Position numbers and translations under genes: made by a program
Virus record (IMG/VR): IMGVR_UViG_3300042544_001590
Location: 62,001 to 126,000 of that record
Reading direction: 5' to 3' (one strand)
Length of the DNA: 64,000 nt
Notes under the pieces: generated by a model
Seen by the model: the letters and a program-made list of their open reading frames with translations, nothing else
Told to the model about the DNA's origin: nothing
Database searches by the model: none
Shown here: positions 1-64,000 of the stretch, in pieces
Layout: every line of letters begins with the position of its first letter
Numbering within the stretch: the first letter of the stretch is position 1

Positions 1-1
1 G

Positions 2-130
2 CCTTTGGAAAAGGATTGGCAAAGCGGGACTGTTCGGGCATACATCAACGGCAAGGAAATCTTCGCCGCTCTGGAGAAGGGCAAGAACCAGCCTTGGATT
101 GTGCGCCATGTTGATGATCTGTTCGCATAA
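2..130 (+). CDS. partial small hypothetical protein (array cassette; 5' end outside window)
   Basis: Open frame PLEKDWQSG...VDDLFA* ending GCA TAA, with the same codon style as the downstream cassettes. Confidence 0.7.
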   Translation, partial: PLEKDWQSGTVRAYINGKEIFAALEKGKNQPWIVRHVDDLFA

Positions 131-135
131 TGTTC

Positions 136-435
136 CTAATCAGAATGTTCCTTGATATGACATAATCGACAAAGCCAAGTTATATCAAGAGGTTTGGAAT
201 AATCTTTATGATGCATTTCCTCGCCTATCTCACCACATATACAATTTTCGCGCAATATCTTACCACGTTTTAAATATACATTTGCTGTTGATCGTGCATT
301 AGCTTTCAATCGCTGAATATCACTAAGTTCTGAATGTTTGGTTCTATTGATTCGCATCCATTCAGCACGGCATGATTTACACCAACGTTGATTATTAACC
401 CGCTCATTCACTTTACATTTATTACAATATGTCAT
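136..435 (-). CDS. HNH endonuclease, inverted within the cassette array
   Basis: CxxC pairs plus HHKDYSKPLDITWLCRLCH HNH-type motif; AT-rich; TAAGTA-N5-ATG upstream supports a start at 435 rather than 462. Confidence 0.75.
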   Translation of the reverse strand: MTYCNKCKVNERVNNQRWCKSCRAEWMRINRTKHSELSDIQRLKANARSTANVYLKRGKILRENCICGEIGEEMHHKDYSKPLDITWLCRLCHIKEHSD

Positions 436-510
436 AATAATACTTAGAATATTGTTCCACATTTGTATAGTGGAACAAGTGATGTTTAAAAACTAGCCTA
501 GACTGATCAC

Positions 511-648
511 ATGAAGGAACTGCCACCGTGCCACAAAGATTCCCCCCTCCATGATAAATGGCTTGTCATTGTCGCTCAAATGGAGGATGAGGGATGCGAT
601 ACATCCGATGCCCAATCCATAGCCGATATTGAGGTGTTTAAAAACTAG
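511..648 (+). CDS. small hypothetical protein, 45 aa
   Basis: ATG 6 nt after TAGACT of motif copy 487; stop is the TAG of the next motif; below the ORF-track length cutoff. Confidence 0.7.
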   Translation: MKELPPCHKDSPLHDKWLVIVAQMEDEGCDTSDAQSIADIEVFKN

Positions 649-664
649 ATTAAGATTTAGCTAC

Positions 665-830
665 CAATACAACGCCGGAGCCGCTGCGGAGCGGAGTCCC
701 CCGCAAAGGGACATATAAAAAAGCTTTTGTCGTTCGATTCCCGGATGCATACGGGATAGAGCAAGAGGACTAGCTATCCTTGGACAAGACGAAAGCGGAG
801 GGTTCGAAACCTTCCTCGGGCTTCCTTTTC
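665..830 (+). ncRNA. putative structured ncRNA / degenerate tRNA-like cassette
   Basis: Follows a motif copy but has no suitable ATG; T-arm-like GAGGG-TTCGAAA-CCTTC (798-814), anticodon-arm-like GAGGA-CTAGCTA-TCCTT (765-781), GTCCC/GGGAC hairpin. Confidence 0.4.
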
Positions 831-855
831 TTAAAAACTAAACCAGAATAACACC

Positions 856-1026
856 ATGACGAGACAATATACAAACCGACTGCTGGAAATGATCGAAGAT
901 GGTCTGCTTGACAAGGACAACGTGATCATGGCTTGTGTCAAATACATGTCGGAGGACGATGTGGAGGACATGATGAAATGCAACGAATTTCTGGAGGACG
1001 AAGAAGAGGAGGATGAGGACGAATAA
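856..1026 (+). CDS. small acidic hypothetical protein, 56 aa
   Basis: MTRQYTNRLLEMIEDG...EDEEEEDEDE*; motif copy 832 upstream; stop TAA is the start of the next motif. Confidence 0.8.
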   Translation: MTRQYTNRLLEMIEDGLLDKDNVIMACVKYMSEDDVEDMMKCNEFLEDEEEEDEDE

Positions 1027-1050
1027 AAACTAGCGTAAGATAGCCTCACC

Positions 1051-1275
1051 ATGAAACGATACGCCATAAGATCAAAACAAAAGGAAATAGGATATATCAA
1101 ATTTACAGTTCCCACCATTGAAGTATTACATTTCAATTCTCCTTTCTTTCTTGGATCGTGGTGTGCTGACAATGGAACACTGTGGACATGTTTGGATGAT
1201 GGGAAAAACATTTTTGAGAATGAGAATGAAGCCAAGGAAAGATTGGCCGAAATCATCAAGGAATTGTTCGCTTAA
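1051..1275 (+). CDS. small hypothetical protein, 74 aa
   Basis: ORF track; flanked by motif copies. Confidence 0.8.
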   Translation: MKRYAIRSKQKEIGYIKFTVPTIEVLHFNSPFFLGSWCADNGTLWTCLDDGKNIFENENEAKERLAEIIKELFA

Positions 1276-1296
1276 AAACTAGACCAGAATAACACC

Positions 1297-1452
1297 ATGA
1301 TAATCACATACACCGCAAGATACGCAGATGGTGAAAAAGTCACGTTCACGGGAAAATTCGATGACCTGAAAGACTTTGGGAATTTCGCTCACCGTGAGAG
1401 CAAAAGGCCGAATTACAATGGTGATATGTTCATCATCATTAGCATCGTTTAA
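1297..1452 (+). CDS. small hypothetical protein, 51 aa
   Basis: MIITYTARYADG...IISIV*; bounded by motif copies 1273 and 1450. Confidence 0.75.
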   Translation: MIITYTARYADGEKVTFTGKFDDLKDFGNFAHRESKRPNYNGDMFIIISIV

Positions 1453-1476
1453 AAACTAGCCTAAGATTATCGCACC

Positions 1477-1560
1477 ATGAAACAACTCATCCTTGACACC
1501 CTCGCCGCGTTCTTCCTGTTCGCGTTCACTCCCATCGTCCTGTTCATCCTGATCGGATAA
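1477..1560 (+). CDS. single-pass membrane peptide, 27 aa
   Basis: MKQLILDTLAAFFLFAFTPIVLFILIG*; motif copy 1450 upstream. Confidence 0.7.
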   Translation: MKQLILDTLAAFFLFAFTPIVLFILIG

Positions 1561-1593
1561 CCTTTATAAAAACTAGCGTAAGCTCGTAGCACC

Positions 1594-1848
1594 ATGAAAC
1601 TGAAAATAACAAGCACCGCACCAGTCGCAGTCGAAACCTATGTTGAGGGTAATATTGTCCTCGGGCATTTCGAGTACAACGAGGGTGATTCCGCCCTTGG
1701 GGTCAATCCCCACTTTGTCCTTGTCGATGAAGTGTCGGATGACTTCCCAATCCTTTGGGAAGGGCAGGAAGTGACCATTCACAACGGGTGGTTCATCTTC
1801 GATGACGTTCACTTCGGAGAAGTGAAATTCAAGTTCGCCGGATATTAA
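1594..1848 (+). CDS. small hypothetical protein, 84 aa
   Basis: ORF track; motif copy 1567 upstream. Confidence 0.8.
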   Translation: MKLKITSTAPVAVETYVEGNIVLGHFEYNEGDSALGVNPHFVLVDEVSDDFPILWEGQEVTIHNGWFIFDDVHFGEVKFKFAGY

Positions 1849-1925
1849 ACCAACCCCGAAAGGGGTTCAATCCCCCTTATAAAAACTAGCCTAGACTGAT
1901 CTCGTAACCAACACCAACCAACACC

Positions 1926-2165
1926 ATGACCAACAAACAAATCATCGCAAAATTCGTGCAAGGCGCAACCAAGGGCAAGAACAGCCTGAAAAGCATGTTC
2001 ATCGAGGGGGATACCCTTTACTCCTATGGCTATCACTTCCCGCTTGCAAGGCGGCAGGAGGGCGGTTTCTGGGTCAACCCTGACCGTTACAGCGTCACCA
2101 CCTCCAAGCAACAAGGTATGGTTCGCGGAGCCATTGTCAACGCGGGTTTCTCTTTCGTGGCATAA
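1926..2165 (+). CDS. small phage protein with YSYGYHF...YSVTTSKQQ motif
   Basis: ORF track; motif copy 1880 followed by a CA-rich leader (AACCAACACC x2). Confidence 0.8.
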   Translation: MTNKQIIAKFVQGATKGKNSLKSMFIEGDTLYSYGYHFPLARRQEGGFWVNPDRYSVTTSKQQGMVRGAIVNAGFSFVA

Positions 2166-2229
2166 CATGGTGAAAGTCCCCTCTCTCTGGTGGTTCGGAG
2201 AGAGGGGCAAACCATCTTAAAAACTAACT

Positions 2230-2328
2230 ATGAGAGAACTCATTCTTATCCTCGCCGTTGTCGGCTTGCTTGCCTCTGGCTTGTGGCCTTTCGCCCTTGT
2301 CCTGTTTATCCTTTATCTCTGGTTTTGA
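2230..2328 (+). CDS. hydrophobic membrane peptide, 32 aa
   Basis: MRELILILAVVGLLASGLWPFALVLFILYLWF*; variant motif TAAAAACTAA directly upstream. Confidence 0.65.
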   Translation: MRELILILAVVGLLASGLWPFALVLFILYLWF

Positions 2329-2374
2329 CAAGTCGGATTCCTCCTTTTAAAAACTAGCCTAGACTGATTGCACC

Positions 2375-2689
2375 ATGAGCAACTACCCATTGGAAGATAT
2401 CCTCCGCGCCCGTAAAACCACCATCACGGGAGTCCGTGAAAAGAGCTATGGCAAGCTCCATGAAGTCTATGGGGGCGCACCCTGTGACTGGTCAAAGGCA
2501 CAAGGCGCAACCCATACGCTTTACTGTGGGGAAACGTCCGGCTTGTATGGGCGACCCGGAACCGGAACCCGTCCCGCGAAACTCCTAAAAACCGTTCTCT
2601 ACGTGGGGAACGATGTCACCGACGACGACCAAATCATCTGGGACAAGTGGGACATCAAAACCATCTGGGAAAACGCAAATAAAAACTAG
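2375..2689 (+). CDS. hypothetical protein, 104 aa
   Basis: ORF track; stop is the TAG of motif copy 2680. Confidence 0.8.
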   Translation: MSNYPLEDILRARKTTITGVREKSYGKLHEVYGGAPCDWSKAQGATHTLYCGETSGLYGRPGTGTRPAKLLKTVLYVGNDVTDDDQIIWDKWDIKTIWENANKN

Positions 2690-2706
2690 ATTAAGATAGC
2701 TGCACC

Positions 2707-2919
2707 ATGAAAACTCAACAACTTATCCGCCGCCTGAACGTGGTTTTCCGCGATCACAATCTCCCAAAGCAAGAAACGTTTGAAGCTTGTTTTAAGCAAG
2801 CCGAAAGGAATTACTGGCTGAAGGGGAAAGACTTCGTTGCCGCTTGTGAAAGGGCAATGTCCCATGAACAGATTGACAAGGACAACGCGCTTCTCAAAGC
2901 CGCAGGATTCACCGCATAA
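2707..2919 (+). CDS. small hypothetical protein, 70 aa
   Basis: ORF track; bounded by motif copies. Confidence 0.8.
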   Translation: MKTQQLIRRLNVVFRDHNLPKQETFEACFKQAERNYWLKGKDFVAACERAMSHEQIDKDNALLKAAGFTA

Positions 2920-2943
2920 AAACTAGCGCAAAATAGCTGCACC

Positions 2944-3333
2944 ATGAAATACATCGCAAATATAATCCCCACGCTTGAAAAGATCGTTTCTACCCGTGAG
3001 GCGAACAGCGTCCCCTCCCAATTGACAAGGGGAGGGGAAATCAGGATTTACCCCGTCTGGAAAGATGGGGAGAAAGTCAAGGGCAAGCGTTTGCTTTCCT
3101 TCAAGCCCTATGTCCACCCCTCCAAAAGCGCGGAAGAGAATCACCGGAACTTGCAAGCGGAAGAGCAAGCGATCCAATCGGTTTTTCCAAGCTATCGCGC
3201 CCCCTCTCTGGCTCAAATCAAAACCCTTGGAAGCGCAATGAAAGCCATGACAAAGGAAATCTTGCGGGACGGTGCGATTGCCGAAAGGGGATTGCCGAAA
3301 GCAAGTGAAGTGTGGTTCGCTCGCCTTGCATAA
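2944..3333 (+). CDS. hypothetical protein, 129 aa
   Basis: ORF track; bounded by motif copies. Confidence 0.8.
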   Translation: MKYIANIIPTLEKIVSTREANSVPSQLTRGGEIRIYPVWKDGEKVKGKRLLSFKPYVHPSKSAEENHRNLQAEEQAIQSVFPSYRAPSLAQIKTLGSAMKAMTKEILRDGAIAERGLPKASEVWFARLA

Positions 3334-3357
3334 AAACTAGCGTAAGATAGCTGCACC

Positions 3358-3582
3358 ATGAAAACACTGATCGGAACTAAAGTATTACACGGATCGCCCG
3401 GATATCAAACGCCGGAAACCATTGCGGAAATCACCCCGAAAGGGCATGACTTCGAGATGGTTTTCGAGTCGGGATTTTTCTCCACCTTGTCCTTGGATGA
3501 ACTCCATGAACTTCAAGACGATGGGGAAGTCCACTTCAAGGAAACACACGGCGGGTTCACCGTCATCACCCTGACCGCATAA
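3358..3582 (+). CDS. small hypothetical protein, 74 aa
   Basis: ORF track; bounded by motif copies. Confidence 0.8.
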   Translation: MKTLIGTKVLHGSPGYQTPETIAEITPKGHDFEMVFESGFFSTLSLDELHELQDDGEVHFKETHGGFTVITLTA

Positions 3583-3588
3583 AAACTA

Positions 3589-3614
3589 GGGGGGAGCGCA
3601 TCCTACACGCTCAA
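3589..3614 (+). repeat. 26-bp element GGGGGGAGCGCATCCTACACGCTCAA, copy 1
   Basis: Identical to 5078-5103; contains a GAGCG/CGCTC stem. Confidence 0.9.
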
Positions 3615-3650
3615 CGTCCTAGCGTTTAAAAACTAGCCTAAGATACCACC

Positions 3651-3824
3651 ATGACCAAGAAACACTTCGAGATCGTCGCATCCACCATCGCCGCAATGCC
3701 TTCCCATGCTCCAACGCTTCGCACACAGAAGCGTTCATGCGCTCTGGCCTTTGCCGATAGATTCCAAGCGGAATTTCCCCGCTTCAACCGTGAAACTTTC
3801 CTGAAAGCTTGCGGAGAAGCCTGA
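3651..3824 (+). CDS. small phage protein, 57 aa
   Basis: MTKKHFEIVASTIA...FPRFNRETFLKACGEA*; motif copy 3627 upstream. Confidence 0.8.
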   Translation: MTKKHFEIVASTIAAMPSHAPTLRTQKRSCALAFADRFQAEFPRFNRETFLKACGEA

Positions 3825-3856
3825 TCGTATAAAAACTAGCCTAAGATAGCTGCACC

Positions 3857-3997
3857 ATGATAAACAACATGTTATTCACCACCAGCGGCGTAGTCCTTGC
3901 CTATGCCATCACAAGAGATGCTGCCATCGCCATTTCCCAATTTGCTCGTCGTCCCGTTCGCTGGGGTGATGAATTGATTGGAGCAGAATACGCCTGA
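3857..3997 (+). CDS. small hypothetical protein, 46 aa
   Basis: MINNMLFTTSG...IGAEYA*; bounded by motif copies 3830 and 3998. Confidence 0.7.
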   Translation: MINNMLFTTSGVVLAYAITRDAAIAISQFARRPVRWGDELIGAEYA

Positions 3998-4024
3998 TAA
4001 AAACTAGCCTAAGATAGCTGCACC

Positions 4025-4258
4025 ATGAAAACTTACCAATTCAAAGACGGTGAATTCCAATTTTACTACGCGCAATACGGATCGATGGATCGTGACAAGC
4101 GCATCGTATTCCGTGTTCGAGTGGATCGTGACCCCAAGGAAAGGGCAAGAGAGAAGGGCATCACCGGATGGGATCGTATCATTCAAGTCTGGGAAGGACA
4201 AGAGTGGATGATTGATCAGTGGTTTGCCACCCATCAGGGAATGGAAGCCATTGCATAA
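4025..4258 (+). CDS. small hypothetical protein, 77 aa
   Basis: ORF track; bounded by motif copies. Confidence 0.8.
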   Translation: MKTYQFKDGEFQFYYAQYGSMDRDKRIVFRVRVDRDPKERAREKGITGWDRIIQVWEGQEWMIDQWFATHQGMEAIA

Positions 4259-4282
4259 AAACTAGCGTAAGATTACTGCACC

Positions 4283-4576
4283 ATGAAACCGAAAACACAG
4301 AAAGAGATCGCACTGAAAGACGGCAGCACGCTTCCCAAGGGTCTGCCCGTCTCCTTCATCGATGGCAAGGACAGCCGTTGCCTTGTTCACTCGCCAAACC
4401 ATAGCGAGCCGTTACAAGTGCGTATTACAAGCGCATTTAAAGCCCCTTCCATGTCATCCTTGGAACGCTGGTCTTATGATAGCGTGTGTAAGACTCCCAC
4501 GGGCAAGCGGGTAGAGCCGGATGGACATGGCCCGGATGGTAGCCCAAGCTGGTTGCTGGTCTATGGTCTGATCTGA
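4283..4576 (+). CDS. small phage protein with CKTPTG..VEPDG..PDGSPSWL..GLI motif
   Basis: ORF track; bounded by motif copies. Confidence 0.8.
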   Translation: MKPKTQKEIALKDGSTLPKGLPVSFIDGKDSRCLVHSPNHSEPLQVRITSAFKAPSMSSLERWSYDSVCKTPTGKRVEPDGHGPDGSPSWLLVYGLI

Positions 4577-4595
4577 TAAAAACTAGGTTAAAGTA

Positions 4596-4679
4596 TTGCT
4601 ACCATGAAACCTACCTACGAAGAGAAAGAAGCCTCCGTTGCTACCATGAAACCTACCTACGAAGAGAAAGAAGCCGCCG
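4596..4679 (+). repeat. 42-bp tandem duplication including the start codon
   Basis: TTGCTACCATGAAACCTACCTACGAAGAGAAAGAAGCC(T/G)CCG x2, one mismatch. Confidence 0.95.
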
Positions 4680-4795
4680 TTCGTTATGAAAACGATTGGT
4701 CTTGGAAATGCCCATGTCCTCCTGAAGATATCCAAGATGATCACAACTTTATCGCTTGGATCGACAATCACGGGGAGTGGATTTATCTCGGATAA
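4604..4795 (+). CDS. small hypothetical protein with duplicated N-terminus
   Basis: MKPTYEEKEA occurs twice; bounded by motif copies. Confidence 0.75.
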   Translation: MKPTYEEKEASVATMKPTYEEKEAAVRYENDWSWKCPCPPEDIQDDHNFIAWIDNHGEWIYLG

Positions 4796-4819
4796 AAACT
4801 AGCGTAAGATTACTGCACC

Positions 4820-5071
4820 ATGAAAAACAAAATCACCAAGCTGAATCGCCTGTTCCCGAACATCAAAGCCGTCTCCACCGTCGAGTGGGATGGGGAGGAA
4901 GGTGGCATCTGGTTCCGTCAGGAAGGTCGTTGCCATACGGATGGAATGCCATACTTCGATTACTACAACGACGAGCAGCAAGTCCATCCCGAGGTCGAGA
5001 AAGCCCTGAAAGGTATGGGCTTGTATGCGGAGCCATACGATGCCGGAACGTGGATGGCATTTGAAGCATGA
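4820..5071 (+). CDS. small hypothetical protein, 83 aa
   Basis: ORF track; motif copy 4793 upstream. Confidence 0.8.
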   Translation: MKNKITKLNRLFPNIKAVSTVEWDGEEGGIWFRQEGRCHTDGMPYFDYYNDEQQVHPEVEKALKGMGLYAEPYDAGTWMAFEA

Positions 5072-5077
5072 TCAAAA

Positions 5078-5103
5078 GGGGGGAGCGCATCCTACACGCT
5101 CAA
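5078..5103 (+). repeat. 26-bp element, copy 2
   Basis: Identical to 3589-3614. Confidence 0.9.
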
Positions 5104-5135
5104 GCTTTTAAAAACTAGGTTAAGATAGCTGCACC

Positions 5136-5405
5136 ATGATACCATCCACTTACTACTCCCCGCGCCATAACGAAACCTTCACCGTGATTGTGGAGGAAGT
5201 CCAGCCCCATTGGGCGTGTGCAAGGTTCGCCAAGGTGCGGGTTCAGATTGGGCATTACAACTTCACAGGGGAACACTTCGTTGCCCGTGGACATGGCGAT
5301 GCAATGACGTTAGAAGCCGCCTATGAGATGGCGGTGAATGATGTTGAGCGTGTCGATGTCGAAGGTGTCGAGGAAGATTACTTGATGCTTCACGGATGCG
5401 ATTGA
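5136..5405 (+). CDS. small hypothetical protein, 89 aa (last cassette)
   Basis: ORF track; motif copy 5109 upstream. Confidence 0.8.
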   Translation: MIPSTYYSPRHNETFTVIVEEVQPHWACARFAKVRVQIGHYNFTGEHFVARGHGDAMTLEAAYEMAVNDVERVDVEGVEEDYLMLHGCD

Positions 5406-5700
5406 TATATCTAACAGCCCCGCTGGTCTTCGGATCGGCGGGGCTTTTTTTGTGTCGTGATATATACCTGTTAGATATGGCATAGTGTTTGGCATATATG
5501 GGAAAGGCTTCTGTTAGATATGCCATATCTAACTGTTAGGGGGGGGGGCTGCTCAGAATAGCTTAAAAACTAGGGTGGGGGTGGGATGGGGGGTGGTGCC
5601 ATGGCTAAAATATTTTTTATATATTTTTCCCGTTTTTCCCATATGCGCCCATTTGAAAAAAATTTTTTTTATAAAAATACTTAATTTTTCCCATATGGAT
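5405..5700. repeat. noncoding block of direct/inverted repeats, a palindrome and G-runs
   Basis: CTGTTAGATAT at 5468 and 5511, inverted at 5407-5417; palindrome GTTAGATATG-C-CATATCTAAC 5513-5533; TTTCCCATAT twice (about 5636 and 5687) and inverted at 5496-5505; G-tracts 5539-5548 and 5573-5593. Confidence 0.75.
5416..5451 (+). terminator. intrinsic terminator closing the array
   Basis: 13-bp stem AGCCCCGCTGGTC/GATCGGCGGGGCT (two G-U pairs), cUUCGg loop, T-run. Confidence 0.92.
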
Positions 5701-5706
5701 TAAATA
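5701..5706 (+). promoter_or_regulatory. T4-late-like promoter TAAATA, 5 nt before ATG (representative of about 20 TAARTA-N5/6-start sites)
   Basis: Same geometry upstream of genes starting at 6943, 9798, 14574, 14607, 17722, 18138, 19972, 20019, 25702, 26866, 28738, 30227, 32706, 33055, 41231, 41757, 43236, 46444, 46883, 47554, 50983. Confidence 0.75.
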
Positions 5707-5711
5707 TTACC

Positions 5712-6104
5712 ATGAACAAAGACCAACTCATGCTTGAAAGCATCTACATGGAAATAACGAATCTCATTCAGGGGAACTTTGGAGGGGATCGTTACAAAAA
5801 AGAAGCTTTGGACGTATTCAGAAAATACGGGGAAGTTCGGGAAGGGGATGAAGTGGAAGGGGAGGATGCTCTGGTTATTGCAATGCTTTACAATGTGGCA
5901 GGGGATGATTGGGAATATTTCGAGGATTTGAATGGTAATGTCATCATAACCCGATTTGATTCGGAAGACCCCGATTCAAATATCATACATAGGGATTTTG
6001 GCAATGAGGAGGAATTCAATTTGGATGATATTATGAAGCAAGCGGAGAATAACGTAACCTTAACCCCCAAGGAATTTGTTGAGTATATTCACAATGTTCT
6101 GTGA
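5712..6104 (+). CDS. acidic hypothetical protein, possible internal head protein
   Basis: Late-type promoter; N-terminus MNKDQLMLESIYME. Confidence 0.75.
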   Translation: MNKDQLMLESIYMEITNLIQGNFGGDRYKKEALDVFRKYGEVREGDEVEGEDALVIAMLYNVAGDDWEYFEDLNGNVIITRFDSEDPDSNIIHRDFGNEEEFNLDDIMKQAENNVTLTPKEFVEYIHNVL

Positions 6105-6112
6105 TACCGACT

Positions 6113-6943
6113 CTACAAATCGAGTCCAAAATAGTCACTGATAGAATCTTGTATATATTCATCTTCTTCGGGGGTTAATTTATTATAAATATATTTCAAT
6201 CCTTCCACATCCCCATACTCATCAAGATCAGTTTCCAAAATGGACACAATCTTAGGGTTTCCAGAAAATCCTATGTTTTTATCAATTCTTCGGGAATCAC
6301 CCTTTTCATAATGTTTCATCTTTAATTTGGTGATGGAGTCTATTATGTTTCTGAAAGCATCATATGTAGTCCCCCGTATATTAAACATCTTTTTAAATGA
6401 TTCAACTTGATCTGTGGGTATTTTTTCTTCCAAAGGTCCAAATAGTAATATGTGTCCGTTGTTTGATATAATCTGCTTTAATCTCTGTTTTTGAATCGAA
6501 TTTATTTGAAATTTATCTTTTAGCTTATTCCAAAAATTCTTACTATTGATTGTGAGATATTCTTTAAATTTAGTCTTTTCTTTTGTGGATAAATCATTTA
6601 TTAATTCCTCAATTTGAGACTGATTTAGTGTTGATAGGGAATCGGTAATATAATCCTCGTCCGTGAATTTTTGCGTATATCCTCTGGAGCGAATTACCAC
6701 AATTAGCAGACTCTCATAATACCCCAACCAATCTGGCACGTTTTGCAATAGATAATCCAAATCAGAAGAAACATATACCCCCTGAAATGATTTATAATAA
6801 TTAAATTCTCCCCCCCAATTGTTTTTTTTATTAGGTATTAATCCGTTTTTGAGTATGGATCGTTTATATTCTCCCCTTGTTATATGATATAAGATTTCTT
6901 CGGGTTTTGTATTTTCTTCGAAAAATTCTAAAAAGCTTTGCAT
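6113..6943 (-). CDS. putative ADP-ribosyltransferase-fold protein
   Basis: LYHIT...SILKNGLIP...GVYVS resembles the ART/KptA/DarT-type H-x-T and Y-x-S strands; late promoter; MQSFLEFFEE N-terminus. Confidence 0.5.
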   Translation of the reverse strand: MQSFLEFFEENTKPEEILYHITRGEYKRSILKNGLIPNKKNNWGGEFNYYKSFQGVYVSSDLDYLLQNVPDWLGYYESLLIVVIRSRGYTQKFTDEDYITDSLSTLNQSQIEELINDLSTKEKTKFKEYLTINSKNFWNKLKDKFQINSIQKQRLKQIISNNGHILLFGPLEEKIPTDQVESFKKMFNIRGTTYDAFRNIIDSITKLKMKHYEKGDSRRIDKNIGFSGNPKIVSILETDLDEYGDVEGLKYIYNKLTPEEDEYIQDSISDYFGLDL

Positions 6944-7006
6944 TTCATTATTTAACCGATTTTCCAGTATTCGCCGGAACCCCTACGTGTAATATAGCAA
7001 TTTCGT

Positions 7007-7276
7007 TTATTGATTGCCGGAATCTGTTGGAATATCATTCCATTGTTTGATACATAATTGAGTTGGATATTCTTCCATGGGATAATCCACAATGTTGATT
7101 TGGTGGTCGAATTCACACATCCTACATTCCACCCATATGCATTGGTAATCGATCCCCTTCATGGATGTTGTCATACCCCCCGAATCAACTTCTATGTTAT
7201 CGCTTCCGCATTTGGGGCATGGTTTAGGTTCTTTTTTCGTTTCCATCAATCTATTTTCCACTCCTCCTCTTTCCAT
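7007..7276 (-). CDS. Lar-like zinc-ribbon protein
   Basis: PKPCPKCGS...IWVECRMC pattern. Confidence 0.5.
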   Translation of the reverse strand: MERGGVENRLMETKKEPKPCPKCGSDNIEVDSGGMTTSMKGIDYQCIWVECRMCEFDHQINIVDYPMEEYPTQLCIKQWNDIPTDSGNQ

Positions 7277-7446
7277 TGGTCATACCAGCTTTCCACTTCT
7301 TCCCATGTTAGATTCCAATCTTCACAGGACATGCAATCAGGATCAAGGCAATCGAAATATCCCGATGTTCCGCTCCACATGAGGAAACCCGTGGGACTCA
7401 CCAATCTCTCGTCGTTGAGCAATGCCTGTCTATGTTCCTCTTTCAT
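7246..7446 (-). CDS. small hypothetical protein
   Basis: ORF track; part of an overlapping minus-strand operon. Confidence 0.65.
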   Translation of the reverse strand: MKEEHRQALLNDERLVSPTGFLMWSGTSGYFDCLDPDCMSCEDWNLTWEEVESWYDQWKEEEWKID

Positions 7447-7670
7447 TTTCTCAATTCATCCACCAATTCCAAAGCGGCTTTGGCTTGATCCAATTCATCC
7501 TCCACATTTCCGTTCTTTTCAATTTCCTTAATCAGATCATGCAATGCGCTGTATAGCATGATGGATTCCGTCTCCAGCGTTCTACAGAACTCAGGAGTTT
7601 CCCCCGATGCTCTCTTTTGTCCAAAGGTTGGTTTAAAATGTTCTTCCGTTCTAGGTGTTCTTATGTGCAT
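7443..7670 (-). CDS. small hypothetical protein
   Basis: ORF track; 4-nt overlap with the next gene. Confidence 0.65.
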   Translation of the reverse strand: MHIRTPRTEEHFKPTFGQKRASGETPEFCRTLETESIMLYSALHDLIKEIEKNGNVEDELDQAKAALELVDELRK

Positions 7671-7676
7671 ATTATA

Positions 7677-7937
7677 TTATTTTATTGTTTCCCATATTTT
7701 ATCAACTCCCCCACAATCACATAGAAATGCGGGACCGGATAAGGCACACCATCCTTCCACCGATGAACAGCGGGGATCGTGTTCCACATGTTCATTCATG
7801 GTTTTCTGGATTGCCCATGCCGTGGGGAAGTCCAGAAAATCAGGACACTTGGACATACATTGTCGAACTTCTTCGGTTGTTTCCATATTATTATTCGTAT
7901 GGGGAATTGAGGATTTTTCCGCTTCTCCGTATTTCAC
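7677..7937 (-). CDS. small hypothetical protein
   Basis: ORF track; operon context. Confidence 0.6.
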   Translation of the reverse strand: MKYGEAEKSSIPHTNNNMETTEEVRQCMSKCPDFLDFPTAWAIQKTMNEHVEHDPRCSSVEGWCALSGPAFLCDCGGVDKIWETIK

Positions 7938-8127
7938 AGATCATTTCATTTAGGACTGAAGGACAGTGGGTGTTTTCAGGATATTCGTTGGAATTGAAAT
8001 AAAATATCTCCTCATTTTCCATTAATGTTGCTCTATATAATCTTTGAAATTCGCTCAAAGCTGGGGTGGTATCATCAACGTAATCCAGCACCCTTTTCCA
8101 TTTCTTGATTAATTCTTCGTTTGTCAT
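7891..8127 (-). CDS. small hypothetical protein
   Basis: ORF track; 4-nt overlap with the HAD gene. Confidence 0.65.
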   Translation of the reverse strand: MTNEELIKKWKRVLDYVDDTTPALSEFQRLYRATLMENEEIFYFNSNEYPENTHCPSVLNEMICEIRRSGKILNSPYE

Positions 8128-8648
8128 ACCATTTTCTCCTTTAGGAATTCCTTCACATCCTCCTCAAACCAATCCCCATCCTTTCCGTTTGCCCCGTAGT
8201 AATCCCTTACCTTGAGATAGCGATCCTCGTTAATTCCGATCAGGTTCACCTTACCCATGTTCTGCCTGTAGGGGAGATTATCAATGAGAACGTTGTCCTT
8301 GTGGGCAACCCCTTCCTTTTCCACATAGGCACTCCCCCCATAAGCGGTGGGGATCAGGTGTCTTTGGATTTCCTCCCTTGCAATGATATGATCCCTCTCA
8401 AATCCCCACCCCGCTTTCTCGTTGATGGTGTTGGCGTAATCGGTGGTGGATGTTGTTAAGATATATACGTTATCCTTTCCCACAAGTTCCCTTGCATAAT
8501 CAATCAGTCCTTGGGCGCAGGGTCTAATGATCGTGTAATAGGTGTTGAGATCATCCTCCAGAGTGAATTGGATATGTTCTTGGTTGGGATCACGTAGGAG
8601 GGTGTGAATAAGGCATTCATCGATGTCCCAGAAGATTTTGTTTATCAT
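8124..8648 (-). CDS. HAD-superfamily (FCP1/NIF-like) phosphatase
   Basis: WDIDECLIHT motif I, IIRP, YILTT motif II, LIDN motif IV. Confidence 0.8.
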   Translation of the reverse strand: MINKIFWDIDECLIHTLLRDPNQEHIQFTLEDDLNTYYTIIRPCAQGLIDYARELVGKDNVYILTTSTTDYANTINEKAGWGFERDHIIAREEIQRHLIPTAYGGSAYVEKEGVAHKDNVLIDNLPYRQNMGKVNLIGINEDRYLKVRDYYGANGKDGDWFEEDVKEFLKEKMV

Positions 8649-8652
8649 ATTT

Positions 8653-8853
8653 TTATTTTTTAAATGCTTTCTGGCAATCCTTTTCGGTGATTCCCAGCTT
8701 TTCGAAGAATTCCCCCAGCGTTATGTCCTTGGCGCAGATACCCACGCAACTGTCATACCACCCTCCGATGGAGAGCCTTTGGGCTGTCTTTGTCCATGTG
8801 ATGTCAATTCCGCTGTATTCCGCGTCCTCCGGTAGATAGATTGTCTTAGGCAT
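8653..8853 (-). CDS. small hypothetical protein
   Basis: ORF track; TTGACA-N16-TAAATT-N6-ATG promoter upstream. Confidence 0.75.
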   Translation of the reverse strand: MPKTIYLPEDAEYSGIDITWTKTAQRLSIGGWYDSCVGICAKDITLGEFFEKLGITEKDCQKAFKK

Positions 8854-8859
8854 GGATTC

Positions 8860-8887
8860 AATTTACCACTTCCTTCCCATTTGTCAA
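8860..8887 (-). promoter_or_regulatory. sigma70-type promoter TTGACA-N16-TAAATT, 6 nt before ATG
   Basis: Same 16-nt spacer at 9820-9847(+), 17682-17709(-), 19395-19422(-), 38490-38517(-), 41680-41707(-). Confidence 0.8.
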
Positions 8888-8943
8888 TAACTTGATTCTG
8901 CACGATAAACCCGTTCACTTTATTGTGCATTATCGGTTTATCG

Positions 8944-9798
8944 TCACATTATGGAGATCGTTCCCATATGCTTTCCGATCATGACGTTGAACATTTCTTC
9001 CAGAGCATATTTGAATTGATTTATATATTCCCAAGCTTCGTCTTCATCTTCCAACCTGTAATTACGCGCCGTGGAATTACCCCATGCTTTCTTATTACTG
9101 TCCTGTAGGAACTTGGGGGGATCGTTGAAATCCAATTCGCCATCGTGCAATAACCAATAAGCGAATGCTTCGTGGTAGAATTCCGTTGGTCTTGTCAATT
9201 TACCCATTCTTGCACTGCGGAATTTACCGATCTTTTGAAAGAAGTCCCTCACATAGAAATCGGAAGCATATCGTAAATCTCTGGAATTGCTTGTGTTTAT
9301 ATTGTAAGCCTGTTCAAATAGATTTTTAAGAATGCTTGAAATTTGCCTATTGATATAATTCAAATCATTATTTGAACGGAATGTGGCGGCAAATGAGTGT
9401 CCAATTCTGTGGGCAATTGTCCATGATGTCAGAGGGACTTTTTCTGCCGCCGCGTTATTGGTGAAAAATACGGTAATCTCATTTCCCTGTGGTTTGGGAA
9501 AATCTTCCCCAGCGGTCAACCCTAATTGTTGGTGTAGATACTCAGGAGTCACCAGACCCCTTTCCGCCTCTTTCCAAGCGTTGGGTTTCTTGACAAAATA
9601 TAAATTGAAATCCCAATTGCCAATGCGATTGAATGAATTTTCCAGCTTCTTCAGTCCTGCGGGAGAAGATAAAATACCAATGGATGCTTTGTCATAACCA
9701 TGTCGGTTTTTCTTGTCCTCCCACTTACCAATCTTTTGTAAATTGGAAAGAGCCATTTCTTGGTAAATTTGTTGTAGGGATAAATCATCCTTGTTCAT
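8944..9798 (-). CDS. hypothetical protein with zincin-like AHRIGH motif, possible internal head protein
   Basis: WTIAHRIGH and downstream HEAFA; late promoter; MNKDDLSLQQIYQEM N-terminus. Confidence 0.6.
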   Translation of the reverse strand: MNKDDLSLQQIYQEMALSNLQKIGKWEDKKNRHGYDKASIGILSSPAGLKKLENSFNRIGNWDFNLYFVKKPNAWKEAERGLVTPEYLHQQLGLTAGEDFPKPQGNEITVFFTNNAAAEKVPLTSWTIAHRIGHSFAATFRSNNDLNYINRQISSILKNLFEQAYNINTSNSRDLRYASDFYVRDFFQKIGKFRSARMGKLTRPTEFYHEAFAYWLLHDGELDFNDPPKFLQDSNKKAWGNSTARNYRLEDEDEAWEYINQFKYALEEMFNVMIGKHMGTISIM

Positions 9799-9819
9799 TC
9801 TTTTATTTAGAATTCCCGC

Positions 9820-9847
9820 TTGACATCCTTAAAAACTAGGCTATCAT
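9820..9847 (+). promoter_or_regulatory. promoter combining TTGACA, TAAAAACTAG and TATCAT
   Basis: TTGACA-TCCT-TAAAAACTAG-GC-TATCAT places the array motif inside a sigma70 spacer. Confidence 0.8.
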
Positions 9848-9856
9848 GAATCCATC

Positions 9857-10225
9857 ATGGGATTGGCAATTGGATTATCAAAAAGCAGTGACAGCAACTC
9901 AATGCCCCAAACGGCATCAAGTTTAACGATCAATAATTTTCTAAAGATTCCAAAGGAAAAGATTTATGCCCCCAATCCAAACCCTTTCAAGTTCAAGGTT
10001 CTGAGAGAGGAAAAGTTGGAAAGGGGGATGATCCTTCTGGTGAATTACGAGGGATGCACCACTTTCAAGGGAGATAAATTATTATTATTGCGTTGCCACA
10101 TTGATGTGAAATACTTTGGAAAGCTTGATCCCCACATTCTGGGAGACGGTCATATCGTATGTGCGCGATTTGAGCCGACTACGGAAGGATGGAACATGGC
10201 AAGGATGGCTGCAAATTGTTTATAA
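9857..10225 (+). CDS. hypothetical protein
   Basis: ORF track; promoter directly upstream. Confidence 0.75.
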   Translation: MGLAIGLSKSSDSNSMPQTASSLTINNFLKIPKEKIYAPNPNPFKFKVLREEKLERGMILLVNYEGCTTFKGDKLLLLRCHIDVKYFGKLDPHILGDGHIVCARFEPTTEGWNMARMAANCL

Positions 10226-10228
10226 ATT

Positions 10229-10681
10229 ATGAAACTCAAAAAGAAACACTTTGAAATAGCCAACACGATTGCCCATTTCGTGGATGGGAATTATTTTCCC
10301 GATTTCAAGGAACCAACAAGGGAACAGATTGATCTCTTTACCCGAATTGAATCCCAAGGTTACAGAGGTATTACGGAAGAACAGAAAAAGATCGTGGAAC
10401 CCATGCTGAATGGAAAAGCGCAATACGATCTACAGATCAAGATGATCCACGAGGAGATTGCGGAGTGGCACATGAACGGATGGGGTTGGTATCCTCCCCT
10501 TGCTGCCATTATCGGAAATGCTTGGAAAGAGCGTTCCCATTGTAAGGTGTATGTGAAAATGTTGCTCAAGCTCATGCGTAACTTCAGAGATAATGGGGGA
10601 TTGCCCGTTCTGGTGGGTTATAGCGGATTTTCCGAAGAATTTAAACAAAAGATGGTTGACAATTACGGTTGTCATGGTTAA
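10229..10681 (+). CDS. hypothetical protein
   Basis: ORF track; N-terminal KKHFEIANTIA resembles array ORF 3651 (KKHFEIVASTIA). Confidence 0.75.
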   Translation: MKLKKKHFEIANTIAHFVDGNYFPDFKEPTREQIDLFTRIESQGYRGITEEQKKIVEPMLNGKAQYDLQIKMIHEEIAEWHMNGWGWYPPLAAIIGNAWKERSHCKVYVKMLLKLMRNFRDNGGLPVLVGYSGFSEEFKQKMVDNYGCHG

Positions 10682-10694
10682 ATATAATTTCAAA

Positions 10695-10766
10695 CGCCGA
10701 ATATATCAGGGGTAGATAAGCTGGCTCATAACCAGAAGGTCGGGGATTCGAATTCCTCTTCGGCAA
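10695..10766 (+). tRNA. tRNA-Met(CAT), initiator-like
   Basis: Cloverleaf with loop CTCATAA and C1:A72 mismatch; no encoded CCA. Confidence 0.85.
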
Positions 10767-10771
10767 CTTTA

Positions 10772-10845
10772 GCGTCTATGGTGTAATGGTAGCATCAAAC
10801 ACTTCCAATGTTTGGGTGTGGATTCAAATTCCACTGGACGCTCCA
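10772..10845 (+). tRNA. tRNA-Gly(TCC)
   Basis: Acceptor GCGTCTA/TGGACGC, loop CTTCCAA, T-loop TTCAAAT, encoded CCA. Confidence 0.92.
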
Positions 10846-10847
10846 AT

Positions 10848-10921
10848 TCAGGGATCATATAACGGCAGTATGGAACTCTCCAAAAGTTCTCGTGTGGATT
10901 TGACTTCCTCTCCCTGTGCCA
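10848..10921 (+). tRNA. tRNA-Trp(CCA), atypical
   Basis: Loop CTCCAAA, G73, CCA; T-loop TTTGACT, one T-T pair in the T-stem, U1:U72. Confidence 0.75.
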
Positions 10922-10926
10922 CTTTC

Positions 10927-11058
10927 ATGAAATACAAAAAGCTACGAAAGAAAATCAAAAATGATACCTCAACCTGCAAGTGGTTGAAATGGTTCAAGTG
11001 GAAAAGAACGTGTAAAGATAAAAAATATGACAATAACGGGACTACCGAAACACCTTGA
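10927..11058 (+). CDS. small basic peptide, 43 aa
   Basis: MKYKKLRKKIKND...; 3' part of ORF-track 10786..11058 lying downstream of the tRNAs. Confidence 0.4.
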   Translation: MKYKKLRKKIKNDTSTCKWLKWFKWKRTCKDKKYDNNGTTETP

Positions 11059-11374
11059 GAATTACTCCCTAGCAATTTTTGAATACTTTGCCACGGGGGA
11101 AGGTGTCACTACCGAAGTGGAATTATTATCATTTCCCGGACAAAAGCCAACGATTGGGTGGGAGGGATTATCAAACAACATCATACCAGCGGTAATTGAA
11201 AGGAAAGAAACCATGTATGAAAAGGAACATGTGTGGTTGGAATGGAATCCCGAATTCAAGGCAGCGTTTTTCGACAATTTTGGAGTCGGGGACTGGATGC
11301 AATTCCACAATTGCTGTGTGAAGCATGGTTCATGGATGAATCTGGTGAAGAAAGCGCATTATAATTTGTCATGA
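11027..11374 (+). CDS. hypothetical protein
   Basis: ORF track; operon context. Confidence 0.7.
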   Translation: MTITGLPKHLENYSLAIFEYFATGEGVTTEVELLSFPGQKPTIGWEGLSNNIIPAVIERKETMYEKEHVWLEWNPEFKAAFFDNFGVGDWMQFHNCCVKHGSWMNLVKKAHYNLS

Positions 11375-11595
11375 AATTCTCCAAGATTAAAAGATTCTGG
11401 ATCACCAATTTCGGAATGCCTGATATATCCTTCGGTATCCACATCTGCATGGACAAAAGGATTGACATCCACTTTCTCTGGTATATGATCAGCTTTGGCA
11501 GAGTTCCCATCTACGAAGAGAAGGGAAAGCTGTTCGCCGCCAGTAATTCCTATCACACCGGAAGATCGAAACGACTGAGAGCGGGAGTGCCTTAA
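11371..11595 (+). CDS. small hypothetical protein
   Basis: ORF track; 4-nt overlap; stop codon is the TAA of a motif copy. Confidence 0.7.
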   Translation: MKFSKIKRFWITNFGMPDISFGIHICMDKRIDIHFLWYMISFGRVPIYEEKGKLFAASNSYHTGRSKRLRAGVP

Positions 11596-11610
11596 AAACT
11601 AGAATACAAT
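11593..11610 (+). promoter_or_regulatory. TAAAAACTAG-AA-TACAAT promoter, 6 nt before ATG
   Basis: Same architecture as the array motif. Confidence 0.8.
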
Positions 11611-11616
11611 ACGAAT

Positions 11617-12075
11617 ATGAATCAAGAATTAATAACACACGACTCGGAGACACTGAAACATGTCAACGAGGTAAGAAACAACATATGGACTCTGATCAAA
11701 GAGTTGGATCATAGGGCGCAAGTTCATGATGCTTCCAAATTTGAAGAACCGGAGAGAAGTATCTTTGCCAGCAACACTTCCAAATTGGCGAAGACCCAAT
11801 ATGGGACGGATGAATATTCCAAGCTGTTGGAGGAAGTGAAACCAGCAATTGAACATCATTACTCAAAAAACACTCACCATCCCGAACATTGGCCGAACGG
11901 CATTGAGGACATGGATTTACTTGATCTTGTTGAAATGTTAGCAGATTGGGCGGCTGCAACAAAAAGAAATAAGAATGGTAACATCCATAAGTCAATCGAA
12001 CATAATCAGGAGAGATTTAAAATAACACCACAATTATCAAAAATTTTCACAAACACTGTAAATAGATATTTTTAA
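11617..12075 (+). CDS. HD-superfamily-like protein (DUF5662-like)
   Basis: VHDASKF...HHYSKNTHHPEHW...EMLADW pattern. Confidence 0.7.
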   Translation: MNQELITHDSETLKHVNEVRNNIWTLIKELDHRAQVHDASKFEEPERSIFASNTSKLAKTQYGTDEYSKLLEEVKPAIEHHYSKNTHHPEHWPNGIEDMDLLDLVEMLADWAAATKRNKNGNIHKSIEHNQERFKITPQLSKIFTNTVNRYF

Positions 12076-12077
12076 AC

Positions 12078-12500
12078 ATGAAACAAGTAAAATTAATCAT
12101 AGCAGCAGCGCATTCCGATACCGTATATTTCAATTATGGGGACGATTACTCGGATATCACACGAATTCTGGTGGAGGATCATTCCCCATGGGAAGAAGTC
12201 GAGGATGATCAAATCTTCGAACTCCAGAACTTTGTGAGTGATTTCAATGTCAGCAAAGAAAGAAAAGCTGGTAAATTCGCTTTCCTAATCGTCAGGGAAG
12301 ATCAGATTTCACCCCAATCAGCAATCAAATCCATTGTTGAGAAAAGGGAAAAGGAATTAAAAGAATCGAGGGAGAAGGAGCGTAAACGCAAGGAAGAAGC
12401 CGAACGCAAGAAACAAGAGAAGGAGATGAAGAAATTGGCGAAGACTAAGGAACAGAAAATCCTGCTTCTGGAACAATTGAAGAAAGAACTTGGAGAGTGA
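12078..12500 (+). CDS. hypothetical protein with charged coiled-coil C-terminus
   Basis: ORF track. Confidence 0.7.
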   Translation: MKQVKLIIAAAHSDTVYFNYGDDYSDITRILVEDHSPWEEVEDDQIFELQNFVSDFNVSKERKAGKFAFLIVREDQISPQSAIKSIVEKREKELKESREKERKRKEEAERKKQEKEMKKLAKTKEQKILLLEQLKKELGE

Positions 12501-12658
12501 AAACAGATGAACAATCATTGATCGATGTTTTAGCCAATGCTATAAGACATTCTTTACTATTTCCAAACAATCCAGCAACACCAATTATGAGGGAAGCATT
12601 AGATTTATACGAAAAAAGTAAAAAAGAACTTGAAAAAACAAACCAATCTGCTAAATAA
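12497..12658 (+). CDS. small hypothetical protein, 53 aa
   Basis: GTG start overlapping the upstream TGA; open frame to TAA at 12658. Confidence 0.5.
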   Translation: MKTDEQSLIDVLANAIRHSLLFPNNPATPIMREALDLYEKSKKELEKTNQSAK

Positions 12659-12761
12659 GAATAACGACATGAGCAACAACCAATATAATAATCAGGAGAA
12701 ACCAACACCGTATCGGTGGGGGCGCGAATGATCGTATTGTAATTATACATGTTGAATTCGC

Positions 12762-12788
12762 ACCCCATCTGAAAAGATGGGGTTTTTT
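12762..12788 (+). terminator. intrinsic terminator
   Basis: ACCCCATCT-GAAA-AGATGGGGT followed by a T-run. Confidence 0.88.
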
Positions 12789-12880
12789 ATTATCTGAGGG
12801 TTATGTGGCCGAACACATTAAAGTCCGAAAGGGAGATTGTGATGAAACAAGCACACTAAATGTTTTCAATATTTTTTTAT

Positions 12881-12968
12881 GGGTTTGTAGGTAAGTGGTT
12901 GAAACCAACGGACTTTTAATCCGTCTCCGAAAGGAACATCTCAGGTTCGAATCCTGATGAACCCACCA
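12881..12968 (+). tRNA. tRNA-Lys(TTT) with long variable arm
   Basis: Loop CTTTTAA, stem ACGGA/TCCGT, extra arm TCC-GAAA-GGA, T-loop TTCGAAT, CCA. Confidence 0.88.
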
Positions 12969-12969
12969 T

Positions 12970-13042
12970 ACACATGAACGCACCACGGCTGGGCGGGTGG
13001 ATTGTTACTCCATTGAACTTCGTTCGATCCGAAGCATGTGTG
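12970..13042 (+). tRNA. tRNA-Asn(GTT), atypical
   Basis: Acceptor ACACATG/CATGTGT, loop TTGTTAC, G73; A at position 8; no CCA. Confidence 0.75.
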
Positions 13043-13046
13043 CATT

Positions 13047-13121
13047 GATCCCATGGTGAAGTGGTTATCACCCCATACTTTCTATATGGTGTCCCCGATT
13101 CGAATTCGGGTGGGATCACCA
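13047..13121 (+). tRNA. tRNA-Glu(TTC)
   Basis: Acceptor GATCCCA/TGGGATC, loop CTTTCTA (U37), CCA. Confidence 0.88.
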
Positions 13122-13123
13122 AT

Positions 13124-13207
13124 TCTACAGTTCCTTAGTGGTCGAAAGGACTTGCCTTGTAAGCAAGATGCGTAAGCACATCGCCAGTTCGAATCTGGCC
13201 TGTAGAT
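13124..13207 (+). tRNA. tRNA-Thr(TGT) with long variable arm
   Basis: Acceptor TCTACAG/CTGTAGA, loop CTTGTAA, extra arm TGC-GTAA-GCA; no CCA. Confidence 0.85.
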
Positions 13208-13218
13208 CATTTTTTAAT

Positions 13219-13305
13219 GTGTTGTCTCTAATGATGGTGAATTAGGACGGTCTGTAAAATCGTTGCCTTCGGGCTTAGGGGATTCGAATTCCTCACAACA
13301 CACCA
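13219..13305 (+). tRNA. tRNA-Tyr(GTA)
   Basis: Loop CTGTAAA, long variable arm GCC-TTCG-GGC, CCA. Confidence 0.88.
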
Positions 13306-13307
13306 TA

Positions 13308-13383
13308 CAGGGATTGATGTAACTTGGTAGCATGAGACATTTGGATTGTCTTTGTTCGGATTCAACTTCCGAGTCCCTGACCA
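13308..13383 (+). tRNA. tRNA-Pro(TGG)
   Basis: C1-G72, A73, loop TTTGGAT (A37), CCA. Confidence 0.85.
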
Positions 13384-13392
13384 TTTTATAAT

Positions 13393-13472
13393 AGCTGCGT
13401 AGTGTAATGGTTCAGCACTGACGGTTTTGATCCGTCCAGAGTATCAGGGTTCAATTCCCACCGCAGCCACCA
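13393..13472 (+). tRNA. tRNA-Gln(TTG), irregular T-arm
   Basis: Loop TTTTGAT, stem GACGG/CCGTC, CCA; T-stem pairs fully only with an ATCA bulge. Confidence 0.75.
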
Positions 13473-13473
13473 T

Positions 13474-14574
13474 TTAACTTACTCTAGATTTTGCATCATC
13501 AATTTCAGAACCCATTTTAGGTAGTGTAAAGTGTTCTTTACCTATTTCATAACCACCATACGGATCAATTCCCTGTTTTTTAATATTATTCAAAAATTCT
13601 TTATATTCGGGATTTGTATTGGTGGCATTGGTATATGTAGGCATTACCGCAACTCTACCATCGACCATATTAAATTGTATTTGACCTCCCATAAATATAG
13701 TCTTTGCTGCTGCCAATTGAACCCAATCATCCCACAATCTTTGTGAATACGCAGATTTTGTCACCACTCCAATAGCCTTGACAAAATCTATATAATCTTT
13801 TATAATTTGTTCACCCTTTGGTGATAGATTGTTGGTTTTAACCCCCTTTTCCGTTTTGAATGTTGGGGATTCTATCTGTTTTCCGCTGGTATCGGTAATT
13901 GATATGGGAAATCCATATATATCAGCATTGATATTATCAATACATCCCAATTTACCTGATAATAATTGAACTGAAAATGCAGCTTTAACTGTGGATGCAC
14001 CACTAAAATTTTTGATTAAAAATTTATATAATTCAAATTCATTATCGATAAGTCCTTTATTATAAATATTATCATATAAAAAATTTCTATTTTTCCAAAG
14101 ACTTTTTATATACCCCGATGCACCTTTGTAAAACCAATCCTTAACAGATTGTTTGATTCCGTTCAACCCTATAATATAGTCCACTGGTATATCTTTACCG
14201 TCAGTCTCCTTCACATATGCCACATAAACGGGAAACAAATTTCTAAATTTAGGCCAGCTAGTTCCAACAGTTCCAACCACCAAACTCAATACAAAAAACA
14301 TATTTTCTGCACTTTCACTCGCAAATTTATTAATAGCTGGGTTGTAATCGCAAAAAGATGATTTAGCATTCATCAAATCAGATTGATTTATTATGATAGT
14401 ATTTTCCTCCCCTTTATCGGTTCCCCGCTTATTAGGAATTATTACATCAATACCACCAATATTTGTTATAGTGTGGTTGGGATTTTTTTCAGCGGCAATT
14501 TTGGGGTCAAACGCCTCAATTAAAATTTTATATTTTGTATTTCGCATTTGGAAATATTCATAGAAACTGATCAT
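13474..14574 (-). CDS. putative HhH-type DNA glycosylase-like protein, possible internal head protein
   Basis: GASTVKAAFSVQLLSGKLGCIDNIN resembles a helix-hairpin-helix followed by a catalytic Asp; late promoter; MISFYEYFQ N-terminus. Confidence 0.5.
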   Translation of the reverse strand: MISFYEYFQMRNTKYKILIEAFDPKIAAEKNPNHTITNIGGIDVIIPNKRGTDKGEENTIIINQSDLMNAKSSFCDYNPAINKFASESAENMFFVLSLVVGTVGTSWPKFRNLFPVYVAYVKETDGKDIPVDYIIGLNGIKQSVKDWFYKGASGYIKSLWKNRNFLYDNIYNKGLIDNEFELYKFLIKNFSGASTVKAAFSVQLLSGKLGCIDNINADIYGFPISITDTSGKQIESPTFKTEKGVKTNNLSPKGEQIIKDYIDFVKAIGVVTKSAYSQRLWDDWVQLAAAKTIFMGGQIQFNMVDGRVAVMPTYTNATNTNPEYKEFLNNIKKQGIDPYGGYEIGKEHFTLPKMGSEIDDAKSRVS

Positions 14575-14606
14575 GGTATTATTTAGTATATTAATTAAAT
14601 ATAGAT

Positions 14607-16133
14607 ATGATCAGATTTCATAAATTATATCGCCAACTCATGCGGGAATACGTGGAGGATTTCGATGAAAAGTGGGAAAAGGCTGTTTCTGAATCGGAAG
14701 AACTTCAGGTTGCTTTGGATTTGATGAAGAATATCAAGGCGAAATTACAAGGAGAAATCTATATCGTTGGGGGGGTTCCCCGCGATCTTCTCATGGGCAA
14801 TACCATTGATGATGTGGATTTGGCTACCAACATTCCCGTGGAGGAATTGGAGAAACATTTTGAATTGAGAAACATTTCCAAGAACGATTCCCAACCCGTC
14901 TATGCCATTCTCTGGAAAGGTTATGTTTATGATCTGGCAAAATTCCGCACCGATTCTGGTGATATCGGGAGACAATCCAACGTATCAACTGAAACCGATT
15001 CATTTGAAAAGGATTCTGAGCGAAGAGATTTAACGATAAATTCTTTTGGTCTGGATGAAGAGGGTAAGATCGTGGATTATCAGGGTGGTCTGGAAGATTT
15101 GAAGAACAAGATCGTTCGTGCCGTGGGAGATGCCAAACAAAGATTTCTGGAAGACGCTACGAGAATCCTCCGTGTCTTTCGATTTGCTGCCAAGATGGAT
15201 TTTGAAATTGAGGATAATACCAAGAGGGCAGCAATTGAATTGAAACATCTCCTCCAAGACCCCAAGGCAATTTCCCAAGAAAGCATTTCCAAGGAATTTT
15301 TCAAGGCAGCAAAAACGGGACAAACGCTTGCAAATTTCCTGAAGAAATTACAGGACACGAAAATCCTCCATGACATCCTTCCCGAATTTACCACGATGGA
15401 AGGATTTGATCATGATCCCCAACACCACCCCGAAGGGGATTCCCAAGTTCTGGGTCACATCTACGAATGTCTAAAGGCATCCCCATACAAAGACCCTGTG
15501 ATCAATCTAGCTGTGCTTTTCCATGACTTCGGCAAAGCCACAACCAGAGGAAAGAAAGACAATGGTTTTAGCAATTATCATGGACACGAATCGGCGGGAG
15601 TTCCCATTGTAGAGGAAATCTTCAAACGCTTGCGCTTTGCTGAATTATCCCCCCAAGATAAAAAGAACATATTGGCGGCAGTTGATAAACACATGCTTGT
15701 CCATAATCTGGATAAGTTAAACATCAAGACTCTCACCAAGCTGATTCAGAACTCATCATGGGAAACCATCAAAGCGGTGGGCTATTGCGATGAAGCGTCC
15801 CGTGGTTCCGGTCTTTTCAACAAACAGGAATTTTGGGAGAAGATCAAAAGGGCGGAAGAAAAGGTTTCCAATATCGGGGGATCGGAAGATGAAACCAGAA
15901 AACGCCTGAAACAATATTTCAGTGGGGATAAATTGATGCAATGGTTTCCAATTCTCGTCAAGGATAAATCCAAATTCAAGGATATCACAGCAGCCTTACA
16001 GGAATATGTTTTAGAGGAATTGAATGCTGGGCGTGAGCCGAATGAAGAGGAAATGAAAACAATCGCTTCGGGCATTTTAAAGGGGAACCAATTCAATGAA
16101 TGGTTTTCCCACTATTCAAAGTTCGTGCTGTAA
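14607..16133 (+). CDS. cca: CCA-adding tRNA nucleotidyltransferase with HD domain
   Basis: VGGVPRDLLMG, DVDLAT, RRDLTINS, EDATRILRVFRF, LFHDFGK, HESAG. Confidence 0.93.
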   Translation: MIRFHKLYRQLMREYVEDFDEKWEKAVSESEELQVALDLMKNIKAKLQGEIYIVGGVPRDLLMGNTIDDVDLATNIPVEELEKHFELRNISKNDSQPVYAILWKGYVYDLAKFRTDSGDIGRQSNVSTETDSFEKDSERRDLTINSFGLDEEGKIVDYQGGLEDLKNKIVRAVGDAKQRFLEDATRILRVFRFAAKMDFEIEDNTKRAAIELKHLLQDPKAISQESISKEFFKAAKTGQTLANFLKKLQDTKILHDILPEFTTMEGFDHDPQHHPEGDSQVLGHIYECLKASPYKDPVINLAVLFHDFGKATTRGKKDNGFSNYHGHESAGVPIVEEIFKRLRFAELSPQDKKNILAAVDKHMLVHNLDKLNIKTLTKLIQNSSWETIKAVGYCDEASRGSGLFNKQEFWEKIKRAEEKVSNIGGSEDETRKRLKQYFSGDKLMQWFPILVKDKSKFKDITAALQEYVLEELNAGREPNEEEMKTIASGILKGNQFNEWFSHYSKFVL

Positions 16134-16445
16134 CGGTTGATCGGATGTGACGCGGTGTTTCTTACCCTCATCATCCAGATATTTGTCAAGCACCATGGTC
16201 AGGTAGTCCGCAAACCAACAGATCACGGAAGCGTAGAATCCCCAAAGTGGAATCTCCCAAATGTGGGCAGACCAGAACGATCCAAAGAACATCCCCACCC
16301 AAAATCCCATGCACATGCAGCATTTGAGAAGCTTTTCGAAGAACCCCCAATGTCTGAGATAGACACGGATAGGCTCAAGGATTGATCCGTATTTCAGGAT
16401 CAAGCAACAGCCGATTAAAACGAATGATTGAAACCAGAGGCTCAT
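16116..16445 (-). CDS. membrane protein, DUF1360-like
   Basis: Hydrophobic segments with CCMCMGFWVG. Confidence 0.6.
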   Translation of the reverse strand: MSLWFQSFVLIGCCLILKYGSILEPIRVYLRHWGFFEKLLKCCMCMGFWVGMFFGSFWSAHIWEIPLWGFYASVICWFADYLTMVLDKYLDDEGKKHRVTSDQPLQHEL

Positions 16446-16651
16446 CCAAGGAGTAATTCCTTTTTCTCCTGTTGTTCGGCAATTACCTTAACACCATCGG
16501 AAAGTTCAAGTGCTTCTTCTTTTGTCATGGTGACTTTTTTCCCGAAATCATCAAGAATTTCCACCATGCCATTACCAACATCCGTAACAACTGGACACTT
16601 TTTTCCTTTGCAACATAATTGAACACTATTATTTGACAATACTTTAATCAT
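16442..16651 (-). CDS. small hypothetical protein
   Basis: ORF track; 4-nt overlap. Confidence 0.7.
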   Translation of the reverse strand: MIKVLSNNSVQLCCKGKKCPVVTDVGNGMVEILDDFGKKVTMTKEEALELSDGVKVIAEQQEKKELLLG

Positions 16652-16662
16652 AACTTTATTAC

Positions 16663-17037
16663 TTATTCAAACAATTCCTCAATTCTACTCTTTTCTCTTG
16701 GAATATGGACATGAACTTTCAAACCTTTTTCTTTGGCGTATTTGATCATATGTGCAGTTCCTCTGCTTGAACCATCCCAGACTGCTACCAGAGCGTCCGC
16801 ATAGTCGCCCATTTGACAGTTTCTCAAAGTCCCCGCCTTACGCCCCAGATTATCCCAATCGGCGGGAAATTCCTTGATCGGAACATCATTCTCCTTTGCC
16901 CATTGTTCTCCCATGGTATCCACACCACGGGCTTTCCCTGATACGATTTCCGTAGGTGTCCATGAACAGGTTTCCATAGCTTTAAGCACATCATCGTAAT
17001 GGATACCTTCGCGGCTCCCAGCCACTATCGTTCTCAT
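16663..17037 (-). CDS. SLOG-family (YspA/DUF2493-like) protein
   Basis: IVAGSRE, VSGKARGVDT, AGTLRNCQM, WDGSSRGTAHMI. Confidence 0.82.
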   Translation of the reverse strand: MRTIVAGSREGIHYDDVLKAMETCSWTPTEIVSGKARGVDTMGEQWAKENDVPIKEFPADWDNLGRKAGTLRNCQMGDYADALVAVWDGSSRGTAHMIKYAKEKGLKVHVHIPREKSRIEELFE

Positions 17038-17038
17038 A

Positions 17039-17683
17039 TCAATATCCCCAAGCCTTCAGAGTATGTTCAAACGGATTTCCTTCAAGGTTTTTAACCAATT
17101 CAAGCATTTGTTGTGCGATTTCCCGAGTTTCTTGCTGAGTGTCGCTTTTCAGTCGCAATTCCCACATATGAATGAATGCCAACAGTGATCCAGTCCAGAT
17201 GAATTGTGTCTCCAAGCAAAGCGGGAGTATGACTCTGGCTTGCTCTTTGGCAACACCAGCATCACACAATTCCACATACAATTTCTTTCCCCATTCAATA
17301 TGATCATCCATTTTATCAATCAAATCGGGTCTGTCCAATAGACCATCACTCCCTTGTTTAGATGAAGATGATTGCTTTCTAAGCTCCTTGATATGATAAT
17401 AATTATCGGAAAAATCTACATATCTCCCACTAATACTATTGGCTGATAAGCCAACCTGATGTTTGAAAAGCTGTCGTTCCACAAAGATAGGACATTCAAT
17501 TCTGAATTGTAATTGGGGATGTCTAAACGGTGCGGTGTGTTTATGCTCCACTAAATACTTGATCAGCTTTTCATCTTTCTCATCCAAAATATCTTTATTT
17601 TTCCCAAAAGAAACTCTAGCTGCATTGACGATCATTAAATCGTCCCCAAAGTGTGAAATAAGTTCTGCTTTCATTTTCATCAA
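17039..17683 (-). CDS. thyX: flavin-dependent thymidylate synthase
   Basis: IVNAARVSF, HTAPFRH, RQLFKHQ...SISGRY, EQARVILP, TQQETREIA; promoter geometry favours a start at 17674. Confidence 0.93.
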   Translation of the reverse strand: MMKMKAELISHFGDDLMIVNAARVSFGKNKDILDEKDEKLIKYLVEHKHTAPFRHPQLQFRIECPIFVERQLFKHQVGLSANSISGRYVDFSDNYYHIKELRKQSSSSKQGSDGLLDRPDLIDKMDDHIEWGKKLYVELCDAGVAKEQARVILPLCLETQFIWTGSLLAFIHMWELRLKSDTQQETREIAQQMLELVKNLEGNPFEHTLKAWGY

Positions 17684-17721
17684 TATAACAAAATATTCCT
17701 CAATGTCAACTAAATATTATT

Positions 17722-18129
17722 GTGACCACCGTTAATAAAAACACCTTTCCTGACACAATATATCTTAAAGATTTGGGTATCCATAAAGGGACTCGAAAAT
17801 TTGAGTTGGGGGAGAATTTTCGTTGTTTTTATAATAATCATTTGATCACCGTTAAAAAAGGATTCATCACGGATGGTATCAGTTCCCCGAAATTCGCTTG
17901 GCCTATTGTCGGCCCATTCGGAGGAGCATTTCCAGCAGCATTGGTGCATGATTGGTGTTTCTCCCCCTTCAACCACAAATTCACTTGGAAGGAATCCAAT
18001 TGGATGTTTTTAGAATTAATGAAAGAAGCTGGAGTGTCCCTTCCCATGAGATGGACGATCTATTCCGCCGTCGTTGCTGGGTCTTACCCAATTTGGAAAA
18101 AGAGATTTGAAAAATACGGTTTGGACTAA
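17722..18129 (+). CDS. DUF1353-family protein
   Basis: GFITDGISSP...AALVHDWC. Confidence 0.75.
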   Translation: MTTVNKNTFPDTIYLKDLGIHKGTRKFELGENFRCFYNNHLITVKKGFITDGISSPKFAWPIVGPFGGAFPAALVHDWCFSPFNHKFTWKESNWMFLELMKEAGVSLPMRWTIYSAVVAGSYPIWKKRFEKYGLD

Positions 18130-18137
18130 GTATTTTT

Positions 18138-18713
18138 ATGAATAGCGACGAAATTAAAAAAATGCAGAAAAAAATCGGTGTTGTAGCTGATGGATTTTGG
18201 GGGCCGAAGTCACAAGCAGCTTGTAAAGCATATCTTCGTTCTTTGATGCCTAAAAACAATCCATGGCCAAAAAGTGATCAAGCATCCCTAACTAAATTTT
18301 ACGGAAAACCCGGAGATGAATCAAATCTTGTAATGATCAACTTCCCATATCCCATGTATTATAGTGGTAAATTGGTTACTAAAACTCGCGTCAATAAAAA
18401 ATGCGCGGATTCTTTGGTGAGAGTGCTTAACAATATTAAAAATATAATCCCAAAGTATCCACATATTAAAGACGATGCAGAAGACTACTATGGTGTTTTC
18501 AACTTCCGCTTGAAGCGTGGTGGCTCTTCATATTCGCTACACGCCTATGGTGCCGCCATTGATTTGGATGCAGATGATAATACTTTCCGTGATAGTTGGC
18601 CAATGAAAGCCGACATGCCATTGGAGATTATGGAAGAATTTGCAAAGGAAGGATGGATTGCCGCTGGAGTTTTTTGGGGATATGACGCACAGCATTTTCA
18701 GGCTACGAAATAA
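18138..18713 (+). CDS. M15-family peptidase endolysin
   Basis: N-terminal peptidoglycan-binding-like ADGFWGP; FNFRLKRGGSSYSLHAYGAAIDL; DAQHFQ. Confidence 0.85.
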   Translation: MNSDEIKKMQKKIGVVADGFWGPKSQAACKAYLRSLMPKNNPWPKSDQASLTKFYGKPGDESNLVMINFPYPMYYSGKLVTKTRVNKKCADSLVRVLNNIKNIIPKYPHIKDDAEDYYGVFNFRLKRGGSSYSLHAYGAAIDLDADDNTFRDSWPMKADMPLEIMEEFAKEGWIAAGVFWGYDAQHFQATK

Positions 18714-19388
18714 TTAATCTTTGGGATACCAATTAATATCAGGGTCTAATACGCTATCAACACGCAACCCTTCAGCGTATTCATCAACCCAATCAGTTCT
18801 AGTCATACACCCATCCTCATCATCGTTATCCCAACGGTGAGGTGGTTTGAATTTACCATTCATCGGAGTAATCCACATGTAGAAAGGGCTTTTACTCACT
18901 CTTTCCACTATCGCTGGTTCTCCATTATATTCAATCTTTCTACCAATAAGTTCTTCTCGCCAAAATCTGGAATGAAAATTGATTGGTCCTTCCACAAATT
19001 CAATTAAAGATGCTTTGGCTTTGTGATAGGCATAATCCTCTGATCCTCCAAATTCGAAAAAGGGAACACCGTTTCTACTAATCACAGTATTACAAGTAAA
19101 TCTGACACTGGTTTCATCCCATTTTGTTTTTGTCCACGCCTTTTTAGTCTGTGAAATCTCCCAATTTGGAGCATTTCCTCTTACTCCGTGGCAATTAATA
19201 ACTTCAATATCCAAATCATCTGGAATATAATAATCTTTAACCCTTTCGTAATTATCCTTGATCTCATAGCAAGCGTAGTCCTCATCATTGTAGCCATTAT
19301 ATCTCACAACCTGATATGGCTTTCCATATAATTCAAAATCCCAATCAACGTAACTCGTATCATATTCCATCAGTTCTCTGTATGTCAT
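18714..19388 (-). CDS. hypothetical protein
   Basis: ORF track; TTGACA-N16-TAAATT-N6-ATG promoter. Confidence 0.78.
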   Translation of the reverse strand: MTYRELMEYDTSYVDWDFELYGKPYQVVRYNGYNDEDYACYEIKDNYERVKDYYIPDDLDIEVINCHGVRGNAPNWEISQTKKAWTKTKWDETSVRFTCNTVISRNGVPFFEFGGSEDYAYHKAKASLIEFVEGPINFHSRFWREELIGRKIEYNGEPAIVERVSKSPFYMWITPMNGKFKPPHRWDNDDEDGCMTRTDWVDEYAEGLRVDSVLDPDINWYPKD

Positions 19389-19418
19389 AAAGATAATTTA
19401 CCAGAGAATTACAAGATG

Positions 19419-19670
19419 TCAACTATATCCAAGCTTTTTCAGAAACCGAAACACGGGATCAACGGCAACTTCCCCCAAATGTGCCAGATATTGGCGTTCA
19501 TCTTTCAGGGATTTCACCATAACTTTTCCATTTTTCTCCACATAACGGATAAATCCTTTTTTCACAGCATCGTCCAAAAGCTCAAACAAACGGCGAGTCT
19601 TGCCATGTTTGGCAATTTCCTCAATGATTTCCCCCACCATCTCTTCCAATAATTCCTGATCCTTGTTCAT
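19419..19670 (-). CDS. small hypothetical protein
   Basis: ORF track; MNKDQELLEEM N-terminus. Confidence 0.7.
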   Translation of the reverse strand: MNKDQELLEEMVGEIIEEIAKHGKTRRLFELLDDAVKKGFIRYVEKNGKVMVKSLKDERQYLAHLGEVAVDPVFRFLKKLGYS

Positions 19671-19972
19671 GTTAATTTTTCTTTTAATTTTCCAAATGCC
19701 AATCTCACGGCATTATTTATCGGAGAATCCCCCACATATTCCGATTCGATCTCTTGAATTAATTTAAGAATACCCACCGCTTCCTCTTCCTGTTCTCCAT
19801 AGACGTTGGTAGTCATTAGAGGGGGTGCCATCCCGATTGTCTGTTTATTATAAGATAATTTAGTCCCCGCTTCATCGGGAACCGTTTGTTTGGGAACCCT
19901 TTGAGGGGGGTTGAATCCCGATTGATATTCCAAAATAATATCGGAATAGATGTTTGTTAATTCTCTGTCCAC
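19667..19972 (-). CDS. hypothetical protein, possible internal head protein
   Basis: TAAATA-N5-GTG; N-terminus with IYSDIILE. Confidence 0.7.
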   Translation of the reverse strand: MDRELTNIYSDIILEYQSGFNPPQRVPKQTVPDEAGTKLSYNKQTIGMAPPLMTTNVYGEQEEEAVGILKLIQEIESEYVGDSPINNAVRLAFGKLKEKLT

Positions 19973-20018
19973 ATTATTATTTAGATTTACAAGCTAGATT
20001 TGTATGTTAAGTATAGAT

Positions 20019-20660
20019 ATGAAGTGGCGTTACCGAAACGAAGAAGAGAAGGAGAACACAAATGCATTTCAAATGCCTCAAATTATCATAAATTCTTCAG
20101 ACGGGGAAGAAACCCAATCTCCCCAAGGAATCCGCGTCATTAACAATAAAATTTTATTTTATGCGGATGTTGATGAGGGGGCAATGTTAGAACTCAACAG
20201 GGTTCTTCTGGAAACGGATTTGAAGCTCCAGAGTGTTGCCCTTGGTTTGGATGGTGGGTATGAGCCTATCATCAATCTTCATTTGAACACCTATGGGGGC
20301 AGTATCTTTGCAGCATTCTCCACGGTGGATACCATCCGTAGGCTAAAATCCAAGGTCTATACCCACATTGATGGTAGCGTAGCAAGTGCTGGAACTTTGG
20401 TTTCTGCCATTGGTCATAAGAGATATATGGGGCAACATGCCCATCTTCTGATTCATCAATTGAGTTCCGGTGTATATGGAAAGTTTTCTGAGATGGAGGA
20501 TGAGATTTTCAATTGCACAAATTTGATGAAACTTTTGAAAGATTTCTATAAAAAGAATACGAAGCTTCCCATGAAAAAATTGGACGAGCTTTTGAAGAGG
20601 GACATCTGGCTCAATGCGGAGGAATGCCTACAATACGGAATCGTTGATGAGATCATTTAA
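20019..20660 (+). CDS. clpP: ClpP-family protease proteolytic subunit
   Basis: NTYGGSI, VASAGT (Ser), LIHQ (His), RDIWLNAEE (Asp); TAAGTA-N5-ATG supports a start at 20019. Confidence 0.88.
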   Translation: MKWRYRNEEEKENTNAFQMPQIIINSSDGEETQSPQGIRVINNKILFYADVDEGAMLELNRVLLETDLKLQSVALGLDGGYEPIINLHLNTYGGSIFAAFSTVDTIRRLKSKVYTHIDGSVASAGTLVSAIGHKRYMGQHAHLLIHQLSSGVYGKFSEMEDEIFNCTNLMKLLKDFYKKNTKLPMKKLDELLKRDIWLNAEECLQYGIVDEII

Positions 20661-20759
20661 AGCTTGATTTTTGGAATCTCCGTGCCATTATTTAGCACAG
20701 CGAACAACCAAAATTCAAAACGATAATCAGCGAAAACGAGAGATAAATAATCAGGCAAT

Positions 20760-21734
20760 ATGAGCATTTTTGACGAACAGATAAGCAGGAAACCAAACAA
20801 ATACCCTTGGACAGAACAATTCATTGAAGCCATGCACAATGGCTTTTGGACTGATAAGGAGTTCTCTTTTAAGAGTGATCTACATCAGTTCAAGACTCAA
20901 CTCACGGATCAGGAGCGGGAAATCATCGTGAGAACATTATCCGCCATTGGACAGATTGAAGTTGCTGTAAAAACATTTTGGGCAAAGCTTGGGGATAATC
21001 TTCCCCATCCATCCCTATCTGATTTAGGTTTCGTCATGGCGAATGTTGAGGTGATTCATAATAATGCATATGAACGATTGTTAGATGTATTGGGGTTGAA
21101 TGATGTATTTGAAGAAAATCTCAAATTGGACTGGATTCAGGGAAGGGTTAAATATCTTAAAAAATATACCCATCGTTTCTACAAGGATTCCAAGAAACAA
21201 TATCTTTATGCTCTGATTCTTTTCACGTTGTTTGTTGAAAACGTATCCCTATTTTCTCAATTTTATATCATTAATTGGTTTGCTCGGTATAAAAACGTTC
21301 TCAAAGATACTGATCAACAGGTTCGATATACGAGAAATGAAGAACTGATACATGGGCTGGTTGGTGTCAAATTGATCAATACTATTAGAGAAGAGTTACC
21401 AGAATTATTTGATCAAGAATTGGAAGAAAAAATATATCAAGAAGCTGAACAAGCATTTATTTCAGAATCCAAGATTGTGGATTGGATGATTAACGGAATT
21501 GATGAAAAGGGGCTAACTGCTCCGATCCTCAAAGAATTTATTAAAAACAGGATCAATGAATCGTTGGTTCAAATTGGATTTAAGAAAATTTTTGATATTG
21601 ATGAGGATTTATTGGAAGAGACTTCGTGGTTTGATGAAGAATTATTGGGATCAAACGCCACAGATTTTTTCCACTCAAAGCCCGTAGAATACGCTAAAAA
21701 ATCACAAAATTACGACGAAGACGAATTATTTTAA
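20760..21734 (+). CDS. nrdB: ribonucleotide reductase class I beta subunit
   Basis: QIEV, EVIHNNAY, FVENVSLFSQF, RNEELIH, TDFF. Confidence 0.95.
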   Translation: MSIFDEQISRKPNKYPWTEQFIEAMHNGFWTDKEFSFKSDLHQFKTQLTDQEREIIVRTLSAIGQIEVAVKTFWAKLGDNLPHPSLSDLGFVMANVEVIHNNAYERLLDVLGLNDVFEENLKLDWIQGRVKYLKKYTHRFYKDSKKQYLYALILFTLFVENVSLFSQFYIINWFARYKNVLKDTDQQVRYTRNEELIHGLVGVKLINTIREELPELFDQELEEKIYQEAEQAFISESKIVDWMINGIDEKGLTAPILKEFIKNRINESLVQIGFKKIFDIDEDLLEETSWFDEELLGSNATDFFHSKPVEYAKKSQNYDEDELF

Positions 21735-21738
21735 TTAT

Positions 21739-23391
21739 ATGACAAGAGAAGACTATTACTGGTTGAACGAGGACTCCATCAAATTTTTGGAGAGAGGATA
21801 TCTAAAAGAAGGGCAAACCGCACTTGAAAGGATTGATGAGATTGCAAACACAGCGGAAAAGATATTGGGGATCAAAGGATTTTCCAAAAAATTTCAAGGT
21901 TATATGGCGAAAGGTTATTACAGCCTTGCCACTCCTGTTTGGATGAATTTTGGAAATAAGCGTGGAAATCCCATCTCCTGCTTTAATAGTTATGTTGGGG
22001 ATAGTATTGAAAATTTCCTAATCAAACAAGCTGAAGTTGGTATGATGACCAAAGTGGGGGGCGGAACCTCTGGATACTTTGGTGATATTCGTCCCCGTGG
22101 TTCCAAGATTTCCACTGGTGGTGTCGCGGAAGGTGCTGTTCGTTGCATGGAATTGTTTGACACTGTTACAAGTATTGTGAGTCAGGGTAGCGCACGTAGG
22201 GGAAGCTTTGCCGCATATCTTCCGATTGATCACGATGACTTTGATGAATTTATGAAAATCCGTTCGGAGGGACACCCGATCCAAGATATGTCAATTGGTA
22301 TTTGTGTATCCGATGAATGGATGAAATCCATGCTTGATGGAGATAAAGAAAAAAGACATAGGTGGGGGGCAGTTATTAAAAAGCGTAATGAGACAGGTTA
22401 TCCCTATGTGTTCTTCACCGACAACGCCAACAACCAAAAACCACAGGTTTACAAGGACAAAGGATATGATATCAAATCCAGTAATCTTTGCTCTGAAATC
22501 TTTCTCCCCTCATCTGCCGATGAATCGTTTGTGTGTTGTCTATCATCTCTAAACCTGCTTTGGTGGGAAGAGATTAAGGAGACGGATGCTGTTGAGACGA
22601 TGGTGATGTTTCTTGATGCTGTGATGAGTGAATTCATTGAGAAAAATGCTGATAGTATTTTGATGAAAGCTGCTTATAATTTCGCCAAGAACCATAGGGC
22701 ATTGGGAATGGGCGTTCTTGGATATCATAGCTATCTCCAATCTAAAATGATTGCATGGGAAAGTATGGATGCTCATTTTGAGAATCTTGAAATCTTTTCA
22801 GAGATTCGCAAACGTGCTGATAAAGCGACGGAAGAATTGGCTCAAATGTTTGGAGAGCCGGAAGTCCTAAAAGGTTATGGTCGTCGGAATACCACCACAT
22901 TAGCAGTTGCTCCGACAACAAGTTCAGCATTTATTCTTGGACAAGTTTCCCCATCCATTGAACCTCTCAATTCCAATTACTTCGTGAAGAATTTGGCTAA
23001 AGGTAAATTCACATATAAGAATCCCCATCTCATCGAATTGTTGAAATCGAAAGACAAAAATAGCAAGGATATTTGGAAAGATATTTTATCTCATGGTGGA
23101 AGTGTCCAACATTTGGATTTCCTGTCTCAAGAGGAAAAAGATATATTCAAAACGTTTGCTGAGATTTCCCAAAAAGAAATCATTGTTCAAGCAGCACAAC
23201 GTGGTAAATTTATTGATCAGGGGCAATCCCTAAATGTCATGATTCCAGCGGGAACCAAACCAAAGGACATCAATCAACTCATGATCTTCGCTTGGGAACA
23301 AGGGATTAAATCTCTCTATTACCAACGCTCATCAAATCCGAGTCAAGATTTGGCAAGATCAATTATGAATTGCAAGTCCTGTGAAGGTTAG
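21739..23391 (+). CDS. nrdA: ribonucleotide reductase class I alpha subunit (no ATP cone)
   Basis: ISCF, QGSARRG, SNLCSEI, VAPTTSS, DQGQSLN, KSLYY, C-terminal CKSCEG. Confidence 0.95.
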   Translation: MTREDYYWLNEDSIKFLERGYLKEGQTALERIDEIANTAEKILGIKGFSKKFQGYMAKGYYSLATPVWMNFGNKRGNPISCFNSYVGDSIENFLIKQAEVGMMTKVGGGTSGYFGDIRPRGSKISTGGVAEGAVRCMELFDTVTSIVSQGSARRGSFAAYLPIDHDDFDEFMKIRSEGHPIQDMSIGICVSDEWMKSMLDGDKEKRHRWGAVIKKRNETGYPYVFFTDNANNQKPQVYKDKGYDIKSSNLCSEIFLPSSADESFVCCLSSLNLLWWEEIKETDAVETMVMFLDAVMSEFIEKNADSILMKAAYNFAKNHRALGMGVLGYHSYLQSKMIAWESMDAHFENLEIFSEIRKRADKATEELAQMFGEPEVLKGYGRRNTTTLAVAPTTSSAFILGQVSPSIEPLNSNYFVKNLAKGKFTYKNPHLIELLKSKDKNSKDIWKDILSHGGSVQHLDFLSQEEKDIFKTFAEISQKEIIVQAAQRGKFIDQGQSLNVMIPAGTKPKDINQLMIFAWEQGIKSLYYQRSSNPSQDLARSIMNCKSCEG

Positions 23392-24977
23392 CCCTTCTGC
23401 GGTTTCTTCTTCTCATGCATCTGCGGCATTGCTTGGGCAACCGAATTGTGGACATTGATACCATTACTGTGGGCATCCTTGCGAACATCCTCATTGGCTT
23501 CCATGAGCTTCAACGGTAGATTGTTGAAGTGGTGGCTGTGAGGATACGTCACAATCAAGTCATCGGCGGCTCTGGCATACACTGGATAAAAGGCTCCCGC
23601 TATCTCACACTCCCCGATAAACAGGCTGCGATTCGTTGTTGTGGCGAACCTACCGGACACCAGTGTATTTTCCGTCTGCTGCACCTCCAGAGGGGCTGTA
23701 ACGCCCTGTAGGTATGTCTGACCCTCCACGGCAAGACCCCCTCCTACGATTAAGTTATTTTTAACTCCAAGGGATGATTCAACATAAACCTGTCTGTTCG
23801 TCCTAAGAACAATAGTTTTCATGGATTGTAATTCAATTGCATTTTCTGATCCAATGTGAACACCGTGGGAAGCATTTAGGTTTATTTTTTTAAATCCAGC
23901 TTTTAAAGTGGCTCCCCCCAATTCCGTGGCTCCCGTAGTCTTCAGAGAAATGCCACCTGAACCCACGATACGATTGTAGGAATTACCCACGATCTTGGTG
24001 TCCTGACCACATGGGAAATTGGAAGAATTATCTATTTCCTCCACATGAGGAATATAATCGTGGTTCTTATATACACCAGTATCCCCAACAAGCATTTCAA
24101 AGGGTTGGCTTCTACCTTTTTCATCAATGCGAACGGAAGGATAATCATTGAAAACTGCACCCACCGTCTCAACCTTATTTCGTTTGACGATGATATGTTC
24201 ATCCCCCCCATCCCCCATCTTTTCCTCAATTGGGGTGAGTTCTTCCTGAATTGCCAAGACCTTATCGGCAATATTCTGTGCTTCCTCTTCCGGTTCCCAT
24301 TCCCCGTTTTCCGTAGCTGCCGATTTCTTCGCACCAAATTCCAGAACACCGGGAGCTTTTGATCCTTGTTGACCAGCACTCTTGGAAATATCCTCTTCCT
24401 TTACATCTTTATTGCTTGCTGGTTTGGTCTTGCCATGATCGGGAACGGGGGAATAATCGGTTACTTCATCAATGGATGATAACCTTCGGGGTAATTTTTT
24501 ATAACCACTGAACTTATTCTCCACCACATAGACCTTGGAACCGATTACTGGATTGTCTGCACGTTCTCCCTCCAAATCGGTATTGACACCGTTCGGTCCA
24601 GATACTCCCCCACGCTTGATCTTGAATTTGGAATTGACCAGTGCCACAGATTTGAAGGTGTCTTTCCATTGTTGGAATGCTTCCAACTCATCATCCTTTA
24701 AAAATCCCTTGAAATCGTAGCGTGTATTACCAACACGATTGGTTTGAACACCTTTGACGAATTTATTATCATCATTGAGAACCGTTTCAAAATTATCATT
24801 GATGACATGGGTTTGCTTATTGTTAGTAGCAAGCTCCGAATTAACCAGATTGTTCATCAGAACATTACTACCCGATCTTTGAGAAAGCTGAACACTTTCG
24901 TTATCGGTTGAATTTGTGATCACCAAAGAGCCACCCCTTTGATTAAACACCGTTCTATTTCTATAAATCTTGCTCAT
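23388..24977 (-). CDS. gp5: baseplate spike, gp5 C-terminal (beta-helix-like) part
   Basis: Follows the gp5 OB-fold ORF with a TAATG overlap; beta-rich repeats; C-terminal HSHH. Confidence 0.65.
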   Translation of the reverse strand: MSKIYRNRTVFNQRGGSLVITNSTDNESVQLSQRSGSNVLMNNLVNSELATNNKQTHVINDNFETVLNDDNKFVKGVQTNRVGNTRYDFKGFLKDDELEAFQQWKDTFKSVALVNSKFKIKRGGVSGPNGVNTDLEGERADNPVIGSKVYVVENKFSGYKKLPRRLSSIDEVTDYSPVPDHGKTKPASNKDVKEEDISKSAGQQGSKAPGVLEFGAKKSAATENGEWEPEEEAQNIADKVLAIQEELTPIEEKMGDGGDEHIIVKRNKVETVGAVFNDYPSVRIDEKGRSQPFEMLVGDTGVYKNHDYIPHVEEIDNSSNFPCGQDTKIVGNSYNRIVGSGGISLKTTGATELGGATLKAGFKKINLNASHGVHIGSENAIELQSMKTIVLRTNRQVYVESSLGVKNNLIVGGGLAVEGQTYLQGVTAPLEVQQTENTLVSGRFATTTNRSLFIGECEIAGAFYPVYARAADDLIVTYPHSHHFNNLPLKLMEANEDVRKDAHSNGINVHNSVAQAMPQMHEKKKPQKG

Positions 24978-25702
24978 TAGTTTTCAAAATCGTTTGGATA
25001 ATAAGGGGAAATCTTGTTATCATTGTCGGTTCTATTTATCAGTGTCAGTCCACGGAAATCCTGTGACACGCCAAAGTAAATGGGAAAGTTCAAATCTCCC
25101 AGATAATGGAACACCCAAACCTTGGAACCCACTTCGGGAATACCAAACATTCCTTTAGATTTGTTGGTGAAATTATTTGATTTATATCCAAACGCATAGG
25201 GATTGCATTTCACACTAAAAACATCCAGAGGAGTTGCAAACGCATCAGATACCATAGTATCCCTGTTTTCATATAAAAATGAGGGGGAGAACGATCCTCC
25301 GCTCAGAGTGGGGACTTCCGTATTATTATTTTCATATGTTTCCGAATAGTTACTGTCCGTTATAACAGCCAAACCATCCCCATCTTGTTTGAAGTATCGT
25401 CCATTACCAGATTCACCCATGAGGGGATAACATGGTTCTGCCCATGGGATATGTGTTGAAATCTCTTCGTAAATCTTGATATCAACCCAAGTATCATCGG
25501 GGTTGTTGAGTCCGGGTCTTTGGACGTTCATCTCCTCATATTTCTCAAACCACTCGTCAAAGGGTTGGTTCGACAATTCGGGAATGAATATCTTAACCCG
25601 ATTCATTTTCAGGGGATCATTGTTCTTGACCACGATCCCACGGTAGAACGATTCGTCGTTCCTTCTCGCTTCATTACCCAATCCCGATCCGCGAATAAAC
25701 AC
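24977..25702 (-). CDS. gp5: baseplate hub gp5 N-terminal OB-fold part
   Basis: YRGIVVKNNDPLKMNRVKI, IPWAEP, IPEVGSKVWVF..GDLNFPIYFG. Confidence 0.8.
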   Translation of the reverse strand: MFIRGSGLGNEARRNDESFYRGIVVKNNDPLKMNRVKIFIPELSNQPFDEWFEKYEEMNVQRPGLNNPDDTWVDIKIYEEISTHIPWAEPCYPLMGESGNGRYFKQDGDGLAVITDSNYSETYENNNTEVPTLSGGSFSPSFLYENRDTMVSDAFATPLDVFSVKCNPYAFGYKSNNFTNKSKGMFGIPEVGSKVWVFHYLGDLNFPIYFGVSQDFRGLTLINRTDNDNKISPYYPNDFEN

Positions 25703-25723
25703 AACAATACTTAATAAGGTATC

Positions 25724-26866
25724 TTACATGACCAACATCAAAGGAGGGTCCATCGTGCCGTATCCACCTTCAACAAGGAAATTTTCAAGTTCTTTCTTCT
25801 CTTCCAAACCTTCTGAAAGAACGTTGGAACCATCAATGACCCCCCCTCCGGGTAGGGGGGTGTTGGATATCTTAGTGAGTATCCGACCCCACATAATCTT
25901 TGACATGGCCGTAGCGTATTCCAAAATCCATTTTTCCTTCACTAAATCCCTCAATGGTCTTTCCACATAACATGTGAGCAACCCATAGAATTGGGTATTC
26001 TTCGGCTGGGGAATCAAACGGAGATATTGTGTTCTTGCATCAAAATAGATGTCCCGACGAGTGGCAAACATTTTTTCGCGGGTATCAATCCAATCCTTGA
26101 CGGTGTGCCAAGACAGGATATCAAATCCATAGTTACCCAGCGAATAAGCATGATAACTTTGTTGTGCCATGGTTTGTTCAACGGAGAACAGTGTGTTTAC
26201 GCCCGTAGTAGAACCTTCCTCAAAGGCGATAACATCAACTACTTTACGGTAATCCATGACATCATAATCAAACATATTATTAAATGTGTTCACATCATCC
26301 TGTTGTTCACACTGTATTGTGAACGGTTTTTGGTAAGACTGTTGGAACAACACACCCAAACCAGCATCAAATTCCACGATAAGATCATACGTGGTTTGAT
26401 CAATGATCTGCATGGAAGTAATACCATCGGAAGGAACAGCACCACTCAATGCTGACGAAGCGGTGAAATATGCACTTGGAATCGTTGAAAGGGAAACATA
26501 CAAAGGTGTGGGAAGCGTAACTTCGTAATCCGGTTGTGGTCCTGTTCTTTTATCATTAAGCTTTTCAGATGGGGTGTAACCGGAATTTGCTACCGTAAAA
26601 AGGTGATCTAACCGCAAGCCTTTGTTACCCTCATATAATCGGCTGTCAAACAGAAGATATTCCTTAGTGTAACCACTATATACTGTATAGAAGTCAACCG
26701 CCATTGATATAGCTTCATACAACTGATCATAATGCAATTCCACATTAATCATAGGATGTCCCAAAGTTCTAAGGATACGTTCTCCAAGTCTTTGGTAGCA
26801 TTCTATTTTAGAATTCAGATTCGTTGACATGAATGCTGAAATCGGTTCCACTTGACATAAACTCAT
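25724..26866 (-). CDS. gp13: neck protein gp13-like
   Basis: LGHPMINVEL..DQLYEAI, WILEYATAMSK.MWG.IL.K, LPGGGVIDG. Confidence 0.85.
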   Translation of the reverse strand: MSLCQVEPISAFMSTNLNSKIECYQRLGERILRTLGHPMINVELHYDQLYEAISMAVDFYTVYSGYTKEYLLFDSRLYEGNKGLRLDHLFTVANSGYTPSEKLNDKRTGPQPDYEVTLPTPLYVSLSTIPSAYFTASSALSGAVPSDGITSMQIIDQTTYDLIVEFDAGLGVLFQQSYQKPFTIQCEQQDDVNTFNNMFDYDVMDYRKVVDVIAFEEGSTTGVNTLFSVEQTMAQQSYHAYSLGNYGFDILSWHTVKDWIDTREKMFATRRDIYFDARTQYLRLIPQPKNTQFYGLLTCYVERPLRDLVKEKWILEYATAMSKIMWGRILTKISNTPLPGGGVIDGSNVLSEGLEEKKELENFLVEGGYGTMDPPLMLVM

Positions 26867-26886
26867 AGTAGTATTTAATCAACCAT

Positions 26887-28572
26887 ATGAAATCAACGAA
26901 AAAATTAACATTGGAGGTCTTTATCCAAAGATCAAACGAAGCGCATAATAATTTTTATGACTATTCTAAATCAGAATATAAAAACGCAAATACTAAATTA
27001 ACCATAACTTGCCCAACCCATGGAGAATTCATACAGAAACCAGCGGATCACATGCGAGGATGTGGGTGTGTGTTATGTGGGAATTATAAAAACACGAGAT
27101 TGAAACCTTTTGAGCAATTCCTAGAAGAAGCTAATAAAAAACATGATAATTTTTATGATTATAGTAAAAGCATTTATATAAATTCCACCACTAAGATTAA
27201 CATAATTTGTCCTATTCATGGGGATTTCACACAAATTCCAAATTCTCATATTTCGGGTCAGGGATGTCCTAAATGTGGTCATTATAAAAATACAAATAAA
27301 AAGAACACCGAAGACTTTATTAAACGCTCTACGATTATACACAACAATAAATACGATTATTCAAAAGTTGAATATGATGGTAATAAGAAAAAGGTTATTA
27401 TAATATGCCCAACCCATGGAGAATTCATCCAAATTCCAAATGCACATTTACGGGGGGCTGGATGTTGGAACTGTAGTGTTGATTATAGAATGAACGAAAA
27501 AAGATCAAACAGTAAAGATTTTATAGAAAAAGCCAACATAGCCCATCAAAACAAATATGATTATTCATTAGTTAATTATTATAATAATTATCAAAAAATT
27601 CCCATAAAATGTCCTAAGCATGGGATATTCAATCAAAATCCGGGAAACCATTTACAAGGTGCTGGGTGTCCAAAATGCTCTTCAATTGAAAGTAAGTCTG
27701 AAACAAAAATAAAATCTATATTAGAGGAAACGGGAATCGATTTTATACAACAAGATAGAACTTTAATCAACCCATTTGAGATAGATTTCGTAATTCCTGA
27801 TTATAAAATTGGAATTGAGTTTAACGGTATTTACTATCATTCGGAAGATAATGGAGGTAAAAATAAAAAATACCATCTGAATAAAACAGATCGGTGTGAA
27901 AAAGAGGGATATCAATTAATCCATATTTTCGAAAATGAATACATACAAAAATATAATTTGTTGAGATTTAAAATAAAATCACTATTAAATAAAAATAAAT
28001 ATCGCATATTTGCTAGGAAGTGTATTGTCCGAGAAATAACACCTCAAGAGAAATGCAGATTTAATAAAAAATATCACATACAAGGGGATTCCCAATCATG
28101 TGTTAATTTGGGGTTGTTTTATAAAGAGAGGTTGGTTCAAGTTATGACTTTTTCTAAAAGAAGAAAAGCATTAGGTTCTAAACACGTTAAAGGTGAATAT
28201 GAACTTTCCAGAATGTCTTCTATGAAAGGATTTACCATTGTGGGTGGCGCATCCAAGCTATTAAAACATTTTGAGAAACATTATAATCCTAAGAAGTTAA
28301 TCTCTTATGCTGATAGAAGGTGGAGTAAAGGAGATGTGTATTATAAAATGGGGTTTTCATTTATTAGAAACACCCCACCAAATTATTGGTATTTTTATAA
28401 AAAACGCGCTGATAAGCCATTACACCACCGATACAAATTCGCTAAACATACTCTTGAAAAACAATTGGAAATATTTGACCCAAATTTAACAGAGTGGGAA
28501 AACATGAAAAACAATCATTATGATCGTATCTGGGACTCTGGTAATATGCTATTTGAAAAGGTGTATGATTAA
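26887..28572 (+). CDS. Hef-like free-standing homing endonuclease
   Basis: Four YDYSK...ICP.HG.F.Q.P..H..G.GC repeats, EIDFVIP...GIEFNG.YYH nuclease motif, C-terminal GGASKL..ISYADRRWS; antisense to the structural genes. Confidence 0.82.
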   Translation: MKSTKKLTLEVFIQRSNEAHNNFYDYSKSEYKNANTKLTITCPTHGEFIQKPADHMRGCGCVLCGNYKNTRLKPFEQFLEEANKKHDNFYDYSKSIYINSTTKINIICPIHGDFTQIPNSHISGQGCPKCGHYKNTNKKNTEDFIKRSTIIHNNKYDYSKVEYDGNKKKVIIICPTHGEFIQIPNAHLRGAGCWNCSVDYRMNEKRSNSKDFIEKANIAHQNKYDYSLVNYYNNYQKIPIKCPKHGIFNQNPGNHLQGAGCPKCSSIESKSETKIKSILEETGIDFIQQDRTLINPFEIDFVIPDYKIGIEFNGIYYHSEDNGGKNKKYHLNKTDRCEKEGYQLIHIFENEYIQKYNLLRFKIKSLLNKNKYRIFARKCIVREITPQEKCRFNKKYHIQGDSQSCVNLGLFYKERLVQVMTFSKRRKALGSKHVKGEYELSRMSSMKGFTIVGGASKLLKHFEKHYNPKKLISYADRRWSKGDVYYKMGFSFIRNTPPNYWYFYKKRADKPLHHRYKFAKHTLEKQLEIFDPNLTEWENMKNNHYDRIWDSGNMLFEKVYD

Positions 28573-28706
28573 TGTAACTCCACATTAATCATAGGATGTC
28601 CCAAGGTTCTTAAAATCCGCTCCCCCAAACGCTGGTAGCACTCAATCTTGGAATTGAGATTGGTGGACATGAAAGCGGAAATTGGTTCAACTTGGCAGAG
28701 ACTCAT
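28569..28706 (-). pseudogene. truncated duplicate of gp13 codons 1-45
   Basis: Translates to MSLCQVEPISAFMSTNLNSKIECYQRLGERILRTLGHPMINVELH*, identical to the gp13 N-terminus; has its own TAAATA-N5-ATG. Confidence 0.93.
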
Positions 28707-28737
28707 AGAATTATTTAACAAGATGCTAAATAATAAT

Positions 28738-29052
28738 ATGGAATCCAATAACGGCTCAACTTTTTATAATCCAAACACTTCTCGAAATTTCGTAACAACC
28801 ATTAATACTGGATTGTCCGGATTTCAGTCTTTTACTTGCTCTGAAGTATTGGTAATTAATAGAACTGGACAGGATGTTTATCTATATGATAGTGGTGACA
28901 CTGGGGATACAAACAGACTTCTAATTTTAGATGATGAGTCAATCGTAATCAGGGGAGTTAGCAATAGTTCCTCTTTAAGTGCTAAAACCGCTACTGGCAG
29001 TGGTGATTTATATTATCGCGCATCCAAATTCAGCAATTACAATCAAGGATAA
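28738..29052 (+). CDS. putative virion structural protein
   Basis: TAAATA-N5-ATG supports a start at 28738 (MESNNG); S/T/N-rich. Confidence 0.7.
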   Translation: MESNNGSTFYNPNTSRNFVTTINTGLSGFQSFTCSEVLVINRTGQDVYLYDSGDTGDTNRLLILDDESIVIRGVSNSSSLSAKTATGSGDLYYRASKFSNYNQG

Positions 29053-29888
29053 TGGCAGGGATACCGTCAATAGCAAATATTAATAGATTTATTGAATCTG
29101 GGCTTGGACGTTCTTTAGACCCAGACGCTAAAGGATACATTAATTCAGTTGTCGCTGCTGGTGGGACGGTTAGTGGGACGCAGAGGGCAGCAATCAACAC
29201 ATTCTACAAGACAGGAAAAGCCGATGGCTGGTATTCCTCTCTGAAACGCGTGTATCTGCCAATCTGGGGAGTTGCTGCACCCAACGCCATCGACATGATT
29301 GCGAGGGGAAGCGGCACGTTCACGGGCACTGTGACGCACGGAGCGGGATATGTTCAAAGCAACGGGACGACCGGGTATTTCCGCACAGGAACCGCGTTTT
29401 CAACAGAAGGGCTAAGCGCGGCTGATGGATACATCTTCGGGCTTCACTACACCGCGAACACCACGAATCCAGCGGTGTGCATCGGGTCGGGAAACACGAA
29501 CACCTGCTACTACTTCATGACGACCACAACCGCCACGGCGCGTTGGTGCAACTCTGCATCCGGCTCAAGCATCGCCACCACGCGGACAGGAATCTTTTCA
29601 TTCTCCCGCAAGTCAGGCGTGCGGACATTTTGGAGACGCGCAACAAGCGGCAGGACGGTGCTTGTAACATCTACCGACGCAGACGCCGGAACCATTTCCG
29701 CAAGCCCTGTTTTAGCAATGGCGAACAATGGAACCGACGTCGCCGCGACCTTTAACCCGCAGTTTTACGACGACGGGCAAAAGGGTGCTTATGGCTTTGG
29801 CCTTGGCCTAACAAACGCTCAGGACTTATCTTTCACGGCATCACTTAAAACACTTTGGGAAACCTGCACCGGACTTACACTACCATGA
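29052..29888 (+). CDS. putative fibre / receptor-binding protein
   Basis: G/T/A-rich beta-type sequence; GC-rich relative to flanks. Confidence 0.6.
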   Translation: MAGIPSIANINRFIESGLGRSLDPDAKGYINSVVAAGGTVSGTQRAAINTFYKTGKADGWYSSLKRVYLPIWGVAAPNAIDMIARGSGTFTGTVTHGAGYVQSNGTTGYFRTGTAFSTEGLSAADGYIFGLHYTANTTNPAVCIGSGNTNTCYYFMTTTTATARWCNSASGSSIATTRTGIFSFSRKSGVRTFWRRATSGRTVLVTSTDADAGTISASPVLAMANNGTDVAATFNPQFYDDGQKGAYGFGLGLTNAQDLSFTASLKTLWETCTGLTLP

Positions 29889-30196
29889 TCGGATTCGTAG
29901 TCACTCCAGAACAAGCACAGACGGTCAACGCCGCTATCGCAGAAGCGCAGACAATCCGTGGTATGCCCGTGTTTTGGTTGGCTGGGAGCAACCCGATCTA
30001 CACTGGAGAACACGCGGGAGAATGCTTTATTCCATGCGACGACGAAACGCTCTCCACACCCCTTATCGGACACCCTCCGCAGACCCCGCAGGACTTCCCT
30101 GAGTTCGCCACGATCATTGAATCAATGGGTGGGCTAGATGCTCGCATTGATATTCCCAATGAAGAATTGGTTTCCCCGATTTCAATTGATGAGTAA
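29885..30196 (+). CDS. hypothetical protein (possible fibre-associated)
   Basis: ATGA overlap with the upstream stop supports a start at 29885. Confidence 0.65.
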   Translation: MIGFVVTPEQAQTVNAAIAEAQTIRGMPVFWLAGSNPIYTGEHAGECFIPCDDETLSTPLIGHPPQTPQDFPEFATIIESMGGLDARIDIPNEELVSPISIDE

Positions 30197-30226
30197 TATT
30201 TTGTAATTCATAGATTAAATAATATT

Positions 30227-30901
30227 ATGGATTTTTACGATTTTGTTCAACAACACGCCAATTTTATAAAAATTATTCTAGGGGCGATTGGTGCCATTAT
30301 ATTGACTTGGAAACAACTCAGGACTTTTATTGTCAAAAAATATAAGGAACGTCAGGAATATATTAAATCTCGGAATTCCATACCAGAATCTTTAAAAAAT
30401 ATTCAAGGAACTGTGTCAAATATTGATGATCGTTTAAAAAATGTGGAATATGAAATATCCCCGAATGGTGGGGGTTCCATGCGGGATTCTGTGAAAATAA
30501 TCAAAGCTGAAATAGAGGCTATGTTTTGGCTCAATCCCAAACCATCGTTTAGAGTTACCTCCAAAGGTCTTAATATTATGGTGAATGAAGCATATTGTAA
30601 TCTGTGTGCAACATCATCAGAAGAATTGCTTAGATTAAATTGGAAAAATTTCGTGGAAGACGAACATCAACTTGATGATTACATGCGTAGATGGGAGGAT
30701 TCAACCGATGTATTTTCACAGTTTTCTGGTAAATTAAAATTTAAAAACTCCAAAGGCGAATATATGGGCGAGTGGATTGTGAAAGTCCGTCCTTTGGGGG
30801 CAATCGATTCGGGAAACGATTTCCTGTGGCATGGGACAATTTACCCCTTTGATCAGAAATCAAAGGAATATGCCAAGACTTATGGTATTCCTTTGAGTTA
30901 A
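30227..30901 (+). CDS. membrane-anchored coiled-coil plus PAS-like domain protein
   Basis: N-terminal TM helix, NGGGSMRD linker, FRVTSKGLNIMVNEAYCNL...EELLRLNWKNFV PAS-like pattern; late promoter. Confidence 0.62.
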   Translation: MDFYDFVQQHANFIKIILGAIGAIILTWKQLRTFIVKKYKERQEYIKSRNSIPESLKNIQGTVSNIDDRLKNVEYEISPNGGGSMRDSVKIIKAEIEAMFWLNPKPSFRVTSKGLNIMVNEAYCNLCATSSEELLRLNWKNFVEDEHQLDDYMRRWEDSTDVFSQFSGKLKFKNSKGEYMGEWIVKVRPLGAIDSGNDFLWHGTIYPFDQKSKEYAKTYGIPLS

Positions 30902-32706
30902 ACCTCCGCTGGTGGTGCTTCAGGAACATCCGCTGGTGGTTCTTCCCCTCCTAGATCAGCTTCTTCCCCATCACCTATTGCTGCTGGTCCGCCGCCGAAG
31001 TCTGGAACGCCGCCACCACCGCCTCCACCACCCATATCAGGCATACCACCTTCGCCACCACCTTCAGCTTGTTGAGCTAAAAGATTGCGCCACTCGGGAC
31101 CCGATGACCTGATTTGCTCGATTTCAAACATGTGTTCCGCTTCCACCTTCTTAAAGTGTAGGTTGGCAAGGATATCGGAATCTTTCCAATCCAGATATTT
31201 CTTCATAGCATAGATTGTGGATACCATTTCATTACCCGTGATATTATTGAAAGTCTCGATCTTGAGATTGAGCTTCTGGCTCTCCCGCATATCATAGAAA
31301 TTGGTGGGAACATTGAATTCCACGCGGATATTGTCATCGAACAAATCCCAATCATCGAACATGTCCTTGAACTTGAGGTGTGTGATAAACGCTCTCTTGA
31401 TACCTTGGGCAAAGCGTTGTTGTTGACGAATGATCATCTTGGCAAACTTCAGTTCTTCCCGAAGCATCTCCGTTCCATCATTATAACCCGTTTCATTATT
31501 CAAACGAGAAGTTGGAGTCTTGAGAGAACGATACAATTTCTTGATGAACCAATCCAGAGCATCCAAATTACCATCCGACATTTGACCACCAAATGTCTCA
31601 ACAGTAGTTGCTTCTTGTCCCTGTCTCTTGGCAAACCAGAACGAATCCAAGGTGGATTGCGGGGCGTATTTCTTGACGATATCCCCTTGGTCGATGTCAA
31701 AGGTCTTGGTTGACCAGTATTGGCTCTGTAGCTTGCGTAGGTAGGCTTCCGCTTGAGGAACGGGCAATCTCCCCACATCCACGTTAAAGAGGAAGCGGAG
31801 GGGCGCGTGAACCATCCTGTGGATCACCACGGAATCCTCAATCATGGAAAGCTGTCTATAAGCTCTGCGGCAATTCTCAATGAAAGGAATAATAAAATCT
31901 TTGGTTTCATTGTATTGCCCACTGTTCACATAAAGGACTTGGTTCTGTTCAAAGGGAATGTATTCGTAGCGTTCCACTTTTTTGTTATCAACGCTGGAAA
32001 AGATCGGCTTCTTGTAAATGAACGCTTTCACCAACATCGTCTGGATGTTGTCATATACGGGATCAAATTGTTCGGCAGGAAGATTCTTGATAGCCACAAC
32101 CCCTTGTTTAATATAATCATCTTTTAGAATCAATTCAAAGAACAGTTCCCCTTCAATGAGAAATTGTCTAAAATAATTCCACCCATTGTCTTCCAGTTCC
32201 ATCATGGCAACGAAACGGGAGAATTCCTTCTCAATCTCTTCTTTCTTTTCTGATTCCAGATCGGTGTTGCGGATTGTGAGGGTTACAATCTCCCCATTCT
32301 CATCCACATTGATCGTCTCATCACAAATCTCATCCATGGCATCTGCCACTTCGGAGTAAGCGGCAATCATGCGGTAATCCCGCAAACGTCCGGGTTTCTC
32401 CTCCGAAGCTTGGGAATACATCAAATCCGTAAAGGACTTGTCTTGATAGATGGCGGAAAATGCCGTGTTGTTCCAGTCGTTATTAAGAGCTACGGAATTA
32501 CGAGCAATCGCTTCCGGTCTGCGTAAACCAATCTTCTGGAAATATTTATATTTTGTATTCTTCGCTTCGTCAGGAGTCTTCTCAATGAAATTCCCACGAT
32601 TCTTCAGATAGGACTGCATGTTCCTATCAAAAGTGGAACCTTTACCGTCATTACTAACGTAGGATTTATTTGAAGATTGTGTAGAAGAACTGTCGGAACC
32701 CGCCAT
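30898..32706 (-). CDS. gp20: portal protein gp20
   Basis: EVADAMDEICDE, QLSMIEDSVVIHRMVHAP.R, DSFWFAKRQG, EELKFAKMI.RQQQRF; Gly-rich acidic tail. Confidence 0.93.
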   Translation of the reverse strand: MAGSDSSSTQSSNKSYVSNDGKGSTFDRNMQSYLKNRGNFIEKTPDEAKNTKYKYFQKIGLRRPEAIARNSVALNNDWNNTAFSAIYQDKSFTDLMYSQASEEKPGRLRDYRMIAAYSEVADAMDEICDETINVDENGEIVTLTIRNTDLESEKKEEIEKEFSRFVAMMELEDNGWNYFRQFLIEGELFFELILKDDYIKQGVVAIKNLPAEQFDPVYDNIQTMLVKAFIYKKPIFSSVDNKKVERYEYIPFEQNQVLYVNSGQYNETKDFIIPFIENCRRAYRQLSMIEDSVVIHRMVHAPLRFLFNVDVGRLPVPQAEAYLRKLQSQYWSTKTFDIDQGDIVKKYAPQSTLDSFWFAKRQGQEATTVETFGGQMSDGNLDALDWFIKKLYRSLKTPTSRLNNETGYNDGTEMLREELKFAKMIIRQQQRFAQGIKRAFITHLKFKDMFDDWDLFDDNIRVEFNVPTNFYDMRESQKLNLKIETFNNITGNEMVSTIYAMKKYLDWKDSDILANLHFKKVEAEHMFEIEQIRSSGPEWRNLLAQQAEGGGEGGMPDMGGGGGGGGVPDFGGGPAAIGDGEEADLGGEEPPADVPEAPPAEV

Positions 32707-32746
32707 ACTTATTATTTAGGGTGAATCTTCAATTATTCAATGAAAT

Positions 32747-33055
32747 CTATTTGGGTATTTCAAAAGTGGAACCATCTGGTAATTGAACTGCTGTTGTGGA
32801 CGATGGTAACATACCAGTCTCAATCGCATCATATAAAGCATCTGGAAAATATTGTTGTTGATACTCGCTCATCGGAAATTTAAAAGTTACTGGTTCTCCA
32901 CCACGAGAATATCCCATCAACATTTCCAATTCACCATCCGGCGTTCTGGTTGAAAGATTTCCAAATTCATCTTGCTCCAATTTAACAATACCTGATTGTT
33001 CGGAATACATCTCGGTTATGAGATTTGAAATTGCAAGTTGATCTTTCGTGGTCAT
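32747..33055 (-). CDS. hypothetical protein, possible internal head protein
   Basis: Late promoter; MTTKDQLAISNLITEM N-terminus. Confidence 0.7.
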   Translation of the reverse strand: MTTKDQLAISNLITEMYSEQSGIVKLEQDEFGNLSTRTPDGELEMLMGYSRGGEPVTFKFPMSEYQQQYFPDALYDAIETGMLPSSTTAVQLPDGSTFEIPK

Positions 33056-33070
33056 ATTTATATTTAACTA

Positions 33071-33271
33071 TTAATCGCCTTTTTCATACTTTTCAATCAT
33101 TTCAGCCACAAATTTTGGGGTTATTGGGTGTTCTTTTGTCCACAAAGATTTCCAAAATTTATTATTGTTATAAATAGATAGTCCCCATTCCCCATTTTCA
33201 TCGTCTTGTTTATTCAAAACCCACCCATACTCAACATCATCCACTGTGATTTTTCTGTGTTTCTTTTTCAT
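33071..33271 (-). CDS. small hypothetical protein
   Basis: ORF track. Confidence 0.68.
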   Translation of the reverse strand: MKKKHRKITVDDVEYGWVLNKQDDENGEWGLSIYNNNKFWKSLWTKEHPITPKFVAEMIEKYEKGD

Positions 33272-33272
33272 T

Positions 33273-33617
33273 TTAAATCAATTCAGGATTTTCAAAAATA
33301 TTCCCAATAATCTCTCTATCACATACATCAAGCAACCAACAACCCAATCCACCATTAGATTCAAGAACAAACCTCGATTCGGTATTTTCCCACACAACTT
33401 CAAATAGATCATCGATATCCGTAGAACCAAATGATATAATATCACCCTCATAAATCTCAACTTCATTTTTATCGAGAAGACCTGTCCACTGCTGGATGAC
33501 AAATTCTTCGCTTGGATGTGGTGTGTAAATCTGTCCTGATACGAAATCTCCGTCCATGAAAGCTTTGAACTCCTTATCAACTTTATCCCAAACACGAAAT
33601 TTAAATTTTCGATTCAT
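33273..33617 (-). CDS. YopX-family protein
   Basis: KFRVWD, QWTGLLDKNEVEIYEGDI, IIGNIFENPEL. Confidence 0.88.
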   Translation of the reverse strand: MNRKFKFRVWDKVDKEFKAFMDGDFVSGQIYTPHPSEEFVIQQWTGLLDKNEVEIYEGDIISFGSTDIDDLFEVVWENTESRFVLESNGGLGCWLLDVCDREIIGNIFENPELI

Positions 33618-33623
33618 GAGATG

Positions 33624-33651
33624 AGTGTATTCTAGTTTTTAAGAAAATCAA
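33624..33651 (-). promoter_or_regulatory. TTGATT-N4-TAAAAACTAG-AA-TACACT promoter, 6 nt before ATG
   Basis: Reverse-strand copy of the array motif at 33632-33641. Confidence 0.78.
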
Positions 33652-34727
33652 GCGGAACTCACCCACCCAGCGTCATTTGCCGTCACAAAAACATGATTAC
33701 CCGACAAATCAGCGAAATAATTGGAACTTAGTGCCACTGTGACAATATTATCATTCACCGTAGTAATCACGTTCTCTGGCAATTGATATGCAGAAATCGT
33801 GGGGAACTTGGCAGTGTCAATCTCAGTATATACCAATTCGGGAATGTCATAAGCTCCCGACAGATACCATGTATTATTATAATTAAATCGCTTTCCATAG
33901 AATTGGAAATTCCTATCGTTCAGTTCCGTGACAACCAGAGAATCCCCTTGGTGAATGCCATTGATGAAATAATTGGTAAATTCGGGATATGCGCTGATTG
34001 ATACGCTGTCTGTCACCACACCTTCGGCACTGATCGCATCAAAGAGATTGTAATCACAAAAGCGATTACTGACAGGGAGAGCATGGAAGTCAGCGTTCAC
34101 CACATAGATCGGTGCTTGGGTCTGGTTGTAATCCTTGAACAGCCATCCCTTGACCGTGAAAGAGGTGGAAGCGGAAATTCTCCATTTCACATCAGGAGAT
34201 AAGTCCTTGGGATTTTCATAGGAAATATCTCCTGACCACTGGATTTCCGAACGAATCTCATCTATGAAAGGCATGTTGAATTTCTCAGGAACTTTCCAAG
34301 ACACCATGATATATGGGTTACAATTCACCACGAAATTCTGAATGATTTGATCCAAATCCTCCTTGAAATAACAGATGATATTCACTTCCAAAGTGAGATT
34401 CACCGGAATTGGTTGGGGGATTTTAGCCATCCGGTTGGTGGAATCCAACTGTTTTCTATAAATGAATTGATCTTTGTTGTGAATGCGGGATGGATCACGC
34501 GCCAACGAAGTTTGCTCAATTGTCACCACAGGCAGGGTGAGCGTCTTGGCTCTGTCGCTCAGGTCATGTATAACACGCTGTTTCGGTCCATTGACATAGC
34601 GAACCTCAATCTTTTCCTTTGCTTGCCTTGTGCGAGCGTCATAGCGATATACAAAAGCATCGTCAAACGCTGCAACGAACAGGTTGAGGAGTTGGGAATT
34701 TTCAAAGAAATAGCTGTAATCGTTCAC
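33648..34727 (-). CDS. gp15: tail completion / sheath stabiliser gp15-like
   Basis: VRYVNGPKQR, LPVVTIE, PIPVNL.L..NI.C.FKEDLDQIIQ. Confidence 0.8.
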   Translation of the reverse strand: MNDYSYFFENSQLLNLFVAAFDDAFVYRYDARTRQAKEKIEVRYVNGPKQRVIHDLSDRAKTLTLPVVTIEQTSLARDPSRIHNKDQFIYRKQLDSTNRMAKIPQPIPVNLTLEVNIICYFKEDLDQIIQNFVVNCNPYIMVSWKVPEKFNMPFIDEIRSEIQWSGDISYENPKDLSPDVKWRISASTSFTVKGWLFKDYNQTQAPIYVVNADFHALPVSNRFCDYNLFDAISAEGVVTDSVSISAYPEFTNYFINGIHQGDSLVVTELNDRNFQFYGKRFNYNNTWYLSGAYDIPELVYTEIDTAKFPTISAYQLPENVITTVNDNIVTVALSSNYFADLSGNHVFVTANDAGWVSSA

Positions 34728-34741
34728 TACTTCTTATTTAA

Positions 34742-34779
34742 TCAACAAACAAGCCCATCCCGTAGAAGGAGATGGGCTT
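34742..34779 (-). terminator. putative intrinsic terminator
   Basis: AAGCCCATC/GATGGGCTT 9-bp stem with a weak U-tract on the minus strand. Confidence 0.6.
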
Positions 34780-34819
34780 GGAACTAAACTGGTGATCGAA
34801 ACCACTCAGTTGTCTCCAT

Positions 34820-35116
34820 TTAAAACGGAAATTCTGGATTGTCAAGAGCATATTGATCTGAATATTTATAAATTACATATTTTTTCAGAACTCTCTTGGT
34901 ATTTTTCGATCTACGCAGGAGTTCACGAATACCTCCTGATTTGCCGCACCCAAAACAATGGAAAAATTTTGGAGTTCTGGTATGTATCACACAAGATGGT
35001 GTTTTTTCGTCGTGGAATGGGCATAAAATGTGAATTGCTCCATTTTTATTCTTCCACCCTATGGAAGTCTTTGATTTTTTCCAATCCGATCTTGAAGTTG
35101 ATAATTCCAAATTCAT
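34820..35116 (-). CDS. stand-alone CHC2 (primase-type) zinc-finger protein
   Basis: LCPFHDEKTPS...FHCFGCGKSG. Confidence 0.8.
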   Translation of the reverse strand: MNLELSTSRSDWKKSKTSIGWKNKNGAIHILCPFHDEKTPSCVIHTRTPKFFHCFGCGKSGGIRELLRRSKNTKRVLKKYVIYKYSDQYALDNPEFPF

Positions 35117-35346
35117 GGCATATTCTCAGGAACGGAATCTGAGTAAATCCCATCCTTTCGCCTCTCCCACCCACCTTTCAAATCAATACCATAGAAAGCG
35201 ATGGGGTATTTGATCCATTTCTTATTATACCAATATGGATTTTTACCAATTTGCCATTTCCAGAGTGATCCATATTTGGCTTGAATGTGCCAAATTCCAA
35301 TTCTTATGTTAATCCAACAGTCGCTCATATTATTAAAAATTTCCAA
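35113..35346 (-). CDS. small Trp-rich hypothetical protein
   Basis: ORF track; overlapping operon. Confidence 0.62.
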   Translation of the reverse strand: MEIFNNMSDCWINIRIGIWHIQAKYGSLWKWQIGKNPYWYNKKWIKYPIAFYGIDLKGGWERRKDGIYSDSVPENMP

Positions 35347-36598
35347 ATCCCAATGCTCTTTCCTGTTTTTTCAGCGGAGACTCAAACTCCTCAAGATTGA
35401 ATATATCACACAATGGAATTTCTTCGGTAAAGGTGTGTTCGATCCCACAGTGTTCGGACAACCTATTGGCTTCCTTGGTGGAAAGCTTGTCAAAGTGGTG
35501 GGATAGGTGCAATCTACCCTTCCGCAATAACGCATCATCAATCGCCCTGATATCAGCATTCATGGTTGCTATGATTTTGAGTTTTAAAGAATCCTTCAAA
35601 AATCCATCTGTGAGATTGAGAATGTTCGTCGTTGCAGTGCTTCTATCGCCACAAAGAATCTGTTCTGCATCTTCCACGATTAGGACGTTACCTTGATTTT
35701 GTAACATGAATGATACAAAGCTTGGTTCTGCTATGATATTCACCATGGATGGGGGGACGTAAATTACATCTTCATCGCAATGGGTGATGAGATTTTTGAT
35801 GTAGTTCGTCTTGCCGCAGCCGGGATGCCCATAAAAAACCATCAGATTGTTTGATTCTTCCTCAAAAAATTTAAGAATCTTTTCATGGGGAAAATCATCA
35901 CCATAATATAGAGAGTAATCATCGTCTTTGATGGGTATGTTCTTGAAACTCGTCTTCTGTTTCGTCAACCCATGCTGAGTCTGGGCAATCATATAAAAGC
36001 TCTTCTCCGAAGCGGGTAGAAACAGAAATTCCTCATCAACAAATTCCTTCAAAAATTCCTCAATCATCTTTCGATTCTTAACCAGAGGAGAAAAACTGAT
36101 AGTAACCCCCCCGTTATTTGGCGTAAACACATCCCCATCGTCATCCTCTTTCTCAATCTTATCTTCCGGCATACCGAACGTTGCTCGAACCATAAGCGTC
36201 AGATCATCACAGAAATAGTATCCCGTGTTGTATTCGTTGATCTTATATTGCTGGGTGACATCAAAATTCCATTTTCTCAGGAACTCATGGATTCTCTCAA
36301 GCTGCTGCTTGTCGAAAAGATAGTCCTCAATTGCCAGAGAAACATAGGAAATGTTCCCATATTTCTGCTCAAATTCTTGGGGGTAATCAGAAGAACCAAG
36401 GAATTTACCCTGATGGGAAACCCAGAACACGTTTTCCAACGAGTTGTCGATTATTGTTTTTAATTTAGTCACTTTATTCTTTTTATTCTTTTTATATATT
36501 TCTGAATATTCCATTTCTACTTTCACACTTCCTTCTAAAAATTTTTCAAGCTGTGCTGGATTCACAATTGGAATTTTATTAATATCAATCATATTCAA
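35333..36598 (-). CDS. AAA+ ATPase
   Basis: Walker A GHPGCGKT, Walker B LIVEDAE, LNLTDG, ALLRKGRL. Confidence 0.85.
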   Translation of the reverse strand: MNMIDINKIPIVNPAQLEKFLEGSVKVEMEYSEIYKKNKKNKVTKLKTIIDNSLENVFWVSHQGKFLGSSDYPQEFEQKYGNISYVSLAIEDYLFDKQQLERIHEFLRKWNFDVTQQYKINEYNTGYYFCDDLTLMVRATFGMPEDKIEKEDDDGDVFTPNNGGVTISFSPLVKNRKMIEEFLKEFVDEEFLFLPASEKSFYMIAQTQHGLTKQKTSFKNIPIKDDDYSLYYGDDFPHEKILKFFEEESNNLMVFYGHPGCGKTNYIKNLITHCDEDVIYVPPSMVNIIAEPSFVSFMLQNQGNVLIVEDAEQILCGDRSTATTNILNLTDGFLKDSLKLKIIATMNADIRAIDDALLRKGRLHLSHHFDKLSTKEANRLSEHCGIEHTFTEEIPLCDIFNLEEFESPLKKQERALGFGNF

Positions 36599-38220
36599 TT
36601 AAATCTATCGAGAAAGAACTTGGGAAGCTTTCGTTTATTGCGCTGAACTGCATCAAAGATAGAACCATCTAAAATATATGTTTCGCAATAATCATCTTCC
36701 GAACGGACACCGCGCCCACAAGCTTGCACCAGAGTCTTCAACATCATATTACCATACCAGTCTTTGTCAAGCTTCATCAGTTTCTCCACACGCACATCCT
36801 TGGTTGGTAGCCATGGTGCCTTCAGGATGATCTGGAATCGCGCCAGATCGCCTTTTAGGTCAACACCGTAGGTCATGGAAGGGGATACCAGAACAGTAGG
36901 TTCATCCGATTCCTCATGCATTTCCAAAAGCTGCTCATTATTCACTCCCGGTTCCCGACAAAGTAGCCGATCCGAATTAATATTATCCCGAATGTAATCG
37001 GTAAGATATTGGGTATGGGTGTGAATGATTCCCTTTTCCTCTCCATGGTGTTCCAAAATCCCCTTGATTTGTTTCACCAGAGTTGGAAGCATGGATTTTA
37101 GATTTTGAAAATTCAGCTTTTGTTTAGCCATGATATGAATCGGGGATTTCTCAGGCTCGAAATCAGTTCCAATGTGTAGATATTCATAATCCTTAATTCC
37201 CAGAGATTTGCAATACGCATCAGGATCAATGATCGTTGCGGACATAATCACCACTTTCTCCGCATGGGAGAATAGGTGTTTGGAAAGGACATCAACTTTC
37301 AGGGGAATGAAACGGATACCATATTCCACCCTCTCAATGATGTAATCACTGTCATAGAAAGATTCGGAAAGTAATCCCAGAGAATTGAAAAGATTTGTAA
37401 GTTTGGTGTATTCCTGTTTCTTTTTATTGAATTGGATAATGTCTTTCTTGGCAGTATTGGATGAGAACCATTCCTTATAATCCGCGCAAGATGTTTCCAC
37501 TTTCTCAATCAGGGAATTAACCCATGAGAGAACCTTGGGCTTGTTCTTATCATCATTGGGGAATGGTGTCACCAACGTCTGCGTCTTCATCAGGAATGGT
37601 ATATCCACCTCACATGTGAATTGGCTCACCAATTGCTCTTCCAATTCCGATCCCTCATCACACACCATCACCTGTCTTGTCTTGAGATGGTTGGGAAGGG
37701 AGAAGAACATGCTGTAATTCAGGGCGGCGAACTTGGAAGTAAGCATGTCATTCCTATTATTGTAATAAGGGCAGCGATTCGCTTTCCAACATTCGTTCTT
37801 CTGGTTTGCAACGTAGATACAGGGAGCAACATCAACCGACAGGGTATCATCCACATCACATTGGTAATTACTCTTGCCTTTCAGCATTCCCGTATCATCA
37901 AAGGTCATCTGATATTGGTCTTGTAGGGATTTTGTGATTGTTAAAGCATAACAACCAAAGGGTTCAATATCGGATACCAATGCTGCCCCCTCTTCGCTGA
38001 AGATGCTGTAATTTCTCACGATTCGTTCAAATTCAGCAGGAACATCCTTGGAGACATTGCCAAGTGTCTTCGCCAAGTGCGTTTTACCAACACCCGTATC
38101 AGCATGAACGATTACGAATTTCTTACCATTCTCAAATGCTTTTTCAATGGCATTGAGAGCTTTGGCTTGTTTGTCACGGGGATTGAATCCCTCTGGAAAG
38201 TTTAATATTAGATTATTCAT
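36595..38220 (-). CDS. dinG: DinG/Rad3-like SF2 helicase
   Basis: ADTGVGKT, LKGKSNYQC with Fe-S Cys, VCDEGSE, MSAT, GVDLKGD, QACGRGVRSEDD. Confidence 0.87.
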   Translation of the reverse strand: MNNLILNFPEGFNPRDKQAKALNAIEKAFENGKKFVIVHADTGVGKTHLAKTLGNVSKDVPAEFERIVRNYSIFSEEGAALVSDIEPFGCYALTITKSLQDQYQMTFDDTGMLKGKSNYQCDVDDTLSVDVAPCIYVANQKNECWKANRCPYYNNRNDMLTSKFAALNYSMFFSLPNHLKTRQVMVCDEGSELEEQLVSQFTCEVDIPFLMKTQTLVTPFPNDDKNKPKVLSWVNSLIEKVETSCADYKEWFSSNTAKKDIIQFNKKKQEYTKLTNLFNSLGLLSESFYDSDYIIERVEYGIRFIPLKVDVLSKHLFSHAEKVVIMSATIIDPDAYCKSLGIKDYEYLHIGTDFEPEKSPIHIMAKQKLNFQNLKSMLPTLVKQIKGILEHHGEEKGIIHTHTQYLTDYIRDNINSDRLLCREPGVNNEQLLEMHEESDEPTVLVSPSMTYGVDLKGDLARFQIILKAPWLPTKDVRVEKLMKLDKDWYGNMMLKTLVQACGRGVRSEDDYCETYILDGSIFDAVQRNKRKLPKFFLDRFN

Positions 38221-38225
38221 TTATT

Positions 38226-38483
38226 TTATTTCTTACCACCATCCCATTTAACCAATTCCACTTTGGATGGCTCATCGACATACCCCACAACCCACCACCT
38301 TCGACCTTCATCTGCTATTAATAGAACCAGTTCATCCGATAATGCAAAATGGGAAAAATCTTTTCTACTATTTTTCTGTTTGATAAAGAAATCTGAAGAT
38401 AAAAGTTCTTCGGTGTTTTTGAACTCAAAAGTTGTTGGGTCGAGTCCCGACCAAAATCCCGGAATGTGTTGTTTAAACGTCAT
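38226..38483 (-). CDS. small hypothetical protein
   Basis: ORF track; TTGACA-N16-TAATAT-N6-ATG. Confidence 0.75.
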   Translation of the reverse strand: MTFKQHIPGFWSGLDPTTFEFKNTEELLSSDFFIKQKNSRKDFSHFALSDELVLLIADEGRRWWVVGYVDEPSKVELVKWDGGKK

Positions 38484-38513
38484 AAGTGGATATTACCACA
38501 ACCGAATAAAATG

Positions 38514-38843
38514 TCAACCCGTGATGACGTAAAGGTGATTATCGAAGAATTTGGACGCTTCCGATTTGTTCAGCATCCGCATTTTCCAATACACCTCTTC
38601 CGTTCGGGGACAGAACGCACTCAGGGCATAATCAAAAATAAATCCCCCGTCCGTGAGCTTGATATCATAAGGATATGAGATTTCCCATTCCTTGACTTCC
38701 CCACTTTCATCAATTTTAAATTTTACGAAATTCTGCTTGGTGTTGAACATTTGTATTTTTCCCTCCCGAATTGTTCGGGAATTTAGAACAAATTTCACAT
38801 CACGGAAAATCAGTTGTTTTAGGTGTTCTTCAATTCTAATCAT
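38514..38843 (-). CDS. hypothetical protein
   Basis: ORF track; operon context. Confidence 0.72.
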   Translation of the reverse strand: MIRIEEHLKQLIFRDVKFVLNSRTIREGKIQMFNTKQNFVKFKIDESGEVKEWEISYPYDIKLTDGGFIFDYALSAFCPRTEEVYWKMRMLNKSEASKFFDNHLYVITG

Positions 38844-39253
38844 TTGGGAAAGGGGTCGAGGTTCAATTCGATATCCATGTATCGCATTTTTTCATTGGCA
38901 CTCATAGGGTAAATTTTTTCATTAAAGAATGGCCAAAAATTATCATCTGCTGGCATTTGTTGGACGAGGTAGCACATATCCATTGATATATTTCTATAAG
39001 ATTGCATAAAAATATCCCATGCAACCACGATATTATGTTGGCGTTCATTGATCTTTTTTGGTTCCAGAGAACCTTGATACTGAAGAGTTCTCAATCCGTT
39101 TTCAGAACGCAAAATCTCGTAGCTATTCGTGCATAGCATCTGGCGAAGCTCCGGTCTTCCGGGGGCGCGTTCCGGTCTTCTGCGGACAATCATCAGGTCA
39201 CAGATATTGCTTTTCAGCAAACGCTGTAACTCAGTCCGTTTTATTAGTCTCAT
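38840..39253 (-). CDS. hypothetical protein, possibly WYL-like SH3 fold
   Basis: RQMLCTN...VVAWDIFMQSYRNI pattern. Confidence 0.5.
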   Translation of the reverse strand: MRLIKRTELQRLLKSNICDLMIVRRRPERAPGRPELRQMLCTNSYEILRSENGLRTLQYQGSLEPKKINERQHNIVVAWDIFMQSYRNISMDMCYLVQQMPADDNFWPFFNEKIYPMSANEKMRYMDIELNLDPFPK

Positions 39254-39656
39254 TTACTTCACAAACGCCAAACATGCGTTGCTCATTCAAGAACAGTCCG
39301 TTCTTCACTTTTCCGTATCCTTTGACTTCCAGATTACTCACACCACTTCCCATTCCGCTGGGAAACACCACAATCTCCCCAACTTCCGTGAAGAGAACAT
39401 TTGGCCCCTTCAAAATAACTTTGCCTTTGCGCCACATCTTATCCACATTATTGATGGGAATTAGGAGACTACCACGCTGAACAAAATCTCCCGAATCTTG
39501 AGTATTCTGAGCCAGATCACAATATTCCACAAGCATCACATCATCCATCAGACGGGAGAGGATATAATCATCCATTCCGAAGTCGGTGGGAAGGTTTGGA
39601 TCATTTAGATCAATGTGGGATTTTTGGGGTGCTAACTTATCAATGCTTACTGTCAT
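39231..39656 (-). CDS. groES: GroES / gp31-like co-chaperonin
   Basis: DDVMLVE, RKGKVILKGP, EVGEIVVFP. Confidence 0.72.
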   Translation of the reverse strand: MTVSIDKLAPQKSHIDLNDPNLPTDFGMDDYILSRLMDDVMLVEYCDLAQNTQDSGDFVQRGSLLIPINNVDKMWRKGKVILKGPNVLFTEVGEIVVFPSGMGSGVSNLEVKGYGKVKNGLFLNEQRMFGVCEVNETNKTD

Positions 39657-39664
39657 GGGAATAT

Positions 39665-39940
39665 TTATTCATCTTTTTTGGAAGGCAAGCGTTTTTTAGA
39701 AATATAATTAATTCTCTTCCGTTTCAGCTTGGGTATCACATTCTCAAAAAATTGAAATCGCTCCTCATCCGTCTCAAAAATTGAACTATATTTATTTACA
39801 GTCTCGTTGGCATAGTTCAACAGATCATTATCATAGAAACTCAAATAGCGAGTCACCATGTAAGGGGAGAACTCTTCCAATAGTTCGTTGGTCATTTCTC
39901 CTTTTTTATCAAAGAGCATGTGGTTGATTGAATTAAACAT
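39665..39940 (-). CDS. gp62: clamp loader small subunit gp62-like
   Basis: FSPYMVTRYLSF...YANETVN...F.NVIPK.KRK. Confidence 0.68.
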   Translation of the reverse strand: MFNSINHMLFDKKGEMTNELLEEFSPYMVTRYLSFYDNDLLNYANETVNKYSSIFETDEERFQFFENVIPKLKRKRINYISKKRLPSKKDE

Positions 39941-40700
39941 CGTGTAATATCATATCCTTTCTGTAAATATCCCCATGCTCCCTCCCATCGGCAAACCATT
40001 TGGATGGAAAGTGACAGGTTTTTCTACCAATCAAAGATGCCCACCAAGAGAAAGTGGAATTGCTTCCTACTATGATATCACATTTACTCATTGATGTAAA
40101 TGAATCCAGATCGGAATTGAAAATCGGTATTTGTAATTTAAAATTGGAAAATTCCTCCAACACATGAGCAGGGGAATCTGTAAACCCTACAAGATTGTAA
40201 TTTTCAAATTCATGTAAAAGATGATTAAAATATTCAGTGTTGCAAACGTGATGGATGTTTCTATGAAGCATGTAATCTCCTCGTCTGATATGAACACCAA
40301 CCAATGGAATATGGGAACCCTTCTGAGTCCTAAAAGAAGTATTATCAATATCGGGTAAATTTAACAAAGATATAAATTCATCCTTAACATCCTCGAAATA
40401 TTTCAGGGATTGGAAATACCCATGAAGGGAAACACTCCCATGGACAAAAGGTAATTCATTGTAATTAAATCTTTGCTCATGCACGGGAATGACATCTCTG
40501 GTAAATGGTAAGGAACCATACTCAAAATTGCAAAAGATCGTATCTTTATAGGATAGCACATGATTGCCCTGTCCAGCGTTCCAATTATCGGGAACGATGA
40601 TTAGCTTCTTCCCATGCTTCTTGGCATAGGCGTATCCCGCAGCAATGATGAATAGCTGGTTTCCCAGACCACCAATTGGATGAACGTAACAATTATTCAT
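39933..40700 (-). CDS. GT11 alpha-1,2-fucosyltransferase-like protein
   Basis: GGLGNQLF, GYFQS.KYF, HIRRGDY, SNSTFSWWA. Confidence 0.88.
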   Translation of the reverse strand: MNNCYVHPIGGLGNQLFIIAAGYAYAKKHGKKLIIVPDNWNAGQGNHVLSYKDTIFCNFEYGSLPFTRDVIPVHEQRFNYNELPFVHGSVSLHGYFQSLKYFEDVKDEFISLLNLPDIDNTSFRTQKGSHIPLVGVHIRRGDYMLHRNIHHVCNTEYFNHLLHEFENYNLVGFTDSPAHVLEEFSNFKLQIPIFNSDLDSFTSMSKCDIIVGSNSTFSWWASLIGRKTCHFPSKWFADGREHGDIYRKDMILHDV

Positions 40701-40778
40701 GGAGGTATCTTAACATTCCAAGAAAGGATGTCAAGCGTGTGTTAAAATATGCAAAATCGGACGGAAAACGTCCGTTTT

Positions 40779-41231
40779 TTAATATCCAAGCAACCTCTTG
40801 CGGCGGGTATCAGGAGTGGACGCTGAGAACGTTTCCGAGAACGCCGAAACGGGAACCGTAGTGACGGAACTAAGGAATGAGAAAACGGAATAGGAATTGT
40901 CCGTATTAACAACCGCCATATCGGTGAGGTGGAGGGAAGACGGGATGTTGAACACCGATCCAAGGACGTTTACAGTGACGTTTGGATATGTGGCAAGGGA
41001 GAATGCCGATGCGGTGTGAACGGTGCTACCCACGGAGAAATCAACGGGGGAGAAAGCGAGTCCTACATCAGTGGTGGAAAGGGAAACGACACCAACTTGG
41101 CGAGAAGTCACAACAACATTCGCACCGGAGAGATAGGTGACACCTGTGGCAGATAGGGAGGTGCTGGCGAGGTTTGGGGTTCCGGTTTTTTGGGCGGAAA
41201 GTAGAACGGTTTGGAACGTGTATAGGCTCAT
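40779..41231 (-). CDS. S/T-rich putative virion protein
   Basis: Late promoter; C-terminal RRKRLLGY. Confidence 0.65.
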   Translation of the reverse strand: MSLYTFQTVLLSAQKTGTPNLASTSLSATGVTYLSGANVVVTSRQVGVVSLSTTDVGLAFSPVDFSVGSTVHTASAFSLATYPNVTVNVLGSVFNIPSSLHLTDMAVVNTDNSYSVFSFLSSVTTVPVSAFSETFSASTPDTRRKRLLGY

Positions 41232-41239
41232 AGTATTAT

Positions 41240-41674
41240 TTAGTGAATTGGGTAATTATTTTCAAAGTATTCTATGAATTTGGCAGACACCGCATCTTTA
41301 CCATCTTTGATATTATCAAGCTCAATTTTTTCCAAATCTTCAGCCACCCTTTGATATTCGGATTGGGGAATTTTAAATCTTGGTAGGGACAGGATTTTAA
41401 TCCATTTGACTACCAATGGTGTCTTCTCAACATTTGAATATTTTAAATCAAAAATTTTATCGTTATAATAAGCACCCAAATCATCACACAACCAATTTCG
41501 CTCATTATCCCAATAAATACTACCCTCTTCGTTTTTATCAAACCATCCCCTAAACCAATCCAATAAATCTAAACGCTTTGCTGTTTTTTCTTTTGAATAT
41601 GGGGTTTCAACATAAAATGCGTCTATTTCTGCCAATTCGTATGCTTTTTGGATTGCGGTTTCTGATACTGTCAT
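41240..41674 (-). CDS. hypothetical protein
   Basis: ORF track; TTGACA-N16-TAAATT-N5-ATG. Confidence 0.72.
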   Translation of the reverse strand: MTVSETAIQKAYELAEIDAFYVETPYSKEKTAKRLDLLDWFRGWFDKNEEGSIYWDNERNWLCDDLGAYYNDKIFDLKYSNVEKTPLVVKWIKILSLPRFKIPQSEYQRVAEDLEKIELDNIKDGKDAVSAKFIEYFENNYPIH

Positions 41675-41756
41675 GTATTAATTTAACATAATTTTTAAAT
41701 TTGTCAATATTTTTATTGAAATCTGTTTTTGTTCTGATAGTCTGTTAAGTAATAAC

Positions 41757-43208
41757 ATGGCTAGAATTTACAAAACAGATGAAGTGATCAAACTTTTCAA
41801 GGATAAACATGGGGATCGGTATGATTATTCTAAATTTGTTTATCCCGGTAAAAAGAATGATAAAGGGATTGTGATCTGTAGAGAGCATGGTGAATTTCTG
41901 ACTTCCAAACAATATCATTTAAAAGGGTGTGGTTGCCCCGAATGTGTTGGTGTTCCAAGAGGAGGTTTTAAACGGAGAACCCAAGAACAATTCATGGAAG
42001 AATTGAAAGAAAAATATCTAAAATTTTATGATTATGATTTTTCAAAATTCATATATAAGAACAATACTACCAAAGGAACTATCATATGCCCCAAACACGG
42101 GGAATTTCAAATCACACCCAAACACCTTTTGATGAGACAGTATGGTTGTTCGGAGTGTTCAGGGAAGAAAAGATTAACAATTGAAAAGATCAGGGAATTG
42201 ACATCCTATCAAATTCCCGATCAGGAATACACCAATAATAAAACACATATTAAAGCTGTTTGTGAATTGCACGGGGAATGGTTGGTGCGACCAGATAACC
42301 TACTTCATGCTAAAACGAGGTGTCCTGTATGTGCGGAGAATCTATCCAAGATTGAAGAAGAACTTAGGGAATTTGTTAAAACAGAGTTGGACGTTACCAT
42401 TATCACAAATGATAAACAAATTCTAGATAAAAAAGAATTGGATATCCTATCCCACAAACATAACATTGCAATTGAAATGAATGGTTTGTTTTGTCATTCG
42501 GAGGAAGGAGGTAAGGACAAACATTACCACCTACACAAGACGAATAAGTGCTTAGAGTCTGGTATTCGTTTATTTCATATATTTGAGGATGAATGGCGGA
42601 ATAAACAGGAGATTTGGAAATCCATTATTAGATATAATTTTAAAATGGTTCCCAATAAAATCCATGCTAGAAAATGTGAAATCAGATTGGTTGATAATTT
42701 CACCACCAAACAATTCTTAACAGATAATCATCTACAAGGATATTCTAATTGTTCTGTTTCTGTGGGACTTTATCATAATGATCAATTGGTATCCATATTA
42801 ACTTTTGGTAAGAGTAGATTCGATAAAAACGTGGAATGGGAGCTTATCCGTTTCGCCAATGTATTGAATACATCAGTAGTCGGTGGATTCCAGAAATTGT
42901 TCAAACACTTCATCAAGACTTACAATCCAAATTCCATTGTATCATATGCAGATAAACGATACTCAATTGGTAATGTATATCGTAGTGTTGGGATGGAAGA
43001 GATTGAAAACGATGCTGTTAATTATTATTATTTCAATAAGCGAGAAGGTGTTAGATATTCTCGCCATCAGTTCCAGAAACATAAGCTGAAAGATAAGTTA
43101 CCAATCTTTGATGAGTCCTTGAGTGAGGGTGATAATATGAAATTAAATGATTTTTACAGAATCTATGATTGTGGTAATTATAAATTTGTGTGGAGGAAAT
43201 CCTTGTAA
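41757..43208 (+). CDS. Hef-like free-standing homing endonuclease
   Basis: YDYSK/IC..HGEF/GC.EC repeats, ELDI...IAIEMNG.F.H, VGGFQKL...IVSYADKRYS; paralog of 26887..28572. Confidence 0.82.
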   Translation: MARIYKTDEVIKLFKDKHGDRYDYSKFVYPGKKNDKGIVICREHGEFLTSKQYHLKGCGCPECVGVPRGGFKRRTQEQFMEELKEKYLKFYDYDFSKFIYKNNTTKGTIICPKHGEFQITPKHLLMRQYGCSECSGKKRLTIEKIRELTSYQIPDQEYTNNKTHIKAVCELHGEWLVRPDNLLHAKTRCPVCAENLSKIEEELREFVKTELDVTIITNDKQILDKKELDILSHKHNIAIEMNGLFCHSEEGGKDKHYHLHKTNKCLESGIRLFHIFEDEWRNKQEIWKSIIRYNFKMVPNKIHARKCEIRLVDNFTTKQFLTDNHLQGYSNCSVSVGLYHNDQLVSILTFGKSRFDKNVEWELIRFANVLNTSVVGGFQKLFKHFIKTYNPNSIVSYADKRYSIGNVYRSVGMEEIENDAVNYYYFNKREGVRYSRHQFQKHKLKDKLPIFDESLSEGDNMKLNDFYRIYDCGNYKFVWRKSL

Positions 43209-43235
43209 TAATTGATTCCGGTATTAAGTATTACT

Positions 43236-44012
43236 ATGTTCAAGAAACAATTCAAATTATACGTCACCATCAATAAAATCAATGGTAAGGTCTATGGTGG
43301 AAAACATTATTGGTATCCAAAAACCAGATACATGGGATCAGGTTACAGGTTGAGACAGTCTATCAACAAATACGGGAGAGAGAATTTTGAAACAAGATGG
43401 TTTAATTTAAAGATTGATACCCCAGAAGATTTGGATAGATTGGAAATAAAATTAATCAGGAGATTACATCATAAATTCGGTAAGAGCAATTGTTATAATA
43501 TTCAAAAAGGTGGTAGGGGTGGTTATTACACCGAATACATGGACGAGAATGAATTGGAAGAGGTTTATTCTAAAATAAGCAATGGTCTTAAAGAAAAATA
43601 TAAAGACCCAGAACATTACGAGAAATGGAAGGAGTCCCTAAAGAAAAGGAAAGCTACGATGGATTTGAGAAAATCCAAAGAAGGTAAGTCTGAAAAAGAA
43701 ATCAAAAAGAGACAGTTCATGCTAGATAATGGGTTTGGCATAGTCACGTATGAAATATTATATCCCGATGGTAAATCTGTTGTTGAGAGTAAAACGCTCA
43801 GAGATTTTCTAACTGAGTATAAAACAGAAGATCATGTGTTTTCTCGTATCAGATCAAATGGTGAGTATATGTTTAAGAAGAGAACCAAGCTCACAAAACA
43901 TCCATTTCCAGTTAAGACAATTATAAAATATATATCAGAGATACGAACATTCAATACCTATAAAAACGAGGAAACCCGAGGGTCTTCGGCACCTCGGGTT
44001 TCAGATTTTTAG
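43236..44012 (+). CDS. Seg-like GIY-YIG homing endonuclease
   Basis: LYVTINKINGKVYGGKH...YMGSG..L..SINKYGRENF; convergent with gp23, as segD is in T4; TAAGTA-N5-ATG at 43236. Confidence 0.8.
   Translation: MFKKQFKLYVTINKINGKVYGGKHYWYPKTRYMGSGYRLRQSINKYGRENFETRWFNLKIDTPEDLDRLEIKLIRRLHHKFGKSNCYNIQKGGRGGYYTEYMDENELEEVYSKISNGLKEKYKDPEHYEKWKESLKKRKATMDLRKSKEGKSEKEIKKRQFMLDNGFGIVTYEILYPDGKSVVESKTLRDFLTEYKTEDHVFSRIRSNGEYMFKKRTKLTKHPFPVKTIIKYISEIRTFNTYKNEETRGSSAPRVSDF
43960..44010. terminator. bidirectional intrinsic terminator between seg-like gene and gp23
   Basis: 11-bp stem GAAACCCGAGG/CCTCGGGTTTC with T-tracts nearby on both strands. Confidence 0.8.
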
Positions 44013-44032
44013 CTTTTGCTTGGATATTAGAC

Positions 44033-45493
44033 TTACAGGTAAGTACTAACCGATCCGGGCGTAAACGCAGTTCCAAGACCTTTTACGATGATAAGGTGGT
44101 AATAGAGCGATGCACCAAAAATGTTGTTCACAATCCCGTAACGAGTCATAAGACCCACACGAGGAGCGAAATCATTTGGTCCAATCGTTCTTTGCACCAT
44201 GATCGGGATATACGGACAGTATATCAGACCAGTATCATAGTATTCAGAACCCTTGTAACCCAACAGCGCATATTCGACACCAGCACCGGAATTCGGAGCA
44301 TTGGTGTAGTAGTTAGGCGAGTAGAGCGAGGAGTTCTGAACTTCAGTCCTAGTATCACGATACACAGTCCAGCGGCTACCAACAGTACCAACTTTTGCGA
44401 TACCAACACCAGCCGTCGAAACGGTGCCATTGATTTCGTAAACCTTAAAGTCGGGAAGCATTTCGAGGATGCTGCAAACGCGGGGAGTGGCGATAACAAA
44501 GTTAGCGGCACCTCTACGGTTACGAGCAGCCATACGACCACTTTCGATAATAAGGCGTTGATAGAAGGTAAGATTCCTTTCAGCAGTCCAACGTCCATCC
44601 GCACTAACAGGACTCCAGATGGAGAAACCTGCGCCAGCACCAGCATTGAAGGCTGTTTGGATCATACGCATCACAACTTCGCGGTCGATTTCGGCTTGGA
44701 TTTCATACGACATTGCGTTCGTAAGTTCTCCATCGATATCGATACCGTTCATGTTTTTGATGTCTTGTTCCAACTCAACACTCCAACGAGTAGCAAGCCT
44801 ACGTGTTCCGGCCTCAACAGCGGTCTTTTCAAACTTGAGTTCGATCTGAGGGATTTTGCCCGTCAATTCGTAGTTACTCAGGAGTTCTGCAATACCACGG
44901 TCTTGATCTGCGAACGTCCACTCGGCATGACCCGAAAGGAAACCAGCAGATGTGCCAGTGAAACGTGTGTCCAGAAGTTGAAAACCAAGTTCGTCGTCGG
45001 GAAGACCTGCGCCACCGGAGTAAGCGTCGGTACCGTTACCACGAGAGGTGGAGGTGAAGGATTTACCGTCGATTCCATCAGCACCAAGGGTATCACCTTG
45101 ATAAGCATAACGGAGAGCGAAGGCAAGTCCGACTGGACCACCCATGGGTTGAACACCCACGATTTCGTTAGAGATCAATTCAGGGAAAGTACGCCGAATC
45201 ATAGGAATCAGAATCTTTGGCAGACGAGCATCACCGGGGGCATAGTTATCGCTGTTAGCGATACCATTGCCAAGGGAAGCAGCCGCACCAAACACACCAC
45301 CGCTAGCGGCAGTATTCGATTCTTGGTAGCACCACTGTTCTTGGTTTTCCAGAAGCATGGCAGTAGTCTTGTAAACGTGTTCGTTACGAATAGCTGGGAT
45401 CGAGTCCGAGCTATAATCGAGAACTTTACGCCACTTGGCAACTGCTTGTTGCATCTTGGAGCCTTGGATATCAGTAGATGGTAGATTATTCAT
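44033..45493 (-). CDS. gp23: major capsid protein gp23
   Basis: LIPMIRRTFP.LI...VGVQPMGGPVGLAFALRY, ELEQDIKNM.GID...EL...MSYEIQAEIDRE, YCPYIP, PRVGLMTRYG. Confidence 0.97.
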   Translation of the reverse strand: MNNLPSTDIQGSKMQQAVAKWRKVLDYSSDSIPAIRNEHVYKTTAMLLENQEQWCYQESNTAASGGVFGAAASLGNGIANSDNYAPGDARLPKILIPMIRRTFPELISNEIVGVQPMGGPVGLAFALRYAYQGDTLGADGIDGKSFTSTSRGNGTDAYSGGAGLPDDELGFQLLDTRFTGTSAGFLSGHAEWTFADQDRGIAELLSNYELTGKIPQIELKFEKTAVEAGTRRLATRWSVELEQDIKNMNGIDIDGELTNAMSYEIQAEIDREVVMRMIQTAFNAGAGAGFSIWSPVSADGRWTAERNLTFYQRLIIESGRMAARNRRGAANFVIATPRVCSILEMLPDFKVYEINGTVSTAGVGIAKVGTVGSRWTVYRDTRTEVQNSSLYSPNYYTNAPNSGAGVEYALLGYKGSEYYDTGLIYCPYIPIMVQRTIGPNDFAPRVGLMTRYGIVNNIFGASLYYHLIIVKGLGTAFTPGSVSTYL

Positions 45494-45556
45494 ATATTTG
45501 ACTTTCTATTCACATTGTTCAGGAATTACTTCCTCATAGTGCGGGGTGGAAATTGT

Positions 45557-46444
45557 TTACCTACGGAATGTTTGTTTTTTCAAAACATCCAGATAGGGAT
45601 CAGATTCTTCATCCGTATTAGTATTTATCTTTTCCGTGACAATTTTTTGTTCTTTCACGAAATCGGGCTTATGTTTGCGATTTTGAACCGCTTCTTCCTT
45701 GATGGTTTCCAGTTGCTTTTTCTCTTGTTTTTCGAAAAGGCGAACGGTGTAATCAAAGTTCTCCTGAATGAATTGCAGGGACTTGTCTCCCAGAGCCTTC
45801 TTAACAAAGTTCTTTTTGGTTTCGGGATACTTGGAAGTTCTGGCTTCAAGGAAGAGCTTGACTTCAGACTTGTTCTTGGATTCAGTAAGAACTCTCATGC
45901 TCTTTTCAAGCTCTTCGTTTCTCTTGCGGAGCTTGTCGATTTCGGTCTTGCCTTCCACGATGGCACCCGAAACGGATTCCTTCATGACAGCAAGATCAAT
46001 TGCGAAAACCTTCTTGAGATTTTCCAGAACATTCATCGCAGTCTTATTCTTAACAGCTTGTTTAATATCTGCTGTTGGAACGGACTCTTCAATGAATTCA
46101 TCGAGGAAAGCACTAACGGATTCGGTGAGTTGTTTCTTGAACTTGAGGAGATCACCGTTCTGTTCACGCTCATACTTTTTAATAACCTTGACAAGCTTTG
46201 CGGTCTTATCCCTATCAAAAGCTTCCATGATCTTCTTCATCTTGAGAGTGCGATCCTTATCAACAGATGACATGAGGGTTTTGAGCTTGGATGCATAGAC
46301 ATCATCCTGTTCCAAAAGGGCAGCTTCAACAGCCAGATCAATTTTGGCTTCAAGGGATTCCTGAATCGCCTTTACGGATTCATCACTGAGTCCCAAGCTT
46401 TTTTGGATGTCTTCCGAGAAAAGGTTCGTGCTTTTTTTCTTCAT
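45557..46444 (-). CDS. gp22: prohead core scaffold gp22-like
   Basis: Coiled-coil, E/K-rich, directly upstream of gp23; TAAATA-N5-ATG at 46444. Confidence 0.82.
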   Translation of the reverse strand: MKKKSTNLFSEDIQKSLGLSDESVKAIQESLEAKIDLAVEAALLEQDDVYASKLKTLMSSVDKDRTLKMKKIMEAFDRDKTAKLVKVIKKYEREQNGDLLKFKKQLTESVSAFLDEFIEESVPTADIKQAVKNKTAMNVLENLKKVFAIDLAVMKESVSGAIVEGKTEIDKLRKRNEELEKSMRVLTESKNKSEVKLFLEARTSKYPETKKNFVKKALGDKSLQFIQENFDYTVRLFEKQEKKQLETIKEEAVQNRKHKPDFVKEQKIVTEKINTNTDEESDPYLDVLKKQTFRR

Positions 46445-46481
46445 ATTATTATTTAGAGATTGGGTATGAATTTTTTGAAAA

Positions 46482-46883
46482 TCAGAACAAAGGATTGTCA
46501 ATTTCTTGAGCGATCCGATTCTGTATTTTAGAATTTATCACTTGTTTAAGATGTTTGTGGGCTTCCGCGTGATTATTGGTCATAATGGCCTCAATGAATT
46601 TGGACAGTGTGGTGGATTCCTTCACACAATTGTTGACGGTCTTTCCGCCTTTCTTTTTGGTGCCTTGTTTCTTATAACCTTTCCAACATGCTTTCTTTTC
46701 CTCGTCCTCTTGATTGGCTTCTTCATTATCCTCATCAAAAGCATTGCCGCGATTATACGATCCCTTGCCTTTCTTCGGCTTTTCGGTTTTGGTCGCAGGG
46801 GCAAAATGCTTGCGCTGTTTCACTTCAGGGCCGTCGAAAACGTGTTTGCCCTGTTTCTTCAAATGTTTATATGTTTTACCCAT
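46482..46883 (-). CDS. prohead core gp67/68-like protein with an N-terminal ArfA-like segment
   Basis: Position between gp21 and gp22; EKPKKGKGSYNR; CWKGY...NCVKE; C-terminal helical FIEAI..NN..EA...L. Confidence 0.62.
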   Translation of the reverse strand: MGKTYKHLKKQGKHVFDGPEVKQRKHFAPATKTEKPKKGKGSYNRGNAFDEDNEEANQEDEEKKACWKGYKKQGTKKKGGKTVNNCVKESTTLSKFIEAIMTNNHAEAHKHLKQVINSKIQNRIAQEIDNPLF

Positions 46884-46891
46884 GATATTAT

Positions 46892-47554
46892 TTAGATTGA
46901 ATTGATAAATTTTATGATCTGTGCGCGAAGATAATTATCAACATCGTGTTTGGGGAGGGTTTTGAGGGATTTACCAAAGTCTTCATAGATTTGTTCAAAT
47001 CTTCCATCTTGATTAACCACAAAACTAGCACTCTCCAAAATCCCATTAACAAAAGCCTTTGGGTAAGAAGGATCAGCAACAGCATCAATGGCTACTAAAT
47101 GCATATTCTGGACGACACTATAATTTTGATTTTCACTTAATTGTCCAAGCGCACGAGTGGACATCCCGATCTTAACGCCATCATTGATGAGGGAACGAAG
47201 GATTTGACCTGTTGGTGTTGATAGAACTTTTGCTTTACCGATGAAATAATCATCAACTTCCGATAGTTCCGTAACCAAGTGGCAAGCTCTTTCAAGATTA
47301 ACATCAGCACTGGATGGGTGATTGAGTTCTCCCATGGCGCGTCCCGGCATGATCATTTCATTAACATATCGTTGGACTTCTGTTCTAGTGTCGTCCAATT
47401 TATACATGCGAGAATTTTTGTTAATTTGATTACAACCTATAAATGGGCCTTTCACATATAGGTTAGATGCACTGTTTCTATTTGATTGTTCTTCAATAAC
47501 TTCAAAGTTATCAAACACATCAGGATTTTCAGCAATCAACTTTAATTTAAGCAT
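46892..47554 (-). CDS. gp21: prohead protease gp21
   Basis: LYVKGPF, N.N.RMY, AMGELNHP, TPTGQI, GMSTRALG, DAVADPS. Confidence 0.93.
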   Translation of the reverse strand: MLKLKLIAENPDVFDNFEVIEEQSNRNSASNLYVKGPFIGCNQINKNSRMYKLDDTRTEVQRYVNEMIMPGRAMGELNHPSSADVNLERACHLVTELSEVDDYFIGKAKVLSTPTGQILRSLINDGVKIGMSTRALGQLSENQNYSVVQNMHLVAIDAVADPSYPKAFVNGILESASFVVNQDGRFEQIYEDFGKSLKTLPKHDVDNYLRAQIIKFINSI

Positions 47555-47586
47555 ATCCTTATTTATTCATAAGGAATACAATTTCA

Positions 47587-48051
47587 TTAATTTAGCTCTT
47601 TTTCCGTGATAATAATGAACTCCATGCCATGTTTCTTTGCAAATTCCTTTGCAAATTTTATCTTGTCTTGTAAGTTTTGGAAAGCCACCTGTTCATATAA
47701 CAAATTCGCCTTCTTCTTACCCTTCCCAGCTTTCGGCTCTTGCGTCTGCTTCCAAGGCTTGACTTCCACCAGATATTTTTTGACAATATCCCCCTCCTGT
47801 ATCTTTACATAAGCGTCCACAAAATAAGTCCGTGTCTTTTGCTGAAGAGTGTCCCTGTAGGGAATTTTAATTTCCTCACTTCCCCACTCCACCACATTGG
47901 GATTATTATCACAAAAACGGAAAAATTTCAATTCCAAACCGGATCGGTATATGATATTATCAATCTTACCGACATATTTCTGAATATTTTTCGGAACATA
48001 AAATCCTTGGTGGAACTTCTTATTCCTTTTTGATAATCCCAAAGAACCCAT
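47587..48051 (-). CDS. gp4: head completion nuclease gp4-like
   Basis: YRSGLE..FF.FCD.NP.V.EWGSEEI.IPY, RTYFVD, EVKP. Confidence 0.88.
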   Translation of the reverse strand: MGSLGLSKRNKKFHQGFYVPKNIQKYVGKIDNIIYRSGLELKFFRFCDNNPNVVEWGSEEIKIPYRDTLQQKTRTYFVDAYVKIQEGDIVKKYLVEVKPWKQTQEPKAGKGKKKANLLYEQVAFQNLQDKIKFAKEFAKKHGMEFIIITEKELN

Positions 48052-48059
48052 GGGAATAT

Positions 48060-48449
48060 TTATTCTTCGATAAGAGGTTCTTCTACAATCACAGGCTCCA
48101 CAATCGCTTCTGGTTCATGTATTTTTTCAGATATTTTTACACCTTCCATACCGAAGGTAATGACCTTCGGTTTTTCTGATTTGCATCTAATATCCATAAC
48201 TCCATTAGATTCTAGAATATCATTGAATGCTGTAGCTGCTTTGAAATGTTTCTCGAATACATCTTCCAAAACTCCTTTTACTAAAAGTTCATTTATAACT
48301 GATTCTAGTCTATCATTAGGCAAACCCCAAAAATATTCAAAAGAATTATTCAATGAGGAAACAGCGACCTTTAAAGCTCTTATTGTATTATCAGCTAATT
48401 TCTCAATCTGACCAATATCTTTTTCTAGTTGTGTTTTGTTTGTAATCAT
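48060..48449 (-). CDS. hypothetical protein
   Basis: ORF track; 4-nt overlap with the fibre-like gene. Confidence 0.68.
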   Translation of the reverse strand: MITNKTQLEKDIGQIEKLADNTIRALKVAVSSLNNSFEYFWGLPNDRLESVINELLVKGVLEDVFEKHFKAATAFNDILESNGVMDIRCKSEKPKVITFGMEGVKISEKIHEPEAIVEPVIVEEPLIEE

Positions 48450-50983
48450 AAATACGTGAGGGTTAACCCTTGTGGGATAAATAAGGATAGATTTAGGTTT
48501 TCGTTTGTTCTACAGCCTACATAGGTTTGAGTTCCAGCAGTTCCAGTTTTCACTGTAGGACCACCGGAAATAGTCTCTATTAAAGTTCTATTATTATAGA
48601 AAGAAACATTTCCTAATCCATCGCTGTAAATTTCGATATAATTTACCGGGTATGGCCATCCCGCCATACTGTAAAGCGGAAGTGTTGTTTGGTTTAATGT
48701 TGTTCCATTATGAACCATTCCATATAACTCTCTATTAAAAATAAATACACCAATCCCCGCCTCAGTAAGTGGTTCAAATGTGGCATTTCCACGGTTGCCA
48801 CCAAATCTTACATATCCTTCCGCATTAGCGGCAATGCTTTGGTTGCTACCGTAAGTATGAGTGATTCTAAATCCAAGAACCAATTCTCTATCGAAGTATA
48901 TACCACTATTTCCATTACTGGCATGAAATCCACCGGGAGGACAATAGGTAAAGGGTGAGTATCCACCCGAATATATAGACGCCCTATTTCCTGAAACTGT
49001 CGAGGTATTGCAAGTAAGGGTATTGGAACTGTAACTAGATGCTGCTCCACTTCCCGAATTAGCAGCATTCCATCCTGTATTCTGATCTATACGAATAGAC
49101 CAACTACCAAATGCCTGAGTATATAAAAGATCACCCAACCTTTTTGTTATAACAGATTCACCCATGGAAGCTGTCTGATTTGGTGAAGTAATCTGGCCAT
49201 TTACAATTACATCGTCCGTGAAGGTCTTATCTCCTGCTATGCTTTGATCTCCTGTATTATATACAAGATTGGCAGCCGAAACGTTATCGGAAAAGTTAAA
49301 AATTGCACCCGAGCCGACAGCATTTAGTGTGACAGCTCCTGTAGCGTCAACTGTTGCGCTGAAGTAGTTAGAATCATCATAACCAACACGTAATTGTTCA
49401 GCGGTGGAGATTGTGTGAAGACGGGCGGAAGGTGATGTGGTTCCTACTCCCACCCTATTATTCGCAGCATCGACAAAAAGCGTGTTGGTATCGACAGTTA
49501 GATTACCTGTAACTGTGCCACCAGATAGTGGGAGATAATCATTTAAGAGGTAAGATAAGCCAAGATACTGGTTAGCAGAAATAGCACCCACCACAGTAAG
49601 ATCACCATTCATGGTTCCCCCATCTTGGTATTGGGTGGCATTGGTTCCTCCACCAGAAGCATAAACCGTTACATATTTGCGAAGATCGGTCTTTACATTC
49701 TCAATCTTGTCATGGATTTTGGTGTTCCATTCCTTCTCAATTGAGTCCCAATCTTTAACAATTTTACCGGATTTCTTTGTTTCCAGAATGTATTCAACGG
49801 GCTTTTCAGCCTTGATTTTACGAATCTCCGTAAGCAATCCATCCCTACTTTCCTGAATCAAATTTTGAAAATACTTCCTAGCTTCATCGGTAATATCAAG
49901 GGTTTCTTCTTTAACTAATTCCAACTTATCATCAAAATAACTTACGACTTCCCGTTCCTTTTCATCCAGCTTTCTTTCAAATTCTTCGGAAATTTGTATT
50001 ACCTTTTTATCAACGTTACCAACACGGGAAAGGGCTTTCTGAACTCCTTTGTTGAGGGAATTGTTGAGTTCAATATTAGCATCCCGAATAGCGGATATTT
50101 CTTTATCAACGCCTTCAAGCAGCGAACGATCTGCTTTCTTATCCAGCTTGGAATTCAGATTATTATCAATTTCTGAAACCTTTTCGTGGATTTCAACCGC
50201 AATATCCCGAAGTTCCTTATCAACTTTCGGATTAATATTCTTTTCCCACAAATCCTTGACCAATTGCTTAATGGACTTGTCAATCAGTTGGGAAGACTTG
50301 CTAAAGTCCTTTTTCAGAGATTCATCAAGGGAATCACGTATCTCTTCAATCTTGTTATCAATCGTTTCCCGAATCTCCGAATATTTCTCATCATTATTAT
50401 CAAAAACCTCTTTTTTGATTCGTTGAGATATGATCGTAAATTCATCAACCAGATTTTCCCGCGCACTTTCTAGATAACTTTCAAGTGCTTTTTTCTTGGT
50501 TTCCGATTCCTCCCGAATCTGTTTGATTTGGCGGGATTTTTTAAGCTCCAATTCCTTTTTGGCAGCGATCAGGGCATTTTTCTTAGCTTCCTGAATCTGT
50601 AAAAGAATCTCGTTTTTCTGATCTTCAACAACTTCGGGGATGAAAATTTCATCATTTTCCGTTATTGTGATGGATTCCTCTTCGATGGAATCCTCAATTT
50701 TGGATTCAAAAATTTCAACGTAATCACTCTGTTCGTTGAACACAACCTCAAATTTCCCTTTGGTAAGAACAAAGGGATAATTCGCTATCTTACCCCCCAT
50801 CTCAACTGGAATAGACACCACCGGATTGCCGTTGTGTTCGGAAATCTTTTCGACTGGATATTTATTCTTGTTTATCTCGACCTCATAGACACCGAAAAAG
50901 ATTTCTGAAAAATCTTGAACTTTGATGATGTTAAGAGGAGAGTCAGTTAAGGTGGGAGACACCTTTTCGCTAAACAATCTCAT
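48446..50983 (-). CDS. long coiled-coil virion protein with fibre-like C-terminus
   Basis: About 440 aa of E/K heptads, then GGTVTGNLTVDTNTLFVDAANNRVGVGTTSP fibre-type repeats; late promoter. Confidence 0.72.
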   Translation of the reverse strand: MRLFSEKVSPTLTDSPLNIIKVQDFSEIFFGVYEVEINKNKYPVEKISEHNGNPVVSIPVEMGGKIANYPFVLTKGKFEVVFNEQSDYVEIFESKIEDSIEEESITITENDEIFIPEVVEDQKNEILLQIQEAKKNALIAAKKELELKKSRQIKQIREESETKKKALESYLESARENLVDEFTIISQRIKKEVFDNNDEKYSEIRETIDNKIEEIRDSLDESLKKDFSKSSQLIDKSIKQLVKDLWEKNINPKVDKELRDIAVEIHEKVSEIDNNLNSKLDKKADRSLLEGVDKEISAIRDANIELNNSLNKGVQKALSRVGNVDKKVIQISEEFERKLDEKEREVVSYFDDKLELVKEETLDITDEARKYFQNLIQESRDGLLTEIRKIKAEKPVEYILETKKSGKIVKDWDSIEKEWNTKIHDKIENVKTDLRKYVTVYASGGGTNATQYQDGGTMNGDLTVVGAISANQYLGLSYLLNDYLPLSGGTVTGNLTVDTNTLFVDAANNRVGVGTTSPSARLHTISTAEQLRVGYDDSNYFSATVDATGAVTLNAVGSGAIFNFSDNVSAANLVYNTGDQSIAGDKTFTDDVIVNGQITSPNQTASMGESVITKRLGDLLYTQAFGSWSIRIDQNTGWNAANSGSGAASSYSSNTLTCNTSTVSGNRASIYSGGYSPFTYCPPGGFHASNGNSGIYFDRELVLGFRITHTYGSNQSIAANAEGYVRFGGNRGNATFEPLTEAGIGVFIFNRELYGMVHNGTTLNQTTLPLYSMAGWPYPVNYIEIYSDGLGNVSFYNNRTLIETISGGPTVKTGTAGTQTYVGCRTNENLNLSLFIPQGLTLTYL

Positions 50984-51068
50984 TATGATTATTTAGCGAA
51001 ACAAAATCTAAATCAAGGAAAAAAGTTATTTATTGTTGAAATAAATTACCGATAATATCCCATAACAA

Positions 51069-51866
51069 TTATTCATAAATATTAAATTCTTTCAATTCTT
51101 TTAATTGTTGTTTTAATGATGTTGTCACCATGCATCTTATATTTTGTAAATTTCTATAACATTTACCACCAATTTTTGGAGTTATCGACATTTTTAAATC
51201 AAAGACATCTGAAATCATATTAATCAAATTATACTTTGATACGATCTCTGGTGAATGTAAAATGGCAACACCCTCCCAAAATGATTCATATTCTAAAAAT
51301 TGATTTATTTTTTTACACAACTCTAAACATGTGACACCATTCCAATAATGATCGACATATCCATGGACATTTTGTTCGCGTTTAGACTTACACCATTCAA
51401 TTAATGATAATTTATTATTAATTTCTTCACCAATAATAGAAGTCCTGATGATAGATAAATTTGGTGCTTCGCCTAATAATTTAGATTTACCATAATCATC
51501 ATCACAATCAGGAGAAGATGATTCATTATAATATCCATCTTTACCACTAAAAACGCAATCAGTTGTTATATGAATAACATTACACCCATTTTCCATTTTA
51601 AATTTAGATAAAATATGGGGGAATATGGTATTAACTTTATACATATCATCTGTATCTGGATTTCGTTGTTTGATAATACCAGCAGCATTAATTATGACAT
51701 CAACACTGGAAACATTTGATGTTAAAAAATGTAATATAATTTCATGAGATGATGTTAAATCTAACATCTCTCTATCTACTGGCAATACCGCATAACCTTT
51801 TTGTCTAAAATATTTGACGCAATATTTCCCCAACATTCCAGTGCTTCCAAATACTATAATTTTCAT
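51069..51866 (-). CDS. rmlD: dTDP-4-dehydrorhamnose reductase-like SDR
   Basis: GSTGMLG, HITTDCVFSG, YGKSK. Confidence 0.85.
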   Translation of the reverse strand: MKIIVFGSTGMLGKYCVKYFRQKGYAVLPVDREMLDLTSSHEIILHFLTSNVSSVDVIINAAGIIKQRNPDTDDMYKVNTIFPHILSKFKMENGCNVIHITTDCVFSGKDGYYNESSSPDCDDDYGKSKLLGEAPNLSIIRTSIIGEEINNKLSLIEWCKSKREQNVHGYVDHYWNGVTCLELCKKINQFLEYESFWEGVAILHSPEIVSKYNLINMISDVFDLKMSITPKIGGKCYRNLQNIRCMVTTSLKQQLKELKEFNIYE

Positions 51867-52792
51867 GGTTTAAAATAATTTTTAGATTTTAAATATTTCT
51901 CAAGTTCTATATATTCAAGTGAATTATCTCTTGAAGAATATTCATTTTTAAAAAATTCCACAGCATTTGAATCTTTATCTGGATACATCAAATAAACATC
52001 ATCAGTATATTCGTAACTCATTCTTCTAATTTCTTCGGAAGAAGCCATAATTTCATGAATCTTTTCACCAGTCCTAGGTTCAGAAATGTCATATTTCAAC
52101 CCAAATTTTTCTTTATAAATATTGAAAAGATCAACCACATAAAAAGATTTTAATTCTGGGATAACATTACATCCTCTATATTTCAAAGATTTTAGAATCA
52201 AGTCGATTGCATCTTCGACATCCAAAAGAAATCTAGTCATTCCATCCCCATAAAGAGAAAGTGTTTTACCATTTTTGATGTATTCCCATATCAAAGGGAT
52301 AATCGATCCCGTGGAATTCATCACATTACCATATACAGCAGTGGTCAAATTGCAATTTGATTTTCCAGCTATAAAACATTCACCAGCTACATACTTCATT
52401 GCACCGTAAATCGTGGTAGCTGCTCTGCTTTTATCAGAAGAAATGAAACAAGCAGATTTGAAATTATTTTCTTCTGCTGCAATTCTAGAATTTATCGCAC
52501 CGTCAATAATGATCTTCGAAGCTTCCTCATAATTATCATTACAAGCTTCGATTTGCTTCAAAGATGCTGCGAAAATACCAACAGTGTGTCCCTTGGATTT
52601 TCTCGTCAATAGATCACGATTGCGAATATCCCCAACCACAAAATTTACATTGGGATATTCTTTTTTCAGATAATAATGCTTAGACTCGTCTCTTGAATAA
52701 ACCGTAATATCATTATTATCATGAAGACGACGAATCAGATTTCTCCCAAGAAATCCAGCACCCCCTGTTATAAAAATTCTCTCACCAGTCAT
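51863..52792 (-). CDS. UDP-GlcNAc 4,6-dehydratase (CapD/PseB/FnlA-like)
   Basis: TGGAGFLG, YSRDESK, AASLKQI..C, SSDKS, YGAMK, YGNV..STGSIIP, MTRF, GEKIHE. Confidence 0.85.
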   Translation of the reverse strand: MTGERIFITGGAGFLGRNLIRRLHDNNDITVYSRDESKHYYLKKEYPNVNFVVGDIRNRDLLTRKSKGHTVGIFAASLKQIEACNDNYEEASKIIIDGAINSRIAAEENNFKSACFISSDKSRAATTIYGAMKYVAGECFIAGKSNCNLTTAVYGNVMNSTGSIIPLIWEYIKNGKTLSLYGDGMTRFLLDVEDAIDLILKSLKYRGCNVIPELKSFYVVDLFNIYKEKFGLKYDISEPRTGEKIHEIMASSEEIRRMSYEYTDDVYLMYPDKDSNAVEFFKNEYSSRDNSLEYIELEKYLKSKNYFKP

Positions 52793-53336
52793 AAATCATT
52801 TGTTTGTTTCTTGAAATCTTTTTACAAATTGTAACACCGGGATTGAATGGTAGGGTAACAATTTCAAATTCATCAATTATATTTTGTTTTATATATTTTG
52901 CTGTCTTATAAACATCTTCACATTGTTCTCTATTTGTCATACTCCAATCCCAAGGATATGTATCATGGAAAAATATAAATCCATCTTCAATCACACGATC
53001 TTTTACATTGATAAAATCTTTTAAAGATTGTTCGTGGGAATGATCAGCATCAATGAATACGACATCAAATTGTTCAGTATTTAAAGATTTAAAATAATCA
53101 TCCGTTGTCGTTTGATGATACTCCATGTTATTCTCTAAACGAAATTCAGCAGGAATCATATCAACGCCAGTTGCTTTCTTACAATGTTTAGCGAGGGTAA
53201 TAAAATTACCACCGTGTCTCACACCTAGTTCTAGATAGTGTTCAGGACGAATCCATTTGAACAATAGATCAAAAAATTCGGTATGAGCGAATGTCTCAGC
53301 AGGAGGTGGAACGTTTCTTAAATGTATGGGTTGCAT
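52782..53336 (-). CDS. class I SAM-dependent methyltransferase
   Basis: LELGVRHG, FDVVFIDADHSHE, GFIFFHD. Confidence 0.85.
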   Translation of the reverse strand: MQPIHLRNVPPPAETFAHTEFFDLLFKWIRPEHYLELGVRHGGNFITLAKHCKKATGVDMIPAEFRLENNMEYHQTTTDDYFKSLNTEQFDVVFIDADHSHEQSLKDFINVKDRVIEDGFIFFHDTYPWDWSMTNREQCEDVYKTAKYIKQNIIDEFEIVTLPFNPGVTICKKISRNKQMIYDW

Positions 53337-54070
53337 TATCTATATTCTTCTTTTACTTTCCAATCATTATGGAATATTGTCCATAATGCTCGCTCAATCA
53401 TATGAGCTTCCCCAACAATAACATCCCATCCAAGAATGTCAAGAATTCGTTGGTAAAATTTCTTTGAATATTTTAAAATGTATTCTTTCGGAATGATGTA
53501 ATTGACACCCGGTGCGAATCTGAACCATTCAGGAATCTCAGGATTCTCCCACATATCATTGAAAAAATCATTAATATTTGAGTAATATTTCCCAGCATGT
53601 TTTCCAAAATACCAAGAGTTATTGATTTCCATGTAGCTGTTATTATCTCCAATTCTATTGGCAATCCCATTAATCCTGTGGGGTTCACTGGTAAAGTCCT
53701 GAATCTCTGTGAATGTCGTGTTATTAGCAACGCTTAGGAAAAATTCTTCTGTGCAATTCCCATTGGAAATCACTCGACCATTCTCATCATATCGTGGTGT
53801 TCCCGTATCTTTTTGATTCATTAGACAGGCACGACAGAACAAAGTGGAATCGGGGAGATTATCATAATTCTCAAGAATGAAGTGGAACATGTCATAAACA
53901 TTCTGTCCCACATTCTTCTGGCGTTTCACCTTATCTGATTCGGGAAACCGATGATAACGATCATAAATCAAATAATTCTCACACCATTTATCGACCCAAG
54001 ATTCTTCAATATTATCAGGTAGCCAATTGTAATCACTGATGACTACAAAATTTTTATGTATTTTTTTCAT
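53336..54070 (-). CDS. DUF3431-like protein
   Basis: NVGQN.YD.FHFI.ENYDNLPD, FAPG.NYII.KE.I, EAHMIER.LW.IF. Confidence 0.7.
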   Translation of the reverse strand: MKKIHKNFVVISDYNWLPDNIEESWVDKWCENYLIYDRYHRFPESDKVKRQKNVGQNVYDMFHFILENYDNLPDSTLFCRACLMNQKDTGTPRYDENGRVISNGNCTEEFFLSVANNTTFTEIQDFTSEPHRINGIANRIGDNNSYMEINNSWYFGKHAGKYYSNINDFFNDMWENPEIPEWFRFAPGVNYIIPKEYILKYSKKFYQRILDILGWDVIVGEAHMIERALWTIFHNDWKVKEEYR

Positions 54071-54078
54071 AATTAATT

Positions 54079-54654
54079 TTAAAAATTTTCATTGAATATA
54101 TATCCCCACAATCTTTCCATTATATGAGCTTCATTTGGATTGGAATTTGTGTTGGACATCGTATTTAATAATTTGTCGTAAAATGACAAAGGATGTTTCT
54201 TTATTGTCTCTTTTGAAATCATAAATTGTGCGCCGGGAGTAAATCTTACAATATCAGTGTGTTTTATATTGATATTATGCTCCTCGCAAAAAGAGGGTAT
54301 TTTACCATGCGATTCATTGTAGATACAACCAGATATTATACCATTCAATGGTATAAAATCAGTCTCTGGAATTAATTTATTAATATGATCAATATTGATA
54401 ACGCCATGATCGAATGGATTTCCTTGTAAAAATATAATAAAATCTTCTAATGTATCATATTTATCAACTATATGATGTAAATATGTATGTGCCTCGCGTC
54501 CAACATTAATTAATTTGTTGCCATTTCCTATATCCCCCTTTTCATATAGGTATGTTGTGTGTTTTAAATCACTCAACCAATCTATATTTTCTTTATATCT
54601 AGCCACAACTACTCCAATAGTAGGAACATAAATATTATCATTTATTTTTTTCAT
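54079..54654 (-). CDS. DUF3431-family protein
   Basis: VVARYKENIDW, NVGREAHTYL.HIV, FLQGNPFDH, GAQF.IS...I, HIMERLW. Confidence 0.8.
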   Translation of the reverse strand: MKKINDNIYVPTIGVVVARYKENIDWLSDLKHTTYLYEKGDIGNGNKLINVGREAHTYLHHIVDKYDTLEDFIIFLQGNPFDHGVINIDHINKLIPETDFIPLNGIISGCIYNESHGKIPSFCEEHNINIKHTDIVRFTPGAQFMISKETIKKHPLSFYDKLLNTMSNTNSNPNEAHIMERLWGYIFNENF

Positions 54655-54702
54655 AATTTGTAATCTTATTATTATAATAATTATCTTTTGATGTAGAGTA
54701 AT

Positions 54703-55689
54703 TTAAATATTTTTCAATTTTAACATCGCATGTTTTACTGCCATCCACATATCTAAATATTTATATTGGGCGAGACGACCTATGAATATCACACCATTTT
54801 CATTTTTCACCAATTCTTCATATTTTTTATAAATATAATTACTATCACCGAATGGTATCGGGTAAAATGGTATATCATTTTTTGTAGCTTGTCTGGGATA
54901 TTCTTCTGTCACAATGGTATCGCAACCATTATGTTCAAAATTGAACACGCTATGATCATAAGAGCGAGTATGTTTTGTTTGCATATTGCATTCATTAATA
55001 ATAGGAATTTTTCTCGGGAATTTCTCTAAACTATTTTCAAAATCCAAAGTTCGATATGGTAATTCACCATAGCAGTATTGATAATATTCATCAATTTTCC
55101 CAGTATAAATCACCAAATCACACTCATATTTTTTCCATTGATTTTTTTCTGAATTTAAATATATGTCAACACCTTCTAACATTTTTTCGAACATTTTCGT
55201 GTAACCTTTTTTGGGAATACATTGATATTTTTGACCCTCAAACCAAGTAGGATTTTCACAATCTTTAGTTTTTGGTATTCTGTTTGTGATAGTAGATGGA
55301 ATTTGATCGAATGAAACACCCCATTGTTTTTCAGAATAATCTTTGAAAATATGCTCGACAATTTCTTCTTGTGATAATTCTCTTCCTATTTCGTTTATAG
55401 TTTTTTTGCTATATGGGAGAGATATCATACCTAGTTTGGTATTAGCTTTAGGTTGATACTTAAAATCGAACCAATCTGTATATTTTGAAAGAAATTCGAA
55501 TACTTCTTCATCATCAGTGTGGAAAATATGTGGTCCATATTGATGAATTAAGACATCTCCATATTTAATATCTGCACAATTACCACCAATATGATTTCTA
55601 GTATCAAAAATTTTTATATCATGTTTATGCTTTAATAAAGCAGCAGCAGTAATACCAGATAATCCACAACCTACTATATTTATTTTCAT
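54703..55689 (-). CDS. glf: UDP-galactopyranose mutase
   Basis: VGCGLSG, HIGGNC.D, HQYGPHIFHT, YTGKIDEY, LPYRTLDF, PFYPI, GRLAQYKYLDM. Confidence 0.92.
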   Translation of the reverse strand: MKINIVGCGLSGITAAALLKHKHDIKIFDTRNHIGGNCADIKYGDVLIHQYGPHIFHTDDEEVFEFLSKYTDWFDFKYQPKANTKLGMISLPYSKKTINEIGRELSQEEIVEHIFKDYSEKQWGVSFDQIPSTITNRIPKTKDCENPTWFEGQKYQCIPKKGYTKMFEKMLEGVDIYLNSEKNQWKKYECDLVIYTGKIDEYYQYCYGELPYRTLDFENSLEKFPRKIPIINECNMQTKHTRSYDHSVFNFEHNGCDTIVTEEYPRQATKNDIPFYPIPFGDSNYIYKKYEELVKNENGVIFIGRLAQYKYLDMWMAVKHAMLKLKNI

Positions 55690-55720
55690 GATTTATATTT
55701 ATAAAATCTAAATGACATCT

Positions 55721-56536
55721 TTACATTCCAACGCTGAATTCATCAGACATCAATTTCTTCTTCACCAATTCTTCCTTGTTATCCAGAATATATTTTGGCA
55801 ATCCTATTTCATCAATTCTCCATCCTGATTTTCTCCATTCCATATATTGCTGATGGTAAACAGGATGCTTAAAATCATCAATTTTTTTCTGGACACCTCC
55901 GAGAGCATTGAAATGCCATCCCCCATTTTCAACATATGTGTATCGATATTCCATTTTTCTCCTAGTTCTTAAATGATTTAAACATTCGTTTTTGATATTT
56001 TCATATCTTGTGACAATTGGACCAGTGAAATATGTCCAATTTTCGTCGGTTCTAACGTTTAGATACTCTATATAACAATTGTTAATCATTGGTTTCAATA
56101 TTTGATTTCCTTGCGGATTAAGATTTAAATTGAAATTCCATATTTCATCTAAATCGCAGACATAACAAATATCATCATCATGTAAATGGGTCAATGCTTT
56201 TTTGATATGTTCTTTTTGATAAAATTCAATCAACCAGCAAATATGTTCATGTGTAACATTATCACTGCTCATAGCCATTTCCAAATATTCTTGATCACAC
56301 TCTAAATCTCTGGTATTTTTTGGAGAATCCATCACTTTATGGTGAATGATCTTATGATTGAATTTCTCGAAGCGTTCTTTATTTTCTTCATAATAAAGAG
56401 GCTTATCAACACCACTAAATGTCTTGTTCGCTTCGATCAATATAAATTTATCGACATATGGATCGAGAATATTCAATCTCAATTCCAACATATCAAGTTC
56501 GTTATTAAAGCTAAAAATATCGTAAATCATTTCCAA
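55721..56536 (-). CDS. GT17-like glycosyltransferase
   Basis: YDIFSFNNELDMLELRL..L..YVD.F.L.EAN.TFSG..KP, DLDEI, GGWHF. Confidence 0.82.
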   Translation of the reverse strand: MEMIYDIFSFNNELDMLELRLNILDPYVDKFILIEANKTFSGVDKPLYYEENKERFEKFNHKIIHHKVMDSPKNTRDLECDQEYLEMAMSSDNVTHEHICWLIEFYQKEHIKKALTHLHDDDICYVCDLDEIWNFNLNLNPQGNQILKPMINNCYIEYLNVRTDENWTYFTGPIVTRYENIKNECLNHLRTRRKMEYRYTYVENGGWHFNALGGVQKKIDDFKHPVYHQQYMEWRKSGWRIDEIGLPKYILDNKEELVKKKLMSDEFSVGM

Positions 56537-57420
56537 AATTCGGGGTTATGTTTCTTATATTCTTCAAATTCAACCACGCATTCTTCCCATGTAAAGAGAT
56601 TTCCTCCACGATCCAGATAATTATGGTTTCTAAAGATATTGTAACCACAAGACCAATATCCATCGGAAATATTATATCTACCCCAATACTTGGGTGCTAG
56701 AATATATTTTACAGTATCGCTCAATAGAGTAGCGAAATATGGGAAGCTGGAATTCGATAAAATCAGATAATGCGCGTTCTTAATGATTGTGAAATCAGTA
56801 GCAATATCAAAATGCTTCACCTCAAAATCAGGAAATTGTCGGGATGCTCTTTCAACATCATCCGTAATCACCACAAATCTAAAATTAGGATTGATCTGTA
56901 ACATTCTATCAATTGCATCACTCCAATACTTCCCATTCAGATGAAAATGAAACACGCTTGCATATTCACCGCCACGATAATTGATAATGCAAATGTTTGG
57001 ATCTGAATAATCATAGCAATCTTTTTCTGGTTTGATTTTCAACCATTGACGAATTTCATCCTTACGATGAATGATGCGATTTTCTGATTGAAAGATGCCA
57101 TCAATTTTAGTGTTATCTTGGATAAGTTCCAAATTGGGATCATCGATTGTCACATTGGAACCGTTGGGAAGAACATTATATCTTTCCTTAAAATAATGTT
57201 GGATACCATCTGGAAGCGTGTCGGGCGGTCCACCTTCTCTCCCTGAACCACCCGTAACAGATAGTCCAAAATCCAAATCCATGAAGTCCAAACACTTGAA
57301 CTTGTGGGGATTCATGATTCCAAAATCATATCCTTTATCCTTGGCAACCACTCGCGTTGTTACATAACACGCAAGCTGATTACCCAATCCTTGACCGTCA
57401 TAAATTTCAGTTACTATCAT
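56527..57420 (-). CDS. GT11 alpha-1,2-fucosyltransferase-like protein
   Basis: GQGLGNQL, G.FQSE, NYRGGEY, LILSNSSF. Confidence 0.82.
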   Translation of the reverse strand: MIVTEIYDGQGLGNQLACYVTTRVVAKDKGYDFGIMNPHKFKCLDFMDLDFGLSVTGGSGREGGPPDTLPDGIQHYFKERYNVLPNGSNVTIDDPNLELIQDNTKIDGIFQSENRIIHRKDEIRQWLKIKPEKDCYDYSDPNICIINYRGGEYASVFHFHLNGKYWSDAIDRMLQINPNFRFVVITDDVERASRQFPDFEVKHFDIATDFTIIKNAHYLILSNSSFPYFATLLSDTVKYILAPKYWGRYNISDGYWSCGYNIFRNHNYLDRGGNLFTWEECVVEFEEYKKHNPEFWK

Positions 57421-57805
57421 TTGTCAAAAGTTCTGGATTTTCAAAAATATTACCAATAATTTCATATTGATTGGCATCAACACATGGATATCTATTTGCA
57501 ATCTCTTTATTATGTTGTCTAACTCTAGTGTTTAGAGGATTATTTGTGATATAAAATTCCTCCAAAAAATCTTGATTCTCAACTTTACAGATATCCCCCT
57601 CGTAAATTTTCACATCATTCTTATCAGTCAATCCTGTATATTTTTGTATGACGATATCATATCGTTCTTCCTCTAAATATTCAGTCCAATCATAGTGATC
57701 ATGATTATAAATCAATTTTCCAGTTGCGGTGATGGCAAAATCATGAGAGTTTAACCATTCGCCAGTTATTTTATTCCAAATTCTAAATTCGTATTCTGTT
57801 TTCAT
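57407..57805 (-). CDS. YopX-family protein
   Basis: EFRIWN, KYTGLTDKNDVKIYEGDI, IIGNIFENPELL. Confidence 0.88.
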   Translation of the reverse strand: MKTEYEFRIWNKITGEWLNSHDFAITATGKLIYNHDHYDWTEYLEEERYDIVIQKYTGLTDKNDVKIYEGDICKVENQDFLEEFYITNNPLNTRVRQHNKEIANRYPCVDANQYEIIGNIFENPELLTNDSN

Positions 57806-58490
57806 ATTTTTCCTTACAATAATTAATTTCTTCTTCTAAATTTCTGTTATACCTACTACTGATCTGATTTTCATGACAACGATTCGTAACCAAACAATCT
57901 TCAAGTATCGTAGGTAATCCGTATCGTTCTCCCAGACGATGGTAGTATGCCACATCCATGAGCATTGTCAAGTTTTGATCAAATAATTCAATGTTTTCGT
58001 TGCGAAACGCAAGAACGGATGGGGAACTGATCGTGTTTATACCTTCCAATAAATAATTATTCCAAGAAGGAACCATAGGTCTTTCAAATTTTATACCATC
58101 TCTCGTGTGGTTACACCCACAAACAGCCCAATTTATGTTATTATCCTGAAATGCTTTATTCAAAGCCTCTAAACATTTATGAGTGAACATGAAATCATCT
58201 TGAAACATGATCTTGATAATTTCACCTTCAGCCTTTTTTAAGGTATTATTAAGATTAGCTACTCCATTACCATAATTTTCATCATATTTGAAATATCGTA
58301 AAGTGTAATCCTTTTTCGATTCCTTTAAACAGTAATCAAAAATATCATTATTTATACTATGATCCGAAATTACAATTTCGTAATTCTGAAAGGTTTGAAT
58401 TTGTATAGAATATATCAGGTCTTTCAAATATTGAAGACCAAATCCGTGCTGTTCCCAAACGGGAATGCATATGGAAAATCTAGGTTTCAA
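57783..58490 (-). CDS. GT2 glycosyltransferase
   Basis: FSICIP, EIVISDHS, IMFQDDF, LMDVAYY; TTG start overlapping the upstream TGA. Confidence 0.8.
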   Translation of the reverse strand: MKPRFSICIPVWEQHGFGLQYLKDLIYSIQIQTFQNYEIVISDHSINNDIFDYCLKESKKDYTLRYFKYDENYGNGVANLNNTLKKAEGEIIKIMFQDDFMFTHKCLEALNKAFQDNNINWAVCGCNHTRDGIKFERPMVPSWNNYLLEGINTISSPSVLAFRNENIELFDQNLTMLMDVAYYHRLGERYGLPTILEDCLVTNRCHENQISSRYNRNLEEEINYCKEKYENRIRI

Positions 58491-59296
58491 AGCTTCCAAC
58501 TCCAAATATATCGTTCCAAATCCTCCCACTTCGTATCCCCACAAACAAAATCAGAATGCTTACGATTGTTTTCGTAATATGGATGTTTCTCTCTCACCGT
58601 ATTCTCATGAGGTAGATGCCATGAAATCGCATCCTTATTTCCGACTCTCAGAATACCCCAACCCATCTTCTGAAATCTAGCCAGAATCTCATCATCTTCA
58701 TAACCCCATCCTTTGAAATTTGGGTTATACCCATTACATTCAACGAATACATCCTTTTTGAACATCACCATCCCACCTTTGCTATGAGGGTGTGCGACCA
58801 GAAAATTCTCATCCTGATCATAAGGAATCGGTTTAAGTGTTTGGGATTTTTCCAATAGATCAACCAAGGATTGATCTACGGCGAACATTTCAAACATAGG
58901 TTGCTTCAAATGGATGAACATTCCATTGTAAGGATACACGATCCCAACATTCTCATCAAACAATTGCTTTGCTTCCAAAATAAATTTTGGATCGACAATC
59001 ACATCAGTATCTCCCGCAATCAGATACTCCACATCCAGAATCTTGGACATCTCATTGAATGCCTTGGTTCGCCAATATACATCGTGGTTCTCCATGAACA
59101 GACCCTTACAATCGTATTGCTTGCAGAGTCTCTTGAAGTCCTTATCCAATTCCTTGTCATCATTCAAAATGGCGATCTGGAGATTTTCAGAATTCTCACG
59201 ATAGAATTTCACAACCATTTCCAGATTGCGAAAGCGGTCATCCACATCCCTACGGAAATGGATCATCAAGCCAATGTTATTTAAATCTGTTTTCAT
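58487..59296 (-). CDS. GT-A glycosyltransferase (GT7C-like C-terminus)
   Basis: GDTDVIV, GGMVMF, NGYNPNFKGWGYEDDE. Confidence 0.85.
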   Translation of the reverse strand: MKTDLNNIGLMIHFRRDVDDRFRNLEMVVKFYRENSENLQIAILNDDKELDKDFKRLCKQYDCKGLFMENHDVYWRTKAFNEMSKILDVEYLIAGDTDVIVDPKFILEAKQLFDENVGIVYPYNGMFIHLKQPMFEMFAVDQSLVDLLEKSQTLKPIPYDQDENFLVAHPHSKGGMVMFKKDVFVECNGYNPNFKGWGYEDDEILARFQKMGWGILRVGNKDAISWHLPHENTVREKHPYYENNRKHSDFVCGDTKWEDLERYIWSWKL

Positions 59297-59538
59297 TTTT
59301 TAAAATCATTCAAACTCAACCGAACCGATTCCATAATTCTATTACATTCTTTTCGATAATCACCCCACTTCCAAAATTCCCAAAAATATGGTTTTTTCAT
59401 ATTCGGGACACAATTCAATTCATATATATTTTCATTTTTATCTATATTATTTTGAATCATGTTAATGATTTTTTCAGATAATTTTTGATGTGACCAATAA
59501 TCAACTTTGATTGTTTTAATTTCTTTCACCATAATCAA
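59293..59538 (-). CDS. small hypothetical protein
   Basis: ORF track; 4-nt overlaps at both ends. Confidence 0.62.
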   Translation of the reverse strand: MIMVKEIKTIKVDYWSHQKLSEKIINMIQNNIDKNENIYELNCVPNMKKPYFWEFWKWGDYRKECNRIMESVRLSLNDFKK

Positions 59539-60377
59539 GATACTCTCACATTTTTCAAAAAAGTCAATACCTCTTTTTCATCTGTATCCCGAACACCATC
59601 GCTTCCAAACGGATAAACACCGAATTTTTCCTTGAAATATTCCATGGAATTCCGAATATTATCACCCCATTTCTGCATGGATTCGGGAGTCTTGATGGAC
59701 GAATTTTCCTCTGAACACGCTTGCTCTTCAATGTAATCCAAAGAATTTGCCAAGTCTGCCCACCACCAATAAGGAGTGGAATATCCTTTCAGGGCAAGAT
59801 CATAGCTATGGGAAACATGATCAAAAGCGTTTCGGAATTTCTCGTCAATTAGACCGACATCTTCCAGACACTTGCGGGAATAGTAACAGAACGCTCCCAC
59901 ACAATGCTGATTGAAAGCTAGGGAGAAATCCCCATAATCCACAACCAATCGGGGACAGGGCTTACCGTGGGAGATGCCGTTTTTGTTGGCTGGTCCGTGG
60001 TAGCCAAACATTAGGTGTTGGATGCCGCTCTTCTTGGATGCTTCAATATAAGCATTAAAAATTCCGTTATCAATTATTCGCATATCATCTTCCATGATAA
60101 AGATATGGTCACATCCTTGATTCAAAAGATGTCGCATCGCGTTGTTTTTTGATGTAGCAACCCCCAAATTCTCAGGATTTTTGATATATGTCAGAGTGGT
60201 TTCAGGAAATCTACTGATACATTTGGTTCTAAATCCGTCTCTCCACTCATATGTAAATTCGTCTCCATCATTCACAACAACGACATGATCTACCATGTGG
60301 TGCCAAAAATCAAAAGCCTCTGAAAAAGTGTCTCTTGGTTGTTTGGTTATGATTGCCAATCCAATTTTCTCACTCAT
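59535..60377 (-). CDS. GT2 glycosyltransferase
   Basis: VVVNDG, NLGVATSKN, FIMEDDM, VGLIDEKF. Confidence 0.85.
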   Translation of the reverse strand: MSEKIGLAIITKQPRDTFSEAFDFWHHMVDHVVVVNDGDEFTYEWRDGFRTKCISRFPETTLTYIKNPENLGVATSKNNAMRHLLNQGCDHIFIMEDDMRIIDNGIFNAYIEASKKSGIQHLMFGYHGPANKNGISHGKPCPRLVVDYGDFSLAFNQHCVGAFCYYSRKCLEDVGLIDEKFRNAFDHVSHSYDLALKGYSTPYWWWADLANSLDYIEEQACSEENSSIKTPESMQKWGDNIRNSMEYFKEKFGVYPFGSDGVRDTDEKEVLTFLKNVRVS

Positions 60378-60380
60378 ATT

Positions 60381-61118
60381 TTAAAATTTGATGTTCTTGA
60401 TCTGATCTGTCAAATTCTTATATTGCTGATCCTTCTCAATCCAAAGCCCTTGGTCTTTCAGCATTTGCTCCATCATCTCCAGATTCTTGGGATCGAGAAC
60501 GCTTTCTCCCGTCTCAATCAGATTACCTTTCTGGTCAATGAACTCTCCAATCCACGCAATGCGGTCATCGATATTTGACATATTTTCAATCGGAATAATG
60601 GCCGGACAATCTTCAGCAATGAAGAACGGGGTGTTCCCCAAATGATCTGAGTATTGTTCAAAAAGTCCCGCAAAGATATCATCAATTTCTTTAATATATT
60701 CAAGATTCGTATCACGCAACTCATCAGCAACAACTTTGATAGTAGGATCATATTTAATCCAGAAAATAATATCAAGATTTTTCAGGGAGCGGCGAACGAT
60801 ATCAACTGTAACCCCCAAAACATCTTCAGATACCAAATCTTTTTCGGCTGCATGTAATGTGTAAGCAAGACAGTCCAAGGGGCAGCGATCATGAATAATA
60901 TGTTTTACATCCTTATGAGTATCCAAAGATTGTGTGAGATGATCGAGAATCAATAATTGTGTTTCTTCCGTGGTATTGGAAGAATGGGAAAGATTGTTTT
61001 CCTTGATTACATCCCGATATGTTTTAGCTGGTGTGGCATACATAGGCCATTTCTGTAAAAATGCTTTTAGTAGTGTTGACTTGCCGACCGCTGATGTTCC
61101 TGAGAAGGATATTTTCAT
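60381..61118 (-). CDS. P-loop nucleotide kinase (AAA_28/dNMP-kinase-like)
   Basis: ISFSGTSAVGKST, IIHDRCPLD. Confidence 0.78.
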   Translation of the reverse strand: MKISFSGTSAVGKSTLLKAFLQKWPMYATPAKTYRDVIKENNLSHSSNTTEETQLLILDHLTQSLDTHKDVKHIIHDRCPLDCLAYTLHAAEKDLVSEDVLGVTVDIVRRSLKNLDIIFWIKYDPTIKVVADELRDTNLEYIKEIDDIFAGLFEQYSDHLGNTPFFIAEDCPAIIPIENMSNIDDRIAWIGEFIDQKGNLIETGESVLDPKNLEMMEQMLKDQGLWIEKDQQYKNLTDQIKNIKF

Positions 61119-61180
61119 AATGATTAAACTTAACAGGAGATTATTAAATTGCAAGCGATTTTCGTTAAGTAATAATACAC

Positions 61181-61918
61181 ATGGCTACCAAAAAAGCACC
61201 TCGCAGGAGGAAAGAGTTGGATATCACAGATGAAATCACCGATCATTACAAAAAGAACTTTGATCTGTCTAATATAGACCTCAAAAGGTTGCCACACTTA
61301 ACTGATAATCAAATAAGATTTTATCAATTAACACAAAATCCCAAGACTAATATGGTGTTCGTGGATGGCCCCGCAGGGTCCGCCAAAACTCAAGTAGCTG
61401 TTTACGGTGCATTGGAATTATTAAAAAACAGACAAGTTGATAGGATCATCTATGTCAGGACAATAGTGGAAAGTGCTTCTCGTTCTCTAGGGGCGTTACC
61501 CGGAGAGCTTTCGGATAAATTTTTATACTTCTCAATGCCTCTTATTGATAAACTGAATGAGATGACAAGCATTTCTACATATAAAGCATTGATGGAACAA
61601 GAATACATTAAAGCCATGCCCGTCAACTTTATCCGAGGATTAACATTCCATAATAGTGCTGTTATTATAGATGAAAGCCAAAATGCAACGAAAAAGGAAC
61701 TTTCCAGTTGCTTATCCAGATTTGGTAGGGGTTCCCACTACTTTGTAATTGGAGATACCAAGCAAAATGATATCAACGACTCAGGATTTAAAGAAGTCTT
61801 TGATAAATTTGACCAAGAATTCTCAAGAAAAAATGAAATCCACTGCTTGAAATTTGATAATACTGATATTGTCAGATCACCGATCTTACGTCACATCACT
61901 CAAATTCTCGGCGTGTAA
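61181..61918 (+). CDS. phoH: PhoH-family ATPase
   Basis: GPAGSAKT, LGALPG, FIRGLTF, IIDESQN, IGDTKQND, DIVRS. Confidence 0.92.
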   Translation: MATKKAPRRRKELDITDEITDHYKKNFDLSNIDLKRLPHLTDNQIRFYQLTQNPKTNMVFVDGPAGSAKTQVAVYGALELLKNRQVDRIIYVRTIVESASRSLGALPGELSDKFLYFSMPLIDKLNEMTSISTYKALMEQEYIKAMPVNFIRGLTFHNSAVIIDESQNATKKELSSCLSRFGRGSHYFVIGDTKQNDINDSGFKEVFDKFDQEFSRKNEIHCLKFDNTDIVRSPILRHITQILGV

Positions 61919-61920
61919 TA

Positions 61921-62337
61921 TTACCGTCTAACCAACGGGTAAATATCATATTCTTCATCCCACATGTAGCAAGCTAATTTCCGTTTTGGTTTGGATATCA
62001 GCTTATATTTGATGATGCTTACAACATCATCAATGGAAATCTTTTCATTTTTCTTCTTACGCTTCAACATGAAGAACTTGAGAACCTTTTCATTCAGGGA
62101 TTTCTCATAATCTTTCACAACTTGATGTTTGACTTGTTTATATTTCTCCTGAATGTTTGTCACATCTTCGGATGGAAATCCTCGTCCTCCTGACATATCC
62201 CAAACAGCGTTTAGGTAATGTGTTGCCAGATGTCCAGCAATTTTTGTGGCTTCTTCTTTCTCTTCCATAGTCATCTCTTTGAGATGTTTTGCTGCGTTAT
62301 TCAATTCGTTTATATTAACCATAATTTTATCCTTCAA
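61921..62337 (-). CDS. hypothetical protein
   Basis: ORF track. Confidence 0.68.
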   Translation of the reverse strand: MKDKIMVNINELNNAAKHLKEMTMEEKEEATKIAGHLATHYLNAVWDMSGGRGFPSEDVTNIQEKYKQVKHQVVKDYEKSLNEKVLKFFMLKRKKKNEKISIDDVVSIIKYKLISKPKRKLACYMWDEEYDIYPLVRR

Positions 62338-62563
62338 TTACTCCCCCTTTGGGAGCAGTTCTCATATCAGCGGAATACCTCACAGCACCGCCCGTTTTCT
62401 GCCCATGAAATTCGTTCAGAAGCTCTGTCATATCAATGCTCTTGGCACCAAATACATGTTGCTCGTAAATGTTTCCAATCTCTGCATTGATTCGATCCTG
62501 CCCCCAAGCGTCCAAAATGGCACCAGCAGAACCCCCGTATTTTTGTGAAAAGTGTCCGCTCAT
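62327..62563 (-). CDS. small hypothetical protein
   Basis: ORF track; TAAATA-N5-ATG upstream. Confidence 0.65.
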   Translation of the reverse strand: MSGHFSQKYGGSAGAILDAWGQDRINAEIGNIYEQHVFGAKSIDMTELLNEFHGQKTGGAVRYSADMRTAPKGGVIEG

Positions 62564-62567
62564 ATTT

Positions 62568-63359
62568 TTATTTATTATTATTCACCAAATTTTCAATGAT
62601 GTTCTTACATTCAGCCGAATAACCAGCCTCGATATCATAGATTTTAGCATCTAAATCCATCAGACAAACGAAAGGGGAATGAGTTGCCACGATGATCTGA
62701 TAATCTTTAGACATGCGCTTCAGAAGAGCAAACAGTTCCATCTGCTTGGGCAACGACAATGCCCTCTCAGGCTCATCCAGAAGCAATGTAACCCTACCTG
62801 TGCGTGGGAGAGAGCGAATGTAATCAACTTCTCCGACTTGGGCGGGATGGGAAGAAACATACTTGGTAAGATCGGGAGGGGTCTTGAGCATGTTGAAGAG
62901 CTTATTGAGCTTTTTCATTCGATACTGGCCCGATGACGGCTTCTCAATCATGGCATCCATGTGTTCCTCTTCCGTGGTCATACCATCTTCCGATGAAATT
63001 TCCTTATGGGTAAACCAAGCCCATTGGTCAATCTTCACATCTCCCTCGTTATAGAATGTGGCAGTTCCGTCCCATCCCACGATACAATCGGATTGACCGG
63101 GAGAATATGCGCGATACACATAAGGAAAATGACTTTTCTGTTGCGCTCCCAAAGCAAGTTCAGAGGAAATCCTTGACCATCCTGCAAATCCATTGGGAAT
63201 GCCACAATATGCTTTGAGCATTTTTAGAACACTGGTCTTACCTCCCCCGTTACTCGATGATAAAATATTTAGTCCTTCCGTGAAATGAAACTCAATACCC
63301 GGATGAAAATTCGGGAGTTCCGTGGCGTATCCGTTTAGTATTTTAATACTTGAAATCAT
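62568..63359 (-). CDS. ABC-type (AAA_21-like) ATPase
   Basis: NILSSSNGGGKTS, SSGQ signature, LLLDEPERALS, IIVATHSP. Confidence 0.82.
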   Translation of the reverse strand: MISSIKILNGYATELPNFHPGIEFHFTEGLNILSSSNGGGKTSVLKMLKAYCGIPNGFAGWSRISSELALGAQQKSHFPYVYRAYSPGQSDCIVGWDGTATFYNEGDVKIDQWAWFTHKEISSEDGMTTEEEHMDAMIEKPSSGQYRMKKLNKLFNMLKTPPDLTKYVSSHPAQVGEVDYIRSLPRTGRVTLLLDEPERALSLPKQMELFALLKRMSKDYQIIVATHSPFVCLMDLDAKIYDIEAGYSAECKNIIENLVNNNK

Positions 63360-63360
63360 A

Positions 63361-63756
63361 TCATTTCACTCCCCAAGATGTTCCATTAAACCACTCATGT
63401 CCCGATGGGTTATTCAGCGTTGCTTCCCTACGTTTGAAAGGTTCCGGTTGAACGGGTTGTTGCGCGATTTGTTCAGCCTTCAATCTTTCAATTGATTCTC
63501 TTTTCATTCGCTCCATTTCACTATCAATTTTATTGATTTCTTCTTGGTATTCTTCGGTTGTTAAATATTCACCAAAAAGAGGATACCAATCTCTTCCAAC
63601 CAATACATCATCATCGTCATTGTTTACAGAACTGACATGGGAATCATCTTTAAGATCATCCGTTTCGTCCGTTGTTGTAAACCTGAAATTCTCATCCTCC
63701 TGTGCTTTGATTTCCACTTGCATGATAGGATTTATGGAGACGTTTAGGAATGTCAA
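63361..63756 (-). CDS. acidic hypothetical protein
   Basis: ORF track; TTG start overlaps the upstream stop. Confidence 0.65.
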   Translation of the reverse strand: MTFLNVSINPIMQVEIKAQEDENFRFTTTDETDDLKDDSHVSSVNNDDDDVLVGRDWYPLFGEYLTTEEYQEEINKIDSEMERMKRESIERLKAEQIAQQPVQPEPFKRREATLNNPSGHEWFNGTSWGVK

Positions 63757-63998
63757 GGAATTGATATTTGTTCAGTGGAAGGATTATAAATAAAATGTTG
63801 TAAAGTCCGTTGTAAAGTCCCATTATTATTAGTTAATATATATACGTCCACATTTATAGTACCATCTCGATTATTTCCAGTAATTTTAATACTTCCCACA
63901 GTATTATAACCAGCATCTTCCAATGCATACCTAATTTGGTCGGTGCTGGAAGCAAGCTGTCTGTCTGGTCCTCTAACTCTTTTAGCTGTCCTAGTTTT
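63753..63998 (-). CDS. partial hypothetical protein (5' end outside window)
   Basis: Open minus frame KTRTAKRVRG...EQISIP*; contains a 12-bp tandem repeat GTTGTAAAGTCC at 63797-63820. Confidence 0.45.
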   Translation of the reverse strand, partial: KTRTAKRVRGPDRQLASSTDQIRYALEDAGYNTVGSIKITGNNRDGTINVDVYILTNNNGTLQRTLQHFIYNPSTEQISIP

Positions 63999-64000
63999 CG

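What the first reader, a model, noticed from the sequence alone, without database searches (positions are those of the whole stretch)
435..50983. Three promoter classes all place the start codon at about +1: an apparently leaderless expression programme
Seen: (a) TAAAAACTAG-NN-TANNNT-N6/9-ATG; (b) TTGACA-N16-TANNNT-N5-9-ATG, always with a 16-nt spacer (8860, 9820, 17682, 19395, 38490, 41680); (c) TAA(A/G)TA-N5/6-start before about 20 structural and late genes. No Shine-Dalgarno motif at the starts inspected. At 9820 and 33624 the TAAAAACTAG box fills spacer positions 5-14 of a -35/-10 promoter, while array copies lack a -35. Known: sigma70 and T4 gp55 promoters start about 5-7 nt after the -10 box; T4 MotA boxes replace -35 at middle promoters; leaderless initiation depends on fMet-tRNA, and an initiator-like tRNA is encoded here. 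Inference: most mRNAs are leaderless or have a 3-nt ACC leader, and TAAAAACTAG is an activator box or extended promoter element that could point to the host lineage.
Basis: partly seen in the sequence, partly recalled or inferred. Interest (0 to 1): 0.65.

Follow-up and report, generated by a model that had tools for sequence, protein, structure and literature searches.

The report
Promoters abutting start codons in phage
In this uncultured 207-kb T4-like lake phage and its relatives, three kinds of promoter sit so close to the genes that the predicted first transcribed base is the A of the ATG, so nearly half of the genes would be read from mRNAs with no leader and no ribosome-binding site; this is unlike T4 and cyanophages, but it is inferred from sequence alone.

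Summary
The window is bases 62001-126000 of a complete 207,489-bp T4-like phage from lake metagenomes.

**Three promoter-like classes, each with its -10 element at -12..-7 from the A of ATG:**
- (a) An invariant W-W-AAAAACTAG box, two bases, then NANNNT. There are 115 copies, almost all on one strand and none with a -35. The start lies 6 nt (68 sites) or 9 nt (14 sites) after the hexamer.
- (b) TTGACA, exactly 16 nt, then TANNNT.
- (c) A gp55-type (C/T/A)TAAATA motif, then N5-ATG.

**Counts and controls:**
- 161 of 355 called starts carry one of these motifs, against 55 of 8,670 other ATGs.
- Shine-Dalgarno words are at background level.
- Run through the same pipeline, T4 and a cyanophage place TAAATA 12-29 nt upstream and do use SD.
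- A relative with about 72% nucleotide identity shows the same layout.

- 55% of genes are tightly coupled internal cistrons.
- The major capsid gene has a conserved 63-nt leader.
- About half of the class b sites are not next to a start codon.

**Open points:**
- No transcript 5' ends could be obtained.
- MotA and AsiA are absent; gp55 is present.
- The box did not identify a host.

The parts
487..5405 (+). Early gene array: 22 box promoters driving small ORFs (27-129 aa), one promoter per gene
   Evidence: Box positions are listed. The median gap to the upstream gene is 21 nt, and the box itself supplies the upstream stop codon in 76 of 114 cases genome-wide.
487..513 (+). Class a promoter, N6 type: box, CC, TAGACT, 6 nt, ATG at 511
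   Evidence: The called gene 511-648 starts at the predicted +1.
639..830 (+). Class a promoter (TAAGAT, then ttagct-ACC) with no ORF, followed by a structured non-coding stretch of about 170 nt
   Evidence: Sequence. Fold energy -61.5 kcal/mol, z -2.44. No Rfam match. ACC is kept without an ATG, which argues that ACC is a transcription start and not a translation signal.
1024..1053 (+). Class a promoter, N9 type: box, CG, TAAGAT, 6 nt, ACC, ATG
   Evidence: It is one of 13 near-identical N9 cassettes in the array: 1024, 1450, 1567, 2348, 2680, 2917, 3331, 3830, 3998, 4256, 4577, 4793 and 5109.
3627..3653 (+). Class a promoter, N6 type, before the 57-aa ORF 3651-3824
5416..5455 (+). Strong intrinsic terminator that closes the early array
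   Evidence: Stem of 13 pairs (9 G:C) followed by a T run. No comparable terminator lies between the array genes, so the transcripts should be nested and co-terminal.
9820..9859 (+). Composite promoter: TTGACA, 4 nt, box, GC, TATCAT, 9 nt, ATG (122-aa ORF)
   Evidence: It shows that the box is compatible with a -35 at a 16-nt spacing.
10695..10767 (+). Initiator-type tRNA-Met (CAU)
   Evidence: C1xA72 is unpaired, A11:U24 is present, and G30:C40 and G31:C39 are present.
11593..11619 (+). Class a promoter, N6 type (TACAAT), before the 152-aa ORF
33615..33641 (-). The only minus-strand class a promoter (TACACT, N6, ATG), with a weak TTGATT upstream
   Evidence: The gene is 33273-33617 (phrog_98).
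8851..8887 (-). Class b promoter: TTGACA-N16-TAAATT preceded by TGG, N6, ATG (66 aa)
17672..17709 (-). Class b promoter, N7, ATG of a thymidylate synthase gene (211 aa)
   Evidence: phrog_85, E 1.5e-60.
19386..19422 (-). Class b promoter, N6, ATG of a 224-aa protein of unknown function
   Evidence: No Pfam or PHROG match.
38481..38517 (-). Class b promoter, N6, ATG (85 aa)
40698..40734 (-).
   Evidence: phrog_2644.
41672..41707 (-). Class b promoter, N5, ATG (144 aa)
14572..14609 (.). Two divergent late promoters in one 32-nt intergenic gap, each TAAATA-N5-ATG (genes 13474-14574 - and 14607-16133 +)
   Evidence: The gap has no room for two leaders with ribosome-binding sites.
32704..32718 (-). 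Late promoter TAAATA-N6-ATG of the portal gene (Gp20 family)
   Evidence: Pfam Portal_T4, E 1.5e-87.
46442..46455 (-). Late promoter CTAAATA-N5-ATG of the 295-aa gene upstream of the capsid gene
50981..50995 (-). Late promoter TAAATA-N6-ATG of the 845-aa gene; this is the upper end of the finding
45494..45556 (-). Exception: a 63-nt intercistronic leader of the major capsid gene, with no promoter motif and no SD
   Evidence: It is almost identical in relatives G004 and G002 although the genomes are about 72% alike. It is not significantly structured, z -0.57.

Best explanation
The phage runs a T4-style early, early/middle and late programme on host RNA polymerase. In all three promoter classes the -10 element sits at -12..-7 relative to the A of the start codon. 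The first cistron of each transcript would therefore be a leaderless mRNA, or one with a 3-nt ACC leader.

How each class is read (inferred):
- Class c is the gp55 late promoter, in the same register as T4's TATAAATA (-13..-6).
- Class b is a standard sigma-70 promoter: TTGACA, a 16-nt spacer, often TGn, then TANNNT.
- Class a is the early class that heads the roughly 60-kb block of small ORFs. It keeps only the two sigma-70 key bases of the -10 (A-11, T-7). In place of a -35 it has an invariant 9-11-bp box at -25..-15. I take this box to be read by the holoenzyme itself as a spacer or extended -10-type element.

Why one promoter per gene: a leaderless cistron must be 5'-terminal, so each small early gene carries its own promoter. 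This cassette is compact. The box also supplies the stop codon of the gene before it.

Other cistrons: they are translated by tight coupling (median gap 1 nt) or by SD-independent internal initiation.

The phage-encoded initiator tRNA would favour 5'-AUG initiation.

Shown: motifs, spacing, enrichment, conservation, lack of SD, presence of gp55. Inferred: the transcription start sites, leaderless translation, and who reads the box.
For: - 161 of 355 independently called starts carry a class a, b or c motif at the fixed offset, against 55 of 8,670 other ATGs.
- Distances peak sharply. Box to start is 14 nt at 68 sites and 17 nt at 14 sites. TAAATA to start is 5 nt at 40 sites.
- In class a, A-11 and T-7 are invariant. 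Position -1 is C or T in 68 of 68 sites and +1 is A, which is the pyrimidine/purine pair RNA polymerase prefers at a start site.
- The motif-adjacent ATG is the first ATG of its ORF in 85 of 86 class a genes and 55 of 58 class c genes. An in-frame stop lies within 30 nt upstream in 83 of 86 class a genes.
- T4's late motif lies at -13..-6 from the start site (PMC1524935). Here the same motif sits at -12..-6 from the ATG.
- With the same pipeline, TAAATA lies 12-29 nt upstream in T4 (SD before 54% of genes) and 19-27 nt upstream in cyanophage S-SM1 (SD 28%). It lies 5 nt upstream in this phage (SD 9%) and in relative G004 (SD 1%).
- Divergent late gene pairs share 30-36-nt gaps, with a motif abutting each ATG, in both genomes.
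- The architecture is conserved in relatives whose early genes share only 30-60% amino-acid identity: 448 boxes, 257 at 14 nt and 52 at 17 nt.
- A gp55 homologue is present.
- No AsiA, MotA or T7-type polymerase was found.
- An initiator-type tRNA is encoded.
- Precedents exist: phage phiYS40 makes leaderless middle and late mRNAs (PMC3594737), and a -10 element adjacent to the ORF drives leaderless genes in Deinococcus (PMC12340547).
Against: - No 5' end was mapped. A 151-nt RNA-library contig of a relative runs 24 nt past the capsid ATG, so read-through or leadered RNA exists there.
- The capsid gene and 194 other genes are not promoter-adjacent.
- About half of the class b sites are 33-119 nt from the next start.
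- One box and -10 directly abut tRNA-Arg at genome 59738, so a start 7 nt downstream would fall inside the tRNA.
- The N9 cassettes are near-identical paralogues and count as roughly one evolutionary event.
- Such complete invariance of a 9-bp box is more typical of a dedicated DNA-binding protein than of a polymerase spacer contact.
- Related loci were fetched with a pattern that already contained the ATG, which inflates the 14-nt count among them.
Confidence: 0.6

Rival explanations
1. The box is the binding site of a phage-encoded or virion-injected activator. Class a would then be a 'middle-like' class that works like sigma appropriation but with an unrelated protein. The class b consensus promoters would be the true immediate-early ones. 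The start codon would still sit at +1.
For: - The core AAAAACTAG is invariant in 115 copies and in diverged relatives, while the neighbouring -10 is degenerate.
- No bacterial genome shows enrichment of the composite motif.
- All box-bearing contigs that were tested belong to one phage clade.
- Class b promoters drive several small proteins with no known family, including a 224-aa one.
Against: - No MotA, AsiA or second sigma was found.
- The box lies in the spacer at -25..-15, where a separate protein would be expected to clash with the polymerase.
- The box coexists with a properly spaced -35 at three sites.
- The genes behind it, small ORFs of unknown function in a single 60-kb block, look like T4 immediate-early genes.
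Confidence: 0.3
2. The motifs act mainly on the RNA or at the level of genome evolution and are not promoters. In this view the box is a stop-and-restart cassette, with TAA and TAG closing two frames and the next ATG 14 nt on reached by terminating ribosomes. It could also be a PeSL-like recombination cassette kept uniform by gene conversion. Real transcription starts would lie far upstream.
For: - The box provides the upstream gene's stop codon in 76 of 114 cases.
- Only one strong terminator ends the window array, so read-through transcripts must exist.
- Repeated promoter cassettes are known to shuffle genes in T4-type phages (PMC4122927).
- Internal cistrons are clearly translated without SD.
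Against: - It does not explain the invariant A-11/T-7 pattern, the pyrimidine at -1, the strand bias, or the class b -35 at exactly 16 nt.
- It does not explain the gp55 motif in T4 register, or its shift relative to T4 and S-SM1.
- The first array promoter (487) and the divergent late pairs have no upstream cistron from which ribosomes could re-initiate.
- The unit at 639 has the promoter and no ORF.
Confidence: 0.1

Closest known systems
T4 late promoters (gp55, with gp33 and gp45)
   Same: A gp55 homologue is encoded. The motif a(C/T)TAAATA precedes structural genes and resembles TATAAATA, or the CTAAATA of Aeh1. It sits in the same register, -13/-12..-6, if the ATG is +1.
   Different: In T4 and cyanophage S-SM1 the motif lies 12-29 nt before the start codon, with an SD in between. 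Here it lies 5-6 nt before it with no SD. gp33 and gp45 were not recognised.
T4 middle promoters (MotA box with AsiA; sigma appropriation)
   Same: Both are -35-less promoters made of a sigma-70 -10 element plus a phage-specific upstream box.
   Different: The MotA box is centred at -30, 12 +/- 1 bp from the -10, and tolerates changes (PMC2988021). This box ends 2 bp from the -10 and is invariant. No MotA or AsiA gene was found.
Thermus phage phiYS40 (leaderless middle and late mRNAs)
   Same: A large myovirus whose transcripts mostly lack leaders and which biases host initiation towards leaderless mRNA (PMC3594737).
   Different: phiYS40 is not T4-like, its host lineage is naturally rich in leaderless genes, and the trait is reported for its middle and late classes. 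Here the early class is included, each early gene has its own promoter, and an initiator tRNA is encoded.
A -10 element adjacent to the ORF in Deinococcus-Thermus and Actinobacteria
   Same: TANNNT a few bases before the start codon acts as the promoter of leaderless genes, and spacing matters (PMC12340547).
   Different: In those genomes the leadered genes carry a clear GGAG motif. Here SD words are only weakly enriched before internal genes, 12.4% against 7.6%. The host is unknown.
PeSL cassettes of T4-type hyperplastic regions
   Same: A repeated early-promoter cassette lies between small novel ORFs and could act as a point of modular exchange (PMC4122927).
   Different: PeSLs combine a terminator stem-loop with a full sigma-70 promoter. 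Here the gaps are about 21 nt with no stem-loop, and the whole window array has a single terminator at its end.

Membership tests
T4-type late (gp55) promoter | Phage encodes a gp55 late sigma | tested here: met
   Genome 132842-133291 (+). phmmer against T4 gp55 gives E 9e-16. PHROG_234 'late sigma transcription factor' gives E 1.9e-23.
T4-type late (gp55) promoter | TATAAATA-like motif upstream of late or structural genes | tested here: met
   58 genes carry TAA(A/G)TA at N4-7, against 17 of 8,670 control ATGs. The window holds 24 sites against 2.06 expected.
T4-type late (gp55) promoter | gp33 co-activator and gp45 clamp present | tested here: inconclusive
   Not found by phmmer with the T4 proteins, by PHROGs on candidate ORFs, or by Pfam PF02916. 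Both are fast-evolving small proteins. gp44 is present.
T4-type late (gp55) promoter | Transcription starts 6 nt after the motif | not testable with these tools
   Only contigs of RNA runs were available, with no read ends.
T4 middle promoter (MotA/AsiA) | Box centred at -30, 12 +/- 1 bp from the -10 | tested here: not met
   The box occupies -25..-15, 2 bp from the hexamer. The criterion comes from PMC2988021.
T4 middle promoter (MotA/AsiA) | MotA and AsiA genes present | tested here: not met
   PF09114 and PF09010 give no match at E <= 1 in the complete genome. phmmer with the T4 proteins finds nothing.
Sigma-70 -35/-10 promoter (class b) | TTGACA and TANNNT at a fixed spacing near 17 | tested here: met
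   30 sites at N16, against 1-7 at each other spacer from 12 to 22. The same holds in G004, with 24 at N16. The spacer is 16, not 17. TGn often precedes the -10.
Leaderless mRNA with the -10 adjacent to the ORF | -10 hexamer 5-9 nt before the start codon and no SD | tested here: met
Leaderless mRNA with the -10 adjacent to the ORF | 5'-terminal AUG (or GUG) start codon | tested here: met
   ATG is the start in 85 of 86 class a genes, 14 of 15 class b genes and 53 of 58 class c genes. The rest use GTG.
Leaderless mRNA with the -10 adjacent to the ORF | Mapped primary 5' end at the start codon | not testable with these tools
PeSL cassette | Terminator stem-loop joined to the early promoter | tested here: not met
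   The median gap is 21 nt, and the window array has one strong terminator, at 5416-5455.

The most novel reading that the evidence does not exclude
A whole clade of uncultured freshwater T4-like phages has abandoned leaders and ribosome-binding sites. The promoter doubles as the translation-start determinant, which forces one promoter per early gene. The invariant AAAAACTAG element at -23..-15 would then be a new kind of promoter element, or the site of a new factor, that replaces the -35 from inside the spacer. Together with a phage-supplied initiator tRNA, this could let the phage favour its own 5'-AUG messages over host messages.
Probability: 0.3. Interest if true: 0.8.

Novelty: new variant of a known kind. 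Interest (0 to 1): 0.62.

Why it matters
T4 is the textbook case of a phage redirecting host RNA polymerase. This clade keeps T4's late sigma but moves every promoter class up against the start codon and drops SD.

If transcript mapping confirms it, three things follow:
- It would be the first T4-type phage with a genome-wide leaderless programme.
- It would give a clean natural system for asking how 5'-terminal AUGs are chosen: more than 100 near-identical promoters with variable -10 elements and downstream sequence.
- It would add a new -35-independent promoter element to the known set.

There is also a practical consequence. Gene finders and promoter scanners that expect SD and -35 elements will misplace starts and miss these promoters. 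The generic sigma-70 scan saw no enrichment here.

Tried and rejected
- **Transcript evidence.** The phage occurs in at least 12 lake or freshwater DNA runs. The three RNA runs are held only as contigs of 90-95% relatives that cover the capsid gene, so they show no starts and no strand.
- **Host from the motif.** A scan of representative genomes gave 21 single hits in unrelated taxa, about the chance number. Only a 2.6-kb contig binned with a Parcubacteria MAG is a phage relative, and I take that as a binning artefact.
- **Host marker genes.** No psbA and no WhiB. Kin genomes cannot be drawn for a virus record.
- **Factors that could read the box.** No MotA, AsiA or T7-type RNA polymerase, and no sigma region 2 other than gp55. 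Pfam and PHROGs on genes behind class b promoters found only a thymidylate synthase, glycosyltransferases, DUF4326 and unknowns.
- **Translation helpers or host shut-off tools.** No S21, peptide deformylase, formyltransferase, RegB or MazF.
- **Literature.** The 10-mer appears only in unrelated papers. No paper was found on leaderless T4-like phages. The phiYS40 primary paper is not held.
- **A repeated leader module.** Four internal class b sites lie about 117 nt from the next start, but they do not align.
- **Megablast** of 12 kb against isolated phages gave no match. The closest capsid proteins are about 33% identical and come from cyanophages.
- **Not run.** Structure prediction and complex prediction were not run, because no candidate box-binding protein stood out.

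Full report
**What the window is.** The 64-kb window is bases 62001-126000 of a single 207,489-bp contig with 39.4% G+C. It is an IMG/VR virus record with direct terminal repeats, rated 100% complete.
- It encodes a T4-type capsid protein (Pfam Gp23, E 1e-82) and portal (Portal_T4, E 1.5e-87).
- It also encodes a family B DNA polymerase, UvsX-, gp41-, gp32- and gp44-like proteins, and RNA ligases.
- The capsid protein is only about 33% identical to the nearest isolates, which are cyanophages. There is no nucleotide match to any isolated phage.
- Near-identical DNA occurs in a dozen lake and freshwater metagenomes.

**Method.** I called genes with a codon log-odds model that uses no upstream information. 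This gave 356 genes covering 92% of the genome. Motifs were then scored against two controls: all other ATGs in the genome, and shuffled sequence.

**Class a: the box promoter.** TAAAAACTAG occurs 88 times on the + strand and once on the - strand, where about 0.2 per strand is expected. Counting the TAAAAACTAA variant gives 115 sites.
- The sites fill genome 7.5-73.6 kb, with five more at 157-165 kb, in front of small ORFs.
- Of 111 sites followed by NN-NANNNT, the called start lies 6 nt after the hexamer at 67 and 9 nt after it at 14.
- The logo of the N6 sites is W(-25), T/A(-24), AAAAACTA(-23..-16), G/A(-15), A-rich(-14), then a hexamer.
- In that hexamer only A(-11) and T(-7) are invariant. 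Then come C or T at -1 in 68 of 68 sites, and the A of ATG.
- A-11 and T-7 are the two bases sigma-70 flips out. A pyrimidine at -1 with a purine at +1 is the usual start-site pair. This is established knowledge, not tested here.
- Nothing is conserved at -40..-26.
- The box's TAA is in frame with the downstream ATG at both spacings, so the ORF cannot extend upstream. 85 of 86 such starts are the first ATG of their ORF.
- The box supplies the stop codon of the preceding gene in 76 of 114 cases.

**Class b.** TTGACA-N16-TANNNT occurs 30 times genome-wide, against 1-7 for each other spacer from 12 to 22. In the window there are 11 sites against 1.04 expected.
- The -10 is often preceded by TGG or TGT, an extended -10.
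- Allowing TTGAC(A/T) gives 40 sites. Seventeen of them have an ATG 5-9 nt downstream that opens an ORF of 64 aa or more.
- Those ORFs include the DNA polymerase, a thymidylate synthase and two glycosyltransferases.
- The other sites lie inside early genes, 33-119 nt before the next start, so some leadered transcripts must exist.

**Class c.** TAAATA and TAAGTA lie 5 nt before the called start at 48 sites and 6 nt before it at 8.
- In all, 58 genes carry the motif, against 17 of 8,670 control ATGs. Most are structural genes.
- The consensus a(C/T)TAAATA matches the T4 late motif, which lies at -13..-6 from the transcription start (PMC1524935).
- A gp55 homologue is encoded outside the window.
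- Divergent late gene pairs share gaps of only 30-36 nt, with a motif abutting each ATG. This is seen in this genome and in relative G004.

**No Shine-Dalgarno.** SD 4-mers precede 11% of starts, against 12% of random positions.
- None of the class b or class c genes has one.
- The 194 genes without a promoter motif have 12.4%, against a 7.6% background.
- Those 194 genes are mostly downstream cistrons: 177 have a same-strand neighbour, with a median gap of 1 nt.

**Controls.** The same pipeline was run on four genomes.

| Genome | Genes with an SD word | Distance from TAAATA to start |
|---|---|---|
| T4 | 54% | 12-29 nt |
| Cyanophage S-SM1 | 28% | 19-27 nt |
| This phage | 9% | 5 nt |
| Relative G004 | 1% | 5 nt |

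The shift of the late promoter onto the start codon is therefore specific to this clade. It is not an artefact of the method.

**Conservation.** A pattern scan of viral contigs found more than 113 stretches.
- They range from 65-100% nucleotide identity down to unalignable DNA with 30-60% protein identity.
- They hold 448 boxes, 257 with an ATG at 14 nt and 52 at 17 nt. The fetch pattern already contained the ATG, so one hit per stretch is by construction.
- Relative G004 (184 kb, 35.6% G+C, T4-type capsid) was fetched whole. It shows all three classes, with the box written TTAAAAAACTAG, so the invariant core is AAAAACTAG.

**Interpretation.** The simplest reading is a three-class, T4-like programme in which the first cistron of each transcript is leaderless. 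This explains why each small early gene has its own promoter.
- The window array, 487-5405, has 22 promoters and a single strong terminator at 5416-5455. Its transcripts should therefore be nested and co-terminal.
- The initiator-type tRNA-Met at 10695-10767 fits this reading, because leaderless initiation depends on initiator tRNA. That dependence is established knowledge.
- What reads the box is unresolved. Its position in the spacer, and its coexistence with a properly spaced -35 at 9820, genome 22011 and genome 46175, argue for recognition within the holoenzyme.
- Its total invariance, and its absence from bacterial genomes, argue for a dedicated factor.
- MotA, AsiA, a second sigma and a phage RNA polymerase were not found.

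**Limits.**
- No 5' ends are available.
- The capsid gene has a conserved 63-nt leader without SD, so SD-independent internal initiation also operates.
- One box and -10 abut a tRNA gene.
- The N9 cassettes are paralogues.
- The host is unknown. The lack of SD even at internal genes does not fit the usual picture of Actinobacteria or Deinococcus. The -10 and -35 consensus does not fit what I recall of Bacteroidota promoters; that comparison rests on memory and was not tested.

**Prior knowledge.** Leaderless phage transcripts are known for phiYS40 (PMC3594737). ORF-adjacent -10 promoters are known for Deinococcus (PMC12340547). Repeated early-promoter cassettes are known in T4-type phages (PMC4122927). 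I found no report of the box, or of a leaderless T4-type phage.

Noticed in passing
window 657-830 (+): A structured non-coding stretch of about 170 nt lies under a class a promoter and ends in a T-arm-like hairpin (GGGTTCGAAACC). Fold z is -2.44. There is no Rfam or ARAGORN hit. It is a candidate phage small RNA or a degenerate tRNA-like element.
   Followed up: partly
window 45494-45556 (-): The 63-nt region before the major capsid gene is almost identical in relatives that are otherwise about 72% alike. It has no SD and no late motif. It may be a translational enhancer or a processing site for the most abundant protein.
   Followed up: partly
L170:1-230 and the last 100 bases of the genome (outside the window): A 57-bp unit is repeated in tandem at both genome ends: copies at 1, 58, 115 and 172, and at 207395 and 207452. 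It forms the terminal repeat or the assembly wrap-around.
   Followed up: no
window 26887-28572 (+) and 41757-43208 (+): Two large paralogous HNH/homing-endonuclease-like genes (phrog_559, E 3e-165 and 4e-123) are present. One has a weak Mom-like domain. The second sits behind a late-type promoter between structural genes.
   Followed up: no
window 12881-13472 (+): A cluster of six tRNAs includes several that are unusually long: Lys 88 nt, Tyr 87, Thr 85, Gln 80. tRNA-Tyr and tRNA-Pro fell below the Rfam gathering score.
   Followed up: no
window 3590-3613, 5087-5108 and 5574-5597 (+): A repeated G-rich element (GGGGGAGCGCATCCTACACGCTC, two copies) and a long G-run tract follow or precede boxes that lack a -10. 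Their role is unknown.
   Followed up: no
genome 59720-59814 (outside the window; in L172): A box plus TAGAAT directly abuts the first base of tRNA-Arg, between two tRNA genes. A start 7 nt downstream would fall inside the tRNA. Either this copy is inactive or it uses the overlapping TAGCAT hexamer.
   Followed up: partly
L137 (2.6-kb contig of a Parcubacteria MAG): This fragment of a related phage (48% amino-acid identity to a G000 protein) is binned with a candidate-phyla-radiation genome. That is most likely a binning artefact and not a host signal.
   Followed up: partly

What the first reader, a model, noticed from the sequence alone, without database searches (positions are those of the whole stretch)
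487..5451. Array of about 20 micro-gene cassettes, each with its own promoter-like repeat that often doubles as the upstream stop codon
Seen: 22 copies of TAAAAACTA(G/A), mostly followed by NN-TANNNT and then ATG 6 or 9 nt later, separate unrelated 27-129 aa ORFs, all on the + strand. The repeat's TAA, or its TAG in another frame, ends many upstream ORFs, leaving almost no spacer. Spot counts suggest about 50-55% GC, against about 35-40% in most of the window. Stem-loops sit just before several repeats, and one strong terminator closes the block. Known: SPO1 has a host-takeover module of separately promoted small genes, and PeSL (promoter-early stem-loop) elements in RB49-type T4 phages drive modular shuffling by recombination between promoter repeats. 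Inference: this is an integron-like cassette system without an integrase in the window, in which a ~27-bp stop/promoter/start repeat is both the expression signal and the crossover point for gaining, losing and reordering early effector genes.
Basis: partly seen in the sequence, partly recalled or inferred. Interest (0 to 1): 0.9.

Follow-up and report, generated by a model that had tools for sequence, protein, structure and literature searches.

The report
Promoter-repeat gene cassette array, T4-type phage
An uncultured lake phage related to T4 carries dozens of tiny genes, each behind the same compact stop/promoter/start repeat, and relatives have gained, lost and reordered these genes exactly at that repeat; this is a new, extreme form of a gene-shuffling process already known in T4-type phages.

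Summary
TAAAAACTAR occurs 25 times in the window (0.42 expected), 22 of them on the + strand in 487-5573. The block is only the 3' end of a longer array: the same viral contig has 37 more copies directly upstream of the window, and a relative has 71 copies in 27.7 kb.

Each unit is W-TAAAAACTA-R, 2 nt, a -10-like hexamer with invariant A and T, then ATG 6 nt later (about 80% of copies) or 9 nt later. There is no -35 and no Shine-Dalgarno. This predicts single-gene, leaderless transcripts. The 10-mer supplies stop codons in two frames, and 59% of modules stop all three.

The small ORFs are real genes (median dN/dS 0.16) but almost all are ORFans.

Across about 20 related viral contigs, cassette content and order differ. 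Homology blocks start at the first base of the repeat (53% of block starts against 2.3% by chance). Two contigs 97-98% identical differ by three events, all bounded by the repeat.

This is a promoter-mediated modular shuffling region of the PeSL kind, in a new compact form without -35, stem-loop or ribosome-binding site. Promoter activity, expression timing, host and the recombination enzyme are inferred, not shown. The integron comparison is only an analogy.

The parts
5..130 (+). 3' end of the preceding cassette ORF (64 aa, family 20). Its promoter repeat lies 88 nt upstream of the window.
136..462 (-). Reverse-strand 108-aa endonuclease-like gene inserted between cassettes. A relative has a small forward cassette at this junction. 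An inverted repeat lies at about 455-481.
   Evidence: phrog_2340 endonuclease 3e-13; junction comparison
487..648 (+). Cassette: repeat 487-496, -10-like TAGACT, ATG at 511, 45-aa ORF ending in the TAG of the next repeat
   Evidence: dN/dS 0.15
639..831 (+). Cassette with repeat and TAAGAT but no ORF. Possible small RNA; weak tRNA-like fold at 739-822.
   Evidence: z -2.8; ARAGORN only at relaxed threshold; no Rfam hit; no homologue in relatives
832..1026 (+). Cassette: 56-aa very acidic ORF (856-1026), stop = TAA of next repeat
1024..1275 (+). Cassette: 74-aa ORF (1051-1275), low GC (0.37), not found in the related contigs
1273..1452 (+). Cassette: 51-aa ORF (1297-1452)
1450..1560 (+). Cassette: 27-aa hydrophobic ORF (1477-1560)
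1567..1867 (+). Cassette: 84-aa ORF (1594-1848) followed by hairpin 1852-1867
1880..2215 (+). Cassette: 79-aa ORF (1926-2165) of a widespread small phage protein family, ATG 46 nt from the repeat start; long hairpin at about 2167-2215
   Evidence: phrog_7247 3e-13; Atlas DUF8033-like clusters 0.91; hairpin -29 kcal/mol
2218..2328 (+). Repeat without a -10, then a 32-aa hydrophobic ORF (2230-2328)
2348..2689 (+). Cassette: 104-aa ORF (2375-2689) ending in the TAG of the next repeat
   Evidence: (dN/dS 0.13)
2680..2919 (+). Cassette: 70-aa ORF (2707-2919)
2917..3333 (+). Cassette: 129-aa ORF (2944-3333). Confident predicted fold with no solved-structure relative; only 7 related clusters among 1.84 billion representatives.
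   Evidence: pLDDT 85; best E 0.07
3331..3582 (+). Cassette: 74-aa ORF (3358-3582)
3580..3626 (+). 'Empty' unit: repeat, then hairpin 3594-3612, then the next repeat. The same hairpin element recurs at 5083-5101.
3627..3824 (+). Cassette: 57-aa ORF (3651-3824)
3830..3997 (+). Cassette: 46-aa ORF (3857-3997), TGA abuts the next repeat
3998..4258 (+). Cassette: 77-aa ORF (4025-4258)
4256..4576 (+). Cassette: 97-aa ORF (4283-4576)
4577..4795 (+). Cassette: 63-aa ORF (4604-4795). A 42-nt in-frame tandem duplication (4596-4681) spans the end of the repeat and the first codons.
4793..5101 (+). Cassette: 83-aa ORF (4820-5071) followed by hairpin 5083-5101
5109..5405 (+). Last cassette: 89-aa ORF (5136-5405)
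5416..5445 (+). Strong intrinsic terminator (13-bp stem, T run) closing the array
5450..5700 (+). Conserved non-coding region after the terminator. It holds direct and inverted GTTAGATATG repeats, G runs, and a stand-alone copy of the 10-mer (5564-5573) without -10 or ORF, conserved in three relatives.
9830..9859 (+). Repeat copy outside the array, with TATCAT and ATG at offset 27, ahead of a 122-aa ORF. TTGACA lies upstream.
11593..11619 (+). Repeat copy outside the array, with TACAAT and ATG at offset 24, ahead of a DUF5662 gene (11617-12075)
33615..33641 (-). Only minus-strand copy, with TACACT and ATG at offset 24, ahead of the minus-strand ORF 33273-33617

Best explanation
The finding is the last third of a very long plastic region in an uncultured freshwater T4-type myovirus. 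Nearly every gene in it is a separate cassette headed by one compact module: W-TAAAAACTA-R, two free bases, a -10 hexamer (nAnnAT), then ATG 6 nt later, or 9 nt later with an ACC leader.

Inferred mechanism of expression. A bacterial-type RNA polymerase uses the hexamer as the -10. It uses the invariant 10-mer, at about -24 to -15, in place of a -35 element. It starts 7 nt downstream of the hexamer, that is at or 3 nt before the A of ATG, so each gene is made as a leaderless mRNA. The module also ends the upstream gene, because the 10-mer carries stop codons in two frames and the variable part often supplies the third. Almost no spacer is therefore needed, and a cassette can be placed after any other.

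Shown by comparison. The module is where related genomes differ: cassettes have been inserted, deleted, replaced and moved, with junctions at the repeat.

Inferred mechanism of exchange. The phage's general recombination or replication machinery acts on the 10-30 bp of identity between modules, through unequal crossover, excision and re-insertion, or template switching, as proposed for PeSLs.

The cassette genes are real, fast-turning-over small proteins of mostly unknown role. They are probably host-takeover or anti-defence functions.
For: Phage context: gp23 capsid, gp20 portal and gp15 Pfam hits, and tRNAs. The best cultured relatives share only about 33% capsid identity.

Enrichment: 25 copies against 0.42 expected. 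All are co-oriented with the next gene.

Size: the array continues upstream, with 59 contiguous copies in this contig plus 11 in two other pieces of it. A relative has 71 copies in 27.7 kb.

Logo from 503 copies: A at position 13 in 100% and T at position 17 in 99-100%, which correspond to -11 and -7. There is no conservation where a -35 would lie. C/T then A occur at positions 23/24 in both spacing classes.

Ascertained independently of the 10-mer: 482 copies have 0 mismatches and 52 have 1 mismatch (mostly one A6 variant). Almost none have 2-3 mismatches, and the rest is background.

A second, T4-late-like motif, TAAATA-N5-ATG, precedes the portal gene and other genes of the window (22 against 4.35 expected). 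No Shine-Dalgarno appears anywhere in the window. Start-at-ATG therefore looks like a genome-wide habit.

Coding: median dN/dS is 0.16 in 39 cassettes, and all are below 0.5.

Flux: 626 cassettes fall into 242 families, 141 of them singletons, and orders differ between contigs.

Junctions: identity is at the random level up to base -1 and 100% from base 0. 53% of homology-block starts fall within -6..+3 of a repeat start, against 2.3% for the null. In a 97-98% identical pair, all three differences are bounded by repeats, and two are clean repeat-to-repeat indels with 20-24 nt of overlap.

Stops: 309 of 549 ORFs end inside or against the next repeat. 59% of modules stop all three frames, against 24% when the variable part is shuffled.

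Breadth: a contig with GC 0.33 shares the module but only 3 of its 55 cassette families with this genome.
Against: There are no transcript data, so promoter use, start site and timing are inferred.

Only one strong terminator closes the block, so much read-through is likely.

The purine at -3 and the ACC before ATG could instead reflect a translation context.

One copy in the upstream part abuts tRNA-Arg so closely that a start 7 nt after its hexamer would fall inside the tRNA. Three window copies lack a -10 or an ORF.

Repeats coincide with gene boundaries, so selection for intact genes alone would also place surviving breakpoints there.

The shared identity is often only 10-12 bp, which is short for classical homologous recombination.

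About 19 contigs from many samples are 100% identical over this region.

The host and the polymerase factor that reads the 10-mer are unknown.
Confidence: 0.72

Rival explanations
1. The 10-mer is the site of a dedicated phage-encoded or injected protein. This could be a sigma-like or MotA-like specificity factor, which would make these middle rather than early genes. It could also be a site-specific recombination protein. The array would then be a factor-dependent regulon or a true site-specific cassette system, not a set of host-read promoters shuffled by general recombination.
For: The 10-mer is far more uniform than ordinary promoter elements: 482 exact, and almost none with 2-3 mismatches. 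It sits where no standard sigma-70 element lies, and there is no -35. Lineage-specific variants are fixed within a contig: the A6 form in L001/L012, and TAAAGACTAA in all 7 copies of L165. A stand-alone copy without -10 or gene is conserved after the terminator. The window also has a few ordinary TTGACA-N16-hexamer promoters that could serve the true early genes.
Against: No candidate factor or recombinase was found in the ORFs scanned. Only about 80 of the 207 kb were readable. Linkage of the variable promoter positions suggests that crossovers spread over the repeat rather than falling at one fixed point. Uniformity could also come from gene conversion between copies.
Confidence: 0.25
2. The repeat is only an expression signal. 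Cassette gain and loss happen by illegitimate or other recombination, and the junctions lie at repeats merely because rearrangements that cut genes are lost.
For: Repeats and gene boundaries coincide, so the enrichment cannot separate the two ideas. The genotype is stable across many samples.
Against: Junctions are seamless, with random-level identity right up to base -1 and no leftover or duplicated spacer. Two recent indels in a 97-98% identical pair have their ends inside overlapping repeat copies, which is the signature of repeat-to-repeat exchange. A repeat copy sits as a bare junction against a tRNA, where it cannot serve as its promoter.
Confidence: 0.12
3. The repeat acts at the RNA level on a long polycistronic transcript. 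It would be a ribosome landing or re-initiation site, or a processing site that frees each ORF, in a system without Shine-Dalgarno pairing. It would not be a promoter.
For: There is one strong terminator for about 20 genes. The distance to ATG is fixed, with a purine at -3 and an ACC context. The genome lacks Shine-Dalgarno sequences. The stop of one ORF lies 21-24 nt before the next ATG.
Against: The invariant A and T spaced as in a -10, with degenerate positions between, fit DNA recognition by sigma rather than an RNA signal. Copies also precede an ORF-less unit and lie beside tRNAs. The portal gene and other genes of the window carry a different motif at the equivalent position, and it matches the T4 late promoter core.
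Confidence: 0.08

Closest known systems
PeSL (promoter-early stem-loop) cassettes of T4-type phages RB49/phi1, T4/PST and KVP40/nt-1 (PMC2839356, PMC4122927)
   Same: T4-type phage. Repeated promoter modules stand in front of small ORFan genes in a plastic region. Insertions, deletions and replacements between relatives are bounded by the modules. Exchange is proposed to occur by recombination between short repeats.
   Different: There is no -35 and no N17 spacer; an invariant 10-mer abuts the -10 instead. There is no Shine-Dalgarno, and ATG lies at the predicted start site. The stem-loop terminator is mostly absent, and the upstream stop codon lies inside the module. Density is much higher: nearly every gene, about 60-70 in a row. 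Mini-circles have not been examined.
T4 early and MotA-dependent middle promoter sets in T4 early regions
   Same: Many separately promoted small non-essential genes lie on one strand of a T4-type genome. In T4 middle promoters a specific box replaces the -35. (From general knowledge and PMC4122927.)
   Different: The MotA box (TGCTT) is centred near -30, 11-13 bp from the -10. Here the box is a different sequence and lies 2 bp from the -10. T4 messages have leaders and ribosome-binding sites.
Integron gene cassette arrays
   Same: A one-strand array of single-gene cassettes separated by a short repeated site. Content and order vary between relatives.
   Different: No integrase was seen. The repeat is not an imperfect palindrome like attC. 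Every cassette has its own promoter instead of sharing Pc. Exchange is probably driven by homology.
SPO1 host-takeover module; leaderless gene expression in Thermus phage phiYS40 (both recalled from memory, not checked here)
   Same: A cluster of small, individually promoted early genes (SPO1). Phage transcripts that begin at the start codon from -10-only promoters (phiYS40).
   Different: These are unrelated phages with different promoter sequences. Neither has been described as having cassette exchange at the promoter.

Membership tests
PeSL-type shuffling region | Lies in a T4-type phage genome | tested here: met
   Pfam Gp23 (1e-82), Portal_T4 (1.5e-87), T4-gp15
PeSL-type shuffling region | Repeated module contains a sigma-70-like promoter with -35, about 17-bp spacer and -10 | tested here: not met
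   The -10 is present with invariant A and T. There is no conservation at the -35 position; a 10-mer lies at about -24..-15 instead.
PeSL-type shuffling region | Stem-loop terminator just upstream of the promoter | tested here: not met
   309 of 549 ORFs stop inside or against the next repeat. Only about 49 have a 13-80 nt tail, and about half of those fold well. There are four hairpins among 22 window units.
PeSL-type shuffling region | Shine-Dalgarno and start codon at the 3' end of the module | tested here: not met
   ATG lies at a fixed offset of 24 or 27, but there is no purine-rich ribosome-binding site.
PeSL-type shuffling region | Modules flank ORFans and bound the indels and replacements between related genomes | tested here: met
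PeSL-type shuffling region | Recombination between neighbouring modules yields mini-circles | not testable with these tools
   Needs reads or inverse PCR
Integron | Tyrosine-recombinase integrase next to the array | tested here: inconclusive
   None was found among the roughly 60 ORFs scanned in Pfam/PHROGs. Most of the 207-kb genome was not readable.
Integron | attC-type imperfect inverted-repeat recombination sites; promoterless cassettes served by one Pc | tested here: not met
   The repeat is asymmetric, and each unit carries its own -10.
Bacterial sigma-70-family promoter | -10 hexamer with conserved A(-11) and T(-7) | tested here: met
   A 100%, T 99-100% in 503 copies
Bacterial sigma-70-family promoter | Transcription starts about 7 nt downstream of the hexamer | not testable with these tools
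   Needs 5'-end mapping. The predicted position is the A of ATG in about 80% of copies.
T4 MotA-dependent middle promoter | MotA box TGCTT centred near -30 | tested here: not met
   Different sequence and position

The most novel reading that the evidence does not exclude
The invariant 10-mer is read by a dedicated, lineage-specific protein that co-evolves with it. That protein both switches on about 70 leaderless single-gene units and marks them as exchange points. This would be a self-contained cassette system, in a phage that appears to express its whole genome, late genes included, without ribosome-binding sites.
Probability: 0.2. Interest if true: 0.85.

Novelty: new variant of a known kind. 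Interest (0 to 1): 0.62.

Why it matters
It extends promoter-mediated modular shuffling, so far described in a few cultured T4-type phages, to an abundant uncultured lake lineage. Here it takes a much more extreme and economical form, in which one roughly 27-bp module serves as stop, promoter, start and exchange site.

The fixed module gives a simple handle for finding the accessory (probably host-takeover or anti-defence) gene pool of this lineage in metagenomes. About 20 contigs already yield 242 families.

The apparent absence of ribosome-binding sites, with both the early-type and the late-type motif placed so that transcripts begin at ATG, points to a host or a phage strategy built on leaderless translation. 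That can be tested once the host is known.

Tried and rejected
- DNA search of the block against 50,697 phage records found no match.
- Rfam on the window start and on the upstream piece found only tRNAs.
- Pfam and PHROGs on all 19 window cassettes and the 10 largest upstream ones gave nothing, except one family of unknown function and one Lar-like hit.
- Protein Atlas on three cassettes gave no usable lead.
- The 129-aa cassette protein gave a confident model but no structural relative.
- Host identification failed. A scan of 185,579 species genomes with the module gave 75 single hits at about the chance level and no arrays. A homologue search with a GC-rich 278-aa ORF returned only unnamed phage-like proteins. 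A WhiB-type cysteine motif search found nothing.
- Exact-protein look-ups meant to find strain-level cassette variants returned only 100% identical copies.
- A scan for the sister motif found one viral contig with a single copy.
- A literature search for the 10-mer found nothing relevant.
- Archaeal TATA-box reading: I dropped it. The invariant A/T hexamer, the T4-late-like motif, the type II (long variable arm) tRNA-Tyr and the HD-domain CCA-adding enzyme all point to a bacterial host.
- Bacteroidota-type promoters: I dropped these too. The TTGACA-type promoters in the window do not fit that group's consensus (recalled, not tested).

Full report
**Observation.** TAAAAACTAR occurs 25 times in the 64-kb window, against 0.42 expected from dinucleotide-preserving shuffles. 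Twenty-two copies lie on the + strand between 487 and 5573. The other three (9830 +, 11593 +, 33641 -) each sit just upstream of a gene on their own strand. Nineteen of the 22 are followed after two bases by nAnnnT. ATG follows 9 nt after the hexamer in 13 units and 6 nt after it in 4. The 19 ORFs behind them are 27-129 aa, all on the + strand, and none falls in the same family as another. Ten of them end in the TAA or TAG of the next repeat. GC is 0.49-0.51 over 2-5 kb, against mostly 0.30-0.45 elsewhere in the window. One strong terminator lies at 5416-5445, and a few hairpins precede repeats. The description is accurate. Only the GC contrast was somewhat overstated, and the stated limits are too narrow.

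**Where it sits.** The window encodes T4-type capsid (gp23), portal (gp20) and gp15 proteins, ribonucleotide reductase, a CCA-adding enzyme and eight tRNAs. The closest cultured phages are cyanophages at about 33% capsid identity, and the block has no DNA match among deposited phages. An exact-pattern scan of viral contigs showed that the window is part of IMGVR_UViG_3300042544_001590 (207,489 bp), starting at contig base 10,756. The 10.7 kb before the window hold 37 more copies of the repeat, giving 59 contiguous units up to the terminator. Two other pieces of the same contig hold 11 more. One of these carries cassette families that precede the array start in relatives, so the array probably runs across the contig ends. 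A relative has 71 copies in 27.7 kb. Five tRNA genes lie inside the upstream part. A reverse-strand endonuclease-like gene (136-462) interrupts the array in the window.

**The module.** I collected 626 repeat copies from 38 sequence pieces belonging to about 20 viral contigs. With position 0 at the T of the 10-mer, the 503 copies with ATG at offset 24 or 27 give the following pattern:
- Position -1 is T or A.
- Positions 0-8 are fixed by the search.
- Position 9 is G or A.
- Position 13 is A in 100% and position 17 is T in 99-100%. Positions 12, 15 and 16 are weaker.
- Nothing is conserved further upstream, so there is no -35.

This is the signature of a -10 element (A at -11, T at -7). In 401 copies ATG starts at position 24, exactly 7 nt after the hexamer, where transcription normally begins. 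In 102 copies it starts at 27, and positions 23/24 are still C/T then A, followed by CC. The simplest reading is a start at position 24 in both classes, giving mRNAs that begin with AUG or ACCAUG. I note that the purine at -3 and the ACC could instead be a translation context.

To avoid circularity I also searched from the hexamer/ATG side. Of such contexts, 482 have the exact 9-mer core and 52 have one mismatch, mostly a single variant with six A's found in two relatives. Only 6 have two or three mismatches, and the rest is background. The 10-mer is therefore nearly all-or-none, much tighter than the -10.

**The rest of the genome behaves alike.** No gene in the window has a Shine-Dalgarno sequence. 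TAAATA followed by 4-6 nt (mostly 5) and ATG occurs 22 times against 4.35 expected, in front of the portal gene and other genes of the window. TAAATA is the core of the T4 late promoter TATAAATA, and the spacing again puts the predicted start at or next to the A of ATG. A few TTGACA-N16-hexamer-N6-ATG promoters also exist. Leaderless expression thus seems to be a genome-wide habit. This supports the reading of the array module as a promoter rather than an RNA signal.

**Stop function.** The 10-mer itself carries TAA in one frame and TAG/TAA in a second. In 59% of modules the variable part supplies a stop in the third frame, against 24% when that part is shuffled. In all, 309 of 549 cassette ORFs end inside or directly against the next repeat.

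**The ORFs are genes.** For 39 cassettes of this genome compared with their closest non-identical homologues, median dN/dS is 0.16 and all values are below 0.5. Third-position GC is 0.49-0.58 in cassettes against 0.39 in core genes. Function is unknown for nearly all of them:
- One upstream cassette is Lar-like (restriction alleviation; Pfam 28.0 bits against a cut-off of 28.6; PHROG 2.6e-8).
- One window cassette belongs to a widespread small phage family.
- Two are short hydrophobic peptides and one is very acidic.
- The 129-aa protein has only 7 related clusters among 1.84 billion representatives. It folds confidently (pLDDT 85) and has no solved-structure relative.

**Comparison with relatives.** The 556 cassette proteins fall into 242 families, 141 of them singletons. 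Written as family strings, the arrays share a collinear backbone broken by many insertions, deletions and replacements, and by some moves. Examples are 0-9-15 here against 0-15-9 in a relative, a swap of 34 and 20, and displacement of families 33, 38 and 39.

Anchored on the repeat, pairs with the same downstream but different upstream cassette have 26-32% identity up to base -1 and 100% from base 0. Pairs with the same upstream but different downstream cassette fall to background after about +30. Among 1,943 inter-contig homology blocks, 53% of internal starts lie within -6..+3 of a repeat start (2.3% by chance) and 43% of ends lie within -3..+36 (9.3% by chance). These blocks are not independent events.

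Two contigs that are 97-98% identical over about 3.8 kb of shared array differ by three events. Two are indels whose flanking alignments overlap by 20-24 nt inside the repeat. The third is a replacement of one cassette by six, bounded by repeats. The variable promoter positions are partly linked to the downstream ORF and hardly at all to the upstream one, so most exchanges fall in or near the 10-mer.

A contig with GC 0.33 has 61 copies of the same module but shares only 3 of its 55 cassette families with this genome. No such arrays occur in 185,579 species genomes.

**Limits.**
- Repeats and gene boundaries coincide, so selection for intact genes could by itself concentrate surviving breakpoints there. 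The seamless junctions and the overlapping-repeat indels argue for a direct role of the repeat, but they do not prove it.
- About 19 contigs from many samples of what seems to be one lake series are 100% identical over this region, so turnover is slow on that scale.
- One upstream copy abuts tRNA-Arg so closely that it cannot be that tRNA's promoter. It looks like a bare junction.
- Three window copies lack a -10 or an ORF. One of them (5564) is conserved in relatives within a non-coding region after the terminator. That would fit a protein that binds the 10-mer alone.
- Distant homologues of the 129-aa cassette sit in other phage fragments behind different uniform modules. One is TAAAGACTAA-AG-TAAACT-N6-ATG in all seven units of a 1.3-kb contig. 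This suggests that the motif and its reader co-evolve by lineage.
- Host, timing and the factor that reads the 10-mer remain unknown.

**Comparison with what is known.** The closest described system is the PeSL of RB49/phi1, T4/PST and KVP40/nt-1. These are composite stem-loop plus sigma-70 promoter plus ribosome-binding-site modules that flank ORFans. They bound indels between relatives and recombine to give mini-circles (PMC2839356, PMC4122927). The present array works like a PeSL region and shares its genomic and evolutionary features. It fails three of the sequence features that define a PeSL: -35 with N17 spacer, stem-loop, and Shine-Dalgarno. It is also much denser. It is not an integron in any defining respect. 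I file it as a new variant of a known kind.

**Verdict.** It is not supported in the integron label, the 'early effector' label or the stated extent. Interest is moderate to high for phage biologists because of the module's economy, the array's size and the apparent genome-wide leaderless design. The principle itself, however, was already known.

Noticed in passing
window 739-822 (inside the ORF-less unit 639-831): Weak tRNA-like fold with a good T-arm and a long variable region. ARAGORN reports it only at a relaxed threshold, as 'Ala agc', 84 nt. There is no Rfam hit and no homologue in the related contigs.
   Followed up: partly
window 12881-13472: Several phage tRNAs are unusually long (Lys 88 nt, Thr 85, Tyr 87, Gln 80). 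The tRNA-Lys model has a long variable arm, which is not usual for that tRNA.
   Followed up: partly
L010 6351-6623, 7724-7902 and 8398-8569 (same contig, upstream of the window): tRNA genes lie inside the cassette array. Twice a conserved 22-aa mini-ORF (family 5) follows the promoter module and precedes tRNA-Leu. tRNA-Arg begins directly after a repeat plus TAGAAT.
   Followed up: partly
window 5450-5700: Conserved non-coding region after the terminator. It has two direct copies of CTGTTAGATATG, a perfect palindrome GTTAGATATG-C-CATATCTAAC, runs of 8-10 G, a stand-alone 10-mer, a G-rich tract and a GCCATGGC palindrome. It could be a regulatory or replication site.
   Followed up: partly
whole window: No Shine-Dalgarno appears before any gene. 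TAAATA-N5-ATG (the T4 late promoter core) precedes the portal gene and other genes of the window. A few CGCTTGACATCC-N16-hexamer-N6-ATG promoters exist (for example before 39933-40700 on the minus strand).
   Followed up: partly
window 4596-4681: A 42-nt in-frame tandem duplication (97% identical) covers the last bases of the promoter module and the first 11 codons of the 63-aa ORF.
   Followed up: no
window 26887-28572 and 41757-43208: Two large paralogous homing-endonuclease-like ORFs (PHROG 559 HNH endonuclease; Pfam DUF723, and a Mom-family domain that is clear in 26887-28572 but below threshold in 41757-43208), in low-GC stretches; 41757-43208 lies about 0.8 kb from the capsid gene.
   Followed up: no
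window 29052-29888: A GC-rich (0.53) 278-aa ORF stands out from its surroundings. It has hundreds of unnamed homologues in metagenomes and no Pfam family.
   Followed up: partly
L165 (Logan SRR24908204, 1.3 kb) and L164 (ENA, 2.35 kb): Distant homologues of the 129-aa cassette lie in other small-gene arrays with different uniform upstream modules. L165 has T(A/G)AAGACTAA-AG-TAAACT-N6-ATG in 7 units. L164 has a CCAATAGAACAC-type module.
   Followed up: partly
window 7007-7276 (-) and 8124-8648 (-): Precomputed Pfam marks on identical contigs show a second weak Lar-like restriction-alleviation ORF and an NIF-type phosphatase, on the opposite strand just beyond the array.
   Followed up: no

What the first reader, a model, noticed from the sequence alone, without database searches (positions are those of the whole stretch)
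5712..33055. Scattered late genes share capsid-targeting-like N-termini, including the CCA enzyme
Seen: late-promoter genes begin MQSFLEFFEE (6943), MISFYEYFQ (14574), MIRFHKLYRQLMRE (cca, 14607), and a second type MNKDQLMLESIYME (5712), MNKDDLSLQQIYQEM (9798), MTTKDQLAISNLITEM (33055), plus MNKDQELLEEM (19670, downstream of a late gene). Known: T4 internal proteins carry an N-terminal capsid-targeting sequence of the MKTYQEFIAE type that gp21 removes after Glu. Inference: these enzymes (ART-like, glycosylase-like, zincin-like, CCA-adding) may be packaged and injected, acting before any phage transcription. A virion-delivered tRNA-repair enzyme would be unusual.
Basis: partly seen in the sequence, partly recalled or inferred. 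Interest (0 to 1): 0.62.

Follow-up and report, generated by a model that had tools for sequence, protein, structure and literature searches.

The report
Capsid-targeting leaders on phage late enzymes
An uncultured, distant relative of phage T4 carries T4's short head-loading tag on many unrelated late enzymes, including a tRNA CCA-adding enzyme, so it probably injects a ready-made enzyme kit with its DNA; no virion has been examined.

Summary
All seven N-termini are at the stated coordinates, and six sit 5 nt behind a TAAATA late-promoter box.

The window belongs to a complete 207-kb T4-like phage from a metagenome. Its capsid protein is about 33% identical to any cultured phage. It encodes a gp21-family prohead protease, a scaffold and a gp55 homologue.

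- **Type 1 leader.** M-x-[S/T/P]-[F/Y]-x-x-[F/Y]-Φ, usually with Glu at position 10. It starts 8 genes here (0.18 expected) and 19 in five related genomes (0.7 expected). The same pattern finds IPI, IPII and IPIII in T4 and nothing in three other T4-like phages.
- **Type 2 leader.** It has a Φ-x-x-Φ-Y-x-x-Φ core and is also enriched (45 versus 10.5 expected).

The leaders sit on at least 35 unrelated protein families. Codon usage shows they are selected as amino acids. The two types replace each other on orthologues: about 87 of 120 CCA-enzyme orthologues carry type 1 and at least 6 carry type 2.

Cargo includes the CCA-adding enzyme, a PARP-like ADP-ribosyltransferase and an HhH-GPD glycosylase-like protein. 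"Zincin-like" was not confirmed.

Packaging, cleavage and injection are inferred, not shown.

The parts
6113..6943 (-). 276-aa late gene: type-1 leader (residues 1-10, nt 6914-6943, MQSFLEFFEE) followed by a PARP/DarT-like H-Y-E ADP-ribosyltransferase domain
   Evidence: Start and TAAATA+5 nt. Across 28 family members H20, Y57 and E96 are invariant, and 8 of the 28 hit Pfam PARP. ESM Atlas gives DarT/PARP leads. Close homologues keep type-1 leaders.
13474..14574 (-). 366-aa late gene: type-1 leader (MISFYEYFQ), a linker, an invariant Glu20 in a Φ-Φ-Φ-E|AFDP site (nt 14515-14574 cover residues 1-20), then an HhH-GPD glycosylase-like body (residues ~62-348)
   Evidence: in 25 homologues the leader motif is kept while its letters vary, and E20 is invariant. 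AF2 model pLDDT 73. VIA Z 10.8 to Tm1821 Ogg, and the next ~20 rows are all HhH-GPD glycosylases. Foldseek probability 0.94.
14607..16133 (+). 508-aa class II CCA-adding enzyme (PolyA_pol head + HD domain) with a ~30-aa N-terminal extension. Residues 1-14 (nt 14607-14648) form a leader intermediate between types 1 and 2.
   Evidence: Pfam PF01743 1.5e-25 and PF01966 1.7e-6; phrog_2244 4e-62, with the profile starting at residue 50. Leaders on orthologues.
14575..14606 (.). 32-bp spacer holding two back-to-back late promoters (TAAATA boxes), one for each divergent cargo gene
5712..6104 (+). 130-aa acidic late protein with a type-2 leader (residues 1-14, Φ-x-E ending at 14). Function unknown.
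8944..9798 (-). 284-aa late protein with a type-2 leader (residues 1-14). The leader/body boundary ...Y-x-E|MAL(S/T)NL is conserved. Invariant HxxxH and E206/E210. Fold unknown.
   Evidence: the G002 orthologue carries a type-1 leader plus an extra module in front of the same boundary. No fold match.
32747..33055 (-). 102-aa acidic late protein with a type-2-like leader ending in I-T-E (residue 15), lying immediately upstream of the portal gene. Possibly a prohead core component.
   Evidence: (a syntenic 135-aa gene lies next to the portal in G005).
19419..19670 (-). 83-aa protein with a weak type-2-like start and no late promoter of its own. Doubtful member.
   Evidence: its G002 homologue has the type-2 core.
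46892..47554 (-). gp21-family prohead serine protease, the presumed leader-removing enzyme. Its own N-terminus carries L-I-A-E at residues 6-9.
   Evidence: PF03420 5.7e-27, above the cut-off. Alignment with T4 gp21.
45557..46444 (-). gp22-like scaffolding protein, the presumed docking partner in the prohead core. Its N-terminus carries L-F-S-E.
   Evidence: Position between protease and MCP, and alignment across the clade and with T4 gp22.
44033..45493 (-). gp23-type major capsid protein. A conserved W-C-[YFIL]-x-E|[SAG] motif (Glu58, about nt 45320-45322) is the likely maturation cleavage site.
   Evidence: PF07068 5.6e-84. Alignment of six clade MCPs with T4 gp23.
46482..46883 (-). 133-aa highly charged late protein between the protease and the scaffold. 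Candidate internal or core protein.
30898..32706 (-). Portal protein
   Evidence: phrog_213 2e-85.
10695..13472 (+). Cluster of 8 tRNA genes next to the CCA gene. Most encode their own CCA.

Best explanation
The shared N-termini are capsid targeting propeptides of the T4 type.

Late in infection, gp55-type promoters express a set of unrelated enzymes. Each begins with a 10-15-residue amphipathic, aromatic helix.
- Type 1 places the hydrophobic triad at residues 4, 7 and 8.
- Type 2 has the same kind of triad shifted about four residues downstream, behind an MNKD-like prefix.

The helix docks the protein onto the scaffolding core while the prohead assembles. The gp21-family protease then cuts after a Glu in a Φ-x-E motif and frees the enzyme inside the head. 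The cut sites would be residue 10 in the ART-like protein, residue 20 in the glycosylase-like protein and residue 14 in the 284-aa protein. The enzymes leave with the DNA at the next infection and act before any phage gene is expressed.

Cargo in this genome:
- a CCA-adding enzyme with an HD domain (tRNA 3'-end repair)
- a PARP-like ADP-ribosyltransferase (the counterpart of T4 Alt)
- an HhH-GPD glycosylase-like protein
- a retropepsin-like protease
- a kinase-like protein
- several proteins of unknown function

Shown: the motif, its enrichment, its modular spread, the swapping of leader types on orthologues, the conserved Glu sites, and the presence of protease, scaffold and late sigma factor.

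Inferred: docking, cleavage, packaging and injection.
For: 1. **Match to the tested T4 determinants.** Residue 4 is aromatic in 27 of 27 strict leaders, and residues 7 and 8 are aromatic or hydrophobic. Glu is at position 10 in 14 of 27, although the search pattern does not ask for it. T4 IPII and IPIII read MKTYQEFIAE. Positions 4 and 7 drive targeting and 8 and 10 drive processing (PMC9026906).
2. **The pattern is specific.** It retrieves the T4 internal proteins and finds nothing in three other T4-like genomes.
3. **Modularity.** Relaxed-pattern leaders sit on 35 body-homology families that share no other similarity.
4. **Selection acts on the amino acids.** Ser3 is coded by both AGY and TCN codons, and Phe codons follow genome usage.
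5. **Leader types swap on orthologues** in front of a fixed boundary: the CCA enzyme, the 284-aa family, and one 366-aa homologue that joins a type-2 prefix to a type-1 core.
6. **Conserved Glu sites** of the Φ-x-E kind: E20 is invariant in 26 sequences, and the MCP has W-C-[YFIL]-x-E at its propeptide boundary.
7. **The machinery is present:** PF03420 protease, scaffold, gp55 homologue.
8. **Late promoters** stand directly before 5 of the 8 strict-leader genes, against 14% of all genes (Fisher 0.002).
9. **The cargo are enzymes of the takeover or counter-defence kind**. Distant ART homologues carry other CTS-like starts.
Against: There is no direct evidence. The phage is uncultured, and no virion proteome, cleavage assay or structure exists. 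The complex prediction could not be run.

The P3 residue is mostly Phe or Tyr rather than the Leu or Ile of T4 gp21 sites. Only about half of the strict leaders have Glu exactly at position 10.

Φ-x-E motifs are common, so finding one in every leader is weak evidence. The patterns were designed after seeing the data. This is offset by the independent genomes, the controls and the regex-free test.

The cargo are large and mostly acidic or neutral, unlike the small basic T4 internal proteins. Some type-2-like starts sit on proteins in tail or baseplate regions that may simply be structural.

Late expression of a CCA enzyme next to a tRNA cluster needs no packaging to make sense.
Confidence: 0.65

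Rival explanations
1. The leader is a docking peptide for some other partner or place, not the prohead core. Candidates are a PIP-box-like clamp-binding motif (x-x-x-Φ-x-x-aromatic-aromatic, as at the N-terminus of some glycosylases), a chaperone tag, or a tag for a replication or assembly compartment. Alternatively it is a pro-sequence that keeps the enzymes inactive until late.
For: The type-1 spacing Φ4-x-x-Φ7-Φ8 resembles clamp-binding boxes (my own knowledge, not tested here). One cargo has a DNA-glycosylase fold. The leaders are predicted as short free helices in front of the folded body.
Against: A clamp or replisome tag makes no sense on a CCA-adding enzyme, a PARP-like ART, a retropepsin-like protease or a Nudix protein. 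The closest sequence match is the experimentally defined T4 CTS, including the Glu at position 10. Conserved Φ-x-E boundaries point to removal by the prohead protease.
Confidence: 0.15
2. The leader, together with its promoter, is a portable recombination cassette or a relic of common descent. Under this view a conserved promoter-plus-first-codons block lets genes be shuffled between phages, and the peptide has no targeting role.
For: The promoter, the 5-nt spacer and the leader always travel together. Leaders are swapped between orthologues and genes are fused or split at these points.
Against: The nucleotide sequence is not conserved. Ser3 uses both codon families and non-motif positions vary freely, while the aromatic positions and the Glu are kept. 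That pattern indicates selection on the peptide. Several leaders lie inside operons without a promoter of their own.
Confidence: 0.07
3. The N-terminal bias is a by-product of translation or transcription start constraints on leaderless late mRNAs, such as AT-rich early codons or a downstream box.
For: TAAATA lies 5 nt before the ATG, so late mRNAs are probably leaderless. The T4 late-transcription review notes AT-richness just downstream of the late TATA box (PMC2988020).
Against: Structural late genes with the same promoter and spacing (MCP-adjacent genes, portal, scaffold, adaptor) lack the motif. The motif also occurs on genes without a late promoter. Codons vary synonymously. T4 uses the same peptide on mRNAs that have Shine-Dalgarno leaders.
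Confidence: 0.05

Closest known systems
[quoted passage not shown]
   Same: An N-terminal decapeptide directly after Met, on unrelated late proteins. It has an aromatic residue at 4, an aromatic or hydrophobic residue at 7 and 8, and Glu near 10. A gp21-family protease and a gp22-like scaffold are present. One regex retrieves both sets.
   Different: The phage is only about 33% identical to any T4-like isolate in its capsid protein. P3 is usually Phe or Tyr rather than Ile or Leu. There are 8 or more strict-leader genes per genome instead of 3-4. A second leader class with a Tyr-centred core is interchangeable with the first. The cargo are 130-970-aa enzymes rather than small basic proteins.
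T4 Alt, a packaged and injected ADP-ribosyltransferase processed by gp21
   Same: An ART-fold enzyme expressed late with a short N-terminal propeptide ending in Φ-x-E, presumed to modify host targets immediately on injection (PMC9026906).
   Different: The protein here is an H-Y-E (PARP/DarT-like) enzyme of 276 aa, not Alt's family, and shows no sequence similarity to Alt. Its target is unknown.
Propeptide-bearing ejection proteins of giant phages phiKZ, 201phi2-1 and SPN3US (PMC5694885)
   Same: Many head-internal proteins are processed after Glu by a diverged gp21 homologue. N-termini are conserved between otherwise diverged proteins.
   Different: Their propeptides are mostly over 100 residues long, their cleavage motifs are A/S/G-x-E, and no short transferable decapeptide has been defined.
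P1 DarB N-terminal capsid targeting signal (PMC9024508)
   Same: An N-terminal signal sufficient to load a large anti-restriction enzyme into the head.
   Different: The signal is unrelated in sequence, no protease removal is described, and head assembly works differently.

Membership tests
T4-type capsid targeting sequence (CTS) | A short leader directly after the initiator Met, shared by otherwise unrelated proteins | tested here: met
   8 genes in this genome and 27 in six genomes fit the strict pattern. Relaxed-pattern leaders fall in 35 body-homology families, with no body similarity between them.
T4-type capsid targeting sequence (CTS) | Targeting determinants at residues 4 and 7 (aromatic in IPIII) | tested here: met
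   Residue 4 is F in 24 and Y in 3 of 27. Residue 7 is F in 21 and Y in 6 of 27; the search pattern itself requires F or Y at both, so these counts do not test the feature. In the regex-free test, position 4 is aromatic in 26% of late genes versus 12% of others (P 3e-8); position 7 shows no significant excess (P 0.19). The determinants are taken from PMC9026906.
T4-type capsid targeting sequence (CTS) | A processing site L/I-X-E with Glu at about residue 10 | tested here: met
   E10 occurs in 14 of 27 leaders without being part of the pattern. The others have Glu at 9-12 or at a conserved later site, for example the invariant E20. P3 is mostly F or Y, which differs from T4.
T4-type capsid targeting sequence (CTS) | A gp21-family prohead protease and a scaffolding core encoded by the same phage | tested here: met
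   PF03420 at 91 bits (cut-off 27). A gp22-like scaffold lies between the protease and the MCP.
T4-type capsid targeting sequence (CTS) | Late expression | tested here: met
   A TAAATA box lies 5 nt before the ATG of six of the seven quoted genes, and a gp55 homologue is present.
T4-type capsid targeting sequence (CTS) | The leader is sufficient for encapsidation, is removed in the head, and the protein is present in virions and injected | not testable with these tools
Class II CCA-adding enzyme | PolyA_pol head domain plus HD domain above the Pfam cut-offs | tested here: met
   PF01743 at 90.4 bits (cut-off 23), PF01966 at 28.8 bits (cut-off 22), phrog_2244 at 4e-62.
H-Y-E (PARP/DarT-like) ADP-ribosyltransferase | A conserved His, Tyr and Glu triad and a family profile match | tested here: inconclusive
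   H20, Y57 and E96 are invariant in 28 sequences, and 8 of the 28 homologues hit PF00644 (best 5e-6). The window protein itself has no Pfam hit. Atlas leads score 0.92 and TM 0.4-0.6.
HhH-GPD DNA glycosylase superfamily | The fold, plus the helix-hairpin-helix and catalytic Asp | tested here: inconclusive
   The fold criterion is met: Z 10.8, 194 residues aligned to Ogg 3n0u, followed by about 20 HhH-GPD rows. The invariant K197 and D213 lie where the motif is expected, but that placement is by eye only. There is no Pfam hit.
Zincin metalloprotease (for 8944-9798) | An HExxH motif and the zincin fold | tested here: not met
   The motif is H-R-I-G-H, without the Glu. The best VIA Z is 4.4, on helical hairpins only. 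Foldseek probability is at most 0.10 for zincins.

The most novel reading that the evidence does not exclude
This widespread uncultured T4-like clade loads its capsid with a first-strike enzyme kit through two interchangeable leader classes. Part of the kit is an RNA-repair module: a CCA-adding/HD enzyme, in some relatives fused into one polyprotein with a Nudix domain and an HhH-GPD-like domain and perhaps cut apart by the prohead protease. It would be the first virion-delivered tRNA 3'-end repair enzyme. The leader would allow injected effectors to be read directly from metagenomic phage genomes.
Probability: 0.45. Interest if true: 0.78.

Novelty: new variant of a known kind. Interest (0 to 1): 0.66.

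Why it matters
Proteins injected with phage DNA act before any phage gene is expressed, so they are the first line against host defences. Only a handful are known, and they come from a few model phages.

If the T4 targeting peptide is conserved and expanded in a distant, environmentally common clade, a ten-residue motif would predict the injected proteome of uncultured phages from sequence alone. Here it points to unexpected cargo: a tRNA CCA-adding enzyme, a PARP-like ART, a glycosylase-like protein and a Nudix protein.

A pre-made tRNA-repair enzyme would imply that hosts attack tRNA 3' ends very early in infection, or that the phage needs the tRNA pool repaired at once.

The leaders could also serve as packaging tags for protein delivery in phages other than T4.

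Tried and rejected
- Megablast of 7 kb against cultured phages found no match.
- The search for related loci with the 276-aa protein found nothing, and the word search found a single 94% homologue. The full HMMER search was needed to find the family.
- A unified pattern demanding Φ-x-x-Φ-Φ-x-E gave only 2-3-fold enrichment. I kept it as an idea, not as evidence.
- My first type-2 regex was too rigid and missed known members. It was replaced by the Tyr-centred core.
- The ESM Atlas lead DUF7178 for the 366-aa protein was not backed by Pfam. The fold search gave HhH-GPD instead.
- The 284-aa model has no convincing fold match.
- PDB sequence searches for the kinase-like, 199-aa and 288-aa proteins gave only sub-threshold rows. 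"Kinase-like" therefore rests on a weak PHROG hit and motifs seen by eye. My by-eye GNAT guess for the 199-aa protein is dropped.
There are therefore no transcript-start data and no docking test, and read laying was not used.
- Paralogy as the cause of the shared N-termini was rejected.

Full report
**What the window is.** The 64-kb window is bases 62001-126000 of a complete 207,489-bp virus record with direct terminal repeats.
- It is a T4-like phage. It encodes a gp23-type capsid protein (PF07068, 5.6e-84), a gp21-family prohead protease (PF03420, 5.7e-27) and a scaffold gene between them.
- It also has a portal (phrog_213) and a gp55 late-sigma homologue.
- The lineage is distant from cultured phages. 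The capsid protein is at most about 34% identical to any phage in the collection, and 7 kb of DNA finds nothing.
- IMG/VR holds hundreds of relatives. I fetched five of them whole or nearly whole: G001 to G005, with 63-92% MCP identity.

**The observation.** Six have TAAATA exactly 5 nt before the ATG; 19670 does not. The same promoter-to-ATG spacing occurs at about 50 ORFs in this genome.

In window coordinates their starts are at -55465, 64911, 66503, 85910, 95680 and 130883 for type 1, and at 76407, 89254 and 96581 for type 2.

**Is it more than chance?**
- *Type 1, this genome.* The pattern ^M.[STP][FY]..[FY][FYILVT] starts 8 genes against 0.18 expected (Poisson 2e-11).
- *Type 1, independent data.* I wrote the pattern after seeing the data, so the independent sets matter more. 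It starts 19 genes in the five relatives against 0.72 expected. In T4 it starts four genes: IPI, IPII, IPIII and gp61.1. It starts none in cyanophage S-SM1, pelagiphage HTVC008M or vibriophage KVP40.
- *Glu at position 10.* It is present in 14 of 27 leaders although the pattern does not ask for it.
- *Regex-free profile.* Aromatic residues make up 26% at position 4 of late-promoter genes versus 12% elsewhere (P 3e-8), and 20% versus 12% at position 8.
- *Type 2.* The core Φ-x-x-Φ-Y-x-x-Φ, with Tyr at residues 8-18, occurs 45 times against 10.5 expected in the clade. It occurs 5 times against 0.38 among late genes of this genome. The four control phages are at chance.

**What kind of signal is it?**
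- The bearers are not paralogues. Blastp finds no similarity among them within the genome, and the bodies of 60 relaxed-pattern proteins fall into 35 families. Type-2 bearers are equally diverse.
- Selection acts on the peptide. Ser3 is coded by AGT, AGC and all TCN codons, and Phe codons follow genome usage.
- Within one family the motif positions stay while the other letters drift. This holds for the 25 homologues of the 366-aa protein.
- The two leader types replace each other on orthologues.
  - Of 120 CCA-enzyme orthologues (59-98% identical), about 87 begin with a type-1 leader and at least 6 with a type-2 leader. In all of them the leader sits just before the same conserved D-D-F-S-D-K-W block. 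Most of the rest are gene calls that start at an internal Met or are fragments.
  - The 284-aa family carries type 2 in most genomes. In G002 it carries type 1 plus an extra module, and the boundary ...Y-x-E|M-A-L is the same.
  - One 366-aa homologue joins an MINKD prefix to a type-1 core.

I therefore read type 2 as the same hydrophobic triad moved about four residues downstream. That reading is an inference.

**Comparison with T4.** I read the T4 leaders from NC_000866: IPII and IPIII begin MKTYQEFIAE, and IPI begins MKTFKEF. According to PMC9026906:
- the first ten residues of IPIII suffice for packaging;
- residues 4 and 7 carry the targeting and residues 8 and 10 the processing;
- gp21 cuts after Glu in L/I-X-E.

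The leaders here match at exactly those positions. The difference is that Phe or Tyr usually stands at position 8.

Likely protease sites are conserved elsewhere too.
- Glu20 in Φ-Φ-Φ-E|A-F-D-P is invariant in 26 sequences of the 366-aa family.
- All six clade MCPs have W-C-[YFIL]-x-E|[SAG] at the end of the conserved N-terminal block.
- The protease and the scaffold themselves begin with L-I-A-E and L-F-S-E motifs, as T4 gp21 and gp22 do.
- Every catalogued leader has a Φ-x-E within residues 6-22. That motif is common, so this point is weak.

**The cargo.**
- *CCA-adding enzyme (14607-16133).* This assignment is solid: PolyA_pol head and HD domains are both above their cut-offs. Its first ~30 residues precede the part covered by family profiles. 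The adjacent tRNA genes mostly encode their own CCA, so repair is a more likely role than maturation.
- *276-aa protein.* It belongs to a family with invariant His20, Tyr57 and Glu96, and 8 of 28 members hit Pfam PARP. Distant members carry other CTS-like starts of the M-K-I-x-E-L-L-x-E kind.
- *366-aa protein.* Its model (pLDDT 73) matches HhH-GPD glycosylases: Z 10.8 to Ogg, followed by about 20 further members of that superfamily.
- *Other bearers in this genome.* One is a retropepsin-like PF05618 protein and another has a weak kinase-like signal. A third carries an HExxH motif, seen by eye only.
- *Bearers in the relatives.* These include Nudix, peptidase M15 and DUF6267 proteins.
- *284-aa protein.* It has an invariant HxxxH but no recognisable fold, so "zincin-like" is not supported.
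- *Fusions.* In G004 the glycosylase-like domain, the CCA enzyme and a Nudix domain form one 968-aa ORF behind a single leader, and a leader-like segment sits at the internal junction. Many database orthologues show similar fusions.

**Verdict.** The best explanation is a T4-type capsid targeting system with an enlarged and unusual cargo set (confidence 0.65). The alternatives fit the codon data, the cargo variety and the T4 match less well. They are a docking tag for another partner, a recombination cassette, and a side effect of leaderless translation.

Nothing here shows packaging directly.

I found no paper in the library describing a virion-packaged CCA-adding enzyme. I also found none describing CTS-type leaders outside the T-even group. 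The library is incomplete, so absence there is weak evidence of novelty.

Noticed in passing
window-wide, e.g. 14575-14606; also 5695-5711, 6944-6960, 33056-33072: TAAATA lies exactly 5 nt (rarely 6) before the ATG of about 50 ORFs, with no Shine-Dalgarno sequence. The T4 late TATA box sits at the -10 position (PMC2988020), so late mRNAs should start at or next to the AUG and be leaderless. Divergent gene pairs share 32-34-bp spacers with back-to-back boxes. All five relatives show the same. No paper linking leaderless mRNAs with T4-like late promoters was found.
   Followed up: partly
window 25724-28706: The promoter and first 45 codons of the adaptor-like gene (start 26866, minus strand) are repeated at 28572-28706. 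The two copies have identical amino acids but only about 80% nucleotide identity. They flank a 561-aa plus-strand gene (26887-28572) that has paralogues at 41757-43208 and beyond the window. It looks like a mobile endonuclease-type insertion with a recoded target copy.
   Followed up: partly
L132/L133 (G004 46369-49275) and proteins P0027-P0061: CCA-enzyme orthologues occur in several fusion architectures: glycosylase-like+CCA(+Nudix) at 750-970 aa, Nudix+CCA at about 635 aa, and CCA+acetyltransferase at 659 aa. In G004 a leader-like segment sits at the internal junction. This may be a polyprotein cut by the prohead protease.
   Followed up: partly
window 10695-13472: Of the eight tRNA genes, several are called unusually long (80-88 nt for Lys, Thr, Tyr and Gln). 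Most encode their own CCA. The lengths were not examined.
   Followed up: no
window 46482-46883 (-): A 133-aa, highly charged late protein lies between the protease and the scaffold. It begins M-G-K-T-Y-K-H-L, which is the T4 CTS offset by one residue. It is a candidate internal or core protein.
   Followed up: no
T4 NC_000866 18966-19130 (L198): The control scan picked up T4 gp61.1, a 54-aa hypothetical protein next to the primase gene. It starts MKTFKEFIKE, a CTS-like N-terminus.
   Followed up: no
window 30227-30901 (+): This late gene starts M-D-F-Y-D-F and has a predicted membrane helix at about residues 13-28. It is an aromatic N-terminus that is probably not cargo, which shows that loose versions of the pattern give false positives.
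   Followed up: no
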